DNA from: Marsupella aquatica
Lineage: Eukaryota > Plantae > Marchantiophyta
Reading direction: 5' to 3'
DNA: 64,000 bases
Assembly: GCA_973895155.1 (NCBI GenBank)
Contig: OZ316894.1
Coordinates: 22,353,867 to 22,417,866 of the forward strand
Shown: in pieces, positions 1 through 64,000 of the stretch
Layout of the letters: every line of letters starts with the position of its first letter
How positions within the stretch are numbered: position 1 is the stretch's first letter
Notes under the pieces: model-generated
Databases searched by the model: none
Told to the model about the DNA's origin: nothing
What the model saw: only the letters and a program-made list of their open reading frames with translations
Made by a program: the position numbers and the translations under genes

Positions 1-246
1 TTTCTTGGCTCTTTCCTTGACATGTTTTCTCGCCTAGACATATTTTCCTTTCCTCAACATCTTTTTCTTACCTTTTATTACATCTCTTTTCATCTTTTTT
101 TCTCCTTGACATCTTTTCTCACCACAGCTTATTTTCCTCACCTCAACATCCTTTTCTCTCCTCAACATCTTTTCTCTCCTTAACCTCTTTTAATTTCTCA
201 CCTTGGTATCTTTGGTGCAACTTGCAATGCACGGGCATTGGGCTAG
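1..246 (+). mobile_element. Probable Helitron 3' end preceded by degenerate pyrimidine-rich repeats
   Basis: TGCAATGCACGGGCATTGGG-CTAG|T ending at 246 resembles plant Helitron 3' termini (GCACGGG hairpin arm, then CTAG followed by T). The 5' hairpin arm is degraded. Repeated CATCTTTTTCTC units lie upstream. Confidence 0.4.
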
Positions 247-375
247 TGAGTCTTACAATAATGTAATTATTCCCACATAAATGAATCATTTTTCAAGCAC
301 ATGTCTCAAACACCTTGCCAAACTATAATTCAATGTGTTGATTTATATTCAATTTGTAAATTAAGAATCTAAACC

Positions 376-398
376 TATCACTATATTCATTAAAACTG
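376..398 (+). repeat. Left terminal inverted repeat TATCACTATATTCATTAAAACTG
   Basis: Exact reverse complement of 30158..30180. Confidence 0.85.
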
Positions 399-419
399 TA
401 CTTTTAAAAGTCCATAAGA

Positions 420-545
420 TGAACCCTAAAGTTTTTTTTTTCAGGCCAAATTTCTATTAAAGCATTCCCAAAAGCTAATTTTTTTCAGCCCAAATATACA
501 CTTTTGAACGCCCAAAATTTTGTTTTTTTTCACCCAAATGTTTAA
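420..545 (+). repeat. Left subterminal degenerate repeats, ~22-bp period (CCCAAA...TTTT)
   Basis: GGCCAAATTTCTATTAAAGCAT / TCCCAAAAGCTAATTTTTTTCA / GCCCAAATATACACTTTTGAAC / GCCCAAAATTTTGTTTTTTTTC / ACCCAAATG. Confidence 0.65.
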
Positions 546-846
546 TAATAACTTAAATCATATATTCTAATTAATTTAAAAATTAGAGTAAATTTAATTT
601 AGTCCAAAAATCAGAGGCCAATACCACTCAGACCATCTATAAATTAAAAAATATAGATGGTCATAAATCAAGGGTCAAAATGAGATTGACCCACTATATA
701 ATTATTAAATTGTCCAATCCAGTGAGAGAGCCTCACACTAAGCATATATCCTAATTATTTACTTTATCCTACATGTTCAAAACATATCCTTTCAAGACAT
801 AATATGAATGTACAATTCAGGGTAGGCACTAGAGCAACCCTATCTC

Positions 847-1896
847 CTAATGATCAAGACAAAACTCATTTGAACAAGAAAGTCTGCTTCCTGATTTATC
901 ATAGCGGATGTCACGGTTGCAAGTATCTCTCGCATGGTGGTTCTTAAACTTATTGGTGAGATCCCTAGTTCTGAGAACTTTCCAAATAAAATGCCTTCTA
1001 TTTTGTGTATGAGGACCAGAATAGTTGTCTCCAAGTATTACGTTTGCAGTTTCTTCGATCTCATCCGTGGTCCACGTCTCCAGTGGTGGGTAATGCTGCA
1101 CCTCGTTCTTTCCGTCCCAAGGAATCTCTTCAGGAGTCACATCCAAGATGGTTCCAAACTCCCTATGGATACAACGACAATCTCCCCACTTCTGTTCCAA
1201 AAGAGCATAGATGGCAGCATGATCCTCCTTGCTTGTTAATAAATTGAAAACAGACCACTTTGGATTGTTGACAGTGATATAATGTTGAACGCAGTAAGCC
1301 TTTCTCAATTTGCAAAGATACGGCCATAATATCTCGGGCAAAAAAGTGTCATTTGAAGCTGTGTGAGTAAATGGATTTGGAAACAATCCATTCACGTCAT
1401 AATTCAAAAATGCCTTCAATGGAGAATCATCAATAAGAACTGTATTAGAAGCATCATATTTTTCTGGAAAACGGTCCCAAATGGTTTGCAAATTCTTCAG
1501 AAGTAAATTGGCCTTCCCATCTGTTATATCTGGCCTTTGGATGCAACTATCAAAGGTATCTTCTTGAGTAAAGACAAACTTGAACTTTTGTCGCTCCTCC
1601 TCAGTGAAAATCAACTCCATTAAGTCCATTGTTTTTGGCCTCCTTGCACAGGTCCAAATTGCGACGTCAAAAACCATGAAAGCTGCATATAGAAATTTGT
1701 GGAGGTATGGGCGCTCCACATACATGAAATTAAACCCTCCACGTCTCCCCCAGTGCACACCACGTAAACTTGTCTGATTTCGCCATGGTCCTGAGCTTCT
1801 GGTCTTAATGCAATCCCAACAAATCTTGTTAAGGTCAAGAACCAAGAGCTTTCGCCGGATCGGAGAGTGTAGTATTGGAGTGAATTCTGGAAACAT
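847..1896 (-). CDS. FCP1/NIF (HAD superfamily, CTD-phosphatase-like) domain protein, transposon cargo; may have upstream exons
   Basis: 349-aa ORF with KLLVLDLN, RPYLHKFL, VAIWT, KNLQTIW and NTVLIDDSPLK motifs in NIF-domain order. DxDxT is altered to DLNKI. Confidence 0.8.
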   Translation of the reverse strand: MFPEFTPILHSPIRRKLLVLDLNKICWDCIKTRSSGPWRNQTSLRGVHWGRRGGFNFMYVERPYLHKFLYAAFMVFDVAIWTCARRPKTMDLMELIFTEEERQKFKFVFTQEDTFDSCIQRPDITDGKANLLLKNLQTIWDRFPEKYDASNTVLIDDSPLKAFLNYDVNGLFPNPFTHTASNDTFLPEILWPYLCKLRKAYCVQHYITVNNPKWSVFNLLTSKEDHAAIYALLEQKWGDCRCIHREFGTILDVTPEEIPWDGKNEVQHYPPLETWTTDEIEETANVILGDNYSGPHTQNRRHFIWKVLRTRDLTNKFKNHHARDTCNRDIRYDKSGSRLSCSNEFCLDH

Positions 1897-3300
1897 TAAT
1901 ATAAGCCTTAGTCAATGCGACTCAAAGTTTAAACAATTACTACGGAGGAAAACTCTCAAAATTTGAAATCAAACAAACTTTGTTATAGCATTTGAAGTAG
2001 AGAGGAACGACCCTAGGGTGACCCTCCTAGAAAAACATTAATTACATTCAATTGCCATTTTTTAGATCCAAAGTATACCTGGGTCAAACCCTTCCTCCAC
2101 AGCAACGCTTTCCGAGGGAATGCCAACAAAATCCTTTGAGGAAGGAGATTCTACGACGGAACTTTGGTCTGTAAAAAAGTATATTATTACAAAGATAAAG
2201 CTTAGATTATCATTAAAATACCAAGAACCAAAGAAAGGGCTAATAATTTCCAATGCTAAAATGCCCAAATTCATCTATTGTTTGATCACCTAGAACACTC
2301 TGTATCTCGGAATTGATACCACTGGGAAGTTGCTCTTCAAAGGATGGGGGTGCAAAAACTGGGTGTAGTATTGCACTAAGGACATAAATCAACATTTAAT
2401 ATCCAAAACTCGGTATTCGATCCCATGGAAGAACAAGAAAGGAATGATTTTTTATCGTTTAACACTTATGAATGACTAAGGTAACAAAAACACAGGTTTG
2501 AGCCTTTTACTATGTTTGCTCAGCAAGGCATAGATTTGAATGTTTGCTTAACATTGTAAATGCAATTAATAAAATGGAAACAAATAACAAAACACAATGA
2601 AATCTTAAGGTATGATGAGGGAGTCTGGAAAACACCAAGGTAACTTCTCATCAATACTTCATTTGATGTGATTCTGGTGGTATATCCGTAAGAACATTTC
2701 TGGAATGGTTTACTGTACTAGGATGATTACTAAAATACCGTCAACACGTCTCAACTTTTCCTTCCAAAGGTACTCAGAAGAAACTAGTAATCAATCACTT
2801 CGATATCCAGTCGGTACTCTGAGTCACGAATAATAAACACCATCATGATCAAATTGAAGTCACAGGTAATTGGTGAGTAACAATCTTTGCATCCGTGCAC
2901 AAGCAATGTCATGCCAAAAACTATGCATCAAGAACTCAAGAAGATGGGTTGTCACCACTTAAGGAATCTATTCCCTCATACTTCTGAGATTCAACTTCAT
3001 ACAAGTAATTTTACTTCAATGATCTAAACTCTCAATCATTCAGACCAAGGAAGGGAGAAGAATTCCTTTGTATTTGCAAGCAAAGGTGATTCCAGTCTGC
3101 AGCACATGCCACAGGCACTACTTTATTTCTTCACACTTGAAAATGACACAAATTCTACTTCATATAGGCTAGCAGGAACCCAAGGAGACTGAGATACTGA
3201 AAGGACATGCCCTTTCATATCTAAAGGGTCTTGAATAAACTTAATGACGGTCATCCTTGAAAAGTGAATGGACACTGCTGAAAGTGTCAAAAATGCAGGG

Positions 3301-3987
3301 GACGCTTCTCAAAGCGTCGAGGTTTGAGCGGACGCTTTGCAAAGCGTCGGTGTTTGCGGTAAAACTAATAAACAGTGATTTTAATCTAATTTTAACTTCT
3401 AAACTAAAAGTCGGAATGAGTTGAAACTTTTCTAGTGTACTCTACTACATATAATCTCTATGCTGACAAAGTTTCAGACTTTTCTGAGATCTCTAAGTGT
3501 CTCAAATAAATCGGTAAAAGTGGCGCGGTGTTATAAAAGTGCGAAAACTGAAAAATTTTCTAAGTGTCGGGAACATAGTGGACGCTTCAGAAAGCGTCCA
3601 AACCCACAAAGGACTTTTGTGGACGCTTCAGAAAGCGTTGGCTGAATTTTGAGGTTTGATCGCGACGTCCGTCTTCTGGTCTTCGGGTGCGACGCTTCAG
3701 AAAGCGGCGAAGTCTGTCTTGGCGGACGCTTCAGAAAGCGTCGATTCTGCTTTGTCTTCGAACACGGTCGGACGCTTCACAAGGCGTCACTTCTCATGTG
3801 GACGCTTCAGAAAGCGTCTCATCGGACTTTGGGGTTAGCGGATGCTTCTGTGGGCGTCGCTCCTCATGTGGATTGCAGAGCGTCGGAGTACAACTGGTTG
3901 GGTGGTGGACGCTTCAAAAAGCGTCGTGGTCTTGGGTGGACGCTTTTCAAAGCGTCCAAAAATACAAGGGACGCTTCACAAAGCGTC
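3301..3987. repeat. Array of ~13 palindromic 18-bp units GACGCTT-N4-AAGCGTC with variable spacers
   Basis: Copies start at about 3301, 3331, 3581, 3622, 3691, 3725, 3771, 3801, 3841, 3871 (degenerate), 3908, 3939 and 3970. Confidence 0.9.
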
Positions 3988-4140
3988 GGCGAAGTCGCGG
4001 CTATGCAAAAAACAGCAAAACTAAATTAATTCTAACTTTCAAACCACATGTCGGTTTGAGATGAAACTTGCAGGGATGATTCTACTACGCAACTACTACC
4101 TCCTGAAAAAGTATGAGACTTTTCTGACCATGATAGCTAT

Positions 4141-7100
4141 TTAACTAAAATAGCAGAGATCGGCTGATTGTGATAATTGTATACAGAGCTCATTCTTGTT
4201 GAAAAAGTGTTTTGGAGTCCGGTTCTTGAATCTTCTAGTCTGCATTGCTTCTCCAATGATGTCCAGTCTTCTTTCTTGGTAGCATGTAAAGAGCAAGGAT
4301 TTATATTGGCGATCCTTGTCCAATATAGGCAATAGCCTCCGATGAAGCATAACATTAGGTAAAGTGTTCGGTTGATCTAAATTGCTACAAAAGGTAACTA
4401 GATTGTACCTTGAGTTAGAAAAAGTTTAAAATTTATAAAATTTCCATCATTTCTAACTAATGTACAGCATTACACTGGGCTCAGTCTCAAGTTCAGTTTT
4501 TTGTAATCTGATTTTGCCATTATCTTTGGAGCATCGTCTAGTGATTCTATCATTCCAACCTTTGGTCCATTTCTCCATATAAAATGAGTTGCAGGACGGA
4601 CTGTTTTCATATATCCAGTCCTGCCGATCTCGGATCCAGAATTTTGTGAAAATGATAATACTACGGGGCTTCCTGTAGAAGCACTTGTAAAAACCAATTT
4701 AGTCTCTGATGAGCAATATAGAGGAGACAGGGGAGGATTTGAAGCACCTGCCTTCTCTTCTTCATTTGCAGCGGTCTCAGGTACTTGACGATCATCCTCC
4801 TTTGCAAGTGCAATGTCTGACATTTCTCCCAATTCTACTGCGTCAATATTGCCTAGACCATCTACGGTTGCCTTCCAATGTGCGTCCGATGTGGACGATG
4901 TAAGATCTGGGTCCGATTGGTGCATCCAATTCTCTACACCCGCAAAGGGATTTCTTGGTGGGTCGCCCTCAGGTCGACCCACAACATCAGCCAACCCCAC
5001 ACCAAAGTAGGGAATACCTACCACTTGTGTTCCACATTCATCCAAATTTTGGGTGACCCTGTCGTCTGTGTCGTGACCCAATTCTCCTTCCTCAATATCA
5101 TCTTCGCCCTGGTCTACGCCTTCTTTGGCACCAACATGCTCGGAAACCCCATCGCGGGCTCTACCAAATTTGGAACCGCCCATCCGGTCACTCATTATGG
5201 AAGGAACTTTCTCGCAGAGAACCCTTCCATATGCCTGAGTGAAATCATATTCATCCTCAGTGTCTGAATATGCAAAGCATTCTCTGAAACACAACAATGA
5301 CACCTTCATAACCTGTCCTCCCGAGAAAAAGTCAAGTATAGTCTCCCCTTCAGCCGAAAAAAATTCAATAATACTCTGCAGCATACATTTTGGCTTAGCG
5401 TGAATATTCACAAAGCCACCTCTACTTCCCACCATCTCAAACATGGGAGCCTTTCGTAAGAAATCTCCAATGTGAAATGCCAAAGTTGACTCAGTCTCTG
5501 TCTCCTTACTTGTCTTACTCTTATTCTTATCTCGCTTCTCCGTCTTGTCTTCCACTTGGAAATCAGGGTCGATCGCCGAATTGTAAGAAAATTGGTAATT
5601 AAATCCAGGCCTGAACACTTGCTTCCAATCAAATTTCTCCTTAGTGGTGATTCCTGCAAAGATTATCTCCTCCATACCACAACTGAAAAGTAAGCCCTCT
5701 GGAACTGGTGTATCACTCCGTCGATAGCTCCCGTAGTCGACGTGGATGTCCATTCCCTTTTCATGTTGCAATTTCCTAAGGGCACTCAAAATGTTTGCAG
5801 CAAGTGGCCCCGGATGCACAGTCATGACAACAACAATTGTTGGATTTCTTGGAAGATCCACAATGTATTGTAGTAATGCAATAATTTCAGCATCGGTCCA
5901 AACATGTTGTCGGAGCCTACTGAAGTCAACAATGGCAAGAGGACACAAAGGCGAAGGCTCTTGTAGCATTTTCGGCACGATCGTCTTCATCAAATTCTCA
6001 CTAAAAAATGTCAAGAAAGGCTCCGTGCGAGAACGACCAATCCCACCAAATTCTTTACAATACAACCCATCTAGTCTGACCATCAGACTTTGTGGGAAAC
6101 TCTCCTTGACCACATTCTTCTTCAATGAATTGTTGAGGTAAACCTCACCCGCTGCTCTCCTCAATTTTGTCATCTCAAGCTCAGATTTCAAGGAAGGCAA
6201 CAATATCACCAGAGACTCCCAAGATGTGCCAACAGGAAACTTCTCACGATACTTTTCCACGAAATAGCCAATAATGATTGTTCTCAATTTGGACATTATC
6301 TTGATTGTAAGGGCCAAGTCTCCCATTGCGACAAGCTCTGATTTGTTGGTGATATCCTTCTTCAGCAAGACACGCTCCTCTTCAACATCCTTCAAGATCT
6401 CAATTATCTGTTTGCTACTAATCTCTCCTTCAAAGCATCGAAAGGTACCGGGAGTGATCAATTTTGGGGGTCTTGGCCCTCCATACCCACCAGCCCCGTC
6501 TTGGAGCTTCCCACTCAACCATTTTGCACACACGTTCTGCCATAATTCAAAGAGCTCATCTTCGGCAAAAAGTAACCAATAAATGCTCTTTAGGCTTGAC
6601 TTCCCCATTGTAACCTTTGCCAGGGCAAACCAATCCTGCATATCCAATGGACTTGACATTAGTTTCAGGGTACAATGCATATGTTAGAAAATTTATACCT
6701 ATGTTTGAAATAGGCAACTTTGATATCTCCATTGCATGCGAAAGATTGAACATTCGATATACAAAAACGGCCGATGGCGGATTAATACTTTTTACAGGAA
6801 TATCAAAAACTTCGCGGATGCCAAAAGTATAATACTGCTCAATATTACGCAAAACCTCTTGGCCTTTGAGCACATCATCTTCTTTGGGTCCTTCTGTCGG
6901 ACACATATCATCCTCTGGATGCAAGACAAAGTTTGAAGTCGACCCTGACATTGGTTTTGATTTCGCAACCTTTGCCTTCTTTGTCTGCTTTTTTTGGGGG
7001 CCCTCATCATCTTCATTTTTTTAACCATCTTCTTACAGCGTGAACTCCCAGATTGTTTCTCTTGTTGAACAACCGGCTCTTGAAGCTTTTGTTTCTTCTC

Positions 7101-8725
7101 TGTCTTTGATTGCACACTTCTTTCCACTGTCTTCTTTCTCTCCTTTGCCTTATGCTTTGCTTCTTTTTTCTTCATCTCTGAAATCCACGTCCGGCACGCG
7201 GCCTCTTGAAACTCTGGACAAAAAATGAAACTCTTGTCGATTGCTTGCTCGTATGAAAAATGTGCCTTATCAATCATCCTTTGAACTATCCAAGTAGACG
7301 GAGGGTCCACACTGTCCGCATTGTCATGCATGTGCTTCTTTACGTAGAGAAATCCAAACACTAGGTCAACTCCACTTATTTGAGAACGCGTCTTCTCAAA
7401 CATCTGATCAATTGTTACTCCATCTGGGAAGAATCCCATATCAGCTACGCTTATCTCCAATCGAGCCATCCACTCAACATTCAGTAAAGTCGAGTAGAGT
7501 TTTATTGGCACTAGAAGTCTCATCCACTGAGATTTCTCATTGGACTCAACAATAATCGTTGCATTGCGGTTGTTGTCCGTGTTCACAAGGACGACTGGAC
7601 CTAGAGTAACAATTGTCTTGCGGTCATTCAATTGACTTGTGAGGCCCTTGAAACAAATCAAGAGACTGCCTTCCGCCGACACCCCAACTTCTAGTGCCCA
7701 TCTAAATCCTGGAGTATCTTGGTCAGGGAAAACAAAGTCCTTGATATCCTCGTCCATAATATTTAACTCCGGCTTCTCAAGATTTTTTCCTGGTAAGAAA
7801 CATTGAAAACAAAATGGTCAGCATCATATTTTTAACATTGACATGTGGAAAACTTTCAAGGTGCCTCGCCCTTGGGGCGAGGCGACAAATAGAAGATTGC
7901 AAAATCTTCTTTGCTCCTAGTGCAATTAGCCCTGCCACCTCATCCAAGCAATCAAACATTATTTAGGAATGCAGACGATATCGCCTCACCCCAAGGGCGA
8001 GGCAACTTCTAGGAAAGCAAACAACATTTAGGAATGCAGACAACATCGCCTCGCCCCAAGGGCGAGGCAACTTCTGGAAAGCAGACAACATTTAGGAATG
8101 CAAAGGACATCGCCTCGCCCCAAGGGCGAGGCAACTTCTGGGAAAGCAAACAACATTTAGGAATGTAGAGGACATCGCCTCGCCCCAAGGGCGAGGCAAC
8201 TTCTGGGAATGCAGACAACATTTAGGAATGCAGATAACATCGCCTCGCCCCAAGGGCGAGGCAACTTCTGGGAATGTAGACTACATTTGAGGAATGCAGA
8301 CGACATCGCCTCGCCCCAAGAGCGAGGCAAAAAATAGAATATAGCTAAAGATCCTTTATTAATGTAAGATACAAGGTCCAATACGCCTTCGGAGCAACAA
8401 GAAATCTAGAATGAAGTAGACGTCGCCTCGACCTTGGGGCGAGGCGACTGCAAAGGAATATAGAAATTTTCCTAATAAGAAATTTGAAATCCAAATTAAA
8501 GTAAAGTTGCCTCGCCCTTAGGGCGAGGCAAGAAGTTGAAGCAGATGGTGCCTTACGTGGAAAAGTTAATTGGGCTTTCTTTGACGCCTCCAACGCATTG
8601 TTAACCAATTTTTGGACATCCGGGTCTTCAGGGTCATATTCATACAGAGAGTTATAATTGAAGTTCAATGACTCTTGAGAACTGGCGGAGGTGGTGGAAG
8701 CTTCAGAACTGGAGGAAGTAGACAT
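4141..8725 (-). pseudogene. Spliced, frameshifted transposon gene with beta-class N4/N6 DNA methyltransferase-like domain and possible ParB-like N-terminal remnant
   Basis: Exon 8725..8557, GT-AG intron 8556..7790 in phase with ORF 6792..7757, frameshift near the A-run at ~7020, ORFs 6556..6951 and 4470..6680, then 65-nt GT-AG intron 4473..4409 in phase with 4141..4350. HAKPKCMLQSIIEFFSAEGETILDFFSGG...RECFAYS matches the xKP...GDxVLDPFxGSG...GRxxIGxE pattern. Confidence 0.65.
7965..8330. repeat. Tandem array, 6 x ~65 bp, each with hairpin GCCTCGCCC-CAA-GGGCGAGGC
   Basis: Unit starts at 7965, 8030, 8094, 8159, 8224, 8290. Further single copies near 7863, 8425 and 8508. Confidence 0.95.
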
Positions 8726-9884
8726 TGTAAGGGGCGAGTGAGATTTAAGATGACATGTGGCAACAATGGAGAATGCCACAGGCTGCAAGAGGGCACTAAC
8801 AGGCAAACAATGATCGAGAGAGCAACCCAAAAGGGAAGGGAGCAAGGCGGAAATAAAAGCCTTAGAGCGAGGCGGAAAACAAATCCCAAGAGCGAGGCAA
8901 AAACAAAAGCCCTAGAGCGAGGCAAGAGGGAGGCAAGGAGTGAGGAGACGAGAGAGGAGGCAAGAGGGAGGCAAGGAAATGAGGCCTCAAGCGCAGGGTC
9001 TGCCTTCCTATACCCCCTACGAGCAAGGAGTCCGAGGAGGCAAGGATCCGAGAGGGTACGGAGGCATCAATGTGCGCCAATGATGGAGACCCTCCTCGGT
9101 GCATGTGATCGTGAGTCACCGATGGTGTGACCACTCACGACCACTCGCGACTCACCTACCAATTTTAAACTTCCGAGCTGTCAGTGGTGTGTGCTCGCAA
9201 CTCACCTATCACTCGTGAGTGATTGGCTGACACCCTATCCGATGTCTACTTGTGTGCTGGGTGCGTGCCTCATCCACCCGTGCCCGATCTGTTGGTGTCC
9301 ACTCGTGTGCTGGGTAATGTGTGGGCTTTTTGCCTCTCAAACTGAGTATAGACCTCCCACAATCCATTTTTTGGTTCATTGTCATTTAGACAGTGATTGG
9401 TACGATCATTGACTCTCCTCTGTCCGAGTGCCTTGTTTAGGTCCGCATGGTTGAATGCAAGGTTTAGTAAGGGCACTGGTGAGCACTATGGTGCTAAGAG
9501 TTACAATGCTGGCATCCAAGGTACCCATTTAGCTTGTACAAGGGTGGACAGAGATATATTGCGGAGCAGGTTAGTGATTTTATTTATTTATCTTAGAAGT
9601 ACTAGCTCAACTACATCTAATTCAATACCTTTAAGCCAAACCTAGATTAAGATTTACACATTAGGTTCTAGATCATATATTTTACTCATTCTAGACCTTT
9701 ATCCACAATCTAGCATGTGTAGAACTTACTGTACCCCTTTATGTGATTACTAACATAGTTTTTAGAAGTGGGTCGGAATTATTTCGTGCCGACCTGACTA
9801 TGTCATCTTAACTAGCATTTTAAACTGGTATATAAAAGCATAAGCAAGATAGTTTCACAAATAGTTTTGACATAATTTCAACTT

Positions 9885-10220
9885 AATAGTTGGAGTAGGG
9901 TCGAAATAATTCTGACCCAACTTATCAATGTTTAGTCAATTAAATCATTTTAAGACATATTGTTGGAGGAGGGTCGAAATAATTCCGACCCGACTTGTAA
10001 ATGTTTAGTCAATTCAATCATTTTAAGACATATTGTTGGAGGAGGGTCGAAATAATTCCGACCCAACTTGTAAATGTTTAGTCAATTCAATCATTTCAAG
10101 ACATATTGTTGGAGGAGGGTCGAAATAATTCCGACCCGACTTGTAAATGTTTAGTCAATTCAATCATTTCAAGACATAATGTTGGAGGAGGGTCGAAATA
10201 ATTCCGACCCGACTTGAATG
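9885..10220. repeat. Tandem array, 5 x 73 bp, each with imperfect palindrome GGGTCGAAATAATTCCGACCC
   Basis: GGGTCG cores at 9898, 9971, 10044, 10117, 10190, plus an inverted degenerate copy near 9770. Confidence 0.95.
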
Positions 10221-10342
10221 TATTTAGGGTTTTGAGTGATTTTACAATATTTTTTGGAGGAGAGTCCAGATTTTGAAACATGATCGTAACATGGGGAACT
10301 TAACAATTTCTAACTTTATTTGAATATAGATAGTCCGCTATC

Positions 10343-13300
10343 ATGATCAATTTTACACGAGGGGATGAAGTGTCATTGGTGATCGATGGATTTGAAACGG
10401 CAATTGGGATAGTTCAAAAGGTTGACCCCCAGGATACTATACAGAACATTTGTCTAGGGGACAATCGAATTGGGGTATTGATCAAAAAGTGTTTTGATGG
10501 ATCGCGTCAACTTCCATTTCCTTCGCCCAAATTTTCTACATTGGCTGAGGCAATTGACTCCTGCGTGGTTTGGGATTGTGCATTGGCATACTTGAGGTCA
10601 TCAACTCAGCGTCGAAGAATCAATGTCGATGATTTCTCTTTGGCTGGAGATGCTGGAAATGATAAATCCAAAATTGATGCAAGGGTTGAAGAGGACGTGT
10701 TCAAGGAAAGAGATGAAGTTCAGATGTTCATTTTTGATCAGTTGGTTGCAAATGGAGTCGTTTTCAAGACAAATCCGATGGATATTTGTCATACTGAAAC
10801 ACTCGGGGTTGGTCGCATAAGTATAAGAATATCTGATATTGTTAAGGGAAATCAAAAATTGCCATACTCGCACCCTGGAGCTGATACAATAGAAGAGGCC
10901 TTGCATACCTGGGTTATCTGGGATGTTGCGCATGTTTCTAGAAAGGGCACTCTACGAGATTTTGGCGTGTTTGGTAGTTCAAATATTTTCAATGATCTTC
11001 CATTAAAAGATTTTACACTACATTCCAACTGGATGGCGGAGGAGGTTGATTTGTATGACGCTTCTCGTTGTCGAAAGGTTGCAACAGGTGTTATCACGGT
11101 CCCATTTGAAACAGGTGCCGTTGATGATGAACTTCTTGGTGCAGATCATGTTGGTGTTGCTGTTGTGAATATCAATGAACCCGGATTATTTCCAAATATC
11201 CGTGTTGGTACCCCTGGCTTGGTGAGGTGGGAAATCAAATCCCTTCTATTGATTTCGTCTCAAAGGTTTCTTGGGGATATCCTTGAGGAAGTTTCAGAGA
11301 AGTGGATGGAGTCGGGTCGAACTAAGGGCGATCCGGATTCGGATGGTGATGGTAAACCTACAAAAAGACCATATAATTTCATTAGGAGGACAAAAGTTGA
11401 TCTTGAGGAGAGGAAGAAAAGGCATTTGGAGTCGAGGGCACTTTTGAAAATTAACGAGGAGTCCATTGATTCCATCCAAAGAGAAGGTTGTTGCAAGCTG
11501 AAGTGTTGCTTGAACATGCCCAGGGAGGACTTAGAGGCAATGAGGAGGGAATACCATGGAATGTCAAGTGACAACAAAAAAAGTCACATCTTTAGTCTCT
11601 TTGGGTGTAGAGAGGAGCAAGTCAAGAGAAAGGGATTTTTTGTTCTAAAGGGACGTGTGGTTTGTAAAGATGCATTTATTAAAATGCATGGGTTCAGTAC
11701 AACAAAGTACTATGACTACAAAAATCAATACAAAGCTGGTTGCACAATTGGTTTCCATGGAAATCAGGGACAACGGAAGACACGATCAAGCACTTTGCAC
11801 GCTCGCGCCTTGTTGGAGTCCATTTTAATCCAAAATGGGGAACCAATGCCACATCTTCCCTATGGTGGGTTCAACGGCACTGACACTATTGAATATCGGC
11901 TCCCATCTTGTTTTACTAAGAAGGAGATTTTCCAAGAGGTGTTTACCAAGATGGAATTAGATGGGTTTGCTAAGGTTACTGAAGTTACTATGTACAACAT
12001 CTGGAAAAACTCATTTGATAATTTTGACTTTCACAAGGGAAGTGCATTTGCCAAGTGCACATTTTGCACTGAGTTCAAAGATCAATTGATGCGGGAGAAG
12101 AGAAAAAAAGAGCGTGCAGAGATTGAAGAGAAAAGAGCGCGACATCTTTGTGAACAAATGTCAAGAAGATATGTTTACTATGCTCATAGGGTTCTTGCAA
12201 AGAAGGATCCTCAAAACTATCTTTGCATTATTCACGATAAGATGGATCAAGCCAAGACTTGGATCCCCAGGTTGGTCCCCACTCCAAATCCCTCTCTGGT
12301 AGTGGTCAGCCTTTGCCTATTGCTCTTACTGGGATGTTAACCCATGGAAGAGATCCTGGAGTGTATGCACATTTTAGTTTGACTGGACTTTGGCTTGGAG
12401 ATGCAGACTTTACCGTGACATCTTTGGCCAAATGCCTTCGAGATTTGGAAGATTACACAGGAGACAAAACTAGAGACCTTCTTGAGGGATTGAATTGGAA
12501 TGCAACTAGGCCAATATTTCAGTCCCTTCTAGACTTTGAAGCATTTCTGGCCGGTTACTTGGAACCCAAAAATGTTTCAATTGTTCGATTTCAAGGCATT
12601 GAAGATGGTCAGGAGACTAAAAAGTCAAGCACAGTGGATGTTGGTTCTAAGGATGATCCTGAGACTACTAGGGGCTCTTTCAAGCCCTTACCAAGGCACC
12701 TAATGTTGCAGATGGACAATTCAGGGAAAGATAACAAAAATCAATATGTGATGGCATTTTGCACTGAGCTTGTTAGCAGGGGGTGTTTGAAACTGTGCAA
12801 ATGTCATTCCTCATGGTTGGCCACACCCATGAAGACGTGGATGCATTATTTTCTCAAGTATCCAAACAGGTCAGATACAAAGAGGTTGCTACCCTCTTGG
12901 GGTTGATGGCTGAGGTTTGGGAGTGTGAAAGCATTCATCCTGTACCACGATTGATTCAAGAGGTTGCATCTTACAAGGAGTATTTGAAAACTTTCCAGGT
13001 GAAAGAGATAGAAGGTCACTCAAAACCAGTGGCTTTTCTTTTCTCCATGAGGGATAATGTGCCAGTGTATCAATATAAAGCACATGTCAAGCAACCTTGG
13101 CTTCCGGCAATGGGGAGGTCCATTTGGAGAACTGATCCCATCACAAATGCGCTCATTTGACCGGAAGGCCAACCATTTGCAAAACCTATATCTGGGATGT
13201 ACAAAAGAAGGCTGGAGAAATCATCCCATTCCTTAATCGCTATATTGATTTCTTGAAGAAAAGTTGTAAGGATGAGACCTCTGCAGCATATAAAGAGAGA

Positions 13301-14056
13301 TTTCCTCTGGTCAAATATTGGGAGAATCTTGTGCAAGCACTGTCCGAGGAACTTACAATAGAAGGGGAGGGGGAAAGATATTTGTCATTGACAACTGATT
13401 TTTGGCCAAAGACTAACCATGGCACAGGTTACAAGATGATTTTGGGGACATCTCAGCCGTCAAGTGAACCTTCTCAAAATCCAGAGATGATGGACCTTCA
13501 AAATGAGTACATGGAAGAGATGGAAGATCAAGCTGCACCCTTTGTTGGTGCACGACAAGAGCGAGAACCTGCACGTTGGATTCCTCTACAAGATATTCAA
13601 GAAGGTCACTTTGTATTTTTACGTCCAGAGGATGAATGGGAACAGGAAAATGGCAAAGGGCGTTTCTGGTTGGTTCGAGCTTTGGGTGGTGTGGATCCAA
13701 ACCATGAGGTTCCCTCAATAGATTTGCAACATATTGAAGGGTCTTCTTCAACGTCTGTTGAGAGCATTCCTCTTAGGAATGCTCCTATGTTCCAAGTACA
13801 ATGGTGGAGGCCTAAACATGGTAAGCATGATGCAAAGGATGATGTTCGATATGAACGTTGCTTTCAAACCACTAAGACTTGGGAGCTGGATCCTGGGTTT
13901 GACAATGTTACTCAAAGTTAGCAGTTTGCAAATTCTGCAATGTATGGGTTTAAGTCAGGTGCTAAAGAACAAAATATTATGGATAGAGGTTTGACAATTC
14001 CTAAGAATGTTTTGAAAACTCTCAAAATTTACATGGAAGGTATAATTGATGAGTAG
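10343..14056 (+). pseudogene. Disrupted DUF7869/Sola-like DDD transposase with three N-terminal En/Spm TNP1-like domains
   Basis: Four overlapping ORFs join via frameshifts and stops. Motifs: CC..CC, CTFC, IIHDKMDQ, LQMDNSGKDNKN, SFLMVGHTHEDVDALFS. Three repeats of (A/V)xGxV...LG...LP...W at the N-terminus. The frame continues past TAG 13919 to TAG 14054..14056. Confidence 0.8.
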
Positions 14057-14139
14057 ATTGATAGAACTCGTAGGTTACAAGTCTCCACTCAAATGACTTG
14101 TGATTAAGAGGGTCGAGTTGATTTCCATGCATTGGTCTA

Positions 14140-17100
14140 TGTGGTGCGTCCCATGGCTCCCTAAACCCAAGAAACCCCCCAGCTCAAGCCGATTCCCGCA
14201 GGTTTTGTGTTTGGCGAGGCCGTTTCCGCGGCTTAGCGGCATGGGACGCTGCTAACCTTCTACTACTACTATTAACATTTTACACACATATACTGGACAG
14301 ATCCTTCATCGGGTCATGAGATACGTAGCCGGCCTAATATAGGCCTTCCCCTGTCTTCCCCTGTCTTCTTGTTAGGTATGTTTGGATTCCGCCGCCGGAA
14401 TGATCCCCAATAGGCTTGGTTAAGCCGCTAAGACCTCTCTCAGCTCGACACATCCAACTCTCACTCCCCTGCTTACTTTCCTTCCTTCTGTTGATGTGGG
14501 CACTCTTCACACAAGTTAATGCGACACACAAATAGCAAAATGACTCATTCTGACTGAGTCATACCATGCACTTGCCATACAAACAGTACATCTCATACAC
14601 AAGTTCTGCGAACTAAGCCGTGAGGCCAACTCTATTCAGCTCTTAGGCATGAGGAAACATGAATATACACAAGGGTCATTGTATGACTAACCGAGAGCTT
14701 CTCGTACTACTTGATCCCAGCCCGGCTGGTGCAAACTAAAAACTTGCTAAAGAAGAGGCCCTGAGCTCCCCGCTGCCCAGGTACTTATCCTGGTAGTGGA
14801 TCCGCCATTCTTTGCATCGTAAGCCTAATCTACCTGACAGTAATCTACTTGCCCGAATCTACCTATGTACAGCAAGGCAGGAGCACAAGTGTTGCTCCTA
14901 CCAGTGGGACCGCAATCCCACTAAGCTAAGTGTCAGGGCCGCTCCTGGTTCTGATCCTAATCCTAAACGTGGAGATCCGCGCCCGCCCTGCCCACTCACG
15001 CCTCCTCCCTCCACGTCCGCCCTCCCTAAAAGGAACGGCGCCCTTGCACCGTCACGACACCGGTGGTGGATCCTCAATGGACGCCCCCAACACTTCCTCC
15101 TCAGCCACTGCCGTTGGCCCGCCTACTGACAGATTACCTGCCCTTGACCGAGTCAACTCTCCATCGGCCTGACTGGGTCCACCTTCGGCTTCAGCCTCGA
15201 CACCGGCCTCGGCAATACCCACGGCTTCGGCCTCAGCCACTCCCACGGCTTCGGCTTCAGCCACTCCCTCGGCTTCGGCCTCCCCTTCCCCTAGGGTAGT
15301 TGGATCCTTAGCCGTGACCCTGTCTGGGGTCGGTGCTGGGTCTACCTCCTTGATCACCACGGCCTGTGAAGTCGTATTACTCCTTGACCCTAAAGGTTTC
15401 CGCTTCTTCTTCGTTGGTGGCTCGGCAGCTGGTCCCTTCCCCTTCCCACTTACTTCCGGCACTGGTGCAGTTGACGCGGCTTGTCCTTCGGCAATTACCA
15501 TCCCTGGTAACTGGTTTGTCCCAACGGGAGATGGACCTGCTGCAGCTAAGCATTTAAATACTGCGGCTTGTTTCTTCAGCCGCTCTGTTTGGTTGTCGGC
15601 CCGCCGCTGTAGGTTCTCCATCTTCCTCGTGATTTCCTCCAACTCCTCTTGGGTTTCATCCAGGTCCTTACGTGCCCCCTCCAGCTCGTTTTTGGCCTCC
15701 TCCTGCTCCCTGTGGGCTTCCTCCAATTCCTTCTTCAAGGTAGCCCTCTCCTCCCGGGTTGCTCTTAGCTCCTTGTCGAGCTCTGCAATGATGACAGACT
15801 CCATCTGGTTCATCTTGGCGTAAGTCTGTTCGAGCATCTCGTCCTTCTCCCTTAGGTCGGCCTTGAAGCTGGCCGTCAGGGACGCAAGCTCCTGCTGCAG
15901 CGCCATAATCCCTTGATAGGATTTCCCTAACTCGACCTCCTTCTGCTCAAGGGCTCCGCGGATTTTCTTGAGCTCCCCTTTCAACGCCCATTCCTTTCTT
16001 TGGGTCTCCGCCATGGCCCGGCTGTTGGCTGTTATGTGGGCCTCCTCTGTATTCTTCAGCTCTTGCTTCCACTTCTCCCTCTCTTTGATCGTGTCGGCCA
16101 ACTCTTCCTGCGTCTGAGTCAGTTTATCCTTGATATTCTGATTATCAGCCTGCGCGGTGTCCAACTGCCCCTGCATGATGTTGAGCTCATGTCGTTTAAT
16201 CCGCAGTTCATCTTGGGCTTTCTTGGCCGCCCTTAGATCTTCAATCTCGGCTTCCATCCTCCTAAGTCGCCGAATGACCTCGTCCTTCTTGCTTCTCTCT
16301 AAAGCCACCGCTTCTTCTAATTGGTGCTTCTCCAACTGCTCCCTATGGAAAAAGGGTCCTACCTCCAACTCCTCTCCAAAGATGCCGAGCGCAAGTTCCC
16401 CACACATCTCACCATACTCCATGGCTCTATTCTTAGCGTAGGTGGAGTAAGTAGAAGTGATCGGCATCGCCCATCGTGGCCTCTGCTCCCAAGCCGTCCT
16501 GCGGATCTCTTCAATCGTGGCTAGAGGTTTGCTTCCTTTTTCGGCTAGCCGCCTGATGTCCTCCGGCCAATCTCCTCCTGGTAAATCCTTTTCCTTAGCC
16601 AGGGCGGCCTCTTCCTCCTGCTTGATTCGCTCCTGAAATTCCTGCACCGTCTGTTTTATGCCGTCGAAGCTCGGGGGAGCAACATCTGGTGGGGGAGACT
16701 CAGGGCTACTCTGCTGGTTGGGGTCCCCTCGCACTACCCTTGGAAGTGTGGGGACAAACCGGCCACAGGTCCTTACTCCTGGAACGTGATGGTCCGACCC
16801 ATAGCCGGAATTATCATGGCTGCAGTCCTCCACTGCCTCCTCTACCTCTTGGACGTCCGGCTTCTCCCTCTCCTCTTCGTCGGTAGGAGCTTCAGGCAAT
16901 TCTGCCTCAGATTCGGAGCTTGAGGTTCCCACGTACATTCGAACACCTGGCTTGGATTCCGGCCTGATTCTCTCCTTGTCTCCAGCAAAGGGGTTTTCTC
17001 TTGTGAGCCGGTGTAGGCCTACCTCTGTAGTAGTGTCCTGCATTGTTGCCGTTGCCGTTGTTGTTGCCGATGCCGATTTCTTTTCTTTCTCCAGTAGTTT

Positions 17101-18790
17101 CAGCAGACTCTGCATGCCTGGTTGCTGCATCGGCAAGTCTTCCTTCCTGGGCCTAAACACCTGCTCGATCGTAGGACTAACAGGTGGTTGAGGCTTCTTA
17201 GCCAACGGCCTCGGCGTTGGAGCTTCCTCGGGTGCCCTTACCTGCAGGGGAAGTACCGGGGCAAAAGTCTGACCTCTGGCATACCGGCACAACAGCGGCA
17301 TGTGATAGCCAAGCCGCGACACGCTCCCCATGCCGATTACCTGCTGCTCCTCCTTTAAGATCTTCTTCAATTGGTTGAGGAGGTACCCGTTGTAGTCCCG
17401 GCTTGGGTCTGGCCTTTCTGCCAGATAGACCTGTGCCTTGCCGATCTCTGCCCTCGGCAAGTTACAATGCATGGTCACCCGCAAGAAGTCGATCATCTCT
17501 CCTATGTGCGGGTTGGTGCAGGTGTTCCGGAAGAAGCCATTCTTCGTTGATGGCCCGGGGAACGACCGGAACTCCTTGTCAGGCAAGGTCTTCCTGGTAT
17601 CAACTTTGGTCTTATTGCCTATCGGCAGGCCAAACACTTCGGCAATTACCTTGGGAGTAAGATAGAAATCCTTCCCATATATCCTCGTGCAATTGGTCTC
17701 GGGTTCCCATGACCCCACGAATTCTAATAGGTCTGACTCCGGTACCTCCGGCTTCAGCCATGGTAATCTTACAAAGGCCTCCAAGCCGGATCCGGCCATG
17801 AAGCCTTGGTACTTCTTGGTCTGCATGGCCGTAAAGCATGCATCCTCCTCCCGTGCAAAATGTAGTTGCACCTCCACCGGTAGGGTTGCCGCCCAGCCCT
17901 TCCAGGTGTCATCTCTGGTTGGAATGGCCTTGATGGGATCGACCTCCTCCTCTTCGGCTTCTCCCTGCCTCCTGCTCTGCTGCTCGGCTGGCTTCTTTGG
18001 TGCCGCCGACCTCGTTCTTTTTGCCGGGGTGGCTTCATCGTTGACGGCTCCCTTCCTCTTCATCTCTGCTGCCGTGGAGGTTTCTCCTAGCACCGTTGCC
18101 TGGGTCCACCTTTCCGTGCAACCCTTTAATTCCCAGTGTATGTCGTTGCAGTTCTTGATGGCCTCTCGGATGCCGACGACGCTGTCTTTGCAAAACAGAA
18201 GATCGTCGAGTTGATTGGAAGTAGGCGTCCACAGGAACTCGTCCTTGATGAGTTCGCCTCCTAAGAAAGCCGTCTTCTACAGCTCCCACAATCGAGCGAG
18301 CTCCTGCCGTTCTCGAGCTGCCCTTTCTGATTCCTCGTCCTCGTAAGTCTTGATGTACTCAGTTGCCCGTTCGAACAGGCATCCCCAGAAATGTGCCGCT
18401 TGATTGATGTTGCTCATACCCTCCTTAGGTCGATCGTCGGTATCTACTCTCTCCCCGAGTGCTTGCCTAAGCAGCTGACAGTAGTTGGCCTCCCGTAGTC
18501 GTCTGCCTAGTTCGTGCTCGCAAATGAGCCACCATCTCCTGCAAGCGCTCCTTACCCCTCTCCTCTGCCGGTCCTTCTTCCCGTTGATCCTTCCTAGCCG
18601 CCGACGCTTAACGCGCCCTAACCCTAATCGGGTTTTCACCCTTAGCCTTACCTCCGGCCTCGGCCCGGGTTCCATGGTTGCCCCTAATTGTTTATATTTT
18701 CCTTGTTTTGTCACTATACTAAGGTGTTCCTAGGGTGCCTTCCTGCTTTACCCACTTAACCGGCCGAGTGATTCCTGTCTAGGCATCACA
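14140..18790 (-). repeat. 3' LTR (4651 bp)
   Basis: Near-identical to 25015..29665 and directly preceded on the minus strand by the PPT. Confidence 0.97.
15052..18675 (-). CDS. LTR-encoded accessory protein (PMD/Athila-extra-ORF-like domain plus long coiled coil), one in-frame TAG at 18277..18279
   Basis: The 145-aa and 1013-aa ORFs share a frame and are separated by one TAG plus 61 open codons. ATG at 18675 is in ACCATGG context. LLEFVGSWEPET...LTPKVIAEVFGLP motif and E/K/L heptad-rich region. Confidence 0.8.
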
Positions 18791-20236
18791 TAGCTCCCCA
18801 CTTAATTGTGAAGCGTCCTCGCAAACAACTTCATCTTCGTCCATATAGTATTTCTTGAGGCGGTCATAATGGATGCGAACTGGATATACCTCTCCCGTAA
18901 TGTTGGCCAATTGTACGGAGCCATTGGGGAACATCATGGTTACTCTAAAGGGTCCTAACCAGCGAGTGTAAAGCTTTCCTGGAAACCTACTATACCTACT
19001 GTCATAAAGTAGCACAAGATCACCGGTATGAATACTAACTACTTTTAACCTTTTATCATACTGCTGCTTCATGATATTCTGTCTATATTCTACTCTCTCG
19101 GCTGAAATCATTCTCGCTTCCTCTAAAGCTTCTAACCTATATTCTCGCTCCTTTAGGCTCTCCTCCGCTGAGGCTCTTTCCTCAATTGTAACTTGAAATA
19201 TCGGTATCTCAAGTTGCATGGGTACCAGGGCTTCTTGTCCAAAGGTTAAGAAGAAGGGTGTATGACCGGTAGTGGATTTATAGGCAAGATTGTAAGCAAA
19301 AACAGCAACAAACAATTTATCATCCCAATCGAGTTTGTTCTGAGCTACTGTCTTGTTCAATATCTTTCCTATGATCCCGTTTGCTCGTTCTGTCAAACCG
19401 TTTGCCTTTGGATGGTAGGGAGTAGTAGGCCTATGTTTAACTAAATACTGCTCATTTAAACGACTAATTATATCATTCAAAAAATGGGTTCTTCTATCAC
19501 TAACTAATTCTAGGGGTGCTCCATACCTGGTGAAGATCTGCTCATACATGAATCTAGCCGTAGTAATTGCATCATCCTTCGTTGTTGGTCTGGCCTCTAC
19601 CCATTTAGTTGCATAATCCGTAGCCAGGATTATGTACTTGTTCCGTCGAGGGTGGGTCAGTGGTTTCAGAGGTCCAATGTAATCAATACCCCACTTCTCG
19701 AATGGTGCCAGAGGTAGAATAGGGTGCAGTGGATGCCTGGTGGACGCCCTTGGTCCTCCCGCTCGTTGACAAGGATCGCATTGTTTGATAAACTGATAGA
19801 CATCTTTGTGCAAGGTGGGCCACCAGTAACCGGCATTTAATATCTTCTTAGACGTGGTTACTGGGGCAAAATGTCCTCCGGCCTCCTCTCCATGCATGGC
19901 CCGTAGGACTCGTTTTACCTCTCTCTTTTCCAAACACCTTTGAATCGTGCCGTTGATTCCATGCTTGTGTAGTATGCCTTTAATGCACTGATACTGTCTG
20001 ACCTTCCGCACAAAGACTGCGGCTTGCTCTCGGCTTAATCCTGGCTGTAATCTGGAAGTGCTGAGAAATTGTAAAATCTTAGGGTACCATGTACCAGCTA
20101 TTTCCACAACGAATAGCTCCTCGTCGGGGAATCGATCATCGATGCAATCCGTGGCAGGTTTACCTGTGATCCTTGAAAAGAAGTCGGCATTGGCATGTAA
20201 CTTTCCCGGCTTGATCCTTAGCTCATAGTCAAACTC
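18779..20236 (-). CDS. pol: End of RNase H plus integrase (3' part of pol)
   Basis: HHCC (MHG..GHF..CDPCQ), DDE (GIDY, VSD, TER) and GPF module. In frame with the RT ORF across one TAG. The stop codon lies inside the 3' LTR. No chromodomain. Confidence 0.95.
   Translation of the reverse strand, partial: EFDYELRIKPGKLHANADFFSRITGKPATDCIDDRFPDEELFVVEIAGTWYPKILQFLSTSRLQPGLSREQAAVFVRKVRQYQCIKGILHKHGINGTIQRCLEKREVKRVLRAMHGEEAGGHFAPVTTSKKILNAGYWWPTLHKDVYQFIKQCDPCQRAGGPRASTRHPLHPILPLAPFEKWGIDYIGPLKPLTHPRRNKYIILATDYATKWVEARPTTKDDAITTARFMYEQIFTRYGAPLELVSDRRTHFLNDIISRLNEQYLVKHRPTTPYHPKANGLTERANGIIGKILNKTVAQNKLDWDDKLFVAVFAYNLAYKSTTGHTPFFLTFGQEALVPMQLEIPIFQVTIEERASAEESLKEREYRLEALEEARMISAERVEYRQNIMKQQYDKRLKVVSIHTGDLVLLYDSRYSRFPGKLYTRWLGPFRVTMMFPNGSVQLANITGEVYPVRIHYDRLKKYYMDEDEVVCEDASQLSGELCDA
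18791..18804 (-). promoter_or_regulatory. Polypurine tract
   Basis: TAAGTGGGGAGCTA immediately before the TGTGATG start of the 3' LTR. Confidence 0.85.
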
Positions 20237-22021
20237 CTATAATAGCAAAATCCATCTTGCTACTCTGCCTGTAAGGTCCGGCTTATTGACTAGGTACTTC
20301 AAACTTTCATGATCAGTATGAAAGATTACCTTGTACCCTAGTAAATAATGCCTAAACTTTTTACAAGAATAAATGACTCCTAATGCTTCTCTTTCCGTGG
20401 TAGAGTAGTTCCGTTCGGCATCGGCAAGCTGACGGCTTGCGAAGTATATGGGATGGTCCCTTCCTTTCTCATCCAACTGACTTAGTACTGAGCCAATACA
20501 GAAGCCCGAGACATCTACAAAAACATGAAAATCTTTGTTCCAGTCCGGTGCTATCATGACTGGGGCCTCTACTAACATCTGCTTCAATTCTACCACCGCT
20601 GTGACTTGTTCGGGTGTGGGTTCGAAGTCTGCTCCTGCCTTGAGCATATTGGTTAATGGTAAAGCCAGCTTGGCAAAATCCTTGATGAACCGGCGATAGT
20701 AACCAATGCATCCCAAGAAGGATCCTACATCCTTTATGTTCTTAGGTTGCATGATATCTAGCCATACTGCTAGCTTACCTTTGTCAATCTCAATGCCCTT
20801 CCTTGATACCTTGTGACCTAGTAGCACCCCCTCGGTTACTGCAAAAAAACATTTATCTGGGTGTAACTTGAGACCCACCTCTCTACATCTCATGAAGGTT
20901 TTCCTGAGGTATTTAGCATGTTTCGATGCCTTCCCGAATACTGCAAAGTCATCAATGAAGATTTCCATGAACTTTCTCAAGTAATCATGAAAAATGTTCA
21001 CCATTAATCGTTGGAACATAGCTGGTGCGTTGCAGAGTCCAAACGGCATACGATTGAAGACATAGATCCCCCATTCCGTGATGAAGGCCGTCTTGATTTG
21101 GTCTTCCTGCCGAATCCTGATTTGGTTATAACCAGAGTATCCATCCATGAATGAATATAGTTCATGACTGGCTACCATGTCTAGTACCATATCAGTAAAC
21201 GGTAAAGGAAAATGGTCTTTTAATGTTGCTTCATTCAGCTTCCTGTATTCCTGACAAACCCGGATCTTGGGTTTACCATCGGGTCCAGCTTTCTTGGGAA
21301 CTATCACAATTGGAGACACCCAGTCTGAATGCAGGACTGGAGTGATGAATCCAGCTTCCACTAGTTTGTCGATTTCTGTTTTGACCAGCAGGGAATACTT
21401 CGGGTTCATCCTTCGAATTGGTTGTCGAAATGATTTGGCTCCTAACATGAGATCAATTCGATGTTCCCCTAGTGTTGGATCTACTCCCTTTAGATCTTGG
21501 TGACTCCATGCAAACACATCCTGAAATTCAATCAATAAGTCACTGATCTCTTTCTCGAGCTCAGGTGCTAGGTTTCTCCCTAAGTTCAGTTCTCTTCCCT
21601 CTCCTAAGTCGAGCTTCCGATATTGCCGTGCTTGGATCATATTAATCTGCTTCTTCAAATTCGGGTCCAGTTCGGCTTCCAGTCTCTCTAATCTCATACC
21701 TCCATAAACTGGGATTTCGGCTGGACTAGCCGAGTCGGTCCCTTCCTTGGTGTCCATAGATTGTCCCCTTACCGGTCTATTCGGTTTTGAATTAGTGGTC
21801 GGCTCCCCTTCCTGCCTTGGCTCTAGATCGTGTCTGTCCATCTCATCCACCTCTTGCTCCTGAGAGTTAGGCCGCTGTGCTCTCTCGGCTTCTAATAGGG
21901 CCTCAATTTGTTCTGCCCTCGTAATCGGCTTGTATGCCGATCCCTTGGTATTTAATTCCTTGCCGATGATCGATGGCGTTGTGGACCCCGTTGGCTCTGC
22001 CACAACGCCTGCAGAAAATCC
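20237..22021 (-). pseudogene. pol: Reverse transcriptase-RNase H with premature TAG
   Basis: DHFPLPF, DGYSGYNQI, MPFGLCNAP, FIDDF, RNYSTTERE, TDH. WILLL*EFDY has TAG in place of the conserved Gln. Confidence 0.95.
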
Positions 22022-23367
22022 ATTGTCCCTGCTACTGCTCCCCACTTAGCCGTTTCATCCAATTGGTCTACATCCTTTACTTCCTCCGGAATTGCAGCTA
22101 AAAAGGTGGATTCTATTGTAAAGCAGTCCTCGACCTCTTCGTCTTCTTCTTCCAAGTCACCTTCCATTGGTTCTTGCCATAATCCGTTGGGGGGTACCTC
22201 TGGTCCAAAGACACCTTCTTCGGTTAGGTTAGTGAGGCATTCTAACCAACGTACTTCATCGGCTGACTCCAGTCCACTGTCGTACCCATCTATTTCCCTT
22301 ATGCTTTTCCTACGGTCATCCTTAATGTCCCAGGATACCGTGATAGAGGGGGTCCCGAAAGTGAACTGCTTTTTACCCCAATCTTCTATTACCTCGGCTA
22401 GGTACAGCCATGGCCTACCAATCAATAGCCGGAATGACGTAGGATTTACCGGCTTCATTACTACATAGTTAATGCTAAAGAAGATACCTCCTATCTCTGT
22501 CTTGATGCCGGTTAACACTCTCGTCGGAATGACCTGATATCCATTGGCCATGTTCAACACTCTTCCAGTCATCTCCGGTGTTAGACCCCACCCTTTTGCT
22601 GTTGAATCAATCATAATACATACCCCTGATCCTCCATCGATGGGTACCCGTAGTAATAATTCTCCTTGAATCATTAATGGTAATGCTGGGGCTCCTTGAT
22701 CTTCTTCTATCATTAGTACGTCGGATCTGGTTGCTACCTTGGGTAATCTCGGCTTGCCGAGAATAGCCTTCCTTAATTGCTTCTGGAAGTACGGGCTATT
22801 TTTCAATAGTTGACCTACTGTTGCCGAGACTCTAGATTCTAGTACATCTTTAGCCAGGTCATAGGGAACAATCGGCTTCTCTTCTGGTGGTGTTTCCGTC
22901 TTGGATTCGGCCAGTTTTGCCACGCTAGTCTCCACAGCTGTTGGGTCTTCCGAAGCAAACAATGCTTTTGCTCGTTTTACATCCTTGGCAATGGCTTCGG
23001 TATTCTCCAGGGTTTCTAATTCTCTTAGTTGTTCCTTAACACTAGCCGTAACAGAGGGGTAGAACAACTTAGGATGATCTCGATTGAAGTCGCTATCTTG
23101 TGAAGGATTGGTTTCACTGGTGGGCTCATGGCTTACCTGTATTGCCGGAGCCCTCCCTTCTCCTTCTGTTGATGTTGACGAAGAGTCGATCCTTTCCTCC
23201 GTAACCTTCCCTTTATTTTTGGCCAGCCCATCCCACCTTTCCTTCCTTCTGGTAGATCGAGTAGAGACCCGGTAGCAATCATGATCTAAATCCTCCTCTG
23301 AGAAGGTTGATAGGGCTTTGGCCTCATCATCAGATGGTACGAACTCTGCCTCGGCATCCTCTTGCCA
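21952..23367 (-). CDS. Aspartic protease region, in the gag frame after a TGA
   Basis: IDGGSGVCIM and LLIGRPWL motifs. The frame is open from 23367 to TAA at 21952. Confidence 0.85.
   Translation of the reverse strand, partial: WQEDAEAEFVPSDDEAKALSTFSEEDLDHDCYRVSTRSTRRKERWDGLAKNKGKVTEERIDSSSTSTEGEGRAPAIQVSHEPTSETNPSQDSDFNRDHPKLFYPSVTASVKEQLRELETLENTEAIAKDVKRAKALFASEDPTAVETSVAKLAESKTETPPEEKPIVPYDLAKDVLESRVSATVGQLLKNSPYFQKQLRKAILGKPRLPKVATRSDVLMIEEDQGAPALPLMIQGELLLRVPIDGGSGVCIMIDSTAKGWGLTPEMTGRVLNMANGYQVIPTRVLTGIKTEIGGIFFSINYVVMKPVNPTSFRLLIGRPWLYLAEVIEDWGKKQFTFGTPSITVSWDIKDDRRKSIREIDGYDSGLESADEVRWLECLTNLTEEGVFGPEVPPNGLWQEPMEGDLEEEDEEVEDCFTIESTFLAAIPEEVKDVDQLDETAKWGAVAGTMDFLQALWQSQRGPQRHRSSARN
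21975..22021 (-). promoter_or_regulatory. Candidate programmed -1 ribosomal frameshift signal (PR to RT)
   Basis: In-frame G_GAT_TTT (22021..22015), 5-nt spacer, perfect 10-bp stem GGCGTTGTGG/CCACAACGCC with 15-nt loop. The RT frame is -1 relative to PR and the two overlap only here. Confidence 0.75.
22037..22048 (-). promoter_or_regulatory. Candidate central polypurine tract
   Basis: TAAGTGGGGAGC identical to 18793..18804, ~140 bp from the element midpoint (21903). Confidence 0.55.
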
Positions 23368-24945
23368 TCATAGTTCGATGTGGTTGATTTGAACTCCTCC
23401 GGGGGTAGTACCTGGCGGTAAGATCTTGATCGGCAAAAGCTTATGATTTGCGGCCAGGCCTGCCAACCAAGTAGGACATTGCCCTAGCATATGACCTTCC
23501 TGTCGGCATCCCATACATAGCTGAGCTGGTTGTCCATCACCCTGTTTGCGTGCATTCGGGCATTCTCTAGCAAAATGGCCAGGTTGACCACAATTATAGC
23601 ACGCCGCAAATCTTTGCACATTCGGCCTAGGAGGTACTGACGGGTTCTGAATAATCCGAGGATACATCTCTCCTGGATTGTTCCTTAACCCTGACCACAG
23701 AGATGCAGGTCTGTTGGATAGGTCTCGTGCTCCAGTCTCACTGATGCCGAAAACACTATCAGCGGCATCTCCCAAAAAGTACTCTACTTCTCCCTGACAT
23801 GGTCTGATCTCGGCCACATGCCGAACATGATTAGTATTAAGCTTAGGACACGCATCTTTATGGTGTCCGGTTTTATAACATAAGGCACACCATACAGAGC
23901 TATCCTCCTGTACTACCTTCTTCTTTGGTTTTACCTCTGCAATGATAGCCTTAAGTTGCTCGGTAAGGGCTACGATGTTATCTGGTGGCTTAGCCTCCAT
24001 CTTGACTTTCGTCTTCCCTCTCCTTCTGCCCTTCCTTTTCCTAGTTTTTTCTTCTTCAGAACTAGAAGATGACTCACTCTTGCTACTCCCACTATCCGAG
24101 CTTGACTTATCACTTCTAGACTTCTTGGAATGTTTCTTCTTCTTATCTTTTTTCTTATGGGGTGATCCCTCCTCTGATGAGGAACTCTCAGACTTAAGCT
24201 GTTTCTTCCGGCTTGTGATATCTGCATTAATGTATAATTGAATATCCTTAATTGCTTCGGCTAAAGTCTCCGGGTTCTCCTTCCTAATTGCAAAACTCAT
24301 CTTCTGTGGCAAAGCATTCACCAACCATTGAAGTTGCATACCTTCAGATGCATTGGTCTTTGTACGTCTTACCAGTTTCTGAAAGCGTTGCAAGAACTTC
24401 CTGAAGGATTTGTTCTCCTTGAACCGAAGTTGTCCCAACTTCAGCACTGCTAGTTCTGAAGTTCCAATGGGTCGAAACTCCTTAACAAAGAGTGTTTTGA
24501 AGATATCCCAGATGGCTTGATCTTCCACATCTAATGCTCTGTACCAAGGCCTAGCCTCACCCTTGAACAGGCCGGGAAGAATCTGCATCTTGATGGCCGA
24601 TTCTCCATTTGCTGCAGCGGTTCCCTCGAAATCATCCAACCATTCGTCCGGATCCTCATCTCCTCTCCCATGAAATGCCTTGTAATGTATGCGCGACCGC
24701 TGGCTCAATCTGGTCCCTGGCCTCTCGTCTGGCCGTGCCTCTGGTTCCCCCATGTCGGTTGGAGACTCACTTCTCCTTACCGACTCTTCTTCTGGTATGT
24801 CTTCTTCGACGCCACTTCCAGTTTCGGAGCTACCAGCTCTTTCTGCCCCTCTCAGTCGTTGTGTATCATGCCACCCGGCGAGCTGCTGCAGTCGAGCTCT
24901 CTCCCGTTGAATCACTCTTTCTTCCCTCGGCGTAAGGTCAGTCAT
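23368..24945 (-). CDS. gag: Gag with three CCHC zinc knuckles
   Basis: FHGRGDEDPDEWLDDFE..ARPWY capsid motif; CALCYKTGHHKDAC, CYNCGQPGHFAREC, CMGCRQEGHMLGQC. Confidence 0.95.
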   Translation of the reverse strand: MTDLTPREERVIQRERARLQQLAGWHDTQRLRGAERAGSSETGSGVEEDIPEEESVRRSESPTDMGEPEARPDERPGTRLSQRSRIHYKAFHGRGDEDPDEWLDDFEGTAAANGESAIKMQILPGLFKGEARPWYRALDVEDQAIWDIFKTLFVKEFRPIGTSELAVLKLGQLRFKENKSFRKFLQRFQKLVRRTKTNASEGMQLQWLVNALPQKMSFAIRKENPETLAEAIKDIQLYINADITSRKKQLKSESSSSEEGSPHKKKDKKKKHSKKSRSDKSSSDSGSSKSESSSSSEEEKTRKRKGRRRGKTKVKMEAKPPDNIVALTEQLKAIIAEVKPKKKVVQEDSSVWCALCYKTGHHKDACPKLNTNHVRHVAEIRPCQGEVEYFLGDAADSVFGISETGARDLSNRPASLWSGLRNNPGEMYPRIIQNPSVPPRPNVQRFAACYNCGQPGHFARECPNARKQGDGQPAQLCMGCRQEGHMLGQCPTWLAGLAANHKLLPIKILPPGTTPGGVQINHIEL

Positions 24946-24992
24946 TACCTACGCCTCCGTTCTAACTTCATATCTCACGGCTTAAGAAATGC

Positions 24993-25010
24993 CCCCTCCA
25001 TCTAGCGCCA
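24993..25010 (-). promoter_or_regulatory. Primer binding site (cognate tRNA not assigned)
   Basis: TGGCGCTAGATGGAGGGG begins 4 nt (TTTT) after the CA end of the 5' LTR. Confidence 0.85.
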
Positions 25011-25205
25011 AAAATGTGGTGCGTCCCATGGCTCCCTAAACCCAAGAAACCCCCCAGCTCAAGCCGATTCCCGCAGGTTTTGTGCTTGGCAAGGCCGTTT
25101 CCGCGGCTTAGCGGCATGGGACGCTGCTAACCTTCTACTACTACTATTAACATTTTACACACATATACTGGACAGATCCTTCATCGGGTCATGAGATACG
25201 TAGCC

Positions 25206-25220
25206 GGCCTAATATAGGCC
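25206..25220 (-). promoter_or_regulatory. Candidate LTR TATA element GGCCTATATTAGGCC (copy at 14331..14345)
   Basis: TATA-like core in GGCC flanks ~190 bp before the LTR 3' end and downstream of the LTR ORF. Confidence 0.4.
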
Positions 25221-25926
25221 TTCCCCTGTCTTCCCCTGTCTTCTTGTTAGGTATGTTTGGATTCCGCCGCCGGAATGATCCCCAATAGGCTTGGTTAAGC
25301 CGCTAAGACCTCTCTCAGCTCGACACATCCAACTCTCACTCCCCTGCTTACTTTCCTTCCTTCTGTTGATGTGGGCACTCTTCACACAAGTTAATGCGAC
25401 ACACAAATAGCAAAATGACTCATTCTGACTGAGTCATACCATGCACTTGCCATACAAACAGTACATCTCATACACAAGTTCTGCGAACTAAGCCGTGAGG
25501 CCAACTCTATTCAGCTCTTAGGCATGAGGAAACATGAATATACACAAGGGTCATTGTATGACTAACCGAGAGCTTCTCGTACTACTTGATCCCAGCCCGG
25601 CTGGTGCAAACTAAAAACTTGCTAAAGAAGAGGCCCTGAGCTCCCCGCTGCCCAGGTACTTATCCTGGTAGTGGATCCGCCATTCTTTGCATCGTAAGCC
25701 TAATCTACCTGACAGTAATCTACTTGCCCGAATCTACCTATGTACAGCAAGGCAGGAGCACAAGTGTTGCTCCTACCAGTGGGACCGCAATCCCACTAAG
25801 CTAAGTGTCAGGGCCGCTCCTGGTTCTGATCCTAATCCTAAACGTGGAGATCCGCGCCCGCCCTGCCCACTCACGCCTCCTCCCTCCACGTCCGCCCTCC
25901 CTAAAAGGAACGGCGCCCTTGCACCG

Positions 25927-28900
25927 TCACGACACCGGTGGTGGATCCTCAATGGACGCCCCCAACACTTCCTCCTCAGCCACTGCCGTTGGCCCGCCTA
26001 CTGACAGATTACCTGCCCTTGACCGAGTCAACTCTCCATCGGCCTGACTGGGTCCACCTTCGGCTTCAGCCTCGACACCGGCCTCGGCAATACCCACGGC
26101 TTCGGCCTCAGCCACTCCCACGGCTTCGGCTTCAGCCACTCCCTCGGCTTCGGCCTCCCCTTCCCCTAGGGTAGTTGGATCCTTAGCCGTGACCCTGTCT
26201 GGGGTCGGTGCTGGGTCTACCTCCTTGATCACCACGGCCTGTGAAGTCGTATTACTCCTTGACCCTAAAGGTTTCCGCTTCTTCTTCGTTGGTGGCTCGG
26301 CAGCTGGTCCCTTCCCCTTCCCACTTACTTCCGGCACTGGTGCAGTTGACGCGGCTTGTCCTTCGGCAATTACCACCCCTGGTAACTGGTTTGTCCCAAC
26401 GGGAGATGGACCTGCTGCAGCTAAGCATTTAAATATTGCGGCTTGTTTCTTCAGCCGCTCTGTTTGGTTGTCGGCCCGCCGCTGTAGGTTCTCCATCTTC
26501 CTCGTGATTTCCTCCAACTCCTCTTGGGTTTCATCCAGGTCCTTACGTGCCCCCTCCAGCTCGTTTTTGGCCTCCTCCTGCTCCCTGTGGGCTTCCTCCA
26601 ATTCCTTCTTCAAGGTAGCCCTCTCCTCCCGGGTTGCTCTTAGCTCCTTGTCGAGCTCTGCAATGATGACAGACTCCATCTGGTTCATCTTGGCGTAAGT
26701 CTGTTCGAGCATCTCGTCCTTCTCCCTTAGGTCGGCCTTGAAGCTGGCCGTCAGGGACGCAAGCTCCTGCTGCAGCGCCATAATCCCTTGATAGGATTTC
26801 CCTAACTCGACCTCCTTCTGCTCAAGGGCTCCGCGGATTTTCTCGAGCTCCCCTTTCAACGCCCATTCCTTTCTTTGGGTCTCCGCCATGGCCCGGCTGT
26901 TGGCTGTTATGTGGGCCTCCTCTGTATTCTTCAGCTCTTGCTTCCACTTCTCCCTCTCTTTGATCGTGTCGGCCAACTCTTCCTGCGTCTGAGTCAGTTT
27001 ATCCTTGATATTCTGATTATCAGCCTGCGCGGTGTCCAACTGCCCCTGCATGATGTTGAGCTCATGTCGTTTAATCCGCAGTTCATCTTGGGCTTTCTTG
27101 GCCGCCCTTAGATCTTCAATCTCGGCTTCCATCCTCCTAAGTCGCCGAATGACCTCGTCCTTCTTGCTTCTCTCTAAAGCCACCGCTTCTTCTAATTGGT
27201 GCTTCTCCAACTGCTCCCTATGGAAAAAGGGTCCTACCTCCAACTCCTCTCCAAAGATGCCGAGCGCAAGTTCCCCACACATCTCACCATACTCCATGGC
27301 TCTATTCTTAGCGTAGGTGGAGTAAGTAGAAGTGATCGGCATCGCCCATCGTGGCCTCTGCTCCCAAGCCGTCCTGCGGATCTCTTCAATCGTGGCTAGA
27401 GGTTTGCTTCCTTTTTCGGCTAGCCGCCTGATGTCCTCCGGCCAATCTCCTCCTGGTAAATCCTTTTCCTTAGCCAGGGCGGCCTCTTCCTCCTGCTTGA
27501 TTCGCTCCTGAAATTCCTGCACCGTCTGTTTTATGCCGTCGAAGCTCGGGGGAGCAACATCTGGTGGGGGAGACTCAGGGCTACTCTGCTGGTTGGGGTC
27601 CCCTCGCACTACCCTTGGAAGTGTGGGGACAAACCGGCCACAGGTCCTTACTCCTGGAACGTGATGGTCCGACCCATAGCCGGAATTATCATGGCTGCAG
27701 TCCTCCACTGCCTCCTCTACCTCTTGGACGTCCGGCTTCTCCCTCTCCTCTTCGTCGGTAGGAGCTTCAGGCAATTCTGCCTCAGATTCGGAGCTTGAGG
27801 TTCCCACGTACATTCGAACACCTGGCTTGGATTCCGGCCTGATTCTCTCCTTGTCTCCAGCAAAGGGGTTTTCTCTTGTGAGCCGGTGTAGGCCTACCTC
27901 TGTAGTAGTGTCCTGCATTGTTGCCGTTGCCGTTGTTGTTGCCGATGCCGATTTCTTTTCTTTCTCCAGTAGTTTCAGCAGACTCTGCATGCCTGGTTGC
28001 TGCATCGGCAAGTCTTCCTTCCTGGGCCTAAACACCTGCTCGATCGTAGGACTAACAGGTGGTTGAGGCTTCTTAGCCAACGGCCTCGGCGTTGGAGCTT
28101 CCTCGGGTGCCCTTACCTGCAGGGGAAGTACCGGGGCAAAAGTCTGACCTCTGGCATACCGGCACAACAGCGGCATGTGATAGCCAAGCCGCGACACGCT
28201 CCCCATGCCGATTACCTGCTGCTCCTCCTTTAAGATCTTCTTCAATTGGTTGAGGAGGTACCCGTTGTAGTCCCGGCTTGGGTCTGGCCTTTCTGCCAGA
28301 TAGACCTGTGCCTTGCCGATCTCTGCCCTCGGCAAGTTACAATGCATGGTCACCCGCAAGAAGTCGATCATCTCTCCTATGTGCGGGTTGGTGCAGGTGT
28401 TCCGGAAGAAGCCATTCTTCGTTGATGGCCCGGGGAACGACCGGAACTCCTTGTCAGGCAAGGTCTTCCTGGTATCAACTTTGGTCTTATTGCCTATCGG
28501 CAGGCCAAACACTTCGGCAATTACCTTGGGAGTAAGATAGAAATCCTTCCCATATATCCTCGTGCAATTGGTCTCGGGTTCCCATGACCCCACGAATTCT
28601 AATAGGTCTGACTCCGGTACCTCCGGCTTCAGCCATGGTAATCTTACAAAGGCCTCCAAGCCGGATCCGGCCATGAAGCCTTGGTACTTCTTGGTCTGCA
28701 TGGCCGTAAAGCATGCATCCTCCTCCCGTGCAAAATGTAGTTGCACCTCCACCGGTAGGGTTGCCGCCCAGCCCTTCCAGGTGTCATCTCTGGTTGGAAT
28801 GGCCTTGATGGGATCGACCTCCTCCTCTTCGGCTTCTCCCTGCCTCCTGCTCTGCTGCTCGGCTGGCTTCTTTGGTGCCGCCGACCTCGTTCTTTTTGCC

Positions 28901-29550
28901 GGGGTGGCTTCATCGTTGACGGCTCCCTTCCTCTTCATCTCTGCTGCCGTGGAGGTTTCTCCTAGCACCGTTGCCTGGGTCCACCTTTCCGTGCAACCCT
29001 TTAATTCCCAGTGTATGTCGTTGCAGTTCTTGATGGCCTCTCGGATGCCGACGACGCTGTCTTTGCAAAACAGAAGATCGTCGAGTTGATTGGAAGTAGG
29101 CGTCCACAGGAACTCGTCCTTGATGAGTTCGCCTCCTAAGAAAGCCGTCTTCTACAGCTCCCACAATCGAGCGAGCTCCTGCCGTTCTCGAGCTGCCCTT
29201 TCTGATTCCTCGTCCTCGTAAGTCTTGATGTACTCAGTTGCCCGTTCGAACAGGCATCCCCAGAAATGTGCCGCTTGATTGATGTTGCTCATACCCTCCT
29301 TAGGTCGATCGTCGGTATCTACTCTCTCCCCGAGTGCTTGCCTAAGCAGCTGACAGTAGTTGGCCTCCCGTAGTCGTCTGCCTAGTTCGTGCTCGCAAAT
29401 GAGCCACCATCTCCTGCAAGCGCTCCTTACCCCTCTCCTCTGCCGGTCCTTCTTCCCGTTGATCCTTCCTAGCCGCCGACGCTTAACGCGCCCTAACCCT
29501 AATCGGGTTTTCACCCTTAGCCTTACCTCCGGCCTCGGCCCGGGTTCCAT
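25927..29550 (-). CDS. Second copy of the LTR-encoded accessory protein, same in-frame TAG (29152..29154)
   Basis: Differs from the 15052..18675 copy at three residues (K/E, V/I, M/V). Confidence 0.8.
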
Positions 29551-29954
29551 GGTTGCCCCTAATTGTTTATATTTTCCTTGTTTTGTCACTATACTAAGGT
29601 GTTCCTAGGGTGCCTTCCTGCTTTACCCACTTAACCGGTCGAGTGATTCCTGTCTAGGCATCACAGTCTAAAGTGAGAGAACAAGACAATTAAATTAATA
29701 CTCTATGATCTCTCAAAGCTATTGAATGGACTTTCTTATAATTATTATTTTATTTGTCTTAGTATATTTTAATTCTAGAAAATGATGTCATTTCATTCCT
29801 TCTAGTAGGTTGGATATCATCCTAGTTAACTTTGTCTAGACACTATAGTCATTCCATTGTATTGGTGCTTAGTTAGATATCTTACTCAAGCTAAATGTTT
29901 TGAATATAGATGCTATCCAAGCTTATATGTTATTACCAGATTCTATCTATTTTC

Positions 29955-30140
29955 CAACCAAATGAACACTTTTATCACCCAAATGTTTTTTAATATCATC
30001 CAATTCAATATTTTACTTTCCCAAAATTTCATTTTTTTGTCCCCAAATTTACATTTAATGATGCTTGAATTTTCATTTTTCATCTTCCAAATTTACAATT
30101 TTCATGCCTAAAACTATGTTTTTAAATCGCCAAATTTCCC
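29955..30140 (+). repeat. Right subterminal degenerate repeats, ~22-bp period (CCAAA...TTTT)
   Basis: About nine units such as CCAAATGAACACTTTTATCAC, CCAAATGTTTTTTAATATCAT, CCAAAATTTCATTTTTTTGTCC. Same orientation as the left set. Confidence 0.65.
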
Positions 30141-30157
30141 TATATCCTTTATAATTT

Positions 30158-30180
30158 CAGTTTTAATGAATATAGTGATA
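30158..30180 (-). repeat. Right terminal inverted repeat
   Basis: CAGTTTTAATGAATATAGTGATA, reverse complement of 376..398. Confidence 0.85.
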
Positions 30181-33100
30181 CCTAAGAAATAGCAAATCAA
30201 ATAAAAGAGATAAATTACTTGATTAGAAATATAAAGATAAGAATATCAACATATATATTGTACCAAGCATTGCCAAGTCAGATTGGAAAATAGATCAATA
30301 TTAAGGTAGAGAAAAGCCAGAGCAAAACCCCCACCAAAACCAAGTTTAAAATGCCCAACTTTTCAATCCTGTCAACTGAAACCATGAACCTGGACCAAAA
30401 TAATAGAGAAAATCTGTTGTGCTAGCAACATTAAGAGGGGCAAGAAACAAATTCAAAATCTAGTAGTCCAAAGATGCACTGTCTTGAATGCACATTCAAA
30501 GAAAATATAAAACAAAAGTCTCCAGAGGACAAAGACCCAAAGATGAAAGTGTTTCTCAGGGTGGCTTTACAAGACGTTGGGGGCAGTTTCCACATTTTTT
30601 TGGTGTCCAAGATCTGATCAAGGCCATCCATTTGAGAGAAATTGCTGCTGTTCACTTTACAAAACCTTGGGGGCACTTTCAACCGAACCTGTTACCAATC
30701 CTACATGGAATGCAGTGGGGCCCAATTTTTGCTTATGTGGAGCACTCTTTTGTCCTAGATTTTAGACCACCTCTCTTGGTGGTCTCTTCTTCTGGCCGCT
30801 TGGTCCATTTCTATTTTAAGTCATTTGTAATAAAAAAGGGACCCACAAGTCCTTCATAAGATATTCTCTTCTCACATTTACAAAGACTTTAGCCAAAGAT
30901 TATGTGACATTCAGGTGGAGTGGGTCCTCAATCTGTCTTTTAGTCAATTAATCTGGCACCGGGACACTATATTTAGTGTGTGCAATGGCCCTCCAGTTTG
31001 CTTTGGTAAAAAAAACTCCCAAGTGCCCCCGACGTCTTGTAAAGTCCTCCTCAGGCACATTGAAACCAAAATATAAAGCAAAAGTCACCTGAGGACAAAA
31101 GCCCAGGTGAAAGTGCGCCTAATCATTAGAGTTATCCGTAATGTGCATGATTAAGGGCAATGCATTGTGACTTCCCCAGAAATTCTTGGGTGAGTTAAAC
31201 TAAACCGAAAGTTTCACTACTTGAGGGCGAGAAACAGGGTGAAACTTGTTTGTTGTCTCCCCAACTGTGTCGGGCCCTTCTCAGCACAAGTTAGGCCCAG
31301 GCCCAATGTTTCACTCCCATTGCTCCCCAGTACGTCCCAACATTCCTAGTGCATCCCTGCTTCGGCCCTCCATAGTTGCTAGCTGCATTGGCCAGGCCCT
31401 ACATTCTTTGCCTCCATTGCTGCAAGCTCAGTCGCACCATCACTGCAAGCTCTGCTACTGATCCCCTCTGCTACTCTGGATCCACTCTACTGCCAGCCTC
31501 TCCCTCTATTGCTGCGAGCTGCTAAGAATTATCAGCTCTCCATTGCTGTAAGTTGTAAGAATTATCCAATGCAAGCTGCTTCACAAGCTTACAAGCTGCA
31601 CCCCTCCGCTCAAGCTGCTTCCCTCCTCGCTACAAGATGCTTCTTGCAACCCTGGTAGTACGTAGCTTATCGCAAGTGAACTACTAAACTCTGTCACCTG
31701 ATTATTTGCTAATTAACCCCTTGTAGGGCAACTTCGGGAGAGTTTAAGGGAAACACACCAAAAAGTTTACATGGAGATAAAAATATATAACAAAAGTCTC
31801 CATGGGGCAAAAGACCCAATGGCGATAAGGCAACTCCAACTCTAAATAAAACTAATTAAACATGGGCGGTTCTCCAGCAGAGAATCTACTGTAAGCGAAA
31901 GGGGTACCACAGTAGGTTGTCGTGCCCCAATGCAACGAGAAAGCTGGCATTTAGGTACTATATAATACTTCTTAGCAGCTGGGATCCAATAGCTTAAAGG
32001 GGACATGTTCTGCTGGTATGCTGTCAAGCATACATTTATACAATTATAATCGTCGTTGGCCCCGAAAAATATGAATCACTCGTTGCATAAAGTTCTGGAA
32101 TCTTTCACAACCAAAACCAACAACCAACAACAACCCATGGACTGCACTATTTTCAATTGTTTGTTTCTTTTTGTGTAAATAAGTGTTTTTTGTATGGGGG
32201 ACTATACCTCTTTTAAAAATATTTATAAGTTGCCCATTTTAGTTATTTTTACTTGTTCCCAGTCTGTAGCAAGTAGTCGTTATAAATTCTCCCAGCTAAA
32301 CAGTTTGAAGTAAATTTTTTCCATCCAGCCAAAACATGTGTTTGCTGCTTATTTAGCAGTCCAAAATACAACACAGATCCCCCAAAACGGTGTTAAGTAA
32401 CTTTTTAGTTGCTTCCTATGGAGATAAAGGTCCAATGTACAACAAAGGTCCAAAGAGGACAAAGACCAAACTCAAATAAGAAGGCAAATGCAAACCCAAA
32501 ATCCTACACACAGAAAAAACTAAGAGATGAAGATTGCATATTGTAATAGTGTGATGAGCTCAATGGTTAACATGTACTGTAGTACATTAGGATGATGAGC
32601 TATAGTGTGATGAGCTAACGGTGCACATTACTCTGCAAGTGGGGCATGGAAGTTACACCGGGGATGTTTTCTACCTGTTTTTTGGAGGTCTTTGGGCTCC
32701 TTCTCCTTTGGACATGTGCAGGTTTAGTGTCGAGCAAATACCCGATCTCCCAATCTTGGTCTCATTCACTTCTGTTGACATTGAGTGTCTGCTGCACACA
32801 GAGGGCGTAGCCATACACTACTCTTCATTCATGCACTACACTCAATTGGGCTAAGGCTGTCATTTTAGGGCCTCTCAACAAATTCCTATTTGTGACCCTC
32901 CTATGTGGTTTATTTGGGAATTTTACCAGGCTTTCTATATTGGTTTTCAATAGGGCTTTTGTTCTTTTGGAGTTGTTTGGATTCTAAAGCTTTTGGCTCT
33001 TTGATCTTTATGCTTTTTCCCTGGTTTTCTCCCAATCGTTGGATCCTTTGCCTTTGGGATGTGTGGCAGCAGTTTACTAATAAATCCTAACAAAACCTAG

Positions 33101-33712
33101 AGTTGGGTCTAGGGTTCTAGAGTGAACGTCTAAACAGTTACCCCTAGGTCCTAAATCTATGTCCCTGGAGAGAAGGCTGGGATATTATGTATCTCAAAAA
33201 ATATGAGCATCCATGATGATTTATGTCATGATGTCAATTCATATTCAAAGAATGGGCATGCAGGCTAGTATCTAAAAGTGGCTTTCAAAGACTGAGCCTC
33301 TTGACTTTGCATTGTGTGTCCATGTTTTGTCACTATTTGTTCTTTAGGGTTTTCAGCATTTATACATTTAAATCCCAACTACTTGTATAAGAATATATAT
33401 CAAACTGCCAAAAAGCAAGGGGCGGGGGAACAGGGAGACATGATCCCACATGCCAAAAACCCAATCAAGGGAGTACAAGAAAAAAACCAAGAAACCAAAA
33501 AGAGTACCAGGCACAAGCCCAGCACAAGGAAAAAAATACACACAAACTTAAAGTCTACCTATCAGCAAATTGAAGAGCCTGGTAAATAAGAGCTAGGTAG
33601 TTTTCATCATGCAGTGCACACTATTCAGTTTCACCAAGAATGTACTTAGGCTCCACTTTTTATGGTTAGGATAGTGTTTGTCAGGGCCAAGAATGAGCAA
33701 TGACCAGCATGG

Positions 33713-34305
33713 AATGGGGCCCGTGTAAGGGTGGCTTTGCAACACATGCGGGTAGTTTCACTTCTTTTTCTATTAAACCTAATCTCTCAGCCATTACACA
33801 TAGTAAAGATAGTGTAACATGGGCTAAAAGAGTTTTTGGAATTGCATGGCCTCCAACCACATGCAAAGTGATCACATCGTGGGGACCAGAAAAGAACTGA
33901 AACTGCCCCAACCTCTTGGAAAGCCACTACTAAGTGGCCCTTTAGATTTCCTATGGATTGTTTATCATTTATTTCGTTGTAAACCTCAACTGAATGGGGC
34001 CCTCTCACATGGGCAGGTATGCTTTAAGGGTGGCTTTACAATAACTGCGGCTGGTTTCACTTCTGTTTCTTCACTTCTGTTTCTATTAATGCTAATATCT
34101 CAGCCATTACACATAGTGAAGATAGTGCAACAGGGGCTAAAAGAGTTTTTGGAATTTCATGGCCCCAACCACACGCAAAGTGATCACATCGAGGGGACCA
34201 GAAAATAACTGAAACTGCCCCAACCTCTTGGAAAGCCACCCCTAAGTGGCCCCTCAGATTTCCTATGCTTTGTTTACCATTTCTATCGTTGTAAACCTCA
34301 ACTGA
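33713..34305. repeat. Diverged tandem duplication, 2 x ~290-310 bp
   Basis: Shared blocks CTCAGCCATTACACATAGT, GAAACTGCCCCAACCTCTTGGAAAGCCAC and CGTTGTAAACCTCAACTGAA each occur twice. Confidence 0.85.
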
Positions 34306-34764
34306 AGCCCATACTGCCTTTATTCCTTCACAGCTTTTTCCAACAAAACAAATGCTTCCAGAAAGAAGTCTAGGCTCGTATCAGAATGGGCCGAGGTCAG
34401 AGTGGGAGCGAGCCAGAGTTCAGGGAATTGGGCTCCCAGAAATTGGCCACTTTACTGATAAGCGAGTTTATTGTGCTTACCGATTTGTTGTGCTTTCAGG
34501 ATTCTGTGGTTGGATTGGCTTTCTCCACTTTCGCTACTCTGTGACGGGATTCTCTTCCGACATAGAACGGAGGTGTAGGTTTCAGGGCAAGGATCCTACA
34601 GAAGCTCGAGAAGTGCCGTGCAGTTTAGAAGAATTGTTGACAACTTTGAAAGAGTGTGCAAGTTAGTGTAGATTGCTTTCTCAGGTAGCAAGAACAGCGG
34701 CTTTAGAAGAGCTGTGATCACGCAGAGTTCCGAGGTACAGCTCCGACGCATTTTGCTATTCGCC

Positions 34765-37586
34765 ATGGGAGGATTGGAATCACATCGTTGCTTCTTGGGT
34801 TTACTGCTGCTCTGTAGCTGCATGGTGCAGGTTGCAACTTGTGCGTCGCTTGCGGATAATCCGGCTATCCAGAGATTTCGTGAGTATCTGCGGATCCCGA
34901 CCGTGCAACCCGACCCAGACTATGCACCCGCCATCAAATTTCTTCAGGGACAAGCTGAGGATATCGGCTTAGCTGCCACAGTGTTCGAATTCTTCGAGAA
35001 GAAGCCCATCATGGTGATGACCTGGGAGGGATCCAAACCCTCCCTGCAATCTATTTTGTTGAACTCTCACATGGACGTGGTACAGGTGGATCTCGAGAAG
35101 TGGAATTATGACCCTTTTGCAGCGTACATGGACGAGGAAGGAAACATTTTTGCTAGGGGAACTCAGGATATGAAGGGCCAGGGAATGCATTACCTGGAGG
35201 CCATCCGGATTCTCAAACAGAATGGGTTCCTGCCCGTGAGGACCATTCATGTTGTGTACGTGCCAGACGAAGAAGTAGGAGGAGAAGCTGGATGGGCAGC
35301 ATTCATCGAGTCCGCTGAATTTGCAAGTTTAAACGTTGGCATTGCTATGGATGAAGGTCCGTGCACATAGATATTGCCTACGAGACTCATTATCCTTCGT
35401 TCTCCCTTATTTGCATCATTTAAGCTTTATGAAAGTATGTGATATTAGGAAGTTAGGGATGGGGATCTCTTTCGACAGTGAAACTTGAAAATCGAACAAA
35501 TTCCAAGAGCGCCTGAGCCAGCTATGATCAGTGACTCGGGAGCACTGAGATGAAGGAACCACAGAAAACTGAATCAGGGCAAAGATTAAATTTCAAGCTC
35601 TGTTTCCGCAGATTTGTTGACTCGAAAAATTAAAGGGACCCGAAAAAGTGAATGAATTTCAAAATGTGCTGACGCCTGTAAAGGGCAGCGGACAAACTGA
35701 ATTGATGCTAATGCTATACAGCATTTCTGCATCCATATGGGACACTTTAAACTGGTAAAAAGTAGGCAAGTAGTAAACATTGAGCCTCGGACCTTGTTGT
35801 CGTACTCCTCCTTTCATACTTTCTTTTTAAAAACTTCGTAACTGTCCAAGCTGTTGAGCAGACGAGCTTCACTTTTTGCAAGGCACTTTCCTTATACCCT
35901 CGCATCATGGAGTCATGTAGCTGGGTTTTCCGCGCATTCCTCTTCTTGTCAGCCCTCAAGCTGTGTGGCCTTCCTAGCTCTAAAAATTGAGTAGTTTGGG
36001 ATGTTGATGTAGAATTTACCTCTGAGGTGGTGAGGGATCGTATATATATGTCTACTCGTTTTGGAAGGCCTTCTGTCTACTGTATGCCCTCTGTTTTCTA
36101 CATGTGCCTAGAAAGCGATAAGAGAACCCTTCAGAGTAATTGCAGCAATTTCAGGTCCTCATTGTGTGATCTGACTTATGACTTGTGCAATGCGGATGAA
36201 GGTATCATTGCGACTGACAACAGTTCTTATTATGCAACATGGGCTGAGAAGTCTCCATGGTGGTTGGTGATCAAGGCTGCCGGCCCCACAGGTCATGGAT
36301 CGCTCTTTTTTGACGGCAGTGCTCTGGAGAATCTGTTCAAGAGCGTTGAGTCCATAAGTCGCTTCAGAGAGTCGCAGATGCTTCTTGTCAAAGCAGGGGC
36401 AGCGCTTGGAGACGTTGTGACCGTAAACGGAGTGTTCCTCCAAGCTGGCTTGGCAACAAATACGGTGAGACTGAATCATCAGAAACCTAATGGTCTGTCC
36501 CCATATCATTCCCCAACTTCGAAATTCACCAAAACCGTCTGGTTGTGAAATATGTGCAGGGATTCACAATGAATATCCAGCCAGCTGAAGCAGAGGCAGG
36601 CTTTGATATCCGAGTCCCACCATATGCAGATGTGGCTGCAGCTTTGGACCGCCGGATTTCTGAAGAATGGGCACCCGCTTCGCGCAACTTGACGTTTTGG
36701 GTAAGTTAATCAACACACCATAGACTTTCATGAAACTTAATCATTGAGGCCAGGGCACTTCAGACCATGGCATTCTTATTTGAACATTGGAAATCCTTCA
36801 CTTGCAGCCCCTGCACTCAACCGATACATATTCAGTATCATATTGTTTCAGGGTCTCACCTCTAAACCTTCGGTATTTCGTCCCAGATGAGTGACTGGTT
36901 GGGTTCACCTGCAGTATGAACAGAAATTTGAAACGGAAGATGGTCAGCCTCCTGTTACAAAAACTGACAACTCAAATCCCTGGTGGGTTCTTCTCAAAGA
37001 ATCATTGGGGAAGTTCAATGGCGGTATCATTCCTGAAATTTGTACTGCATCAACAGACATGCGTTTTGTGAGAATGAAAGGAATCGCAGCATTTGGGTTC
37101 TCGACTATTCAGGACACTCCAACTTTGGTTCATGATCACAATGAGGTGGGTAGCGTCATCTTCTAACAAGGCCTAATTTTGTTTCCTTGTATGAAATGCG
37201 TTACATTGAAGTTTTTAGCTTCTACCGCGAGAAGACATTATTGCAGCTAATACTCATTCTCATGTTCTGGGTCTGGTTTGAAAGCATTTTCCGAGTGGAA
37301 TCTAAATGGATAATTTCTAATGAATCACTTACCTGCATTAACCTGCATGCTAAACTAGAGCAGATACATGAAATTTGATATATCGAGTTTGTCGTATGAT
37401 CTTGGTTGTCGGGCCACTTTCTGTCCTTTGCTAACTTGTCATCTTGGTTTTCTGTGACAGTTTGTAAATGGATGGGTCTGGCTGAAGGGTATCCCTGTTT
37501 ATGCCAAGGTAATTGAATCATACGCCAGTTTGTCGGACACAGTTACGCTAGGAGACAGACCGGACTTGCATAAGGATACTCAGTGA
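34765..37586 (+). CDS. ACY1: Aminoacylase-1 (M20A peptidase); exons 34765..35356, 36202..36464, 36560..36700, 36915..37145, 37461..37586
   Basis: Signal-peptide-like N-terminus; RFREYLRIPTVQPDPDY, LLNSHMDVV, ARGTQDMK, VPDEEVGG, DEG, GHGS, AEAGFDIRVPP, TDMRFVR, HDHNE. All introns are GT-AG and in phase. Confidence 0.93.
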
Positions 37587-38277
37587 ATGAACATGCAAGC
37601 GCCTGCTGGATTACCCTGTGCCGATATTCAAAATCCCGCCTGGCACATTTTTGGAAACCTCAATGAGCAGTCATACCAGCTAGTGTTGCTCAGATGTGAG
37701 CTCAGCTAAAATGTCTTGATAAGGCAATTTACATAGAGCAGTATGTTAGCATATGGTCGCTCTGGCTTTAGCTATCAACGTGACCAGGAGTCTGTTGAGA
37801 GGAAACGTATTAGTCTACAGACACAGAGTATGTGAAGTGGAAGGCCAAATCCAATGTTATCTTGTTAGTCGAATTATATGCTATCATTATCGCCGACCAC
37901 AGGAGATGACTAAGGTCCTTGTTCGTGCCAAACCCAAAACAGTGGAAAGGGTTTTGTGATAATGATTGCCACAGCACTTGCAATTTAAAAACCAGAGTGG
38001 TGCGGGGACTTGTAATATCACGAACAGCAGCGTTTTGAGTTTATCTTACTAATCATCAGTGAAGATTGCCTCCCTTTTCGCATTTCACGGGAGTCTCTAC
38101 TAGATTTACTATTACCCGTAACCAATTGAACAGCTGTAAAAGCATCCATTTGTAGTCTATCGCTGGCCACGCAGAAATGTTGTGAAACAACTGAAACGCA
38201 AAACTGTACACAACCGGCCCACACCTATTTCAAACGAAGCCCGTAGTCAGAGTCATCGTGCATTCTCTATCATGGCC

Positions 38278-39303
38278 TTAGTGATTTGCACTGTCGCCAA
38301 GCTTCTCCTCCTCCTTACATTGGTGTCCAATGCCTCGAGGCTTCTCCTCCTGCTTACACAGCGATACCTGAGTAAGCTGTACCGACGCAGAGTCTGGCTC
38401 TGAACAGTAAGTTTCCAATGCTGCAATAATCGCAGACTTCATTTTCTCCCGTACGTTGCAAAGTCGATCACCAAGAGAAGAGTTCAGATTCTCCATCTCT
38501 CGTTCATGCATGGCGATCAATCCGGCTATCTTTGTATTTCGCTCCCCCAAGGCATGTTTTAAACCTGCAATCTCGATGTCTTTCGCTGTATTTTGCTGCA
38601 GCAAGGCATCCTTCAGGTCTTCAGTCCCTCTAGTGAGCTTAGTTGTCAAGTCCTCCCTCTCTCTCTTGTTCTTCAGCAAGTCATCTTGCATTTCTCTCAT
38701 TTCGTTCTTGAGCCTCAAATTGGTTCTCTCAGTTTTTGCAAACATCTCCTTCCAAATAGCACAATACCGTTGTGCCTCCAGTTTCTGGGCATCTACTCTT
38801 TCCCTCATGTCATTATAAAGGCGGAAACAGGTCTCCCGATCCTGCACCTGTGCCAGATCCGTAAGGCTCTCCTCTGCTGTCCTCTTCCCCTTGCCCTTTG
38901 CAGACACGCCCACGTCATTGTGCACAATCGATTCTTGGGTGGGCGAGAATTCCAACTTTACTGGAAGCGGCAGTGAGTCCTGGTTCGGAGTCCATGGTGC
39001 AACTGCTTGAAGCTTTGAGGGTGCAGTATAGGGCCCTACATGACGACGAGCTGCTCTCTTGCGGCCTAAACTCCTCACTCCCGGAATACTGAGAACGTAA
39101 TCCTCCTCCATGCTCATGGGACTATCCCTCTCAGGCGAGGAATCAAGGTCGATGCAACCTGGAGGACCCACTCTCTCGGCCAATGGGGCAACATCTTCAT
39201 GAGGAAGACCTTGACAAGCAATCTCAGCTGAATTCGGTCTCGGTTGTTTCTGCCTGGAGCCAAGAAATTGCCTAAATTTGTCAGATTTGCCGTAACTCAA
39301 CAA
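38278..39303 (-). CDS. Unknown protein with C-terminal coiled coil; true 5' end uncertain
   Basis: 341 open codons, with a disordered S/P/K-rich first half and a heptad-rich second half. No motif recognised. Confidence 0.5.
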   Translation of the reverse strand: MLSYGKSDKFRQFLGSRQKQPRPNSAEIACQGLPHEDVAPLAERVGPPGCIDLDSSPERDSPMSMEEDYVLSIPGVRSLGRKRAARRHVGPYTAPSKLQAVAPWTPNQDSLPLPVKLEFSPTQESIVHNDVGVSAKGKGKRTAEESLTDLAQVQDRETCFRLYNDMRERVDAQKLEAQRYCAIWKEMFAKTERTNLRLKNEMREMQDDLLKNKREREDLTTKLTRGTEDLKDALLQQNTAKDIEIAGLKHALGERNTKIAGLIAMHEREMENLNSSLGDRLCNVREKMKSAIIAALETYCSEPDSASVQLTQVSLCKQEEKPRGIGHQCKEEEKLGDSANH

Positions 39304-39480
39304 ACGAAGGTTATATCAACTGCATGCAGAGCGATGATACTCGTCACGAAATTTCTACGAAAAAGAATCGCCTTAGCAAATTCACGAATCCCCCCAACTG
39401 CGATGACTGCTCCTTAACAAACCGTGCTATTTATGACACAGTAATGCCAGTGGAATAAATACTTGGTGACATGAAAGCAT

Positions 39481-39655
39481 AACGATTCCCCCGAAATAGA
39501 GGTAAGATAGAGACAACGTGGCGAGAATCGCTTGTGTACTTTGTGACCAACCCTAGTGACAATTTAAACGATTCCCCCAAAATTGAGGTAAGATATAAAC
39601 AGAACATGGCATGAATCGATTGTGTACTTTGTCACCACCCTAGTGACAATTTAAA
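39481..39655. repeat. Tandem duplication 2 x ~87 bp
   Basis: AACGATTCCCCC..GAGGTAAGATA..TTGTGTACTTTGT..CCCTAGTGACAATTTAAA twice. Confidence 0.85.
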
Positions 39656-42600
39656 TGGCAGCTGTTTAAAGACATTCACTTCACAGAGAGATTGATTCGT
39701 CATACATTGATCGAAGCTGGGGGCGCAGGTCTTCAGTACATGTACACCGAGAGCTTTGCCCTTGACTCGACCTCCACGGAGAAAGCGTCGGAACTCAGGC
39801 TGCTCGAAGCTCCTGACGTACTGCAGACCTTAGCCAAAGAATCAAGGGGCTCTCCGTTAGTGAGACGTCACTACGGAGCTGACATCTGCATTGTTATCTG
39901 GACTGCACCTTCTCTTCTGTGACTCCTGCGTGACCAGTAGACCTACCTTCTGGACGGCCACAGCAGAAGGACATGATTTTCTCAAATGCGCAACGTTTCG
40001 CAAGGAAGAATGAAGGCTAGCACGATGGTCCTGGGCATTGGGGAATTCAGACATTCCCCCGATCAAGTCTGTCCCCATCGTGACGTACAAGTTGTACGCC
40101 AAGATTTCGTTGAAACAGAATTGCTGAATTACGACCAGGTATTCTGCCGTGACTGTCAACGTTTGTTCATAACGTCCATTATGGGATTTCGGCGCTCCTC
40201 AGGTCGTCTACTTATTAGCATCCTACGGGGCTGTCCAGTACTGTACCGCCCCACTACCAGACAACGACATCTGAGAGGTCTGTTGGCGTTCAATTCAATT
40301 TGAGAGGGAGAAGAATAATTGGGGAAGCTCTGATGTGCTCACAGTCAGACGTCTAGATTGAGGGATGAATATTGACTATTGATCCACAGAAATTGAGGCC
40401 CAGAATTACAATTGATCAACACAATTATTGGACCTTCGATGGGTTTGTGAGTCTATGATCTAGAGCTGCATTGGGAATTAATGAAGTATTGCTGCCGCAG
40501 GAATACAATTGAGTCGAGCTGATATGAAGGTGGTGTCCTTGTACAGCTTCTCTACAGCATGCACCCAGATAAATCTTGATAGCGGCCTCCAATCAAATCC
40601 ATTCCAAGACTTCCAAACAGAAGCTTCTTTGTTGGTCCGGGACTTCGAAACAAACTTGCACAGAAATAATTTCCCGAGCCGCTTAACGGTCCCCGTTGCC
40701 AGCTAACGATTTCTCGTTACTGGAGCAGACATTCGGGGAGCTAGATGCAATCATGTTGCTCAGAGGGGACGAGACCAGAGCACTTCTTGGCACATATATA
40801 TATAGACAGTTAAGGTACCTAAGTTCATTCGTGGGAGGGATTTCGTTCCTTTCGCTTCAGAAATGATTCTGCACCCTCTTAATTTCTCAATGCCACCCAT
40901 TGGGCAGATGACGCGCCAAAGTGAGGCTGAATTGAATTGATGCAACTGGATTATGATCCATAATTGCGGTTGCGGTTTCCTTCCGTTCGTCGTTTTCTCC
41001 GGATTCGATCCTAGGTTTTGGTGATGTGAACATCTCCACCCGAAATCAGGAATTGGAAGTTCAAGGTGGGGCAAACATCACAGGAAAGTCAAATGAAACA
41101 TCGCAGTGAAGTCCTACGACGAGCTTGGCGGAAAGGCCCCAATTTTCACCCGCAGAACGAGATTCTACTCTTCCAGTATTTTTGCTGATGCGAAGCTTAA
41201 CATGCTGTAATGAACTTCATTTCTTTCTGGAGCCCTGCAGGGCACGGCGGTACTGCTCTGAGGTTGTGAACAATGCATCGGTCGACAAAAAGTGGGTGAA
41301 AGGAGATTTAGAACCAGAATTTTGACACATTGGATCTTCATGCAATCGTCAAGGGTAATAATCGGTCGTAGTTGGCCAAAGTTTGGCAATCGGTCATCCT
41401 TGTGATTCGGGTTAACCAAAAGGTTTCCAGGTTTTTGTTTCCACGAACATGACAATGAAGTTTGACAGCCAGACCTTTCCGAGTCGCATCAGTTTTTTGT
41501 TACCCTTTGAGTCAGAAAAGTATGCTTCCTACAATAACAATGCTTCGAACATGGACGTGGGAAAGCTCATTTGGCCATGCGACAACAAAAGCAAATGCAT
41601 CGCAACAGCACTTGACAGGCGATGATGTGGGGACGTAGTGTCAGCATGTAGCTGCCGCACGAGTAGCTGTCACGCAACAGAGGTTCATCATACTACCTTT
41701 TCAAGGACTGTTGTTTTCAAGGAATAACCAGCCAGACATACCCGCACCCTACACTGCAGAACAATACAGCTTCTGCGTGCGAAAACTGCAATTTCGCAAT
41801 GGCTGTGACCTCCTGCAGAGAGCCGCTCCTGTAGGTATCTATTATTTTCGAATGAAATGAACAACACCTAATCAGCTATGAATGGCGATAATATTAACAG
41901 TCTATCTGCGGTCAATTCATGGGAGGGACTAGTTTCATAGTCAACTTTCACAGTCATGATATCCATGACTTTGATGTGTGTAGTTATGAAATCCATTCAG
42001 TAGAAAACATTCTGGCAAGTCTGCCACCCGTCTCCCGGTAACAACCTAGCCACGATTTTGTGAAGGTCAAATGTAAAATCGTTCTATGTACGAACACCTT
42101 GAGAAGACTGCGCAGAAGTACAAGCGAAGTCGACGGAAATACTCGGGAAAATCAGAACAAGCGACATAAGTCTTCGACCGATGCGCTACGTCAAAATTGT
42201 ATTCGCTGATGACAGTGAACGGGTTTCGTCGGATAGAAGGGATCTGATGCTCACCTGGCGCAGAGCCATCAATCAACTATATTGGTGATGGCAATCCCAG
42301 GCGGTAAAGCAGCTGGATTTCCTGCAAGCCCTGCGAGTAAAGTTCATTTGCTCTCTGGGACTTTCTATCAAAGCTCTCTATTCCATACAGAGACCGTAGT
42401 GGCGATCTGCGTAGGAGGCACAAACTGGAAAAACCGTAACTCGTTTCTTCATCATGACTTCGGCGAGAAATTGAGTAAAATTTTGCTAGTGATTGCAGTG
42501 GGGGACAAAGTTATTCGAGGAGAATGGAAACGTGATTGCATGTCTTGTATGCTCGTACAAAGAGCTCAGATGAATCTCATGCTTTAGCGTGGGGCTTGTG

Positions 42601-42786
42601 ACGTTCAATCATTCCCTAATAGAATTTCTATGAGGGACCTTCAAGAACCTTTTCATCGCTGTACCTACATAGGGAGAATGGAACATACACCTTGTCTTGC
42701 TCGACAACCCCGCCACTAAATGATGCCTTCACAGAACTGGATCCAGTATCCCGGCATAGGGTGGGGTTCTCTGGCTATGGCAACGA

Positions 42787-43090
42787 CAGCGACTGTGGTT
42801 TAGCGAGGCTGCAAATGCAGACTATACCATAGGCAGCTGACAGAGGTGCACTAGGTTTGAGCTGTATGAAATTCAAACTCAACTGCTTTCAGCGACTGTG
42901 GTTTAGAGAGGCTGCAAAGGTAGACTATACTTCATGCAGCTGACAGAGGGGCACTAGGATTGGGCTGTCCTGTAATTCAGACTCAACTGCTTTCAGCGAC
43001 TGTGGTTTAGAAGGTGGACCATACTTTAGGCAGCTGATAGTGGTGCACTAGGTTTGGGCTGTACTGAAAATCAAACCTCAACTGCCTTCA
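42787..43090. repeat. Tandem repeat 3 x ~103 bp
   Basis: CAGCGACTGTGGTTTAG at 42787, 42890 and 42994, each unit ending CTCAACTGC. Confidence 0.9.
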
Positions 43091-46044
43091 CATGAAAGTG
43101 GGTGGTTTCAAGGTTGAAATTAGGGATTTAGGATTGAGGTGTAGGGCTTCGAGTACCTGCTATCAGAGTAACTCTAGCTGGTGTCCAACGAACCGACTTC
43201 TGAATCGAACTTATTCAAAGTTTAGGAGTCCAAATGACAGGTCGTCCATCATGACTGCACTCTATATTCCTTCGTGACCAACTGTCTTGCGAATCGCTTG
43301 CTGATCAACCAGCAAGTGCAGCATGGGTGGCCGATGAAGCATGGGCTCCCCCATGGGCCGCCCATACTTCGTCTTTCAGGGGAACAGTGAATTACAGTAA
43401 ACATCTAACCCCTTCTTCTGATTGCATGTTCAAGTTAGAATCCCAAGAACTTGGAGCTATTCTCTATCGTCATAACGCACATGGGCAGTTAGTGACTGTT
43501 GTGAAGCTAGGCAAAGTGGGTACTCGCTTACTTTTCAAAGGATAACCATAGGCAAGCTTTTCGTTTTCTGTTTTTTTCGTGGGCACAAACTTTAGGATCC
43601 ATACCCAAGCCGGGCAAATAAGATACTGCCGTCAACTGTAGATATTGAGTTCTGCCTTAAAAGATTTCACTGAACTCCATTCATTGAAACAACGGTACTG
43701 TAGATTTTAGTCATTAACGATCTGGCTTGGACTATTGCTCTGTATACCCTTCATAATCCTTTAGATACCGAGAATCTTCATCCATACACATCTGTCACAC
43801 GTACTGCAGGAGATGGAAATGTATGTAACACCAATTATTATCTTAACACCGAACTGAAAAGGTGGTGACATGGTCGGGAATCAACGGACGTTCATGTAAG
43901 AGACACACACAGGCCTCCACAGGTCCCCACTCACTGACAATCTCTCGACATTTCTACACAACACTGTTGCTTACTGGAGCACTGCACTGTACTCCGCTAC
44001 TGTACACACACGGTGGCAGTATTGTACTCGAAGGGGATATTACAGTCTTCCTAGCCCACCGTAATATTCATTTGCCCTGCAACCAATATATATTCACCTT
44101 TCCAATCATCCACGAACATCAGCTAAAGTAGACGACGTTCTCCAGCTGACATTCCAAAAGCTGCAGATTATTGTCGATTCCTGCAACTGAGGCTTTCCCA
44201 TTATATTCATATGTAGACTGCCAGTTCACCATCCAAAGGGTCAGTTAGAGTACACAACAGTTCTTTATGCTAGAATTTGCATGGGAACCCAAAAAGCTCG
44301 AAGCTCCTGTGCCTGTCGGTGTGCCGTCTCAGCCCATCGACTCCGATCCCCGTGCAGAACCTCTCAGAAATCAGAATGCAGACGATCGATTCCGAATTCT
44401 GCAATCCGTATGCCACCATTACCGACGCGCAGGTAGAGCCGTGGTGTGCCCGGCAAATCCCAGAACTCAGCAGGATTCTGATTTCTTTCCACGAACCTTT
44501 GTTTCTCTCAAACAGTTCTGCGAAGATCACCATAACTGCTGCGAAGATATTTTCGAGAAGTTTCGCTCTCGCTTTCGCTGAATTTCGAATTTCGAGAGCG
44601 AACAGAAGCTCCATTCACGAATTCCCAGGAGTGACAGTGAATTAGATCTTGGCTGTAAATCGAGGACCCCCCGAAAAAGAGTCGGGGCTCCCCTTTGTTC
44701 CAGAACGCATGGAACCCTACCATATCGGATCCGTCCATCCATCCATCCAAGCTACGCATCCGTCCACATCCCGGATCCCGCCACGCCGCCACCTCCATCA
44801 TCGATCTACGGTGTAATCATGACGTTTCTCTTCCGACATGAATCCACCCATTCCGAATCCGCCGACATGACTGTCTGTCACCGGTAGGGCCCGCCAGCGA
44901 AACAAAGTACGGTACCGTACTGGGTTCCCGCAGAACTAATGAACGGGTGCCAGACGTTACTAACTGCTAACCACGCCTGGAACTACAGTTCCTTTGGAAT
45001 GATCTCGGCAGTCCATTCTCCGGAATCGAGGATATGAACCGTCGATGATGTCGAGAGAGAACACCGGTTCTGTCCCCTACGACGGTGGGAACAGGAAACC
45101 CTCCGCGATCAGGTTCGTAATTCTCCGCCTCGGGAACCGAGCGTGCATTGGCAGGCTCGAGTCAGGGTTTTGTTTTTCCCGGCAAATATTCACCAAACTG
45201 ACCAAAGCCGAAGCTATTACTGTTTCCATAGGGACCAGCTTTTTTATTTTTTTCAGAAGCGGAAATTCGCCACACATTTCACCTCACTCGAAACTCTTGA
45301 CCACATGTTGTGGGTTTTGACTTTTTAGGGACCGGCCAGTTACTCCCCTTTTTTATTGGGGTTTCACTTTTCTCATAATTAAAGTGCTCCACCGACTCTT
45401 TATTGGATCTTTTTGTCGTCGAAATCCTGATCCTGTCTCCCTGTATGGTATAAAGCTTTTTGTTCTTTTGCAGGTATGTACTTTGGCTAAAATTTGTCAG
45501 CTCTTTTTGTCTCAGATTAGCCGGCTTAATCCTCCTAGACAGATTCCATTAGCATGAATCTACACTATTCACTCTCTTATGTCACAAATAGTGTTTCGCT
45601 CAATTAGTGTTAGTAAATCTAAATAAAATGAAGAGGTGTTTGACAAGAAAATAACCGTAATTGTGTATCATTTGTAACCTTAAATAGTATTTGTGGAGAA
45701 AAGATTTATGAACTCATTTTGCCCATTAAAGAATAGTGGTGTATTGATTTGCTCTGTTGATTGACTCATCCATTTTGCAATGGGGAATTCACAATTATGT
45801 TGTTTTTCCATAACCCTAGAATGTAAATAGTGTCACTCCAAAATTAACATTGGTAAAGGCTAAATCTTGAGAGATTCAAATCTCAAACAGTCACCCAAAT
45901 AGAATTAATAAGACTAATCACAGTGAAGAGTGAAGTGGTTATCCTTGATTTACCTAGCCAGACAAATATGACCACTTTGGCTAAAGTTTACCACCTTTTC
46001 GTCTTAGGTTAGCCAGTTTAGCACCTAGTCACATAGCTCATTAG

Positions 46045-46124
46045 CACATTCTGCCTCTTACTATTAAATCTGGGGAGATATAACCACATTCTGCCTCTTA
46101 CTATTAAATCTGGGGAGATATAAC
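46045..46124. repeat. Perfect tandem duplication 2 x 40 bp
   Basis: CACATTCTGCCTCTTACTATTAAATCTGGGGAGATATAAC twice. Confidence 0.95.
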
Positions 46125-49100
46125 CAATTTGGCTCGAAATTTGCCAGTCTTTTTAACTTGGATTAGGCAGAAATCCCTAGTCACAGACCCCATTAACTTG
46201 ATTCTGACTATACTTAGGGAGATGTAAGGGTCAGAAATCAATTGGGTGAAATTGAAGAAAGCCATTCTTGGCATCATCTCCTTTCAGTTAAGGTGACATT
46301 CTCCATCCTGGTCAAACATCAAAAACCTTCGAAATTACCCAGCTCCATAATCTACGTGCAAGTTTACCCTCATATGGCTCCACTTCATTCTTAAAATTTC
46401 TCCACAACCCTATGCACCCGAAATGGCTTGACAATCAGGCTTGCTCTAAATGGCAAGCAGTTGTGAAATCAGTGGACCCAAGTGAATGCTGATGTAGCGT
46501 GCTTTTTTTGTCTAGATGTTTAGACCACTTCTAGAGGTGGTCCAAACATTTCCAAAGTGGGCTCCCTCCTTCAAGGATAAATTAGATTGGTGGGACCCAA
46601 CTGGACAAAAACATCAGTTTGCTGAGGTGCACTTATCTGCTACTTTCATGGTGGGTCCCAAGGTTTGGGCAGTGCTGATAAGTAGCGGTGAGCAGAGAGG
46701 CCCAAACTGAGTAGCAAAGCCCTTTCCCATCCCTCCCAAAACATTTCAAGCCTGCCTCAACATCCGTTGTATCTACCTACATGTTTTTCCCGATCTTCTC
46801 AAAACCATTTGAGCAGCATGGGGGCAGAGTAGCACTACGATGCCACCACACACAGAACAAGAACCTCACAACTACTTGTGACCCACCAAGAAATATATTG
46901 CAAAAGTTGTCTCACCAAAGTGGTTTTTGTCAGGTCGTGGCCCATTCTAGTGAATTTCTCTTCAATGGATTTGCATTTATTAAACTTCATTTCAAAACAG
47001 TTTTGGTAGGGAATCTTTCTTGAGATCAAGAAACGGCACTTGATTTGGTACAGTTTGCTTTGGGGCAACCCCACTTCTTGTAAAGGCACCTTGACATACA
47101 TTCCAGACCATCTCAATTTGAAGGTTTTTCTTTCTAGCCAGGGTGGCAAATGTGATCTTTTGTGAAGGAGAAGATGCCAATGATATCCTTGTCTAATGTG
47201 CCTCAATAAATTTGTGGTTATAGGTCAGATTTGTTAGGCATATACTCTTAAATCTAGAGTTACAATGTAATTGCAGTTTGTTTTGTCTGATCATAGTCAA
47301 ATGTTTTGTTAAGGTTAGATGAACTACTACTATGTTCACTATCAGGACTTAGTAAGTGAGTGGAACTTAGATTCATTGATAGTCACTCAAGAGATAAGGA
47401 AAGCTAAGTTTGTAAAGATTTAGTGTGGGCAATGGATTTAGAGTTCAATAGAACTCTCTTGTGTGTTCTTGTGGAAGTTTCAAACGAGTTTTATTAAACT
47501 CCAGACTCATTGGCCATACCAACTCTCCATGTCTCAATTGGCTCTGTAAAAAAGAGCCTAAGTTTCATTCATTAATTATGTCCTGTTGGTGAAAATATGT
47601 AGTGGCACATATAATTGTAACCAAACATCTGACTACAGTTTGACTAACTGTGGTTACATATTACTCTATGCCTATGAGTGAATGCCTAACACTTGGGGAG
47701 AGTCAATCCCTTATGTTTCCTTTTTCTGGTTAACCAGTGCTGCAAATTTCAGTACGCAACCCTGGCTGAATCCCAACTTTTGGACAAACTTTGCCCAGGG
47801 ATTGTTTCAACTCAACATCATCAAATTTTCAAAATTTGTCATTGTTTAGAAGGGCATGGCCCAATACTTGTTTTTAATGCGGATGACATGCACTGGCTGC
47901 CCGGGTTAATAGCATCTTTGGGGAACCACAGATTTTTGCCTACACCTGACCTTGAGAATTTTGGTTCCGTAAAACCTCCATGGACAGCTGGTTTGAGGTA
48001 CCCTAATTAATATAGTCTAAACAAGGGAAAGGCCAAGAACACTAAACAGCTCCCCAATGAAACAAAGGGGAAAACAAGGGGAAAACCAAGAACACTGAAG
48101 AGTAACCCAATAAAATAAGGTGGAGAAAACGAGGGAGAAGAGGACAAGGGCAAGGATTCATATCAACTTTGTCATAGTCCCAAAGGCAGAAGACCCAAGA
48201 TAGCAAAGGGAACAAAACAAGATGTAAACGGGCAACCACAGGAAAGAGTGACCCACTTAATTATAGGGAAAAATCAAGGGAAAAACTAGGAACACCAAAA
48301 GCCAAATCAACTCTGTCATGGTCCCACAGGCAGGATAAAACAAATGGAAAACAAAGAGTATCCCAAATTAAAAAACTGACACGGGATGGATCACCATGTT
48401 GGACACATTGCTCTAGTGGATCACATTTAGTGGTCCATGGAAGTTTGGGGTCTATAATTTTATGATGATTTATTTTGCATTAGCGAGGCAACTAGAGAAG
48501 GAGGAGATGTAAAATCTTGTGGAATTACCCCCATTCACTATGAAACTCCACAAAATAGACAAAAATTCCTGATGTAAGTGCTTATCACTCTCCTCACATA
48601 TTCCCCAAAATAAAGAATTACATCTAAGTTTAATAATATCAAATTTACTTCAATTAAGGTCAAGTTCTGGGAAATAGTGTCTATGGGGTTTCAAAGACCC
48701 ACCTTGAGATCCTTTGAGGCTTCCCATTTTCTTGGTGGGGCCCTGGATCAAAACACCCAACTAAATCGGACCCATTAAGTGAAAAATGGCCTGGTGGGAC
48801 CCCAAAAGTATTCACTGGCATAGTCAATCCAAGCCCCCACATAATGGGCCTGAAATTGATCTCCAAAACCGCACCAAGCAGCTGACATCGAGCAGACCAC
48901 AACGCCTCTACTCACAGCCCTCAATGGACGTAAAATCTCCAGTGGTTCCACAACACCTCTTCCCCTCGCTTTGCCTGTAGCTCTCAATGAAAGCACTAAC
49001 TAGATGCTCACCAACAGATGTGGACTACGGTACCTGAGATGGACTATGAGCGACCCATGAAAACACACTTCAAGTCCAGCCAGTCTCCTCCACATCCTCG

Positions 49101-49719
49101 GAGAGATCCTTTTTTACCCTGCGGGTTTTGGGGTTGCACTGCAGGTAGATTCATAGAGTTTTTTCTGTCATGGACCCACTGTATGGGACCTCTCCATCCT
49201 TGGGCACTGGTCGGTCTTTGGAGTGTGCTGCTCCTTTTGTAGTTTTCTAAACCAGCTCCTGAAGTTTAGAGGGAGTAGCTCAGCTCCTTCTCTGGTTCCG
49301 GTCTTTTCCGGCCACGGTACTTTAACCTTTGGACCTCCTTTTGGGTTGGTGTCCCCGTTTTTGGGCCCCCCCTTTGTATACTGACTTTTAGAATGGATTT
49401 CAAATGGTTTTTGGAGGCCAAAAAGAAAAACACTAACTATTGTCGCCCTGCAGTGCAACTTCAAATGAGGTCCTTTTCCTTCTCTCCCAAAAACTCCAGG
49501 GAAGTGTCTTTTGTCAACATTAGGTCCAATTGGGTCCCTACATTTTCCTTGAAGAGGAGACAGGGCATCAAGGGACCCTCCCTTCCCTCTCAAAGGGTCT
49601 CAAGGGTTCCCTGGAGGATGCTGCCCGGTCTTTTCCAACACACCCAGTATAACAAACTTTCAAGATCCCCCCGGCCATTTTGGACGTAGTGGGTCTCGTT
49701 AAATTGGGCGTTTTGATCT

Positions 49720-49838
49720 GGGATCCCACCAAACAAATCTCTCAGCTTCACATTCATAAAATAAAATAAAATAAGAAAACAAATCTCAGGGATCCCACCA
49801 AGCAAATCTCTCAGCTTCACATTCATAAAATAAAATAA
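49720..49838. repeat. Tandem duplication, 69-bp period
   Basis: GGGATCCCACCAA(A/G)CAAATCTCTCAGCTTCACATTCATAAAATAAAATAA twice. Confidence 0.9.
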
Positions 49839-51519
49839 CATAAAAAATAAGAAAAACAAAGAAAAAACAACGAATGGCATAGGGCCGTAATTTACCAACT
49901 CGGTTCGCGCACTTTATCTTTGCTCCGGATACGGTTTGCTGAACGGTAGCAGCATCGCCGTCAGCTCAGCTCAGCTCACGCCTTAATTTAATAAATGCGG
50001 TCCGCACTTGGGCTCGAGCACTCCACTCCTCGAGCGGTACTAAGTGTATATAAGTACTAGTATAAATATAAGTAAGCTCTTCTCACGAAAACTTCTGCTT
50101 TAGTCCTCTTCTGAGCCCTGACAGTCCGAAATCCGAATAATGGCGTATCGCGAGTTTCGATGCCCTCGAATACCGTTCCCAATGTGCAGTGGGCTCAGTA
50201 GCCTCAGTGTGCTGCTGAACAATTCAACATTCTGTGTAGTGTAGGTGATTTTTTCAAGGATTTTCAAAAGTAGAGGGTAGACTTATTTTTTAATTCGCCA
50301 GGAATGAACCATTGATTTGTATGTTTTATTATGGGACCATCAAATAAGAAATAGAAAAAATATACTCCCATGTACCACAACGTTGTCTTTTTAAACCCCT
50401 ATAGACCACATTCCCAAAATTGAGTGTAATTATAATAATTTGATAGTCATAAATTTTAAATATCTTTTAGTGTTGAGATGTGCTAGAGGAGTGGGCAAGC
50501 TACACTTCCATCAATGTGAGAGTGAAGTTCTGGTCATTTTGGCTGAGTCCTTTGTCATAGTGAAGTTGTGGCCATTTTGGTTGAGTCCTTTGTCATAGTG
50601 AAAGTGAAGTTCTGGTCATTTTGGTTGAGTCATTTGCATGGAATTTGGAGTGGTAAATTTTATTAAATTAATTTTCATTATGTTAGTATGAAATATTAGG
50701 GCTAGTGTTTTTTTATGTCTCCTACATCTCTAGTGCATTGCAAGTGGAAAACTAAAAGTTATTTTAGCTTGTTGTTCTTGCGGCCCTTTCCCCTGTTTTC
50801 CTCCCCTTCATTGGGTTTCTTTACCATTGGGATCATGTCTCCCTGTTAGGCATTTTTTGCCCTTGGGCACTATAATCATAATCATCAAGTGATAAGCCCA
50901 AAACTCCCAGGACCATATGTGGTCCATGGGAGCACTGCCTCCAACATGGAGATCCATTGGGCTTCAGTTTGACAAAAAGCACTTACTTGAGTACAGGGTA
51001 CAGAAGATAAAGGGGGTAAAACATAGAGAAATCAAGGAAAAGCCTGACGAGACCAAAGCGCCCAAAGCTCAAGAGCCAAAAAGCCATGACAAGAGAATTA
51101 AAGGTCTGCTGAAAGCATTTTCCTATCCAACTGGGTTTTGTTACCCTAATGCCTCACCAACCCAGTAAAGTAATGCAAAACTCAGATCTAACTCACTCCC
51201 ATACCTCATTACCCACTTTTGGCTAATGAGGTCTATCCCACTATAAGCAATATGCTGAACATCTTCATGGTTACCTTGGCGAAAAAGGAAAAGACCTTAA
51301 ACGTTACCATATGGTGGCCAGTGTGACTGATGACTGATGGTACCTTCTGTCAATCTTAGGGGATTTTTTAAACGTATACTAAGGCAGAGTATTCTTTAAG
51401 GGTTTTCCAAAATATTGCCAGTAATGTAGCCAGTGTGGCAAATTGTACAGTGTGTCAGAGGAGTAGATGCTAAAAATATTCTTAAACTATTCCTGATATA
51501 ATTGATGTCCTATGATGAA

Positions 51520-52085
51520 CCCTTTGGTGTGGTGGGAAACTGGCCAATGAGACTCTCAAGAAATGGATCTCTTTAGATAGACCTGTGATGTGGTGAGAAA
51601 CTGGCCAATGAGACTCACAAGGAATAGAGAATTTTAGCCAAAAGTGGCTAATGATTCAGGAGAAAGAGGAATTTGGCAAGTTCTGGCGACTCAACAATAC
51701 CCTGATTGAATATGTGTGGTGGGAAACTGGCGAGTGAGACAAGAAATAGAGAATTTTAATAAAAAGGGGCTAATGATTCAGGTGGAGGTCCAATTTGGTC
51801 AATTTTGGCCACTACGAGATACCCTCATTGAACTTACTGTGTAAGGCAGGGTAGTCTTTAAGACGTTTTCCATGAGCTAGTGTGGCAAATGCTGCCTTTG
51901 TGTCAGGGAGGAAATGTTAAGAATATCAATAGGTAGATTTACTAGATTTATTCCTGATCATTAGATCTCCCTAAGGATGTACATGTTGTATGGTGGGAAA
52001 CTAGCTAATGAAACTTAAAAGAAGTTGAGAATTTCAGCCAGAAGTGACTGTGATTCAGGTAGAGGACTAATTTGGCAAATTTTGG
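51520..52085. repeat. Cluster of a degenerate dispersed repeat family (inverted relatives at ~45475..46200)
   Basis: Recurrent TGTGGTGGGAAACTGGCCAATGAGAC..GAGAATTTTAGCCAAAAGTGGCTAATGATTCAGG units. Confidence 0.6.
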
Positions 52086-54725
52086 TACAGAAATGGGTAA
52101 AGAGTTGTGCAGATATACAGATTTTCACTTGCTTTTAAGTAATGACAATAAACTCAATTAAAACCATAAACCAAGAGGGGAACTTAGTATATCTGATGTG
52201 CACATTGTCACACTCATTTCTCTTACTTTCATGAGGAAAATGATAATTCACTGAGTGATTGAAAAATAAAGATTAAACATTAATGAGGGGAGTCAAATAC
52301 ATTAAAATGGGTCCAAAAGTTAATTCAAATAATTCACCTAGTTAAGACACATTAAAATCAAAATACTGAATACAAAATCTGAATAAGACAAAATATGAAA
52401 GGTGGATTCACCACTATAGCTACATAATTTAAAAAACAAATACTCTTATATCAATCACAATTCATCCAAAGATTTTTTTTTTCACCCCTACTTTACCCTC
52501 TTATTTGTTTACTACTTTTCAGTTTTCCATTCTTTTTACAGTTAATGGTTTAAATGTTTTTCTTTGCCTTGCCTCAAACATGAATATGTTGAACTAAGAC
52601 GTCATTTGCAACGACCATACAACCATGACTCATTCCATGCACACGTAGTCGACACAATCTCTACGTGGTTCACCTCTTCTCCAAGGCTACGTCCACACGA
52701 ACACTCAAACTTTACTTCAAGAGTAGACGAACACACATGCTCTCCCTCTTTCTCAAGTTGCTCCGTTACAATCAGTAAGCACCACACCCCAGCGGCTTAC
52801 ACTAGCCCTGGTATATACAAGGTCACACACGACTAATCTAACCTCAGCTAAGATCCTAACTGTGGTTAGCCTAAGTACCGTAACCTATGAGTCACAAGCT
52901 AAGAGCAATCCTTAACAGAATAGTCAAATTTGCTTCTTTTTGCATAACTAACGATTCTTGTTTGTGACAAATCATACTGATGTGTCTGCATGTGCATTGA
53001 GGAATTTTGGAAGTAAATTCCCATGGGGGTCCATAAAAATGCAAGTGAGAGTCAAAAGAGATGGAGAATTTAAGCCAAAACTGGCTACAATTGAAGAGGA
53101 AGTGGGATTCCACTGATTTTCGCCACTAAAAATAACCTGTTAAACATACTGTATATTAGGGCAAGGTAATTGGATATTGTTGTTTACATGTCTATTCTAA
53201 AAGTGGCCATATCACAAGTGACAGCAAATTTGGGTTCTTTTAGCCCCCCGGTCCATACTTATTTTCCCCAACCCATAATGTGCAAATAATTATAGGGATT
53301 TTGAACTAGGTTTAGTAGAATACTTATAAATTTTTGTGAGAGAGCATTAGAGGTTGTTAGTCCAATTTTGAGTTTGGTAAGCAAAGATGGGGTTCCCAAA
53401 TATTCCAGAAGAAAGGGGGCAAGAACTTACTAAAGAAAAAACCTTGGTTCTGGGTGTTTATTACTCAAAAACATTGCCCATAATGTAAAACCCCCAAGCA
53501 TTTTCCCAGTAGCCTTCTCCCTCCAGCCGGTTACTTCAACCCATTTTCTGAGTTCAGTTTAATGTTCAGGACTCCGCTTCACATTTTACTCAGAGTGCGT
53601 TTTTGATCACAAAGGCACTGCAATTTTTCTACACACTGACACTATGACACGTATATAAGTGAACCCTTGTTAGAAAGCCCAAGAAAGAGGCAAAACAATC
53701 TCCACTACATTGATGCATGAGGTCTAAAAGGAGACTCAAATCTTTATTATAGTTACTGATTGTGGATTTCAGCCATAAACAAATGGCAGTACCTTTTTAC
53801 TTGGTTATGTCAACAAATATTTTCACTGGCCTCTATGGTGACTTATGGCCATGGCATATGAGCAACCTTCACGAGAAACAATCATGTATTATGAATTTGG
53901 TAGAGAATCCATAATTTTTTCTGTGCCTAAACTACTAAATTAAGGTCCATCAAATTTTGATATTTGAGATTCATTATTAATAAGAACAACAGTCTCTACT
54001 TGCTGTGTTAAATCTAGGCACAATGGACACTAAATTTATTTTGCCATAACCAGATCTGATCTGACTACATGGTCACCAGTGTAGCCCAGGGGTGGAGATG
54101 TTCTACGACCTCCTTATCTTGGAGAATTTATCAAATTTTCCAATCAAATGGGAGCATCCATTTTTCACTTGTGCAGTTGTGCAGCAACTTTTCTAAGACG
54201 CTCCTTTTATTGGAGAATTAGCAGCCAGGCTATTAAGCACAGCACGGGACCTCTAGACCAGACCAATCCAAGAGGACTGGATGACTCCTGCATGCTGGAC
54301 ATTGCAGTCGTGGTCCATAGTTTCGAAACTTGTGCAGCCCTTTTGGCCGCCAAATAATTAATGGCGACAGCAGCTCCACGCAAACGTATGGACGACGGAA
54401 AGCTTTTCTACAAAACACTACGTCGTCTTTCGAACACCATCTTTCTGCCACCAGTGTCGTTGTTTCTCGAGCCTGCGGTGGAGAATATTAACACTTTCTC
54501 GCCCCTTCCAACGAAAAACCCTTTTTGAAACTCCCAATACAAACAGAGAGCAACAATGGATATCAATTGTCGACGTGTTTGGCCAACTAGATTACTCCAC
54601 AGGACTTTGTGAGGTACATCCTCGAGCCCCCTATGTCCAGAATTCTACAGTAGACTACAGTAAATCGGAGGGTGTACTCTTCCTGGCTTGAAGACATCAT
54701 TTTCTGCACACCCTGCATGTGTCTG

Positions 54726-54793
54726 TTCGAGGCCAACTGAAGATTGTCACGAGTGCCTATTCGAGGCCAACTGAAGATTGTCACGAGTGCCTA
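54726..54793. repeat. Perfect tandem duplication 2 x 34 bp
   Basis: TTCGAGGCCAACTGAAGATTGTCACGAGTGCCTA twice. Confidence 0.95.
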
Positions 54794-57700
54794 AATAACT
54801 GGATTGCTGCACCACAAACCAAAGCAGTAGTATACTGCCAGGAAAGGCACGAATTTTCGCAACAGGTGAGTTGAATTGGCAGTAGATTAATAGTTTGAAC
54901 TCTCTTTCGAATGCTTTGCAAAACTTCCGTCAATTGTTAGTGCTGGCGATGATTTCTTTCGTGCAACGGATAAAAAAGAACTTTCGATTCTTATGAGTTC
55001 ATTGTACTGCAACATGGCCGCCCTTTTGTGTGAACCGACAACACAACCCAGTTCAAATTGGATTATACGGAGTACGAAGATGCAGGGGACAATTCAAGTC
55101 ACAAATCTAGAAAGCTTTGAACCTCAGTCTACATCAGTCTAAAGCATGTTAGGTATCGCTTTCTGCATATCCCAAACCTGTCTACTCTATGATTGACTCG
55201 ATCAACTCCACGACATGACATGACGAGAGTCATGATTGCTATGGATCACAGATTTTTGTTGCAGACATGGGTGCAGACGTACAAAGCACAAGGTAGGCCT
55301 ACAACCTTGTGAGTAGTGACTAGATGGAACAGCAGAAGCACATCCGCCACATCGAGTGGACACAACGTCCGTCATTCGAGAAGAAGGCACATCAAGCGTT
55401 GTATACATGGATATATGAATACGATCAAATGACACCACAAATTGGAGACCGGTGCCCAAGGTAGTTTGTCAATCCGAGTGAAAAGCAACCTAGCTCATGT
55501 GAGTTGATTCATTGTCTCGAAAGCCAGCTTTACTAATCAAGATTGGAGTATATGTATATATACTCCAGGTTGTATCGGAAACGGACAATGTGCATCAAGT
55601 ATTTTGCCCACTGTCGTAGTCAGACCTTCTGTTTTCCGTTCGCTGTTGTCGTAGTCAAACATTTGAAAATGAATGGTTCCTATTTCCACATGGATTCAAA
55701 CTCGTGGAAATATGTGGCCTCGAATGTGACTTTCAAAGCCAATACGTCGGTAAGTTGCAGCCTATGTGAGGGGAAAAAGGGCCCAGTGATACTCCTACTT
55801 AGCTAACGCTTTGCAGAGGAATATTTTACGACTTTAATGCGGCAACTTTGACACACCAATGCCCGTTTGCTCCATGGACATTCAATGTATGCACTGAAAG
55901 GAAATATTTCATACCCACTGTAATGTGATTTTTGCTGATGAAGATCTTGCCATACATTTTCCTCAAAATTCTAATAGCAAATCCTGACTGTCTACAGCTG
56001 GGATAGAGCACATTATTTCAACTTTTAACACTTGCAAAGGCAAAAGGGGGATGCATGGAATGTGTCGGGGCGGATATTATTTTCGATGCTTTTCCTGCAA
56101 ACCACTTAGTCCCCTGTTTCTGGCAGGGGCATTGAACTGGAAAACTACTTAACAAATCTGTGTAATGGACATCATACCACTACTTGCCAGCCACTTCAGC
56201 TCCCAAGTTTACTATTTTGTCATTTTGAGTATTTGTTTTGTCCTTTTGAGGATTTAGGGCCCATTTCCTGCAGATTGATGTCAGTAAAGCCAGGAGGGTC
56301 CCATTGCTTTTCAGTTACCTTGTTATCATACTTCCGAAAAGCGCAACAGGCAAAATGTGAGACACAATTTGCATTTGGTGCAGGCAGCAAACCGTGGCCC
56401 ACCTCCATCATTTGTGAGGCGATCTCGTTCCTGTAGTTTGCTACGCATTGAGAGTTGGTAGCTTAACATTTGGTTTTACCACCAACTCCAGTTTGGTAGT
56501 ATTAACCTGTCCACAAACTACTTACTATTGAAACCGTTTACCAAGAACAGTTAAGGTGCACTGCTCCAAGTCTTAGTTGAACTATCAAAGGGGCATATGA
56601 TCAAAGGAGCACGAAAACCAAAGAGGAAGTGATGTAAGGGATTCTCAGGTTTGGGCTGAGCTGGAAACAGTGAGGAGGGAACTGCCCTCGAGCTGGCCAG
56701 TCAAGCAGTCACGGATGACAGCAGCAGAGAACTTAATGAAGTGACTATCAAGTGTGCGAGCTGCAATCCTGAGGGTCATCAGATCTTTTGTGGATTCTGC
56801 TTCTCCGTGATACTGGATGATGGTCTGAGGAGGACATAATGAGGATTAGAGGAGAAGATCAAAGGTGATCAGCTCACCTCCAAATTGTACACTCCGTCTG
56901 GCCTCAGGACCCCCTTCTGACAAGAACACAGTAGAAGAATACAATATTTTAGCCTGAGGACGTCAAGCACAGGTTTGCTGGAAAAAGCACGCGAACTGCA
57001 GTATGCTTTTGTCGTTCTTTTTCGGGAAACTGAAACTGCAGCACTGGAGCGTGCGTACTATGTGATATTCCAATAGAAAATATGGAACGAGTGCGTGAGC
57101 TGCCCCCCGGATTTTCTGGGTTTGTCTGATACTTTCCTGGGAGTTGGAAATGCTTCAATTTAATTCGTTTTCCTCCTTGACGCGGAACACAGCATAAGAA
57201 ATCAATTGTGACGGATACGGTAGTAAACTTACCACATTCTCTCTCGATGTGGGAGTTGGACCAAATCAAGTGTGGAATGTCGTACTGCCCCTGCTCCTCC
57301 AATGCGTCGTTGCCTCGTTGCGCTTTGAGGGGACATCACTACAGCGTAGGGTAGTAGTTCTAGTGATGCCCAGTACTGTACGTGTATAATTTACACAACT
57401 GAAAACTTGCTCCCCCACCTTCGCCGCCCAAAATGTCTTATGGCGACAAACTGGGGCAACGTGCGTTTCCAAATCTACCTCCCTGCGTTCAGACCTCCTC
57501 CCAGCCCGATCGTTTGGGCGGGTCCCTCCGCTGCCGCGCAAATTGCAAACCCATTCTCTACTAGTGTAAAAGAACCTCTACAGTAGTGGGCTGGGCTACG
57601 GGAGTAGTGGAGTTGCTGTGACCCTAAATGTATCGTAGGTGAGCTTTGGTTCATCACTAGCCCCGGGATCACTAGACTATTCACGAATGCTTCCAACATC

Positions 57701-59254
57701 CCAAACATCCCAAAGGATTTGGCATTTGCTTTTACATTATTTAAAACCGCTTCACTTGGAATCTAATATCAACAACGTGTCAAAGGCATAGTGTGCAATG
57801 AGCTGTCCAACTGAAGAACTGATTGCCCCGAGTCAGGAGATGATATAGGGAACTGGCAAAGCCGAACCCCTGAATTGAGGCGACAGAAACGAAGCGCCCT
57901 CAATTTCACTGGTGCTCTAGTATAAAAAAGAAAAGGAAGTATCAGCTTCTGAAATTCTTGAGGCAGAAGCTTTTCCAAGTATCGGAAAACAGGATTTCTG
58001 AAGTTCTGAACATGATGCCAGTCAATTGAACTAAACGGATACTGTTGCAAAGCACATTAGTTTTTCCCTGGAAAATCTCATCTACTGAACACTTGAACAG
58101 TCCCGGTAACAGAATGCAGCCTGCAATTACTGTAGTTTCTTTTTTTTGTCTTGAAAACGAAAAGCAGGCCCATCCAACAGAGAATAGAAGTCCTGCTTTG
58201 GAGCATGCATTTCTATGTAGGACAGTCACAAGGGGACAATACCCAGGGATCCGATAGATACGAAGGACATACAGATACGGAATTGAATATCGTACGCCGT
58301 TTTAGGAACGAGCTGCCAGAGCACTTCCCCTTGGGGCGACTGACATACACAGGCAAAGAGCATTGGAAGGAGGGAAGCAAATGGTCTGCGAGGCAAAGTC
58401 ACTGCGTACATACAATACAATACAATACAACTACATTACAATACTCACCAGGGTAATCTTTAACGTTTTTTCTTTTTCCCTCGTGTGCCTAATGTCAGCC
58501 TGACTACCCGTTTCTAAAACATAATAAAGATGTGACCAAAAACAATATTGGCCACCCCCACCACCCCCCCCAAAAAAAATTATTAAAAAAATTTATAAAA
58601 AAAATATTTAAAAATAAAAAATAATAAAAAATATATATAACAAAAAGCATCATTTTCGGTTTGCCTTTGCTGGTATCCCTGTTTTCTGGATGCACTTTGA
58701 GATATCCCCTTCAAGTCACAGTCAGAGTAATATTCACTCTAGACAATAGGCCCAAGTACTAATTTTTGAACGCACTTTTTTAGTAGGATGTAAAGGAGAA
58801 ATTGCTAGGAGTACTCTTTCTTAGTTTTTCATGAATTATTTCATGACAGTTAGATCTCCCTAGATTTGAGGATGGTTGTTAGGTTCTGGGAAATGGGGTC
58901 TGTGACTAGGTGGAAAACTGGCTCATGGGAAACAAACAACCTAGGTAATTTTTGGGGAGGTGAAATCTGGCACAAACTCGCACCTGGAAAATAAGCCGGG
59001 AGCCACCAAGAGGAGGGAGAGGTCTGAGAACTGCTGGCAGTAATGAGTGAGGTGGGATTCAGGCACCCAATATGTTGTGGGTATCAGGATTTTTTATTTT
59101 TTTTGCTGCGAGGAAAATGATTCCTCACAGTATCCTCATTTTTCTCTCATGAGGAAAACACACTAAATATCCTGACTAAATATCCACCATTTGGGTTCCT
59201 TGTTGTGCCATGAATTCTGATCGAATGTGCAATTTTGATGTTGTTCAGAAGTAA

Positions 59255-60330
59255 TGTACACAAATGTTTTTGGCAATAGCATGGTGGAGTAGTCTAGGCA
59301 TTGAGGTGGGAATTCAATATGATTCTCCTATTGTACAATCTGTAATTCATCAAGCAAACACGTAAATTAATTTGAGGATATGAATCCTTGGATTCAATTA
59401 CAATTTCCAAATGTAATCCTAAATGTTTCCAACATAAATGTCAGCAAGCAAGATGGATGTAGTCCAATAATAACTGAACACACGATCTGAAAGTACAACC
59501 AAAGGTATAGGGCTCCCCTTTACAATTATATGGTGTCCGGTGTGTCTTCCCGCATATGCAGATTAACATACAGCCGCCTTGTGCCCCATAATCCCGTAGT
59601 ATCAGATGGAGGTGGTGCAGCCTTTCATCTTCCTTACTCATATTGTGGGGGACCACAGGCTGCAAGCAACACATCCTTAGTATCACTTTGCTGCTGCATC
59701 TTGATAGTGTTTTGCACAATGGCTAGTCTTTGCTGAAAAACACCAAAAGTTCTCTCAACATCCTTGCTCCTTCTTTGCATTTTGCAAACTAACACCTTGC
59801 ATTACCTTGTGAGTGGCATGACAATAGTTTTCACAAACATAGACCAGTCAGGGTAAATTCTATCAGTGATTAGATAGTATCTAGAGTACTTCTGTCCATT
59901 CAATGGGAACCCACATCATTTGATTCACTCCTCAAGAAATTGATACTAACTAGAGGGAATCTGTCCAAAACTTTCAAATGCTTGTTGCGACCAGGAAGCC
60001 CAAAATGTGCATTCAATCCATAGGGACTGGTCAGCTACAACCTCAAGCATAATGGATTTATCTCCATCTTTGTTTGTGAAGAGTTTGTTCCAAGCAATAG
60101 GGCAATCCTTCCACACACAGTGCACATGGTTCAGGGACCGAGGCAATCATGCCTGGAAATCCCCGTGCTCATTAAGGACAAATTGTGCTTCCATTCATCC
60201 TTGCTGTCTTAGGTATTGGTTTTGGAAGTTATGTCAAATAGCCTTGCAAAATATCTCCAAAGAGAATATAAGTGTGCTTTCTCCAATACCAGAATACCAG
60301 CCCCCCTCTAGCAAGACTGATGGGAATGCT
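59255..60330 (-). pseudogene. Decayed PIF/Harbinger transposase
   Basis: HVHCVWKDCPIAW..IMLEVVADQSLWI matches the CMHWxWKNCPxAW..ILEAVAxxDLWI pattern. Downstream YYL..IYPDW, KDVERTFG and HNM..EDER remnants contain stops and frameshifts. Confidence 0.85.
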
Positions 60331-60486
60331 CTTAGTCCCTAGCTAGGGAAAACTCGACTTCAAATATCTTGACTTTTGTGTCACTTTTAAGTAAAACCCA
60401 AATTCTGGGACTTCCTTTTTTGGCTACCATAGCCAACTCACCCAGCCATAAATAATACTAGAACCCCAAAATTTGAAAAGGCATGA

Positions 60487-61208
60487 AGACCCACTCTGCA
60501 TGACTCCCAGCAATTCTCTCGTGGCTTGCATGAATTCCTGTCTGTCCCCCATCATACAATACTTCATTTGTTGCAGGAGCATAATTCGGTGTACCTGGTT
60601 TTCTTTATGATTTCCATCCAGATTGACAATGCATGCTCCAATTTTATATCATGGCTAGGCTGGACTATTGGGGATTTCCTGCTTCTGCTGCGCTAGTGGC
60701 AGACTTAAATAAGACTAGAAATACAAAATTAAAAGAAAGGCATTAAGAACCCCTCTGCATGACTCCTAGCATTTCTCTCTTAGCTTGCAGAAATTCCTGT
60801 CTTACCCTATCATACAATACTTCATTTGCTGCATGAGCATAATTCGGTGTACCTGGCTTTAATACATGAGATTTCCATCCATTTTATATCTCATTTTATA
60901 TCATGGCTAGGCTGGAGTATTGGATTGCCTGCTTCTGCTGCGCTAGTGGCAGACTTAAATCAGTCTAGACACAAAATTAAAAGAGACATTAATAAGAACC
61001 ACTCTGCATGACTCCTACCGTAGCAATTCTCTCGTAGCTTGCAGAAATTCCTGTCTGCCCTCATCATATATAAACTTCATTTGTTGCAGGACCATAACTC
61101 GCTTTCTACGTGAGAATTCCGTCCAGATTGACAACGCATTTGCGCATTTTATATCATGGCTAGGCTGGACTATTGGATTGCCTGCTTCTGCTCCGCTAGT
61201 GGCAGACT
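60487..61208. repeat. Tandem repeat 3 x ~250 bp
   Basis: CTCTGCATGACTCC..TATCATGGCTAGGCTGGA..CCTGCTTCTGCT..GCTAGTGGCAGACT three times. Confidence 0.9.
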
Positions 61209-64000
61209 TTTTCCCTGTCCAGAGGGACAAGTCTGCTGCAGGCAGAATGAACTTTGATACTGTACCGTATCATCGGTGCTGCATCGCCGTACAATGGAAA
61301 AGGAAACTGTTGGCAGACAATTTGCGGAAGCTGAGGCAGTCATGATCCACAATCCATTCCTTCCTCAGAATCCTCACACTCCCGTACTATACAGCATTAC
61401 AGCCAGCAGAAGTCAGGGTAGAAATGAGAACTTAATTTTATACAGGAGGTACATACTTGTTTCCAACCCCACAGTCCAGACTCTCTCCTTCTGTCTCTCG
61501 CTCTCGCTCTCCGCTCAAAGCCTGTTTTTTTCGAAGCCATGGGGTCGACTGTAGCTCCTCTGCGGTAGGTGTAGTGATTTCAGTCTAGCGATTCAGGCCT
61601 AACGGGCAGCGTATTTTTGGTGTCCTGTGAGGTCAGTCTACACAAATGCTGACGAGCGATGATGGGTTTCGGCGTAATTGAGGTCAATTGGCCTGGGCTG
61701 GTAGAGATCGTCAGAATTCGGGTACGGTTTGTGATCTCGTGAGAACGGATTCATGAATGTCATCCCTCCAGAACTCCACATTCTTGCTGTTGGCCTGGGA
61801 TGTAGTTTTAATGAAGGGACCACCATCTACTTACCCTGCTTCATGGCGACGACCGCCTCCAAATACTTCACAGCAAAACTAACGTTTGTAGACGGGACAC
61901 GGACCGTAAACTCTAGCACAGCACAGCTGCTCGATTGCTCGGTCCAGTTCACTGTTCATTACTCTATTCATAGCTACGGGATCCCACCCTGAGCTGCGCT
62001 GCCTGTCCTGCCGTGCCCTGCCGTGCCCTGCCGCTCTGTTACGGTACGTAGCTGCAGTCGTGGCCGCGTTCTCAGTTCTCTTGCCGTTCTCTCAGTTCTC
62101 TTGCCGTTCTCTCTTCTCCATGTCTGCATTAGTTTGATTTCCTGGATTGGTTGCGGGGGTCCGTCCGTGTTGCAGCCTCGAAACAGTGTGCTGAGATTGA
62201 TTGACATAAGCAGACTGGCGGGCTGTTACGCAATGCAGCAGGCCCGTCCAGAGAGACGCCGTTAGTGGGTGTGTGAAGCGAGTGGATTGCAGGAGTGTGT
62301 GGTCTGTTCGCTTGAGGACCCGGCAAACGGAAAGACTCCTGTCCGTATTCTCTGCATATGTGCAATCAAGACATCGCGGAGGAAAGCACGGGTTTTGTTT
62401 CAGTCGACGAATCAACGAAGAGGACAGCCCGTCTGGAATTCGTTACAGATTGCAGTCATATCTAGCTCCTTCCCCTCCAATCTTTCTTCACGTCTGCATT
62501 CACGTACTGACTGCTCGCCTCTATCCCGCTTCTCCGCACCACTCGAATTCCTCGTCATCTCGTTTCCTCGAGCTTTCAGTATTTCTGAGGATTGATCGAT
62601 CTCAACATCCGTCCACTTTACTAAATTTTGTGTCTGATTATACCTTTCATCTATGCAACCTACTATGCTTCATTGCAACTGCTTGCTAAATTAGCGGATG
62701 AGGTTCTCTCAAGAATGGCTTGAGGAAAAAATTTCGAACACGTGGAAGGCTTCGCCCACGGGTACATGCCAGGACCGCTGTGGGACTGAGGTCGAGCAGC
62801 TGCATGTGCCATGATTCACACATAATCTATCGGCGCCGCCTAGAAGGTCATGAGAGCGAGCGAGACGGAGAGAGAAAGAGAGAGAAGAGAAACTGCAAGT
62901 CCGTGGTGAAAGCACTCGCGCCATTGAACTGCCATATGATGATTCCGTCGAGCGGAGCACGTATGATTAGTGCCTAGCTGGAAGCTAACGCCTCTGCAAT
63001 GCCGGCTAGCTGGCCTGTTTGAAGCGTGCTCGTGGTACAAAGGGTACAACCGTTGCGAAAAGAGAGAAGGTGCCGATTTGTTCCCCACATTCAGCGAACA
63101 AATATACGCGACCACGAGCTCACAGCTCCCTCGCGAGGCATCTGATCGAGTACCAAGTAGTCTAGCACGCTGTCAGCTCATTTGATCAAATCCGCGAAGG
63201 AGCGAGAGAGCGAGAGAAGCTACGGTCGCGCCCTAGCCGCCCGTTCTTCGAGGCGACTGTAGTAGTACTTCCACCGCCGAGCTAGGACAAAAGCATGAGA
63301 TTTGGTTCTCCGTTCTCTCCTGCAATCGATAGCTCAAAGCAGTGAAATCGAAGAGGACGACAGTATGTAATCTGAGGAGTTGCGCGATGTGACTTGGACG
63401 AACGGCTCGTTCCTTCTACTTTTGTCTCTCGCTCTCGGCCCCTCGCCTTTCTCCGTAGATAAACCCTCCAGACCCTGCGACCAAAAGCGGGTACCTGGCT
63501 CGACTAGCTGCCATCCTCTCTAGCTATCGCTTCTGAATGTGATGCTCAGCGCACGTACTACGGAAGAGGGAGCTAACGCTGTCCCGTTCGGTCTGCTGTC
63601 GGTTGTGTCGTTCATGCCCCCGACAACACGACGGCTTGCTGCTGATGTTGTAAGCGAGAGCCACCTCTCAATACTTCACGGTTGCAGTGACTGCTCTCTC
63701 ACACATGGTGGATACAGGGACGATTCAGCACGAGCCGAAGACGTACTGGTCGGACGCCGGGTGGCGTCGGTCAGCTGCTGAAATAATACTGGAAACCTTC
63801 AAAGAATGACCATCGCAGAATTTTTCTCGCTTCTGCCCCTTCGGCATCTTTTCTGTGGAATTTGGAGATGACGACCTTTTCGTTAGTGGAGGGAGAGTAA
63901 GTGCGACGACAATGGGTTGGAGGCCAGGCTCGTGTAGCAGTTCAAGTTCCCCATATTCCGATCAGAAGGTAGTCCGACGATTCAACGTGTTGATGCGGAG

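What the first reader, a model, noticed from the sequence alone, without database searches (positions are those of the whole stretch)
376..30180. Cargo-bearing DNA transposon: CACTA-type ends, Sola/DUF7869-type transposase, methyltransferase-like and CTD-phosphatase-like genes
Seen: 23-bp TIRs containing CACTA enclose three genes and three palindrome arrays. Known: plant CACTA elements encode TnpD/TnpA and make 3-bp TSDs, whereas the DN..NKN..GHTHEDxD signature here belongs to a different, Sola-like/DUF7869 group. No 3-bp TSD is present; only 2-bp readings fit. Inference: a poorly described large transposon lineage carrying chromatin- or transcription-related accessory proteins.
Basis: partly seen in the sequence, partly recalled or inferred. 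Interest (0 to 1): 0.85.

Follow-up and report, generated by a model that had tools for sequence, protein, structure and literature searches.

The report
Liverwort-type transposon carrying disabled methylase gene
A 12-kb jumping gene in a non-seed plant carries, besides its cut-and-paste enzyme, an extra gene shaped like a bacterial DNA methylase but lacking the usual catalytic motif, which likely binds the element's own repeated palindromes to keep it switched on; a similar pairing was known from seaweeds.

Summary
Its ends are 377 and 30179 (5'-ATCACTA), with a 4-bp target duplication ACCT. Contig ends in four runs and one empty-site contig show this. A 4-bp TSD fits Sola, not CACTA. Of the 29.8 kb, 15.5 kb is a nested Ty3 retroelement and 2.1 kb a solo LTR; the solo LTR holds one of the three palindrome arrays. 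The 12.2-kb core has a DUF7869 transposase and, divergently, an accessory gene with a beta-class N6/N4 DNA-methyltransferase fold (Z 17.6 to CcrM). A NIF/UBLCP1-like phosphatase region follows it. This copy is decayed; other copies keep the frames. Riccia sorocarpa has the two genes at consecutive locus tags and one methylase-NIF fusion model. No homologue printed has the DPPY/SPPY motif (0 of 38), so the methylase is likely inactive. Closest known: the giant brown-algal Sola1-1_Ec32 (ParB-methylase accessory gene, 4-bp TSD) and red-algal Plavaka PAG genes. Verdict: a land-plant variant of a described kind. The pseudo-enzyme cargo and a probable self-binding, anti-silencing role are the new, untested part.

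The parts
373..376 (.). left copy of 4-bp target-site duplication ACCT
377..408 (+). left TIR, 5'-ATCACTA..., 22 bp perfect, 32 bp imperfect
   Evidence: an X5 contig starts at 377
467..538 (+). short subterminal CCCAAA repeats at 22-bp spacing; also at 29978-30047 near the right end
847..1911 (-). NIF/FCP1-like (UBLCP1-type HAD) phosphatase region; first motif reads LDLNK, without the second Asp of the recalled DxDxT motif; separate gene or spliced tail of the accessory gene (unresolved)
   Evidence: PF03031 E 3e-16; 3shq UBLCP1 E 6e-9
2079..2168 (-). candidate 90-bp linker exon; with a donor at 2289 and an acceptor at 1886 it would join the accessory ORF to NIF in frame (inferred from GT/AG only)
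2240..2363 (-). C-terminal end of the accessory ORF beyond the solo LTR; matches homologue C-termini (DE[FY]G)
2364..4474 (.). nested insertion, likely solo LTR (TG..CA, 5-bp TSD CTGGG, no gene found), with 11 GGACGCTT..AAGCGTCC-type palindromes at 3300-3988; not part of the DNA transposon
   Evidence: joint 2357>4474 in 4 of 4 runs
4480..6635 (-). accessory gene, main exon: helical region, beta-class amino-methyltransferase fold with motif IV LAIVDFS and motif I ILDFFSGG, acidic linker
6715..6717 (.). deletion in this copy: about 140 aa of the putative ParB-like domain is missing; other copies carry extra DNA here, including a palindrome unit
   Evidence: joint 6715, X1 record 4; P0125 residues 117-260 unmatched
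6717..7789 (-). accessory gene exon 2 (N-terminal domain and start of the putative ParB-like domain); frameshift near 7015 in this copy
7790..8556 (-). predicted first intron of the accessory gene, holding 9 copies of the 21-bp palindrome GCCTCGCCC-n3-GGGCGAGGC (65-bp tandem unit)
8557..8725 (-). predicted exon 1 of the accessory gene
   Evidence: ATG, GTAAG donor, phase fits exon 2
8726..9569 (.). putative bidirectional promoter region between the divergent genes
   Evidence: inferred from layout
9770..10216 (+). 6 copies of the palindrome GGGTCG-AAATAATT-CCGACCC (73-bp tandem unit) upstream of the transposase, probably in a 5' UTR intron (about 9570-10329)
10343..14056 (+). DUF7869 transposase, about 1,240 aa: three N-terminal beta-barrel repeats, Cys-rich and winged-helix region, D-D-D/E core, C-terminal domain; three frameshifts (near 12285, 12783, 13193) and a stop at 13919 in this copy
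14140..29665 (-). nested Ty3/Gypsy LTR retroelement, LTRs 14140-18790 and 25015-29665 (4,651 bp, 6 differences), TSD GTCTA; not part of the DNA transposon
30148..30179 (-). right TIR
   Evidence: shared contigs end at 30179 in 4 of 4 runs
30180..30183 (.). right copy of TSD ACCT

Best explanation
This is a multi-copy, Sola-like cut-and-paste DNA transposon (12.2-kb core, 4-bp target duplication) whose divergently placed accessory gene has a bacterial-type DNA-methylase fold without the catalytic PPY motif and likely works as a non-catalytic, self-binding regulator that docks on the palindrome arrays beside the element's two genes and helps keep them expressed. SHOWN: ends, TSD, nested insertions, gene content, methylase fold, family-wide loss of the PPY motif, and recurrence of the gene set in Riccia gene models. 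INFERRED: Sola membership (TSD length, D-D-D/E motifs, analogy to Sola1-1_Ec32), exon structure, ParB-like identity of the N-terminal domain, catalytic inactivity of the methylase and phosphatase domains. UNTESTED: binding to the palindromes and any anti-silencing effect. About 0.9 for the anatomy, about 0.45 for the self-binding regulator step.
For: Ends and TSD. One unit: single X1 contigs over NIF, methylase, intergenic, transposase and right-end DNA have similar depth, 421-632, against 16.7 for the contig across the right junction. Intact frames elsewhere: other copies differ by an indel at 7015, 12285 and 13193, and full-length 1,100-1,330-aa transposases exist. Fold: profile hit to M.RsrI E 5e-9, Foldseek E 4e-7, Z 17.6 / rmsd 3.4 / 215 aligned to CcrM, Atlas PF01555 at 0.91. 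Motifs: [DNS]PP[YFW] in 0 of 38 rows printed; DFFSG exact in 21 of 30. Linkage: R1sor_018196 (transposase) and R1sor_018197 (methylase-like) have consecutive tags on contigs of the same length; P0110 holds methylase and NIF in one model. Both arrays lie in predicted introns around the divergent promoter, as VANC target repeats do (PMC5735166 passages). Precedent.
Against: No listed contig spans the whole element, so co-occurrence in other copies rests on depth, which the tool says is no copy number; X1 may be the source sample. Only 1 of 11 Riccia methylase-like tags seen lies next to one of the 14 transposase tags seen (lists incomplete). 0 of 32 metagenome loci with related transposases hit the accessory gene or NIF; only 8 of them are 12 kb or longer. 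The ParB-like domain got no Pfam, PDB or NCBIfam hit and pLDDT under 50. The transposase core folded poorly and gave no RNase H match. No Sola reference sequence could be compared. No expression, binding or methylation data.
Confidence: 0.5

Rival explanations
1. The accessory protein is an active 4mC or 6mA methyltransferase with an unusual active site and marks the element's own repeats, as proposed for the Ectocarpus Sola-1 gene.
For: Complete beta-class fold at high pLDDT. SAM-binding motif and the P-x-x-K motif before it are conserved; the motif IV Asp is kept in 36 of 38 rows. Eukaryotic 4mC enzymes exist in Marchantia and bdelloids (fold hit).
Against: No PPY in 0 of 38 rows, and motif I is one residue shorter than in M.RsrI. 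The Marchantia enzymes keep TSPPY.
Confidence: 0.2
2. The accessory protein is a transposition cofactor, like TnpA or MURB, that helps assemble the transpososome and has no effect on silencing.
For: It is conserved beside the transposase from this plant to Riccia. MURA-MURB interaction is published. The transposase N-terminal barrels weakly match the TNP1/EN/SPM domain PF03017 (E 0.017; E 0.097).
Against: The arrays lie 7.5-10 kb inside the element around the promoter, not at the ends where a transpososome forms. Related transposase loci lack a detectable accessory gene.
Confidence: 0.2
3. The methylase-like and NIF-like regions are captured passengers (Pack-type) without function for the element.
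For: All are broken in this copy; NIF domains are common host domains.
Against: 104 homologues share the motifs down to about 22% identity. The gene set recurs in Riccia. Fold relatives of the methylase are mainly prokaryotic and viral.
Confidence: 0.05
4. It is a CACTA/CMC (EnSpm or Plavaka) element with a 2-bp AT duplication.
For: CACTA lies 2 bp inside each end; an AT 2-bp reading fits formally; weak PF03017 match.
Against: The empty-site contig is 6 bp shorter than the AT reading predicts and fits a 4-bp TSD. No Transposase_21 hit in the window pieces or 9 homologues.
Confidence: 0.05

Closest known systems
Sola1-1_Ec32, giant Sola-1 of Ectocarpus (PMC12477816; passages and supplement rows read)
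   Same: Giant TIR element, 4-bp TSD, accessory gene on the strand opposite the transposase that encodes a ParB-like domain plus an N4C/N6A methyltransferase domain (1,104 aa). Its TSD is noted as biased to end in A; 4 of the 5 other flanks read behind 30179 end in A (small sample, one is a mixed consensus).
   Different: Brown alga versus land plant; AACCG termini and 282-bp TIR versus ATCACTA and 22-32 bp; its methylase is described as predicted to methylate, this family lacks PPY; no NIF domain mentioned. Sequences were not compared.
Plavaka accessory genes PAG2/PAG3 of red algae (bioRxiv 10.1101/2025.02.11.637652; section 8 and passages read)
   Same: Giant DNA transposon carrying PF01555 methylase and ParB-like genes, with tandem arrays of inverted repeats beside the ParB gene; self-binding proposed.
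   Different: CMC/EnSpm transposase; the methylase is fused to SET and the ParB to a 2OG-oxygenase, in separate genes.
VANDAL/VANC and Spm/TnpA anti-silencing systems (PMC5735166; bioRxiv 10.64898/2026.08.24.746577; passages read)
   Same: Accessory protein plus family-specific short motifs amplified as tandem repeats in introns and intergenic DNA.
   Different: Mutator and CACTA superfamilies, different accessory proteins, function shown there and untested here.
Beta-class amino-methyltransferases M.RsrI, CcrM, M.PvuII; bdelloid N4CMT; Marchantia MpDN4MT1
   Same: Fold and motif order.
   Different: They keep a [DS]PPY catalytic motif (TSPPY for MpDN4MT1; the others recalled). Relationship to MpDN4MT1 was not tested.
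UBLCP1 / FCP1-type NIF phosphatases
   Same: PF03031 and 3shq matches.
   Different: First motif LDLNK here and LDVEG in Riccia P0088, without the second Asp of DxDxT (motif recalled).

Membership tests
Sola superfamily | 4-bp target-site duplication (PMC10741241) | tested here: met
   ACCT on both sides; one empty-site contig; variable flanks behind 30179
Sola superfamily | Terminal inverted repeats of variable sequence, 11-1124 bp | tested here: met
   22 bp perfect, 32 bp imperfect
Sola superfamily | DDD transposase of RNase H fold | tested here: inconclusive
   HDKMD, DNSxKDNKN and GHTHEDxD are conserved in homologues, but the model core had pLDDT under 50 and gave no RNase H match
Sola superfamily | Transposase groups with Repbase Sola1/2/3 references | not testable with these tools
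   Bao 2009 not held; no Sola rows found in the cut supplement of PMC3985635; the DUF7869-Sola link is recalled
CACTA/EnSpm | Termini begin CACTA/CACTG | tested here: not met
   shared sequence starts at 377 and ends at 30179: ATCACTA
CACTA/EnSpm | 3-bp TSD | tested here: not met
   no 3-bp reading for symmetric ends 374-381
CACTA/EnSpm | TnpD transposase (PF02992) | tested here: not met
   DUF7869 instead; no PF02992 hit at E 0.1 in window pieces or 9 homologues
Beta-class N6A/N4C DNA methyltransferase | Fold and motif order (IV before I) | tested here: met
   (model of homologue P0125)
Beta-class N6A/N4C DNA methyltransferase | Catalytic motif IV [DNS]PP[YFW] | tested here: not met
   0 of 38 rows printed, of 62 aligned
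ParB/Srx domain | Profile or fold match of the N-terminal domain | tested here: inconclusive
   SGQHS resembles the recalled GxxR motif; one phage ParB/Sulfiredoxin protein at rank 6 over 563 columns; no Pfam, PDB or NCBIfam hit; low pLDDT
NIF/FCP1 phosphatase | PF03031 domain | tested here: met
   E 3e-16, above cut-off
NIF/FCP1 phosphatase | DxDx[T/V] catalytic motif (recalled) | tested here: not met
   LDLNK in the window, LDVEG in P0088; only two sequences, one from a decayed copy
VANC-like anti-silencing system | Accessory protein binds the repeats and lowers their methylation | not testable with these tools
   no binding or methylome data

The most novel reading that the evidence does not exclude
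Bryophyte Sola-like transposons have turned a phage-style ParB-methylase into a catalytically dead reader, spliced to a dead Pol II CTD/proteasome-type phosphatase, which clamps onto parS-like palindromes in the element's own introns and shields it from host silencing: an anti-silencing system unrelated to VANC and TnpA, built from pseudo-enzymes, with Tudor-like barrels on the transposase as chromatin contacts.
Probability: 0.25. Interest if true: 0.85.

Novelty: new variant of a known kind. Interest (0 to 1): 0.58.

Why it matters
ParB-methylase accessory genes of giant algal transposons are an open question: two 2025 papers propose that they bind and modify their own element, and neither tests it in the parts I read. 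This family extends the pairing to land plants, including transformable liverwort relatives. It suggests the methylase can be kept without its catalytic motif, which would point to binding rather than methylation as the selected function. It also names two 21-bp palindromes as concrete binding-site candidates. For annotators, it corrects an easy misfiling as CACTA; one recent 1,007-genome TIR survey capped element length at 12 kb, so full copies of this family would likely have been missed.

Tried and rejected
No whole genome is held, so the TIR could not be searched genome-wide. Two homologue searches in the 'longer' length class found nothing (weak evidence), so long fused forms were not found that way. 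No RNA holder was listed, which says nothing on expression. Viral and prokaryotic contig scans found no relative; a phage tblastn with P0035 gave only 2 matches at E 7. 18 of the 32 metagenome loci were scanned for bracketing inverted repeats; none showed a convincing TIR with TSD. The Atlas gave no usable hit for the transposase N-terminal barrels; their Tudor/Agenet/KOW/PWWP fold matches are weak (Foldseek E above 0.001, Z 6-7) and show only an SH3-like barrel. Rfam: 0 matches in 1-31000. I first took the 2357>4474 joint for an intron joining the two cargo ORFs and rejected that: no GT-AG reading fits, while TG..CA ends and a 5-bp duplication do. The 2-bp TSD readings CC, TA and AT were rejected by the empty site. 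CpG observed/expected is higher in the array regions (0.77-0.79) than in the transposase (0.44), but repeat homogenisation explains this as well, so I did not count it. Paper search was swamped by 'solani/solanacearum'. Earlier-findings look-ups were empty.
Full report
1. What the interval is. The inverted repeat is real: 23 bp perfect at 376-398 and 30158-30180. Most of the 29.8 kb is nested retroelement DNA. A Ty3/Gypsy element fills 14140-29665, with two 4,651-bp LTRs differing at 6 positions and a 5-bp duplication GTCTA. A second insertion fills 2364-4474. It has TG..CA ends and a duplication CTGGG, and contigs in 4 of 4 runs skip it. I read it as a solo LTR (inferred: no gene found in it). 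It holds the first palindrome array, 11 units at 3300-3988. Without both insertions the element is 12,156 bp in this copy.

2. Ends and target duplication. Among symmetric ends from 374 to 381, four readings give a duplication: CC, TA and AT (2 bp) and ACCT (4 bp, ends 377/30179). Contigs decide it. Shared contigs stop at 30179 in X1, X3, X5 and X6, and different flanks follow. One X5 contig starts at 377. One X3 contig runs from the left flank directly into 30182 onward. It has the length expected for a single 4-bp site, with two substitutions, and is 6 bp shorter than the AT reading predicts. Caveats: it is one contig, and the flank is itself repeated in X3, so it may be a paralogous site. 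A review gives 4-bp TSDs for Sola and 3 bp for CACTA (PMC10741241, passages).

3. A family, not a single accident. The run types are not on record, but they cover introns and insertion junctions, so I treat them as DNA. In X1, single contigs over NIF (depth 515), the methylase exon (480), exon 2 (474), the intergenic region (421), the transposase (509) and the right end (523-632) have similar depth. The contig across the window's right junction has 16.7. That suggests roughly 30 similar copies. The tool warns that depth is no copy number, X1 may be the source sample, and no listed contig spans the element. The window copy is decayed: three frameshifts and a stop in the transposase, a frameshift at 7015 and a deletion at 6716 in the accessory gene. 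Other copies differ by indels at three of these places and carry extra DNA at 6716.

4. Transposase. Pieces hit DUF7869 above cut-off. 18 homologues of 495 candidates passed, among them full-length 1,100-1,250-aa proteins and Riccia sorocarpa models. HDKMD, DNSxKDNKN and GHTHEDxD are conserved. A model of homologue P0002 shows two N-terminal beta-barrels (the window has three by alignment), a winged helix and a C-terminal beta-rich domain, but a poor core. Barrel matches to Tudor, Agenet, KOW and PWWP are weak. One window barrel matches PF03017 (TNP1/EN/SPM) at E 0.017, below cut-off; 1 of 6 pieces scanned had any hit. Sola membership by sequence could not be tested.

5. Accessory gene. The methylase region has 104 homologues at E 0.001 or better. 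Of the 20 whose clusters I looked up, the named ones are from Riccia sorocarpa and Calypogeia fissa, so the host is probably a liverwort or another non-seed plant (inferred). A profile of 62 sequences hits M.RsrI at E 5e-9. A model of P0125 matches CcrM at Z 17.6 and other beta-class enzymes. Motif IV reads D-[FLV]-[STA] and never [DNS]PP[YFW] in the 38 rows printed; four of these are fragment ends and may be misaligned. Motif I is DFFSG in 21 of 30 rows. Inactive methylase domains are known in METTL14 and DIRS1 elements (PMC4738411, passages). The N-terminal domain looks ParB-like by a recalled motif (SGQHS) and one fold hit to a phage ParB/Sulfiredoxin protein, but profile searches gave nothing. 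This label is a lead only.

6. NIF region. It matches PF03031 and UBLCP1 but lacks the second Asp of the recalled DxDxT motif. One of 26 methylase homologues scanned, Riccia P0110, also has NIF; P0088 ends in what looks like the start of one. In the window, GT/AG sites would allow an in-frame splice. Against fusion: P0019, P0027, P0059 and P0125 stop shortly after a shared [DS]E[FY]G motif, as the window ORF does at 2240. One gene with two splice forms, or two genes: unresolved.

7. Linkage elsewhere. R1sor_018196 (full transposase) and R1sor_018197 (methylase-like) are consecutive. This is 1 of 11 methylase-like tags against 14 transposase tags seen. By hand, chance adjacency among at least 27,000 tags is about 0.01, and higher if elements cluster. 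The Riccia DNA could not be fetched, so TIRs there are unseen. 0 of 32 metagenome loci with related transposases hit the accessory gene; the 8 long ones are distant relatives, so the cargo may be limited to one clade.

8. Arrays and mechanism. Nine copies of one 21-bp palindrome lie in the predicted first intron of the accessory gene, and six of another lie upstream of the transposase. Neither unit occurs elsewhere in the 64 kb at up to 4 mismatches. They flank the region between the divergent genes. VANC binds tandem motifs in introns and intergenic DNA (PMC5735166, passages); TnpA binds clustered motifs and needs host demethylases (10.64898/2026.08.24.746577, passages). I therefore favour a self-binding regulator that uses dead enzyme folds as binding modules. 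This step is inference by analogy. The transposase could equally be the binder of one array.

9. Prior art. Sola1-1_Ec32 of Ectocarpus is 21.5 kb, has a 4-bp TSD and an opposite-strand ParB-methylase gene (PMC12477816, passages and supplement rows). Red-algal Plavaka elements carry methylase and ParB genes beside inverted-repeat arrays (10.1101/2025.02.11.637652, section 8 and passages; its supplements were not seen and may list more such elements). I found no description of a land-plant version, of loss of the PPY motif, or of NIF cargo in searches. The library lacks most subscription papers, Bao 2009 and Repbase entries such as Sola1-1_PPa, which may describe part of this. Also read as passages only: PMC4455052, PMC5751038, 10.1101/2021.02.12.428880 (37), 10.1101/2021.09.26.461848 (58), PMC3985635 (supplement cut), PMC12973397, PMC13519894.

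10. Verdict. A real Sola-like giant-type transposon family with methylase-fold cargo; a new variant of a kind described in algae in 2025. Interest 0.58. It would rise to about 0.85 if self-binding and anti-silencing by a pseudo-methylase were shown.

Noticed in passing
window 14140-18790 and 25015-29665: The Ty3 element's LTRs are 4,651 bp and each contains a 1,074-codon open frame (15052-18276, 25927-29151, minus strand) with coiled-coil character and no Pfam hit above cut-off; a long ORF inside an LTR is unusual. The LTRs differ at 6 positions, so the insertion is young.
   Followed up: partly
window 18779-24948: The Ty3 gag-pol region is interrupted by stops near 23368 and 20237 and a frame change near 22000, despite near-identical LTRs.
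   Followed up: no
window 2364-4474: The probable solo LTR carries its own palindrome array (11 units); a retroelement LTR with clustered palindromes may have its own binding protein.
   Followed up: partly
window 10476-10994 and 30090-30179 (run X1 contigs): A second, more diverged subfamily seems present in X1: a contig of depth 286 replaces 517 bases by 529 others, and a right-end contig of depth 349 has 12 differences.
   Followed up: no
window 34672-37200: Peptidase M20 (aminoacylase-like) host gene about 4.5 kb right of the element.
   Followed up: no
window 38278-39315: 345-codon coiled-coil-like frame on the minus strand without a Pfam hit above cut-off.
   Followed up: no
L013-L032: Distant, decayed DUF7869-type transposases in AT-rich (31-36% GC) metagenome contigs, without detectable accessory gene or TIRs in the stretches held.
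   Followed up: partly
window 42787-43090, 51521-52037, 60449-61209: Further tandem or dispersed repeats (103-bp, about 60-bp and 253-bp units) outside the element.
   Followed up: no

Follow-up and report, generated by a model that had tools for sequence, protein, structure and literature searches.

The transposon and the methylase-like gene it carries

The window, meaning the whole 64,000-nucleotide stretch of Marsupella aquatica DNA that was analyzed, contains a transposable element with the following features.

373..376, plus strand: left target-site duplication ACCT, identical to the 4 bases after the right terminal inverted repeat (TIR)
377..408, plus strand: left TIR, first 22 bp perfect (repeat comparison); one X5 contig starts exactly at 377
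847..1911, minus strand: open reading frame with a NIF/FCP1-like HAD phosphatase domain (Pfam NIF, E 3e-16), downstream of the pseudo-methylase gene and on the same strand
10334..13921, plus strand: DUF7869 transposase in divergent orientation, broken by frameshifts (Pfam DUF7869, E 2e-15 and 1.5e-23)
14140..29665, minus strand: nested Gypsy LTR retrotransposon, outside the element proper (LTRs about 4.65 kb, 99.87% identical; 5-bp duplication GTCTA)
30148..30179, minus strand: right TIR, followed by ACCT at 30180-30183 (repeat comparison)

The TIRs agree perfectly over 22 of 22 bp and imperfectly over about 32 bp, and the element measures about 12.2 kb once two insertions are subtracted; it is covered in 30 of 30 bins in all four sequencing runs, which derive from three organisms. 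Three candidate aspartates of the transposase lie in HDKMD, MDNS and HEDVD, motifs that we take to resemble those of Sola1. The 4-bp duplication ACCT was read at one insertion. An alternative placement of the ends, with a CACTA start and a 2-bp AT duplication, also fits, the 4-base match then being a chance event of about 1 in 256. Sola transposons are described with TIRs of 11-1124 bp and sizes mostly of 2-9 kb, some exceeding 15 kb (PMC10741241), and the element shares with them a 4-bp target duplication, short TIRs and the size range; unlike the present element, they have no methylase-like cargo mentioned for them in the available portion of that source. The element is a TIR DNA transposon and is likely Sola-like. 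TIRs, duplication and transposase bracket the methylase-like gene, which the first-pass annotation had supposed to be transposon-borne; linkage of such a gene with the transposase is seen in this one element.

The gene itself is organized around a 737-codon open frame on the minus strand (4470-6683).

8557..8725, minus strand: predicted exon 1, frame preserved by a GT-AG splice
7790..8556, minus strand: predicted intron 1, palindrome-bearing (GT-AG splice prediction)
6717..7789, minus strand: predicted exon 2, with the N-terminal domain and a Lys-rich linker, after which a ParB/DUF3723-like domain begins (P0009 and P0159 as tblastn queries; alignment)
4475..6635, minus strand: main exon, with a helical region, the pseudo-methylase domain, an acidic low-complexity linker and a small C-terminal domain (open reading frame and translation; the acceptor AG|GATTGG also occurs in locus L001)
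2364..4474, no strand assigned: solo-LTR-like insertion within the 3'-terminal part of the gene, with TG...CA ends and a 5-bp duplication (sequence ends; all 4 of the runs show the joined form 2357-4474)
2240..2358, minus strand: final ~39 codons of the gene, severed by the solo LTR (tblastn with the C-termini of P0002-P0004; translation)

This copy is damaged by the solo LTR, a deletion, frameshifts and the Gypsy insertion. The start of the ParB/DUF3723-like domain was located by tblastn at 6697-6936, the remainder being deleted at about 6716; an X1 contig bears 260 unaligned bases ahead of 6717, and a frameshift lies near 7020 in the linker of predicted exon 2. Bacterial contamination was ruled out by the spliceosomal-type introns and the nested plant retroelements.

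The domain has a predicted beta-class amino-methyltransferase fold

5193..6029, minus strand: beta-class amino-methyltransferase-fold domain, predicted to be catalytically dead (AlphaFold model, Foldseek, structure comparison)

The AlphaFold model of this domain (pLDDT 89.8, pTM 0.89) presents a circularly permuted Rossmann fold in which motif IV precedes motif I. CcrM was recovered by Foldseek at E 5e-10 and, upon structure comparison, aligned over 216 residues with a Z score of 17.8 and an rmsd of 3.7. Each of the best 20 structural matches is a beta-class or MT-A70 chain (Z 17.8-8.7), and the row after them falls to 5.4; N4CMT scores 15.2. At the sequence level, Pfam PF01555 matches the domain at E 0.004 with a score under the curated cut-off, the family profile matches M.RsrI at E 6e-9, and a profile of seven phage beta-class enzymes gives 14.2 bits, as compared to 10.5 for the best of 2000 shuffles. 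Structural matches and shuffle test together ruled out a chance resemblance to methylases.

The bacterial-type beta-class fold proposed in the first-pass annotation is thereby supported, the AlphaFold and Foldseek check that it suggested having returned a Rossmann methyltransferase fold. Its motif strings HAKP, GETILDFFSGG, RECFAYS and LAIVDFSR were all found in the 737-codon frame; the span it gave, 5250..5960, falls in the same domain, though the real extent is wider, about 5193-6029.

Other searches were weaker. A single-sequence search of the PDB with the domain returned 0 matches at E <= 10, NCBIfam yielded 0 families among four frames, and PHROGs gave weak methylase matches only (E 0.08-0.1). 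With HHalign, the domain's N-terminal half reached probabilities of 0.04-0.13 against the phage enzymes and gave no alignment. Since this half does not align by sequence alone, and was misplaced in one global alignment, motif IV was placed from the fold together with two full-length alignments. In a poor model built from five sequences (pLDDT 56), the helical N-terminal part found no structural match above Z 5.2.

Like CcrM, M.MboIIA, M.RsrI and M.PvuII (PF01555), the domain combines the beta-class fold with the permuted order of motif IV followed by X-I-II, and it keeps an HPTxKP-like motif and remnants of motif I. Unlike these enzymes, it lacks both PPY and the motif II acid, has a shortened motif I, shares 6-16% identity with them, and forms part of a transposon-encoded protein that exceeds 1000 residues.

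The structural matches also bear on whether the domain might be an RNA-binding pseudo-methylase that, akin to METTL14 or the inactive domain of DIRS1, acts on transcripts of the element. METTL14/MTA9-type chains do match the model (Z 9.5-10.8), but bacterial DNA methylases match it clearly better (Z 14.5-17.8). The NIF/FCP1-like family is tied to RNA polymerase II, and a domain of this kind lies adjacent in the element; 3 of the 36 relatives scanned carry one in fusion with the methylase-like domain. Inactive transposon methylase domains have, moreover, been proposed to bind template transcripts (PMC4738411). Against this stand a cut-and-paste element without an RNA intermediate and a partner domain that is ParB-like, and we consider RNA binding quite unlikely.

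Catalytic and SAM-binding motifs are eroded family-wide

5916..5939, minus strand: motif IV strand LAIVDFSR, Asp retained and PPY gone (aligns with ILCDLPY/ICCDPPY of phage enzymes; model strand E38-42)
5391..5408, minus strand: motif X, NIHAKP (Lys in 74 of 78 rows)
5316..5345, minus strand: motif I, ETILDFFSGG, one residue shorter than FxGSG (family profile and alignments)
5262..5285, minus strand: motif II strand RECFAYSD, with Ser replacing the Asp/Glu of active enzymes (alignments)

We compared these positions among family members and phage controls. Ten phage loci were fetched and seven used, with L004 and L007 (split or short genes) and L008 (incomplete) omitted; P0150, which has a longer motif I loop, finds 1005 phage records and is probably a fragment of an ordinary enzyme, was left out of the family counts. 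The motif IV Asp is retained in 59 of 63 family rows, while Pro at +1 or +2 occurs in 0 of 63 and an aromatic residue at +3 in 1 of 63; the pattern [DSN]PP[YFW] is absent from all 165 proteins collected. In 73 of 74 rows the motif I loop lacks one residue (DFFSGG as compared to FxGSG(T)). Of 68 rows, 0 carry the SAM ribose-binding acid in the aligned column where the motif II strand ends; one column further on, an acid occurs in 26 of 67. The motif III acid is retained in part, with Asp or Glu at one column in 21 of 41 rows. All seven phage controls keep D[PL]P[YF], GSG and the motif II acid.

The motif positions are 85-95% identical, as compared to a 32% median over 263 columns, and their conservation spans at least six deep branches in a tree of family members and the seven phage enzymes. 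Many of the most conserved columns are hydrophobic or glycine. Decay of this single copy was rejected as the reason for the lost motif: the loss is family-wide, and X1 and X5 contigs span motif IV gap-free. At the sequence level, then, the domain is likely catalytically dead throughout the family. This agrees with the first-pass annotation in its view of probable inactivity and, now across the family, in the loss of DPPY/SPPY at LAIVDFSR, with the amendment that the leading Asp remains; its 'clear' SAM-binding half, in turn, is recognizable, but the positions that bind the SAM ribose and carboxylate are lost.

The roles of these positions are taken from the N4CMT structure, in which Ser, Thr and Asp contact SAM (PMC10406627). 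Could the domain still be an enzyme, SAM-dependent or otherwise, that marks the DNA of the element from an unusual active site? The persistence of the motif IV Asp, the motif X Lys and DFFSGG, together with the scattered motif II and motif III acids, would suit such an enzyme. However, the Pro carbonyl and the aromatic residue are missing in nearly all rows, as are the counterparts of the SAM-holding Ser, Thr and Asp of N4CMT, and replacement of the SPPY Ser and Tyr is reported to have abolished N4CMT activity (PMC8885841); we regard retained catalysis as very improbable. As a separate observation, conservation of the Asp in motif IV, the Lys in motif X and the glycine loop would also fit ligand binding or altered catalysis.

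With catalytic and SAM contacts both eroded, the domain might instead serve solely for dimerization or as a protein scaffold, DNA recognition being left to the ParB-like and helical parts or to the transposase and the methylase fold making no base contact. The hydrophobic and glycine character of many top-conserved columns accords with this, as does the description of beta-class enzymes as multimers (PMC10406627). Yet deep branches share polar pocket residues, namely the Asp (59 of 63 rows), the Lys (74 of 78) and those of the motif I loop, which is seemingly more than a scaffold needs, and this explanation strikes us as unlikely without being negligible.

Relatives fuse the domain to a predicted ParB-like partner

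The family comprises 178 clusters at E <= 0.001. Named hosts of relatives are the liverworts Riccia and Calypogeia, and the Riccia paralogs lie on five different chromosome-size contigs. Examples of the paralogs in Riccia sorocarpa and Calypogeia fissa are R1sor_016354, R1sor_011498, R1sor_013679, R1sor_001602 and CAM6082376.1. As here, relatives carry the methylase-like domain fused behind a ParB/DUF3723-like domain; longer fused forms were met in P0002 only, among 7987 candidates scored, which is weak evidence. Pattern scans for sequence relatives found none among 71 stretches from viral contigs or 127 from prokaryote genomes, and one among 382 from metagenome contigs (L001, which measures 1.8 kb and has a stop codon within the domain). 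We found no published description of this pseudo-methylase family.

The N-terminal domain is predicted to be ParB-like on two grounds: i) Atlas look-alikes include DUF3723 (feature match, 0.95), and ii) eight of the collected proteins contain [IV]SG[QA]HS, which we take to be a DGxHR-like ParB motif. Pfam, PHROGs and PDB sequence searches gave no ParB match. DUF3723, known from fungi, is described as a family of Starship accessory proteins distantly similar to chromosome-partition proteins (PMC10104507). The arrangement recurs in phage ParB-methylase proteins at ParB-terminase loci, where a ParB-like domain is N-terminal to a beta-class methylase, and a phage protein labeled ParB/Sulfiredoxin matches the domain model at E 1.5e-7; unlike the present family, the phage enzymes are predicted to be active.

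Non-coding parts of the element carry palindromic arrays

Predicted intron 1 contains, at 7863-8529, nine perfect or near-perfect palindromes of the form GCCTCGCCC-N3-GGGCGAGGC, with 0.02 expected; six of them sit in a 65-bp tandem array. A second array lies upstream of the transposase.

9889..10216, no strand assigned: 73-bp tandem array ahead of the transposase, with five near-palindromes of the GGGTCG-N9-CGACCC type (repeat/palindrome search)

Both palindrome types contain CG. The observed/expected CpG ratios of the arrays (0.79 and 1.12) compare with 0.44-0.76 in the element's open reading frames, a difference too thin to show protection from methylation. The unrelated solo LTR has a palindromic array too. 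Taken together, the palindromic arrays and the ParB-like fusion are compatible with a candidate DNA-binding role.

The CG content of the palindromes bears on a further alternative, namely that the domain reads 4mC, 6mA or 5mC, or acts as a decoy subunit that blocks or redirects a host beta-class enzyme such as the liverwort sperm 4mC writer. A modified-DNA reader or an anti-silencing factor had been put forward as a possibility in the first-pass annotation, and both would be putative roles here. The named hosts are liverworts, a lineage in which, in Marchantia, a beta-class 4mC enzyme is reported to act in sperm (bioRxiv 2021.02.12.428880), and the division of labor between subunits described for beta-class enzymes (PMC10406627) would accommodate a decoy. 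However, 62 of 63 rows lack the aromatic residue that stacks on a flipped base, so that no base-reading cage is evident, and we judge a reader or decoy decidedly improbable.

VANC of the VANDAL elements is a plant DNA transposon accessory protein that binds tandem motifs located in introns and between genes of the element encoding it (PMC5735166), and the present element resembles VANDAL in having an accessory protein and non-coding tandem motif arrays. We found no sequence or domain likeness between VANC and the present protein, for which Pfam gives PF01555 only, and motif binding and demethylation are demonstrated for VANC, whereas the present element is known from its sequence.

Discussion

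A model for the protein emerges in which a likely dead beta-class fold is one domain of a large transposon accessory protein and likely serves to bind DNA, not to write modifications; we hold this reading with about as much confidence as doubt. The ancestor would have been a phage-type ParB-methylase protein that, after capture, lost methyl transfer and retained the scaffold, the Asp/Lys pair and the glycine loop. The protein, as a dimer, may then bind the palindromic repeats in the introns and spacer of its own element, and this binding could organize transcription or transposition of the family or ward off host silencing, in the manner of VANC or TnpA. The palindromes might instead be targets of the transposase or of host factors.

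Known systems share parts of this picture. DIRS1 retrotransposons also bear an amino-methylase domain that is retained though predicted to be inactive in all copies; unlike the permuted Group 1 domain described here, which a TIR DNA transposon encodes in fusion with a ParB-like domain, the DIRS1 domain is assigned to Group 2, is probably PCIF1-derived and resides in a retroelement polyprotein (PMC4738411). DNA-modification domains on transposons are already known from DIRS1. METTL14/Kar4 likewise belongs to this structural class and is a pseudo-enzyme whose active site is disrupted (PMC4738411), but METTL14 is single-copy and serves the host as a subunit of an RNA writer, and the element encodes no active partner. 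Bdelloid N4CMT and Marchantia MpDN4MT1a/b are eukaryotic proteins with the bacterial beta-class fold, MpDN4MT1 being likewise from a liverwort; unlike the multi-copy, transposon-borne family without (T)SPPY described here, they are reported as active host enzymes with (T)SPPY, and N4CMT has a chromodomain. The shared fold is the one tie between the gene and these 4mC enzymes that emerged here.

A bolder possibility, which we rate as quite improbable, is that a phage-type ParB-methylase was repurposed as a sequence-specific counter-silencing device, the dead subunit on CG palindromes reading modification or pairing with and subverting the host 4mC writer. If true, a liverwort transposon would encode a METTL14 counterpart for DNA.

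We found reports of bacterial-type 4mC writers for two eukaryotic groups, liverworts being one. Liverwort PF01555 matches need not mean 4mC or 6mA writers, a caution for annotation. A large, old and likely dead beta-class family on liverwort DNA transposons suggests a non-catalytic use of the fold in DNA binding or scaffolding, and makes the protein a candidate for self-recognition or silencing resistance of bryophyte transposons, with candidate target sites present in the sequence.

Transposon setting of the pseudo-methylase gene

The motif strings quoted by the first-pass annotation are all present within a single stop-to-stop frame of 737 codons (4470-6683, minus strand), in a gene bracketed by terminal inverted repeats (TIRs), ACCT duplications and a DUF7869 transposase.

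Features of the TIR element and the pseudo-methylase gene
377-408 and 30148-30179, TIRs, first 22 bases identical, ACCT flanking each
847-1911, minus strand, NIF/FCP1-like phosphatase frame, between the TIRs
2364-4474, solo LTR, TG...CA, 5-bp duplication, severs the 3' end of the gene
5262-5285, minus strand, RECFAYSD (motif II), 737-codon frame
5316-5345, minus strand, ETILDFFSGG (motif I), 737-codon frame
5391-5408, minus strand, NIHAKP (motif X), 737-codon frame
5916-5939, minus strand, LAIVDFSR (motif IV), 737-codon frame
10334-13921, divergent from the pseudo-methylase gene, DUF7869 transposase (Pfam), frameshifted
14140-29665, nested Gypsy element, LTRs 99.87% identical

The gene is thus highly probably transposon-borne, as first proposed. 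With the Gypsy element and the 2.1-kb solo-LTR-like insert subtracted, the TIR element measures ~12.2 kb. Its transposase motifs may resemble those of Sola1. The 4-bp duplication, short TIRs and size all match Sola as outlined in part of PMC10741241; less likely, the element starts with CACTA and has a duplication of 2 bp. Contigs from each of the four sequencing runs examined (six listed; three organisms) cover 30 of 30 bins of 300-14140; in all four the solo LTR is lacking and its flanks are joined, and one contig begins exactly at 377.

The transposase N-terminus (10334-12340, plus strand) holds three alike beta-rich repeats of ~80 residues each with VxW at their ends, and its C-terminus (13136-13921) is Trp-rich; neither segment matched Pfam, and both could be chromatin-reader-like folds. 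Our literature search found no paper on DUF7869. The Gypsy element is young, with very long LTRs (~4.65 kb, 6 mismatches) that each hold a 1074-codon antisense-side coiled-coil ORF (15052-18276; 25927-29151); single stops separate its gag, RT-RNase H and integrase frames from one another. Host Peptidase M20 (aminoacylase-like) exons with a predicted N-terminal hydrophobic signal (34672-36548, plus strand) lie a short way beyond the TIR element.

Predicted fold of the domain

A domain model built from 65 sequences (pLDDT 89.8, pTM 0.89) bears out the Rossmann methyltransferase fold claimed at first pass, because the top rows of both structural searches are beta-class enzymes. Foldseek placed CcrM first (E 5e-10), then PvuII, TTHA0409, MboIIA, HpyAVI, RsrI, BceJIV and the bdelloid N4CMT. 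In a wide structural search, N4CMT and beta-class enzymes of prokaryotes fill rows 1-11 (Z 17.8-14.5), with an rmsd of 3.7 over 216 residues for CcrM. As modeled, the domain almost certainly adopts a beta-class amino-methyltransferase fold. METTL3/14, MTA1/9 and METTL4 occupy rows 12-20 (Z 11.7-8.7), the row after scoring 5.4. An RNA binder akin to METTL14 or to the DIRS1 methylase domains, all likely inactive according to sections of a 2016 eukaryotic adenine methylase survey (PMC4738411), would keep company with these later rows, behind the beta-class enzymes, and is quite unlikely.

By sequence, the single protein gives a sub-threshold PF01555 match (E 0.004) and none among PDB sequences; the 65-row family profile matches M.RsrI at E 6e-9. 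Scored with a profile built from seven beta-class enzymes of phages, the domain reaches 14.2 bits; the maximum among 2000 shuffles was 10.5, a value surpassed by 17 of 33 real family rows. In the model, LAIVD is the second strand, ~33-36 residues beyond the point at which the structural alignments begin; Asp31 of CcrM and Ser107 of N4CMT lie at this place (numbering of PMC10406627, in part). LAIVDFSR falls on phage ILCDLPY/ICCDPPY both by full-length HHalign and in a MAFFT merge; contrary to these, one global alignment misplaced the N-terminal half, which alone gave no sequence alignment to the phage enzymes (HHalign probability 0.04-0.13).

Active site across the family

A family profile search of 1.84 billion representatives returned 178 proteins at E<=0.001 (109 at E<=1e-10), of which 150 were listed. 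The alignment, from an iterated HMM search over all stored proteins but P0150, has 120 rows, query included, with many fragments and a few near-duplicates. P0150, a JGI fragment of 101 residues, matches the family profile at E 1e-6 and has a motif I loop that is not shortened; it may be nearer the active ancestor than the phage control enzymes are.

The annotated lack of DPPY/SPPY extends to the relatives in its Pro and aromatic positions, but the acid persists: motif IV has Asp in 59 and Glu in 2 of 63 covering rows, Pro at either of the next two positions in none, and an aromatic at the fourth in one. None of 165 stored proteins contains [DSN]PP[YFW] anywhere, in keeping with the suggestion of probable inactivity. 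The SAM-binding half proved less clear than first described: motif I, DFFSGG, lacks one residue relative to FxGSG in 73 of 74 rows, and an acid is absent from the motif II column in all 68, occurring one column on in 26 of 67. Motif X Lys is kept in 74 of 78 rows, its His in only 26 of 75. All seven phage controls have D[PL]P[YF], GSG and the motif II acid.

In N4CMT, the motif II Asp binds ribose, motif I Ser and Thr bind the carboxylate, and the SPPY Pro carbonyl and Tyr position the target base (PMC10406627, in part); substituting the SPPY Ser and Tyr abolished activity (PMC8885841, in part). Because positions with these roles are lost family-wide, the alignment makes a loss of catalysis very likely and puts SAM binding in doubt; canonical methyl transfer is very probably absent. 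An atypical active enzyme, for which the retained Asp and Lys speak and against which these losses do, is the least likely reading.

The motif columns are 85-95% conserved (median 32%), and this holds over six or more long branches in a tree of 40 rows (33 from the family, over 190 residues, plus 7 from phages). The motifs were lost long ago and the domain retained ever since; a bare scaffold, to be weighed with both the losses and this conservation, is unlikely.

Gene structure and partner domains

The solo LTR separates the last ~39 codons of the gene (2240-2358) from the rest. This insert also contains ~11 palindromic GGACGCTT-N4-AAGCGTCC-type repeats (3297-3986), and contigs of three runs stack up over it with many variants, as expected of a diverse repeat family. 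The main exon starts at 6635, its acceptor context identical to that of a related metagenome locus (L001). Upstream, a frameshift near 7020 splits the match of 6717-7789 to the related protein P0009 between two frames (33%, 65%). The gene copy carries an internal deletion, because the match ends where relatives run on for ~150 residues and a contig of run X1 has 260 unaligned bases there. Exon 1 is predicted at 8557-8725, with an in-frame splice across a 767-base GT-AG intron. The N-terminal domain of the accessory protein (7179-7787, minus strand; 33% identity to P0009 over 203 residues) matched nothing in Pfam or NCBIfam; P0130 begins with a related stretch.

Relatives, among them P0159 with 1009 residues, have the domain missing here in a single frame with the methylase fold, and its [IV]SG[QA]HS motif occurs in eight stored proteins. 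Its neighbours in the Atlas, a feature-based look-alike map, are fungal proteins including DUF3723 (0.95-0.96), a Starship accessory family reported to be distantly homologous to bacterial chromosome-partition proteins (PMC10104507, in part). We infer a ParB-like domain; Pfam, PHROGs and PDB sequence searches found no ParB in it. A NIF domain lies within the same protein as the methylase fold in 3 of 36 relatives scanned (P0062, P0111, P0126), linking the adjacent NIF frame to this element. HAD phosphatases carry a DxDxT motif, at which this frame has LDLNKI; like the methylase fold, this second cargo may be a pseudo-enzyme. P0109 has a weak SH3_2 match (E 2e-4) C-terminal to its methylase-like domain. 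Named hosts among 24 proteins looked up are Riccia sorocarpa (7), whose family genes spread over five chromosome-size contigs, and Calypogeia fissa (1); these names point to a liverwort as the probable host of the present element.

Palindromic arrays as candidate targets

Nine GCCTCGCCC-N3-GGGCGAGGC palindromes (0.02 expected) lie at 7863-8529, all inside the predicted first intron, and joints in contigs of X1, X2 and X3 suggest that the deleted segment held a further one. Five near-palindromes make up a second array, ahead of the transposase. Parts of PMC5735166 describe VANC21 binding tandem motifs in its own element's introns and intergenic parts, demethylating that element. Beta-class enzymes are multimeric, with SAM binding and DNA recognition split between subunits (PMC10406627, in part), a division of labour that fits palindromic sites. 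From this anatomy, the arrays are candidate targets of the pseudo-methylase protein. They could instead be bound by host factors or by the transposase, and the palindromic array in the unrelated solo LTR weighs against the target reading.

Taken together, a model can be proposed in which a ParB-methylase ancestor would have been captured by a transposon and lost methyl transfer, with the present protein putatively regulating or protecting the element by binding repeats within it. This is the most likely reading; we give the whole sequence of events an even chance, and a DNA-binding role for the domain slightly better than that; anti-silencing specifically, as first proposed, is considerably less probable. 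A reader of modified bases, or a decoy for a host 4mC writer, is quite unlikely; in Marchantia, two TSPPY enzymes are active in sperm (bioRxiv 2021.02.12.428880, in part).

The 2016 survey reports six Group 1 acquisitions, none described from transposons of land plants in the section covered, and its supplement may list related sequences (PMC4738411). The words Sola and methyltransferase are absent from the main text of the Riccia genome paper, and the portions of PMC5751038 and PMC4455052 covered held nothing decisive for the family. In a search with most subscription journals outside its scope, we found no published description of this family or of a bryophyte transposon-encoded inactive methyltransferase; the TIR element itself may already be in Repbase Reports, outside the literature searched. 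The family-wide pseudo-methylase of a liverwort-type DNA transposon is real. Transposon-borne dead modification enzymes are a known theme, to which it adds a variant.

Follow-up and report, generated by a model that had tools for sequence, protein, structure and literature searches.

The analysed window, a 64,000-nt stretch of DNA from the liverwort Marsupella aquatica, contains a Ty3/gypsy element of 15,526 bp on the minus strand. The element is bounded by a direct repeat at 14140-18790 (3' LTR) and 25015-29665 (5' LTR), both copies being 4,651 bp long with TG..CA ends. They differ by no gaps and six mismatches, all transitions, four of which are situated at CG/CHG sites. Identical 5-bp TSDs flank the element on the left (14135..14139) and on the right (29666..29670). 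The primer-binding site (PBS; 24993..25010, minus strand), presumably of the tRNA-Asn type, begins at 25010, 4 nt past the 5' LTR. The polypurine tract (PPT; 18791..18810, minus strand) adjoins the 3' LTR and ends at 18791, within the integrase frame. An earlier note on this DNA had set the element boundaries by TSD, PBS and PPT, and all of these, together with the TG..CA ends, could be located. Contig loose ends revealed that the PPT region (18785-18827) is common to other high-copy families with different LTRs. No Rfam matches were obtained within 13900-25200, and no tRNA was predicted by ARAGORN within the 64-kb window.

Pfam analysis of the minus strand identified a gag frame with capsid and zinc knuckle (23368..24948), a reverse transcriptase and RNase H frame with a single RNase H (20237..22045) and an integrase frame without chromodomain (18779..20236), whose stop (18781-18779) already falls within the 3' LTR, 10-12 nt from its edge. 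The protease-region frame (21952..23367), in phase with gag, gave no Pfam match and was assigned by position and by a degenerate aspartic-protease-like motif recognized by eye. The terminal stop of the gag frame is absent in other copies, and an in-frame stop precedes the integrase. A candidate -1 frameshift site (21975..22021, minus strand) consists of an in-phase slippery heptamer followed after 5 nt by a perfect 10-bp stem (stability z -2.55; 1 of 200 shuffles equally stable). A 12-nt sequence identical to the PPT core, at 22038..22049 (minus strand) and 140 nt off the element centre, represents a candidate central PPT.

The gag-PR-RT-RH-INT order, in which PR is placed by position and motif only, along with the TG..CA LTRs, TSD, PBS and PPT, assigns the element to Ty3/gypsy. 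It is not a chromovirus, as no chromo match was found at E<=0.05 and the integrase stops 20 residues past its C-terminal domain. The additional RNase H (aRH) of the REXdb Tat group (TatI-III, Ogre, Retand) is absent, the integrase following directly after one RNase H. Phygy and Selgy (4-bp TSD, short, no eORF) were ruled out by the 5-bp TSD, the 15.5-kb length and the long extra ORF. The 5-bp TSD and the missing aRH agree with Athila and with the aRH-less liverwort Tat Z2, as would, in the case of Athila, an Asp/Asn-type PBS. Following the parts of PMC13468544 examined, the element shares with Tat Z2 and Athila the gag-PR-RT-RH-INT order, the absence of aRH and chromodomain and the 5-bp TSD; giant LTRs or LTR-encoded genes are not mentioned in those parts of the Tat Z2 description. 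A frame change between protease and reverse transcriptase is shared with Ogre and Retand, as described in part of PMC6317226, and points to Tat rather than Athila.

The 3' LTR encodes, in sense orientation, a frame of 1,207 codons (15052..18675, minus strand; 3,624 nt from the ATG at 18675 to the TGA at 15052) that occupies 78% of the LTR, and the same frame is found in the 5' LTR (25927..29550, minus strand). Its ATG is located 104 nt beyond the integrase stop, close to the roughly 100 nt stated earlier, and a second ATG forms codon 87 (18417). As the earlier note had also placed it, the PPT is situated upstream of the frame, and its location downstream of the PPT makes the frame a component of both LTRs, as would be expected of a U3 gene. 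The GC3 of the frame is 0.63 versus 0.44-0.47 in gag-pol. The 912 nt at the 3' end of the LTR (14140..15051, minus strand) are non-coding and may hold promoter and poly(A) signals. This part is T/TG-rich at 14690-14510, carries TATA-like words at 14667 and 14341, and lacks a VANC-like tandem motif array (no 8-mer occurs more than twice).

While the length of about 1200 codons and the presence in both LTRs agree with the earlier description, the frame is not unbroken in the window copy. A TAG at codon 133 (18277..18279 and 29152..29154, minus strand) is present in both LTRs, so that the Marsupella aquatica copy as it stands reads 132 codons, a stop and 1,074 codons. When the LTR was shuffled 300 times under a second-order Markov model, the longest open frames averaged 177 codons and never exceeded 323, against the 1,074 observed, and a chance origin is therefore excluded. 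The stop is mostly or wholly absent in all five public runs covering 18279 (the site is uncovered in X7, X10 and X12). Other copies differ there in 373,264 of 379,776 depth in X1 (44 contigs) and in 307,415 of 319,822 in X2 (45 contigs), and the entire depth differs in X3, X6 and X8. The homologs P0008 and P0010 also pass this position in one frame. The stop is a private lesion of the window copy. Programmed read-through was ruled out by the sense codon present in other copies and homologs.

Searching 1.84 billion protein representatives with the frame gave 21 matches at E<=0.001. Twenty of these are plausible, two of them from the liverwort Calypogeia fissa (CAM6090539.1, CAM6122807.1); the remaining match, the bacterial Ig-repeat protein P0018, was rejected as spurious. 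The best match covers codons 247-471 (17263..17937, minus strand) with 41% identity and an E-value of 5e-49. This conserved domain of 225 residues is mostly helical with one beta-hairpin, and homologs at 25-42% identity retain its motif pattern. A preceding conserved stretch, codons 91-246 (17938..18405, minus strand), spans the stop and is matched by P0008, P0010 and P0006 with 33-41% identity, while codons 1-90 had no homolog among the protein-search matches. This first part coincides in places with telomere-like words and may represent leader sequence. Within the first 50 residues, 19 are K/R, and basic motifs lie at 23, 219 and 1089. A long coiled coil is predicted for codons about 780-1040 (15556..16338, minus strand), where SMC-type coil matches remained far under family cut-offs. 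No hydrophobic or membrane helix occurs in the 1,207 codons (best 19-residue mean 0.98), nor was a hydrophobic segment found in the frame or six homologs (best 19-residue means 0.83-1.47).

The earlier note had proposed comparing the N-terminal domain with PMD (PF10536), which yielded a lead by Atlas and no match by Pfam. In Atlas, unnamed plant clusters scored 0.90, a DUF1985 cluster 0.89 and a cluster with 14% PMD 0.88; scores at or under 0.9 with 136-158 shared features count as leads only by the tool's own terms. Pfam gave no match for the conserved domain even at E<=10, including PF10536, PF09331, PF04195 and PF03078, and no relevant match in 19 aligned members or the 21 protein matches. 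Two structure models of the domain were both poor (pLDDT 51 and 50). With these weak models the best hits were E 8 by Foldseek against the PDB, E 0.17 in BFVD and Z 3.6 and 3.5 by VIA-align among 48,161 chains; a profile search of PDB sequences reached E 9 at best, negative outcomes that rule out no fold. Word-index protein searches recovered no relative of codons 1-480 among 7,996 candidates, none among proteins of 1,379-3,935 residues, and with a profile only P0013 among 7,998 candidates. None of the 61 and 79 pattern matches in metagenome contigs, nor of the 21 in viral contigs, was confirmed as a relative, and three of three window ORF products were absent from the protein collection.

The homologs form an unnamed group, with a lead towards kinship with PMD/DUF1985 (VANC anti-silencing) proteins. 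In its predicted layout, a mainly helical domain of some 200 residues that includes a beta-hairpin and precedes disorder and coiled coil, the protein may resemble PMD (PF10536), Transposase_28 (PF04195), Athila ORF-1 (PF03078) and DUF1985 (PF09331). HMM searches matched the frame to none of these families; among the named Atlas clusters, DUF1985 and PMD came closest. In the sections of the literature consulted, PMD-C is reported to resemble DUF1985 of VANC (bioRxiv 2024.09.27.615353) and Gypsy elements to encode the PMD-A clades (PMC5418596), while PMC13547354 presents coiled-coil pentamer models of VANC and the Athila domain and describes VANC as dicot-specific.

Contigs from the public runs were compared with the LTR ends of the window copy. 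Joints were found at 14140 and 18790 in X2 and at 18790 in X12, a loose end behind 18790 in X8, and a contig of X6 matches 18521-18790 before entering unrelated DNA; in X1 and X2 there are also joints from 25013 to 14140-14155. The same LTR ends are in use in runs of other species. The median depth of LTR versus internal bins was 3.58 (X1), 3.47 (X2) and 3.40 (X3), depth being no true copy number, and ORF bins were as deep as non-coding LTR bins in all three runs. Since other copies share the LTR ends and depth over the frame is about 3.5-fold that over gag-pol, the frame is LTR-resident across the family, an architecture tiled from pieces because no contig covers a whole LTR. The shared ends, the equal depth of ORF and remaining LTR and the six LTR-LTR transitions support the earlier claim that the frame is a genuine part of the LTR. 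The depth ratio suggests that solo LTRs likely exist and appear to outnumber full elements. The further claim that any solo LTR would spread a complete gene fails for the window copy, whose two LTRs both contain the codon-133 stop.

The family is high-copy and young, and the window copy is young and defective; it was likely mobilised in trans, because private stops are present in its gag-pol too. At the nucleotide level, the signal of selection on the frame is weak. All nine LTR indels among those listed (12 of 25) lie in the 22% of the LTR that is non-coding, in about 5 clusters (P about 5e-4). A second contig set had five ORF indels among those listed (12 of 47), all from one contig and summing to 6 nt. 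Synonymous changes made up 13 of the 31 listed ORF variants versus 9.1 expected (P=0.09), subsets picked afterwards giving P of about 0.04-0.05, and none of the 31 creates a stop. The last 190 codons showed no selection signal (3 of 11 listed variants synonymous, 3.2 expected). Frame-breaking changes do occur in some contigs, namely 1-nt gaps in two X12 pieces and a net 40-nt loss at one X1 joint.

For plant Ty3/gypsy elements and SIRE, parts of PMC7264820 and PMC6317226 describe extra ORFs in sense orientation that lie between pol and the 3' LTR (aORF-3S or eORF-3'F). The present frame shares with them the sense orientation, the position 3' of the integrase, the length, the fast evolution, the lack of a catalytic domain and a non-chromovirus host. 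However, those ORFs are described as internal and upstream of the PPT, whereas here the PPT lies upstream of the gene and the gene is in both LTRs; unlike the env-type members, the frame also has no membrane helix. The eORFs of Ogre and Retand are 5' or antisense, and internal. LTRs of 3-6.5 kb and an extra ORF are shared with Ogre and Retrosat2, the latter with many solo LTRs, but the portions of PMC6431247 and PMC3485330 consulted treat these long LTRs as non-coding and the extra ORF as lying outside them. Extra ORFs of Athila and Tat were already known, but as internal genes. A literature search found no LTR-resident extra ORF in plants.

In retroviruses, MMTV sag, lentiviral nef and foamy-virus bel2 are accessory genes situated 3' of or across the PPT and copied into both LTRs, and lentiviruses and foamy viruses use a central PPT. 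These genes have 200-400 codons and mostly only overlap U3, in contrast to the 1,207 codons contained wholly within the LTR of this plant retrotransposon, and there is no sequence relation.

Our preferred reading, held tentatively at a probability of roughly 45%, is that of a long accessory frame 3' of the PPT, hence in both LTRs and most likely in U3, encoding a likely nuclear, oligomeric, chromatin- or DNA-binding PMD/DUF1985 (VANC-like) helper that would favour the element's own expression. The frame may have started out as a conventional extra ORF in sense orientation, lying between pol and the 3' LTR, and been drawn into the LTR when plus-strand priming later moved upstream of it. Alternatively, a new U3 could have recombined in behind the PPT shared by the lineage, for which the GC3 contrast is cited. 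Reverse transcription would then copy the frame into both ends, the central PPT copy helping to complete the 15.5-kb DNA. The gene could be expressed through a short promoter of its own where the LTR begins, or by splicing, in analogy with retroviral nef and MMTV sag; a scan for splice sites returned three candidate donors and five weak candidate acceptors, of which no site was convincing. Solo LTRs would retain the entire gene, and the protein would counter silencing. In a bolder and rather improbable version, a VANC-like anti-silencing gene has moved into the LTR of a plant lineage, uniting promoter and trans-acting factor in one unit. Solo LTRs would keep supplying the factor, and LTR-LTR recombination, the host's main route to delete such elements, would multiply the helper relative to gag-pol.

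The position of the gene within the LTR could also be read differently. If transcription started near the LTR 5' end, the gene would lie in R/U5 with the ORF as first cistron, poly(A) addition at the end of the 5' LTR producing its mRNA and read-through yielding the genomic RNA. This doubtful but credible arrangement concerns position only and fits either protein function. It draws on a TATAAA at 18696, given as 125 nt into the LTR, on telomere-box-like words, likewise close to the LTR start, at 18687-18621, and on the T/TG-rich stretch 360-540 nt past the ORF stop, which resembles a plant 3' end. On the other hand, it would entail a minus-strand strong-stop DNA of about 4.5 kb and place gag-pol behind a 3.6-kb ORF, and the TATA-like words near the LTR 3' end fit it poorly. 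As to function, the same LTR gene might act on RNA or in the particle, its arginine-rich N-terminus binding element RNA and its coiled coil polymerising, as an export or packaging factor. The 19 K/R among the first 50 residues and the 260-residue coil would suit such a role, and a genomic RNA of 11-15 kb would need export aid; retroviral Rev is a comparable export factor, and CERV of C. elegans Cer1 is reportedly a precedent for a factor of this kind (PMC10309623). We consider this role unlikely, as codons 1-90 have no homolog, overlap telomere-like words and may be leader, and the only leads for the conserved domain are chromatin-factor families.

It is quite unlikely that the frame is a passenger, once functional or captured and now copied with the LTR without selection. 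This would fit with a copy that transposed despite a stop in each of its LTRs, with the non-significant synonymous excess and with the frame-breaking contigs, but the private gag-pol stops indicate movement in trans, most copies under five species labels are free of the codon-133 stop, the common indels fall outside the ORF, no listed variant creates a stop, and the motif pattern is kept in the distant homologs. The sense position 3' of pol matches that of env-like aORFs (part of PMC7264820), which would make the protein an envelope-like membrane protein as in the Athila env-like ORF; the lack of any hydrophobic segment in frame and homologs renders this very improbable. Least credible is an origin of the 4.65-kb repeat in misassembly or in a local tandem duplication that stretched short LTRs. 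No read or contig examined spans the whole element, but TG..CA ends, TSD, PBS and PPT are exactly at the repeat edges, the six transitions are independent, and identical ends are used in runs of other species.

LTRs are usually annotated as non-coding and surveys for extra ORFs target the internal region, and LTR-resident genes therefore systematically escape notice. Provided that the frame does occupy the LTR throughout the family, the solo LTRs commonly dismissed as dead remnants would be gene cassettes. The candidate central PPT and the candidate -1 frameshift between protease and reverse transcriptase are retrovirus-like features that would suit a very long genome. What the extra ORFs of plant retrotransposons do is a long-standing question, and an unnamed PMD/DUF1985-like domain in a high-copy, young liverwort family may allow a direct test of anti-silencing outside the flowering plants.

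An accessory gene of about 1,200 codons makes up 78% of the LTR of this plant retrotransposon, and it is real, family-wide and unusual in scale. The two LTRs (14140-18790 and 25015-29665) form the single long direct repeat of the window, with a length of 4,651 bp, six mismatches and no gaps. Read on the minus strand, the repeat starts with TG and ends with CA, identical 5 bases flank the pair on both outer sides, a primer-binding site (PBS) lies 4 nt past the 5' copy and a purine tract (PPT) stands directly against the 3' copy, which confirms the boundaries proposed earlier from target site duplication (TSD), PBS and PPT. The internal region of 6,224 bp carries gag, a protease region, RT, RNase H and integrase, and the whole element measures 15,526 bp. 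The integrase stop codon sits just inside the 3' LTR; CRM elements are a precedent for an integrase frame extending into the LTR.

In each LTR a sense frame of 3,624 nt (minus strand) was found, running from ATG 18675 to TGA 15052 in the 3' copy and occupying 25927-29550 in the 5' copy. Its start is 104 nt past the integrase stop and 115 nt from the beginning of the LTR, and the PPT lies upstream of the accessory gene, as the earlier note held. The numbers of that note for this frame also stood, but it missed an in-frame TAG that is present at codon 133 in both LTRs. The remaining open part of 1,074 codons is far above chance, the longest open frame in 300 shuffles of the LTR being 323 codons. 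Among the contigs of the eight public sequencing runs, out of 17 listed, that were used for family comparison, codon 133 was covered in five runs with five organism labels, and the stop was absent at 98%, 96%, 100%, 100% and 100% of depth, the last two values coming from one contig each and run X1 or X2 possibly representing the source species, hence not independent of the window. The distant protein homologs P0008 and P0010 also lack a stop at this position, and the stop terminating gag is likewise absent in 4/4 runs. The window copy is therefore defective, and it is young: the LTRs diverge by 0.13%, all six changes being transitions, four of them at CG or CHG sites. With the rice substitution rate of 1.3e-8, which may not be that of the host, the insertion would be about 50,000 years old. 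Lesions common to both LTRs derive from the template, from which we infer mobilisation in trans.

Short LTRs with an internal ORF in other copies, or an assembly artefact, would be the alternatives to a gene in the LTR. Against both, other runs use identical LTR ends, and the ORF is as deep as the non-coding LTR; the ORF is thus in LTR position family-wide, in an architecture tiled from pieces with no contig spanning the entire LTR. One X6 contig matches 18521-18790 and continues as unrelated sequence; a loose end of X8 lies behind 18790; joints fall at 18790 and 14140 in X12 and X2; and in X1 and X2 the PBS side is connected with 14140-14155. About 40 nt at 18785-18827 (integrase end, PPT and first LTR bases) are common to far more abundant families in X3, X7 and X12, whose LTRs diverge from the first few bases on into unrelated AT-rich sequence, which confirms the PPT and marks the LTR as the family's own. 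LTR depth is 3.4-3.6x that of the internal region in X1, X2 and X3, where the X3 ratio uses gag-protease bins only (other families also collect on the RT and integrase bins of this run) and summed contig depth does not equal copy number. The ratio would be 1 for an internal ORF and 2 if only full elements existed; the higher values suggest that the family has solo LTRs. Several joints in X1, X2 and X12, with sides of 22-35 nt, put the LTR end of one copy within the LTR of another, suggesting nested self-insertions.

A search of codons 1-480 (numbered from ATG 18675) against 1.84 billion representative proteins returned 21 matches at E<=0.001, of which 20 are plausible and one, a bacterial repeat protein, was discounted. 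Two parts of the frame are covered by the homologs, codons 91-246 and codons 247-471; identity is 25-48% and the motif pattern is steady. Of the 17 checked for names, 15 have no informative one, and the other two, both unnamed, come from the liverwort Calypogeia fissa, the sole ground for taking the host to be a probable liverwort. Protein-level evidence for the gene is good. As codons 1-90 had no homolog in this search, translation may in fact begin at the ATG of codon 87. Common indels avoid the ORF. In the first run set, 9/9 LTR indels fell in the non-coding 22% of the LTR (among 12 of 25 listed), while the second gave five ORF indels among 12 of 47 listed, on one contig and summing to 6 nt; larger deletions of 21, 63, 105 and 147 nt preserve the frame. 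Against a gene stand an X1 joint with a net 40-nt loss, two X12 pieces with 1-nt gaps and a weak nucleotide signal of selection on the ORF, which the earlier note proposed to measure: the synonymous excess (13 versus 9.1 expected among 31 listed ORF variants, drawn from the 40 with best support among more than 1,100 and more than 500) is not significant (P=0.09).

The encoded protein has a basic N-terminus (19 K/R in the first 50 residues), a stretch at codons 91-246 conserved in homologs, and a conserved domain at codons 247-471, helical with one beta-hairpin in predicted models. A disordered acidic, proline-rich linker follows, then a predicted coiled coil (codons ~780-1040), a basic motif at codon 1089 and a repetitive acidic C-terminal tail; no membrane helix was found in the protein. 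GC at third positions is 0.63, versus 0.44-0.47 in gag-pol. A comparison with PMD (PF10536) had been suggested for the N-terminal domain. In Atlas, a protein-cluster similarity resource, the domain at codons 247-471 lies nearest to unnamed plant clusters (0.90), followed by DUF1985 (0.89) and by a cluster in which 14% of the members are PMD (0.88); this affinity is a lead only. No Pfam family matched the domain, and two predicted models, both poor, gave no structural match.

The element is a non-chromovirus Ty3/gypsy element without additional RNase H (aRH). Phygy and Selgy were ruled out by the 5-bp TSD and the element size, to the extent that PMC6317226 describes them; candidate groups are Athila and the liverwort Tat Z2 elements that lack aRH (PMC13468544). 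Extra ORFs of plant elements are normally internal, as stated previously and as placed in the available sections of two reviews (PMC7264820; PMC11963269). Ogre and Retrosat2 have LTRs of 3-6.5 kb with the extra ORF outside them, as far as described in PMC6431247 and PMC3485330, in contrast to the ORF inside the LTR here. Word searches of the open-access literature found no description of an LTR-encoded ORF in a plant retrotransposon. Retroviral U3 genes are a precedent for genes inside an LTR.

Two further signals were found after the fact. An exact 12-nt copy of the PPT core at 22038-22049 (minus strand), 140 nt from the element centre, is a candidate central PPT; at least 12 nt were reached by 4/2,000 shuffles and 2/232 control LTR 20-mers. 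The frame change from protease to RT is -1, and at 21975-22021 (minus strand) an in-phase slippery heptamer with a perfect 10-bp stem makes a candidate programmed frameshift; a 765-nt X3 contig covers 21635-22399 without gaps, so the change is common to another copy. Both signals fit a very long genome.

Intronless minus-strand frames at 847-7817 are probably another mobile element, with a NIF/FCP1-like phosphatase (847-1911, PF03031, E 3e-16), a frame of 737 codons that weakly matches N6/N4 DNA methylases (4470-6683, E 0.004, short of the cut-off) and an adjoining 65-bp tandem array (7950-8330). On the plus strand, 9886-13921 opens with a tandem array of 73-bp units, after which come frameshifted frames that match DUF7869 (12241-12906, E 2e-15); this is probably what is left of a DNA transposon, and it ends immediately left of where the element inserted. 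The 5' LTR is some 5 kb away from exons of a host gene for an M20 peptidase (aminoacylase-like) at 34672-36548 (plus). The product of a 345-codon minus-strand frame (38278-39315) starts with a basic, low-complexity stretch and has a coiled coil at its C-terminus; tblastn showed no similarity between it and the LTR protein.

Plus-strand synthesis begins at the PPT, and the sequence downstream of it is copied to both ends by reverse transcription. As the PPT precedes the ORF, reverse transcription would duplicate the ORF at both ends of the element; in the simplest history, a sense extra ORF behind pol would have shifted downstream of the priming site. With a probability of about 65-70% the ORF would lie in U3, and transcription would then start mainly within the final 900 nt of the LTR. 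Transcription may instead start near the 5' end of the LTR, for which a TATAAA word at 18696 speaks. The U3 position is preferred, and the ORF would be expressed from its own promoter or from a spliced RNA.

In the available parts of the literature, PMD-C is similar to DUF1985, a domain of VANC, which is an anti-silencing protein (bioRxiv 2024.09.27.615353), VANC is similar to MAIN and is modelled, like the Athila domain, as coiled-coil pentamers (PMC13547354), the binding sites of VANC are short motifs in the element that encodes it (PMC5735166), and PMD-A clades are encoded by Gypsy elements (PMC5418596). By this analogy the LTR protein could be a PMD/DUF1985-type helper that acts in the nucleus and binds chromatin or DNA, a reasoned guess at slightly under even odds, and solo LTRs might, though this is improbable, act as self-contained anti-silencing cassettes.
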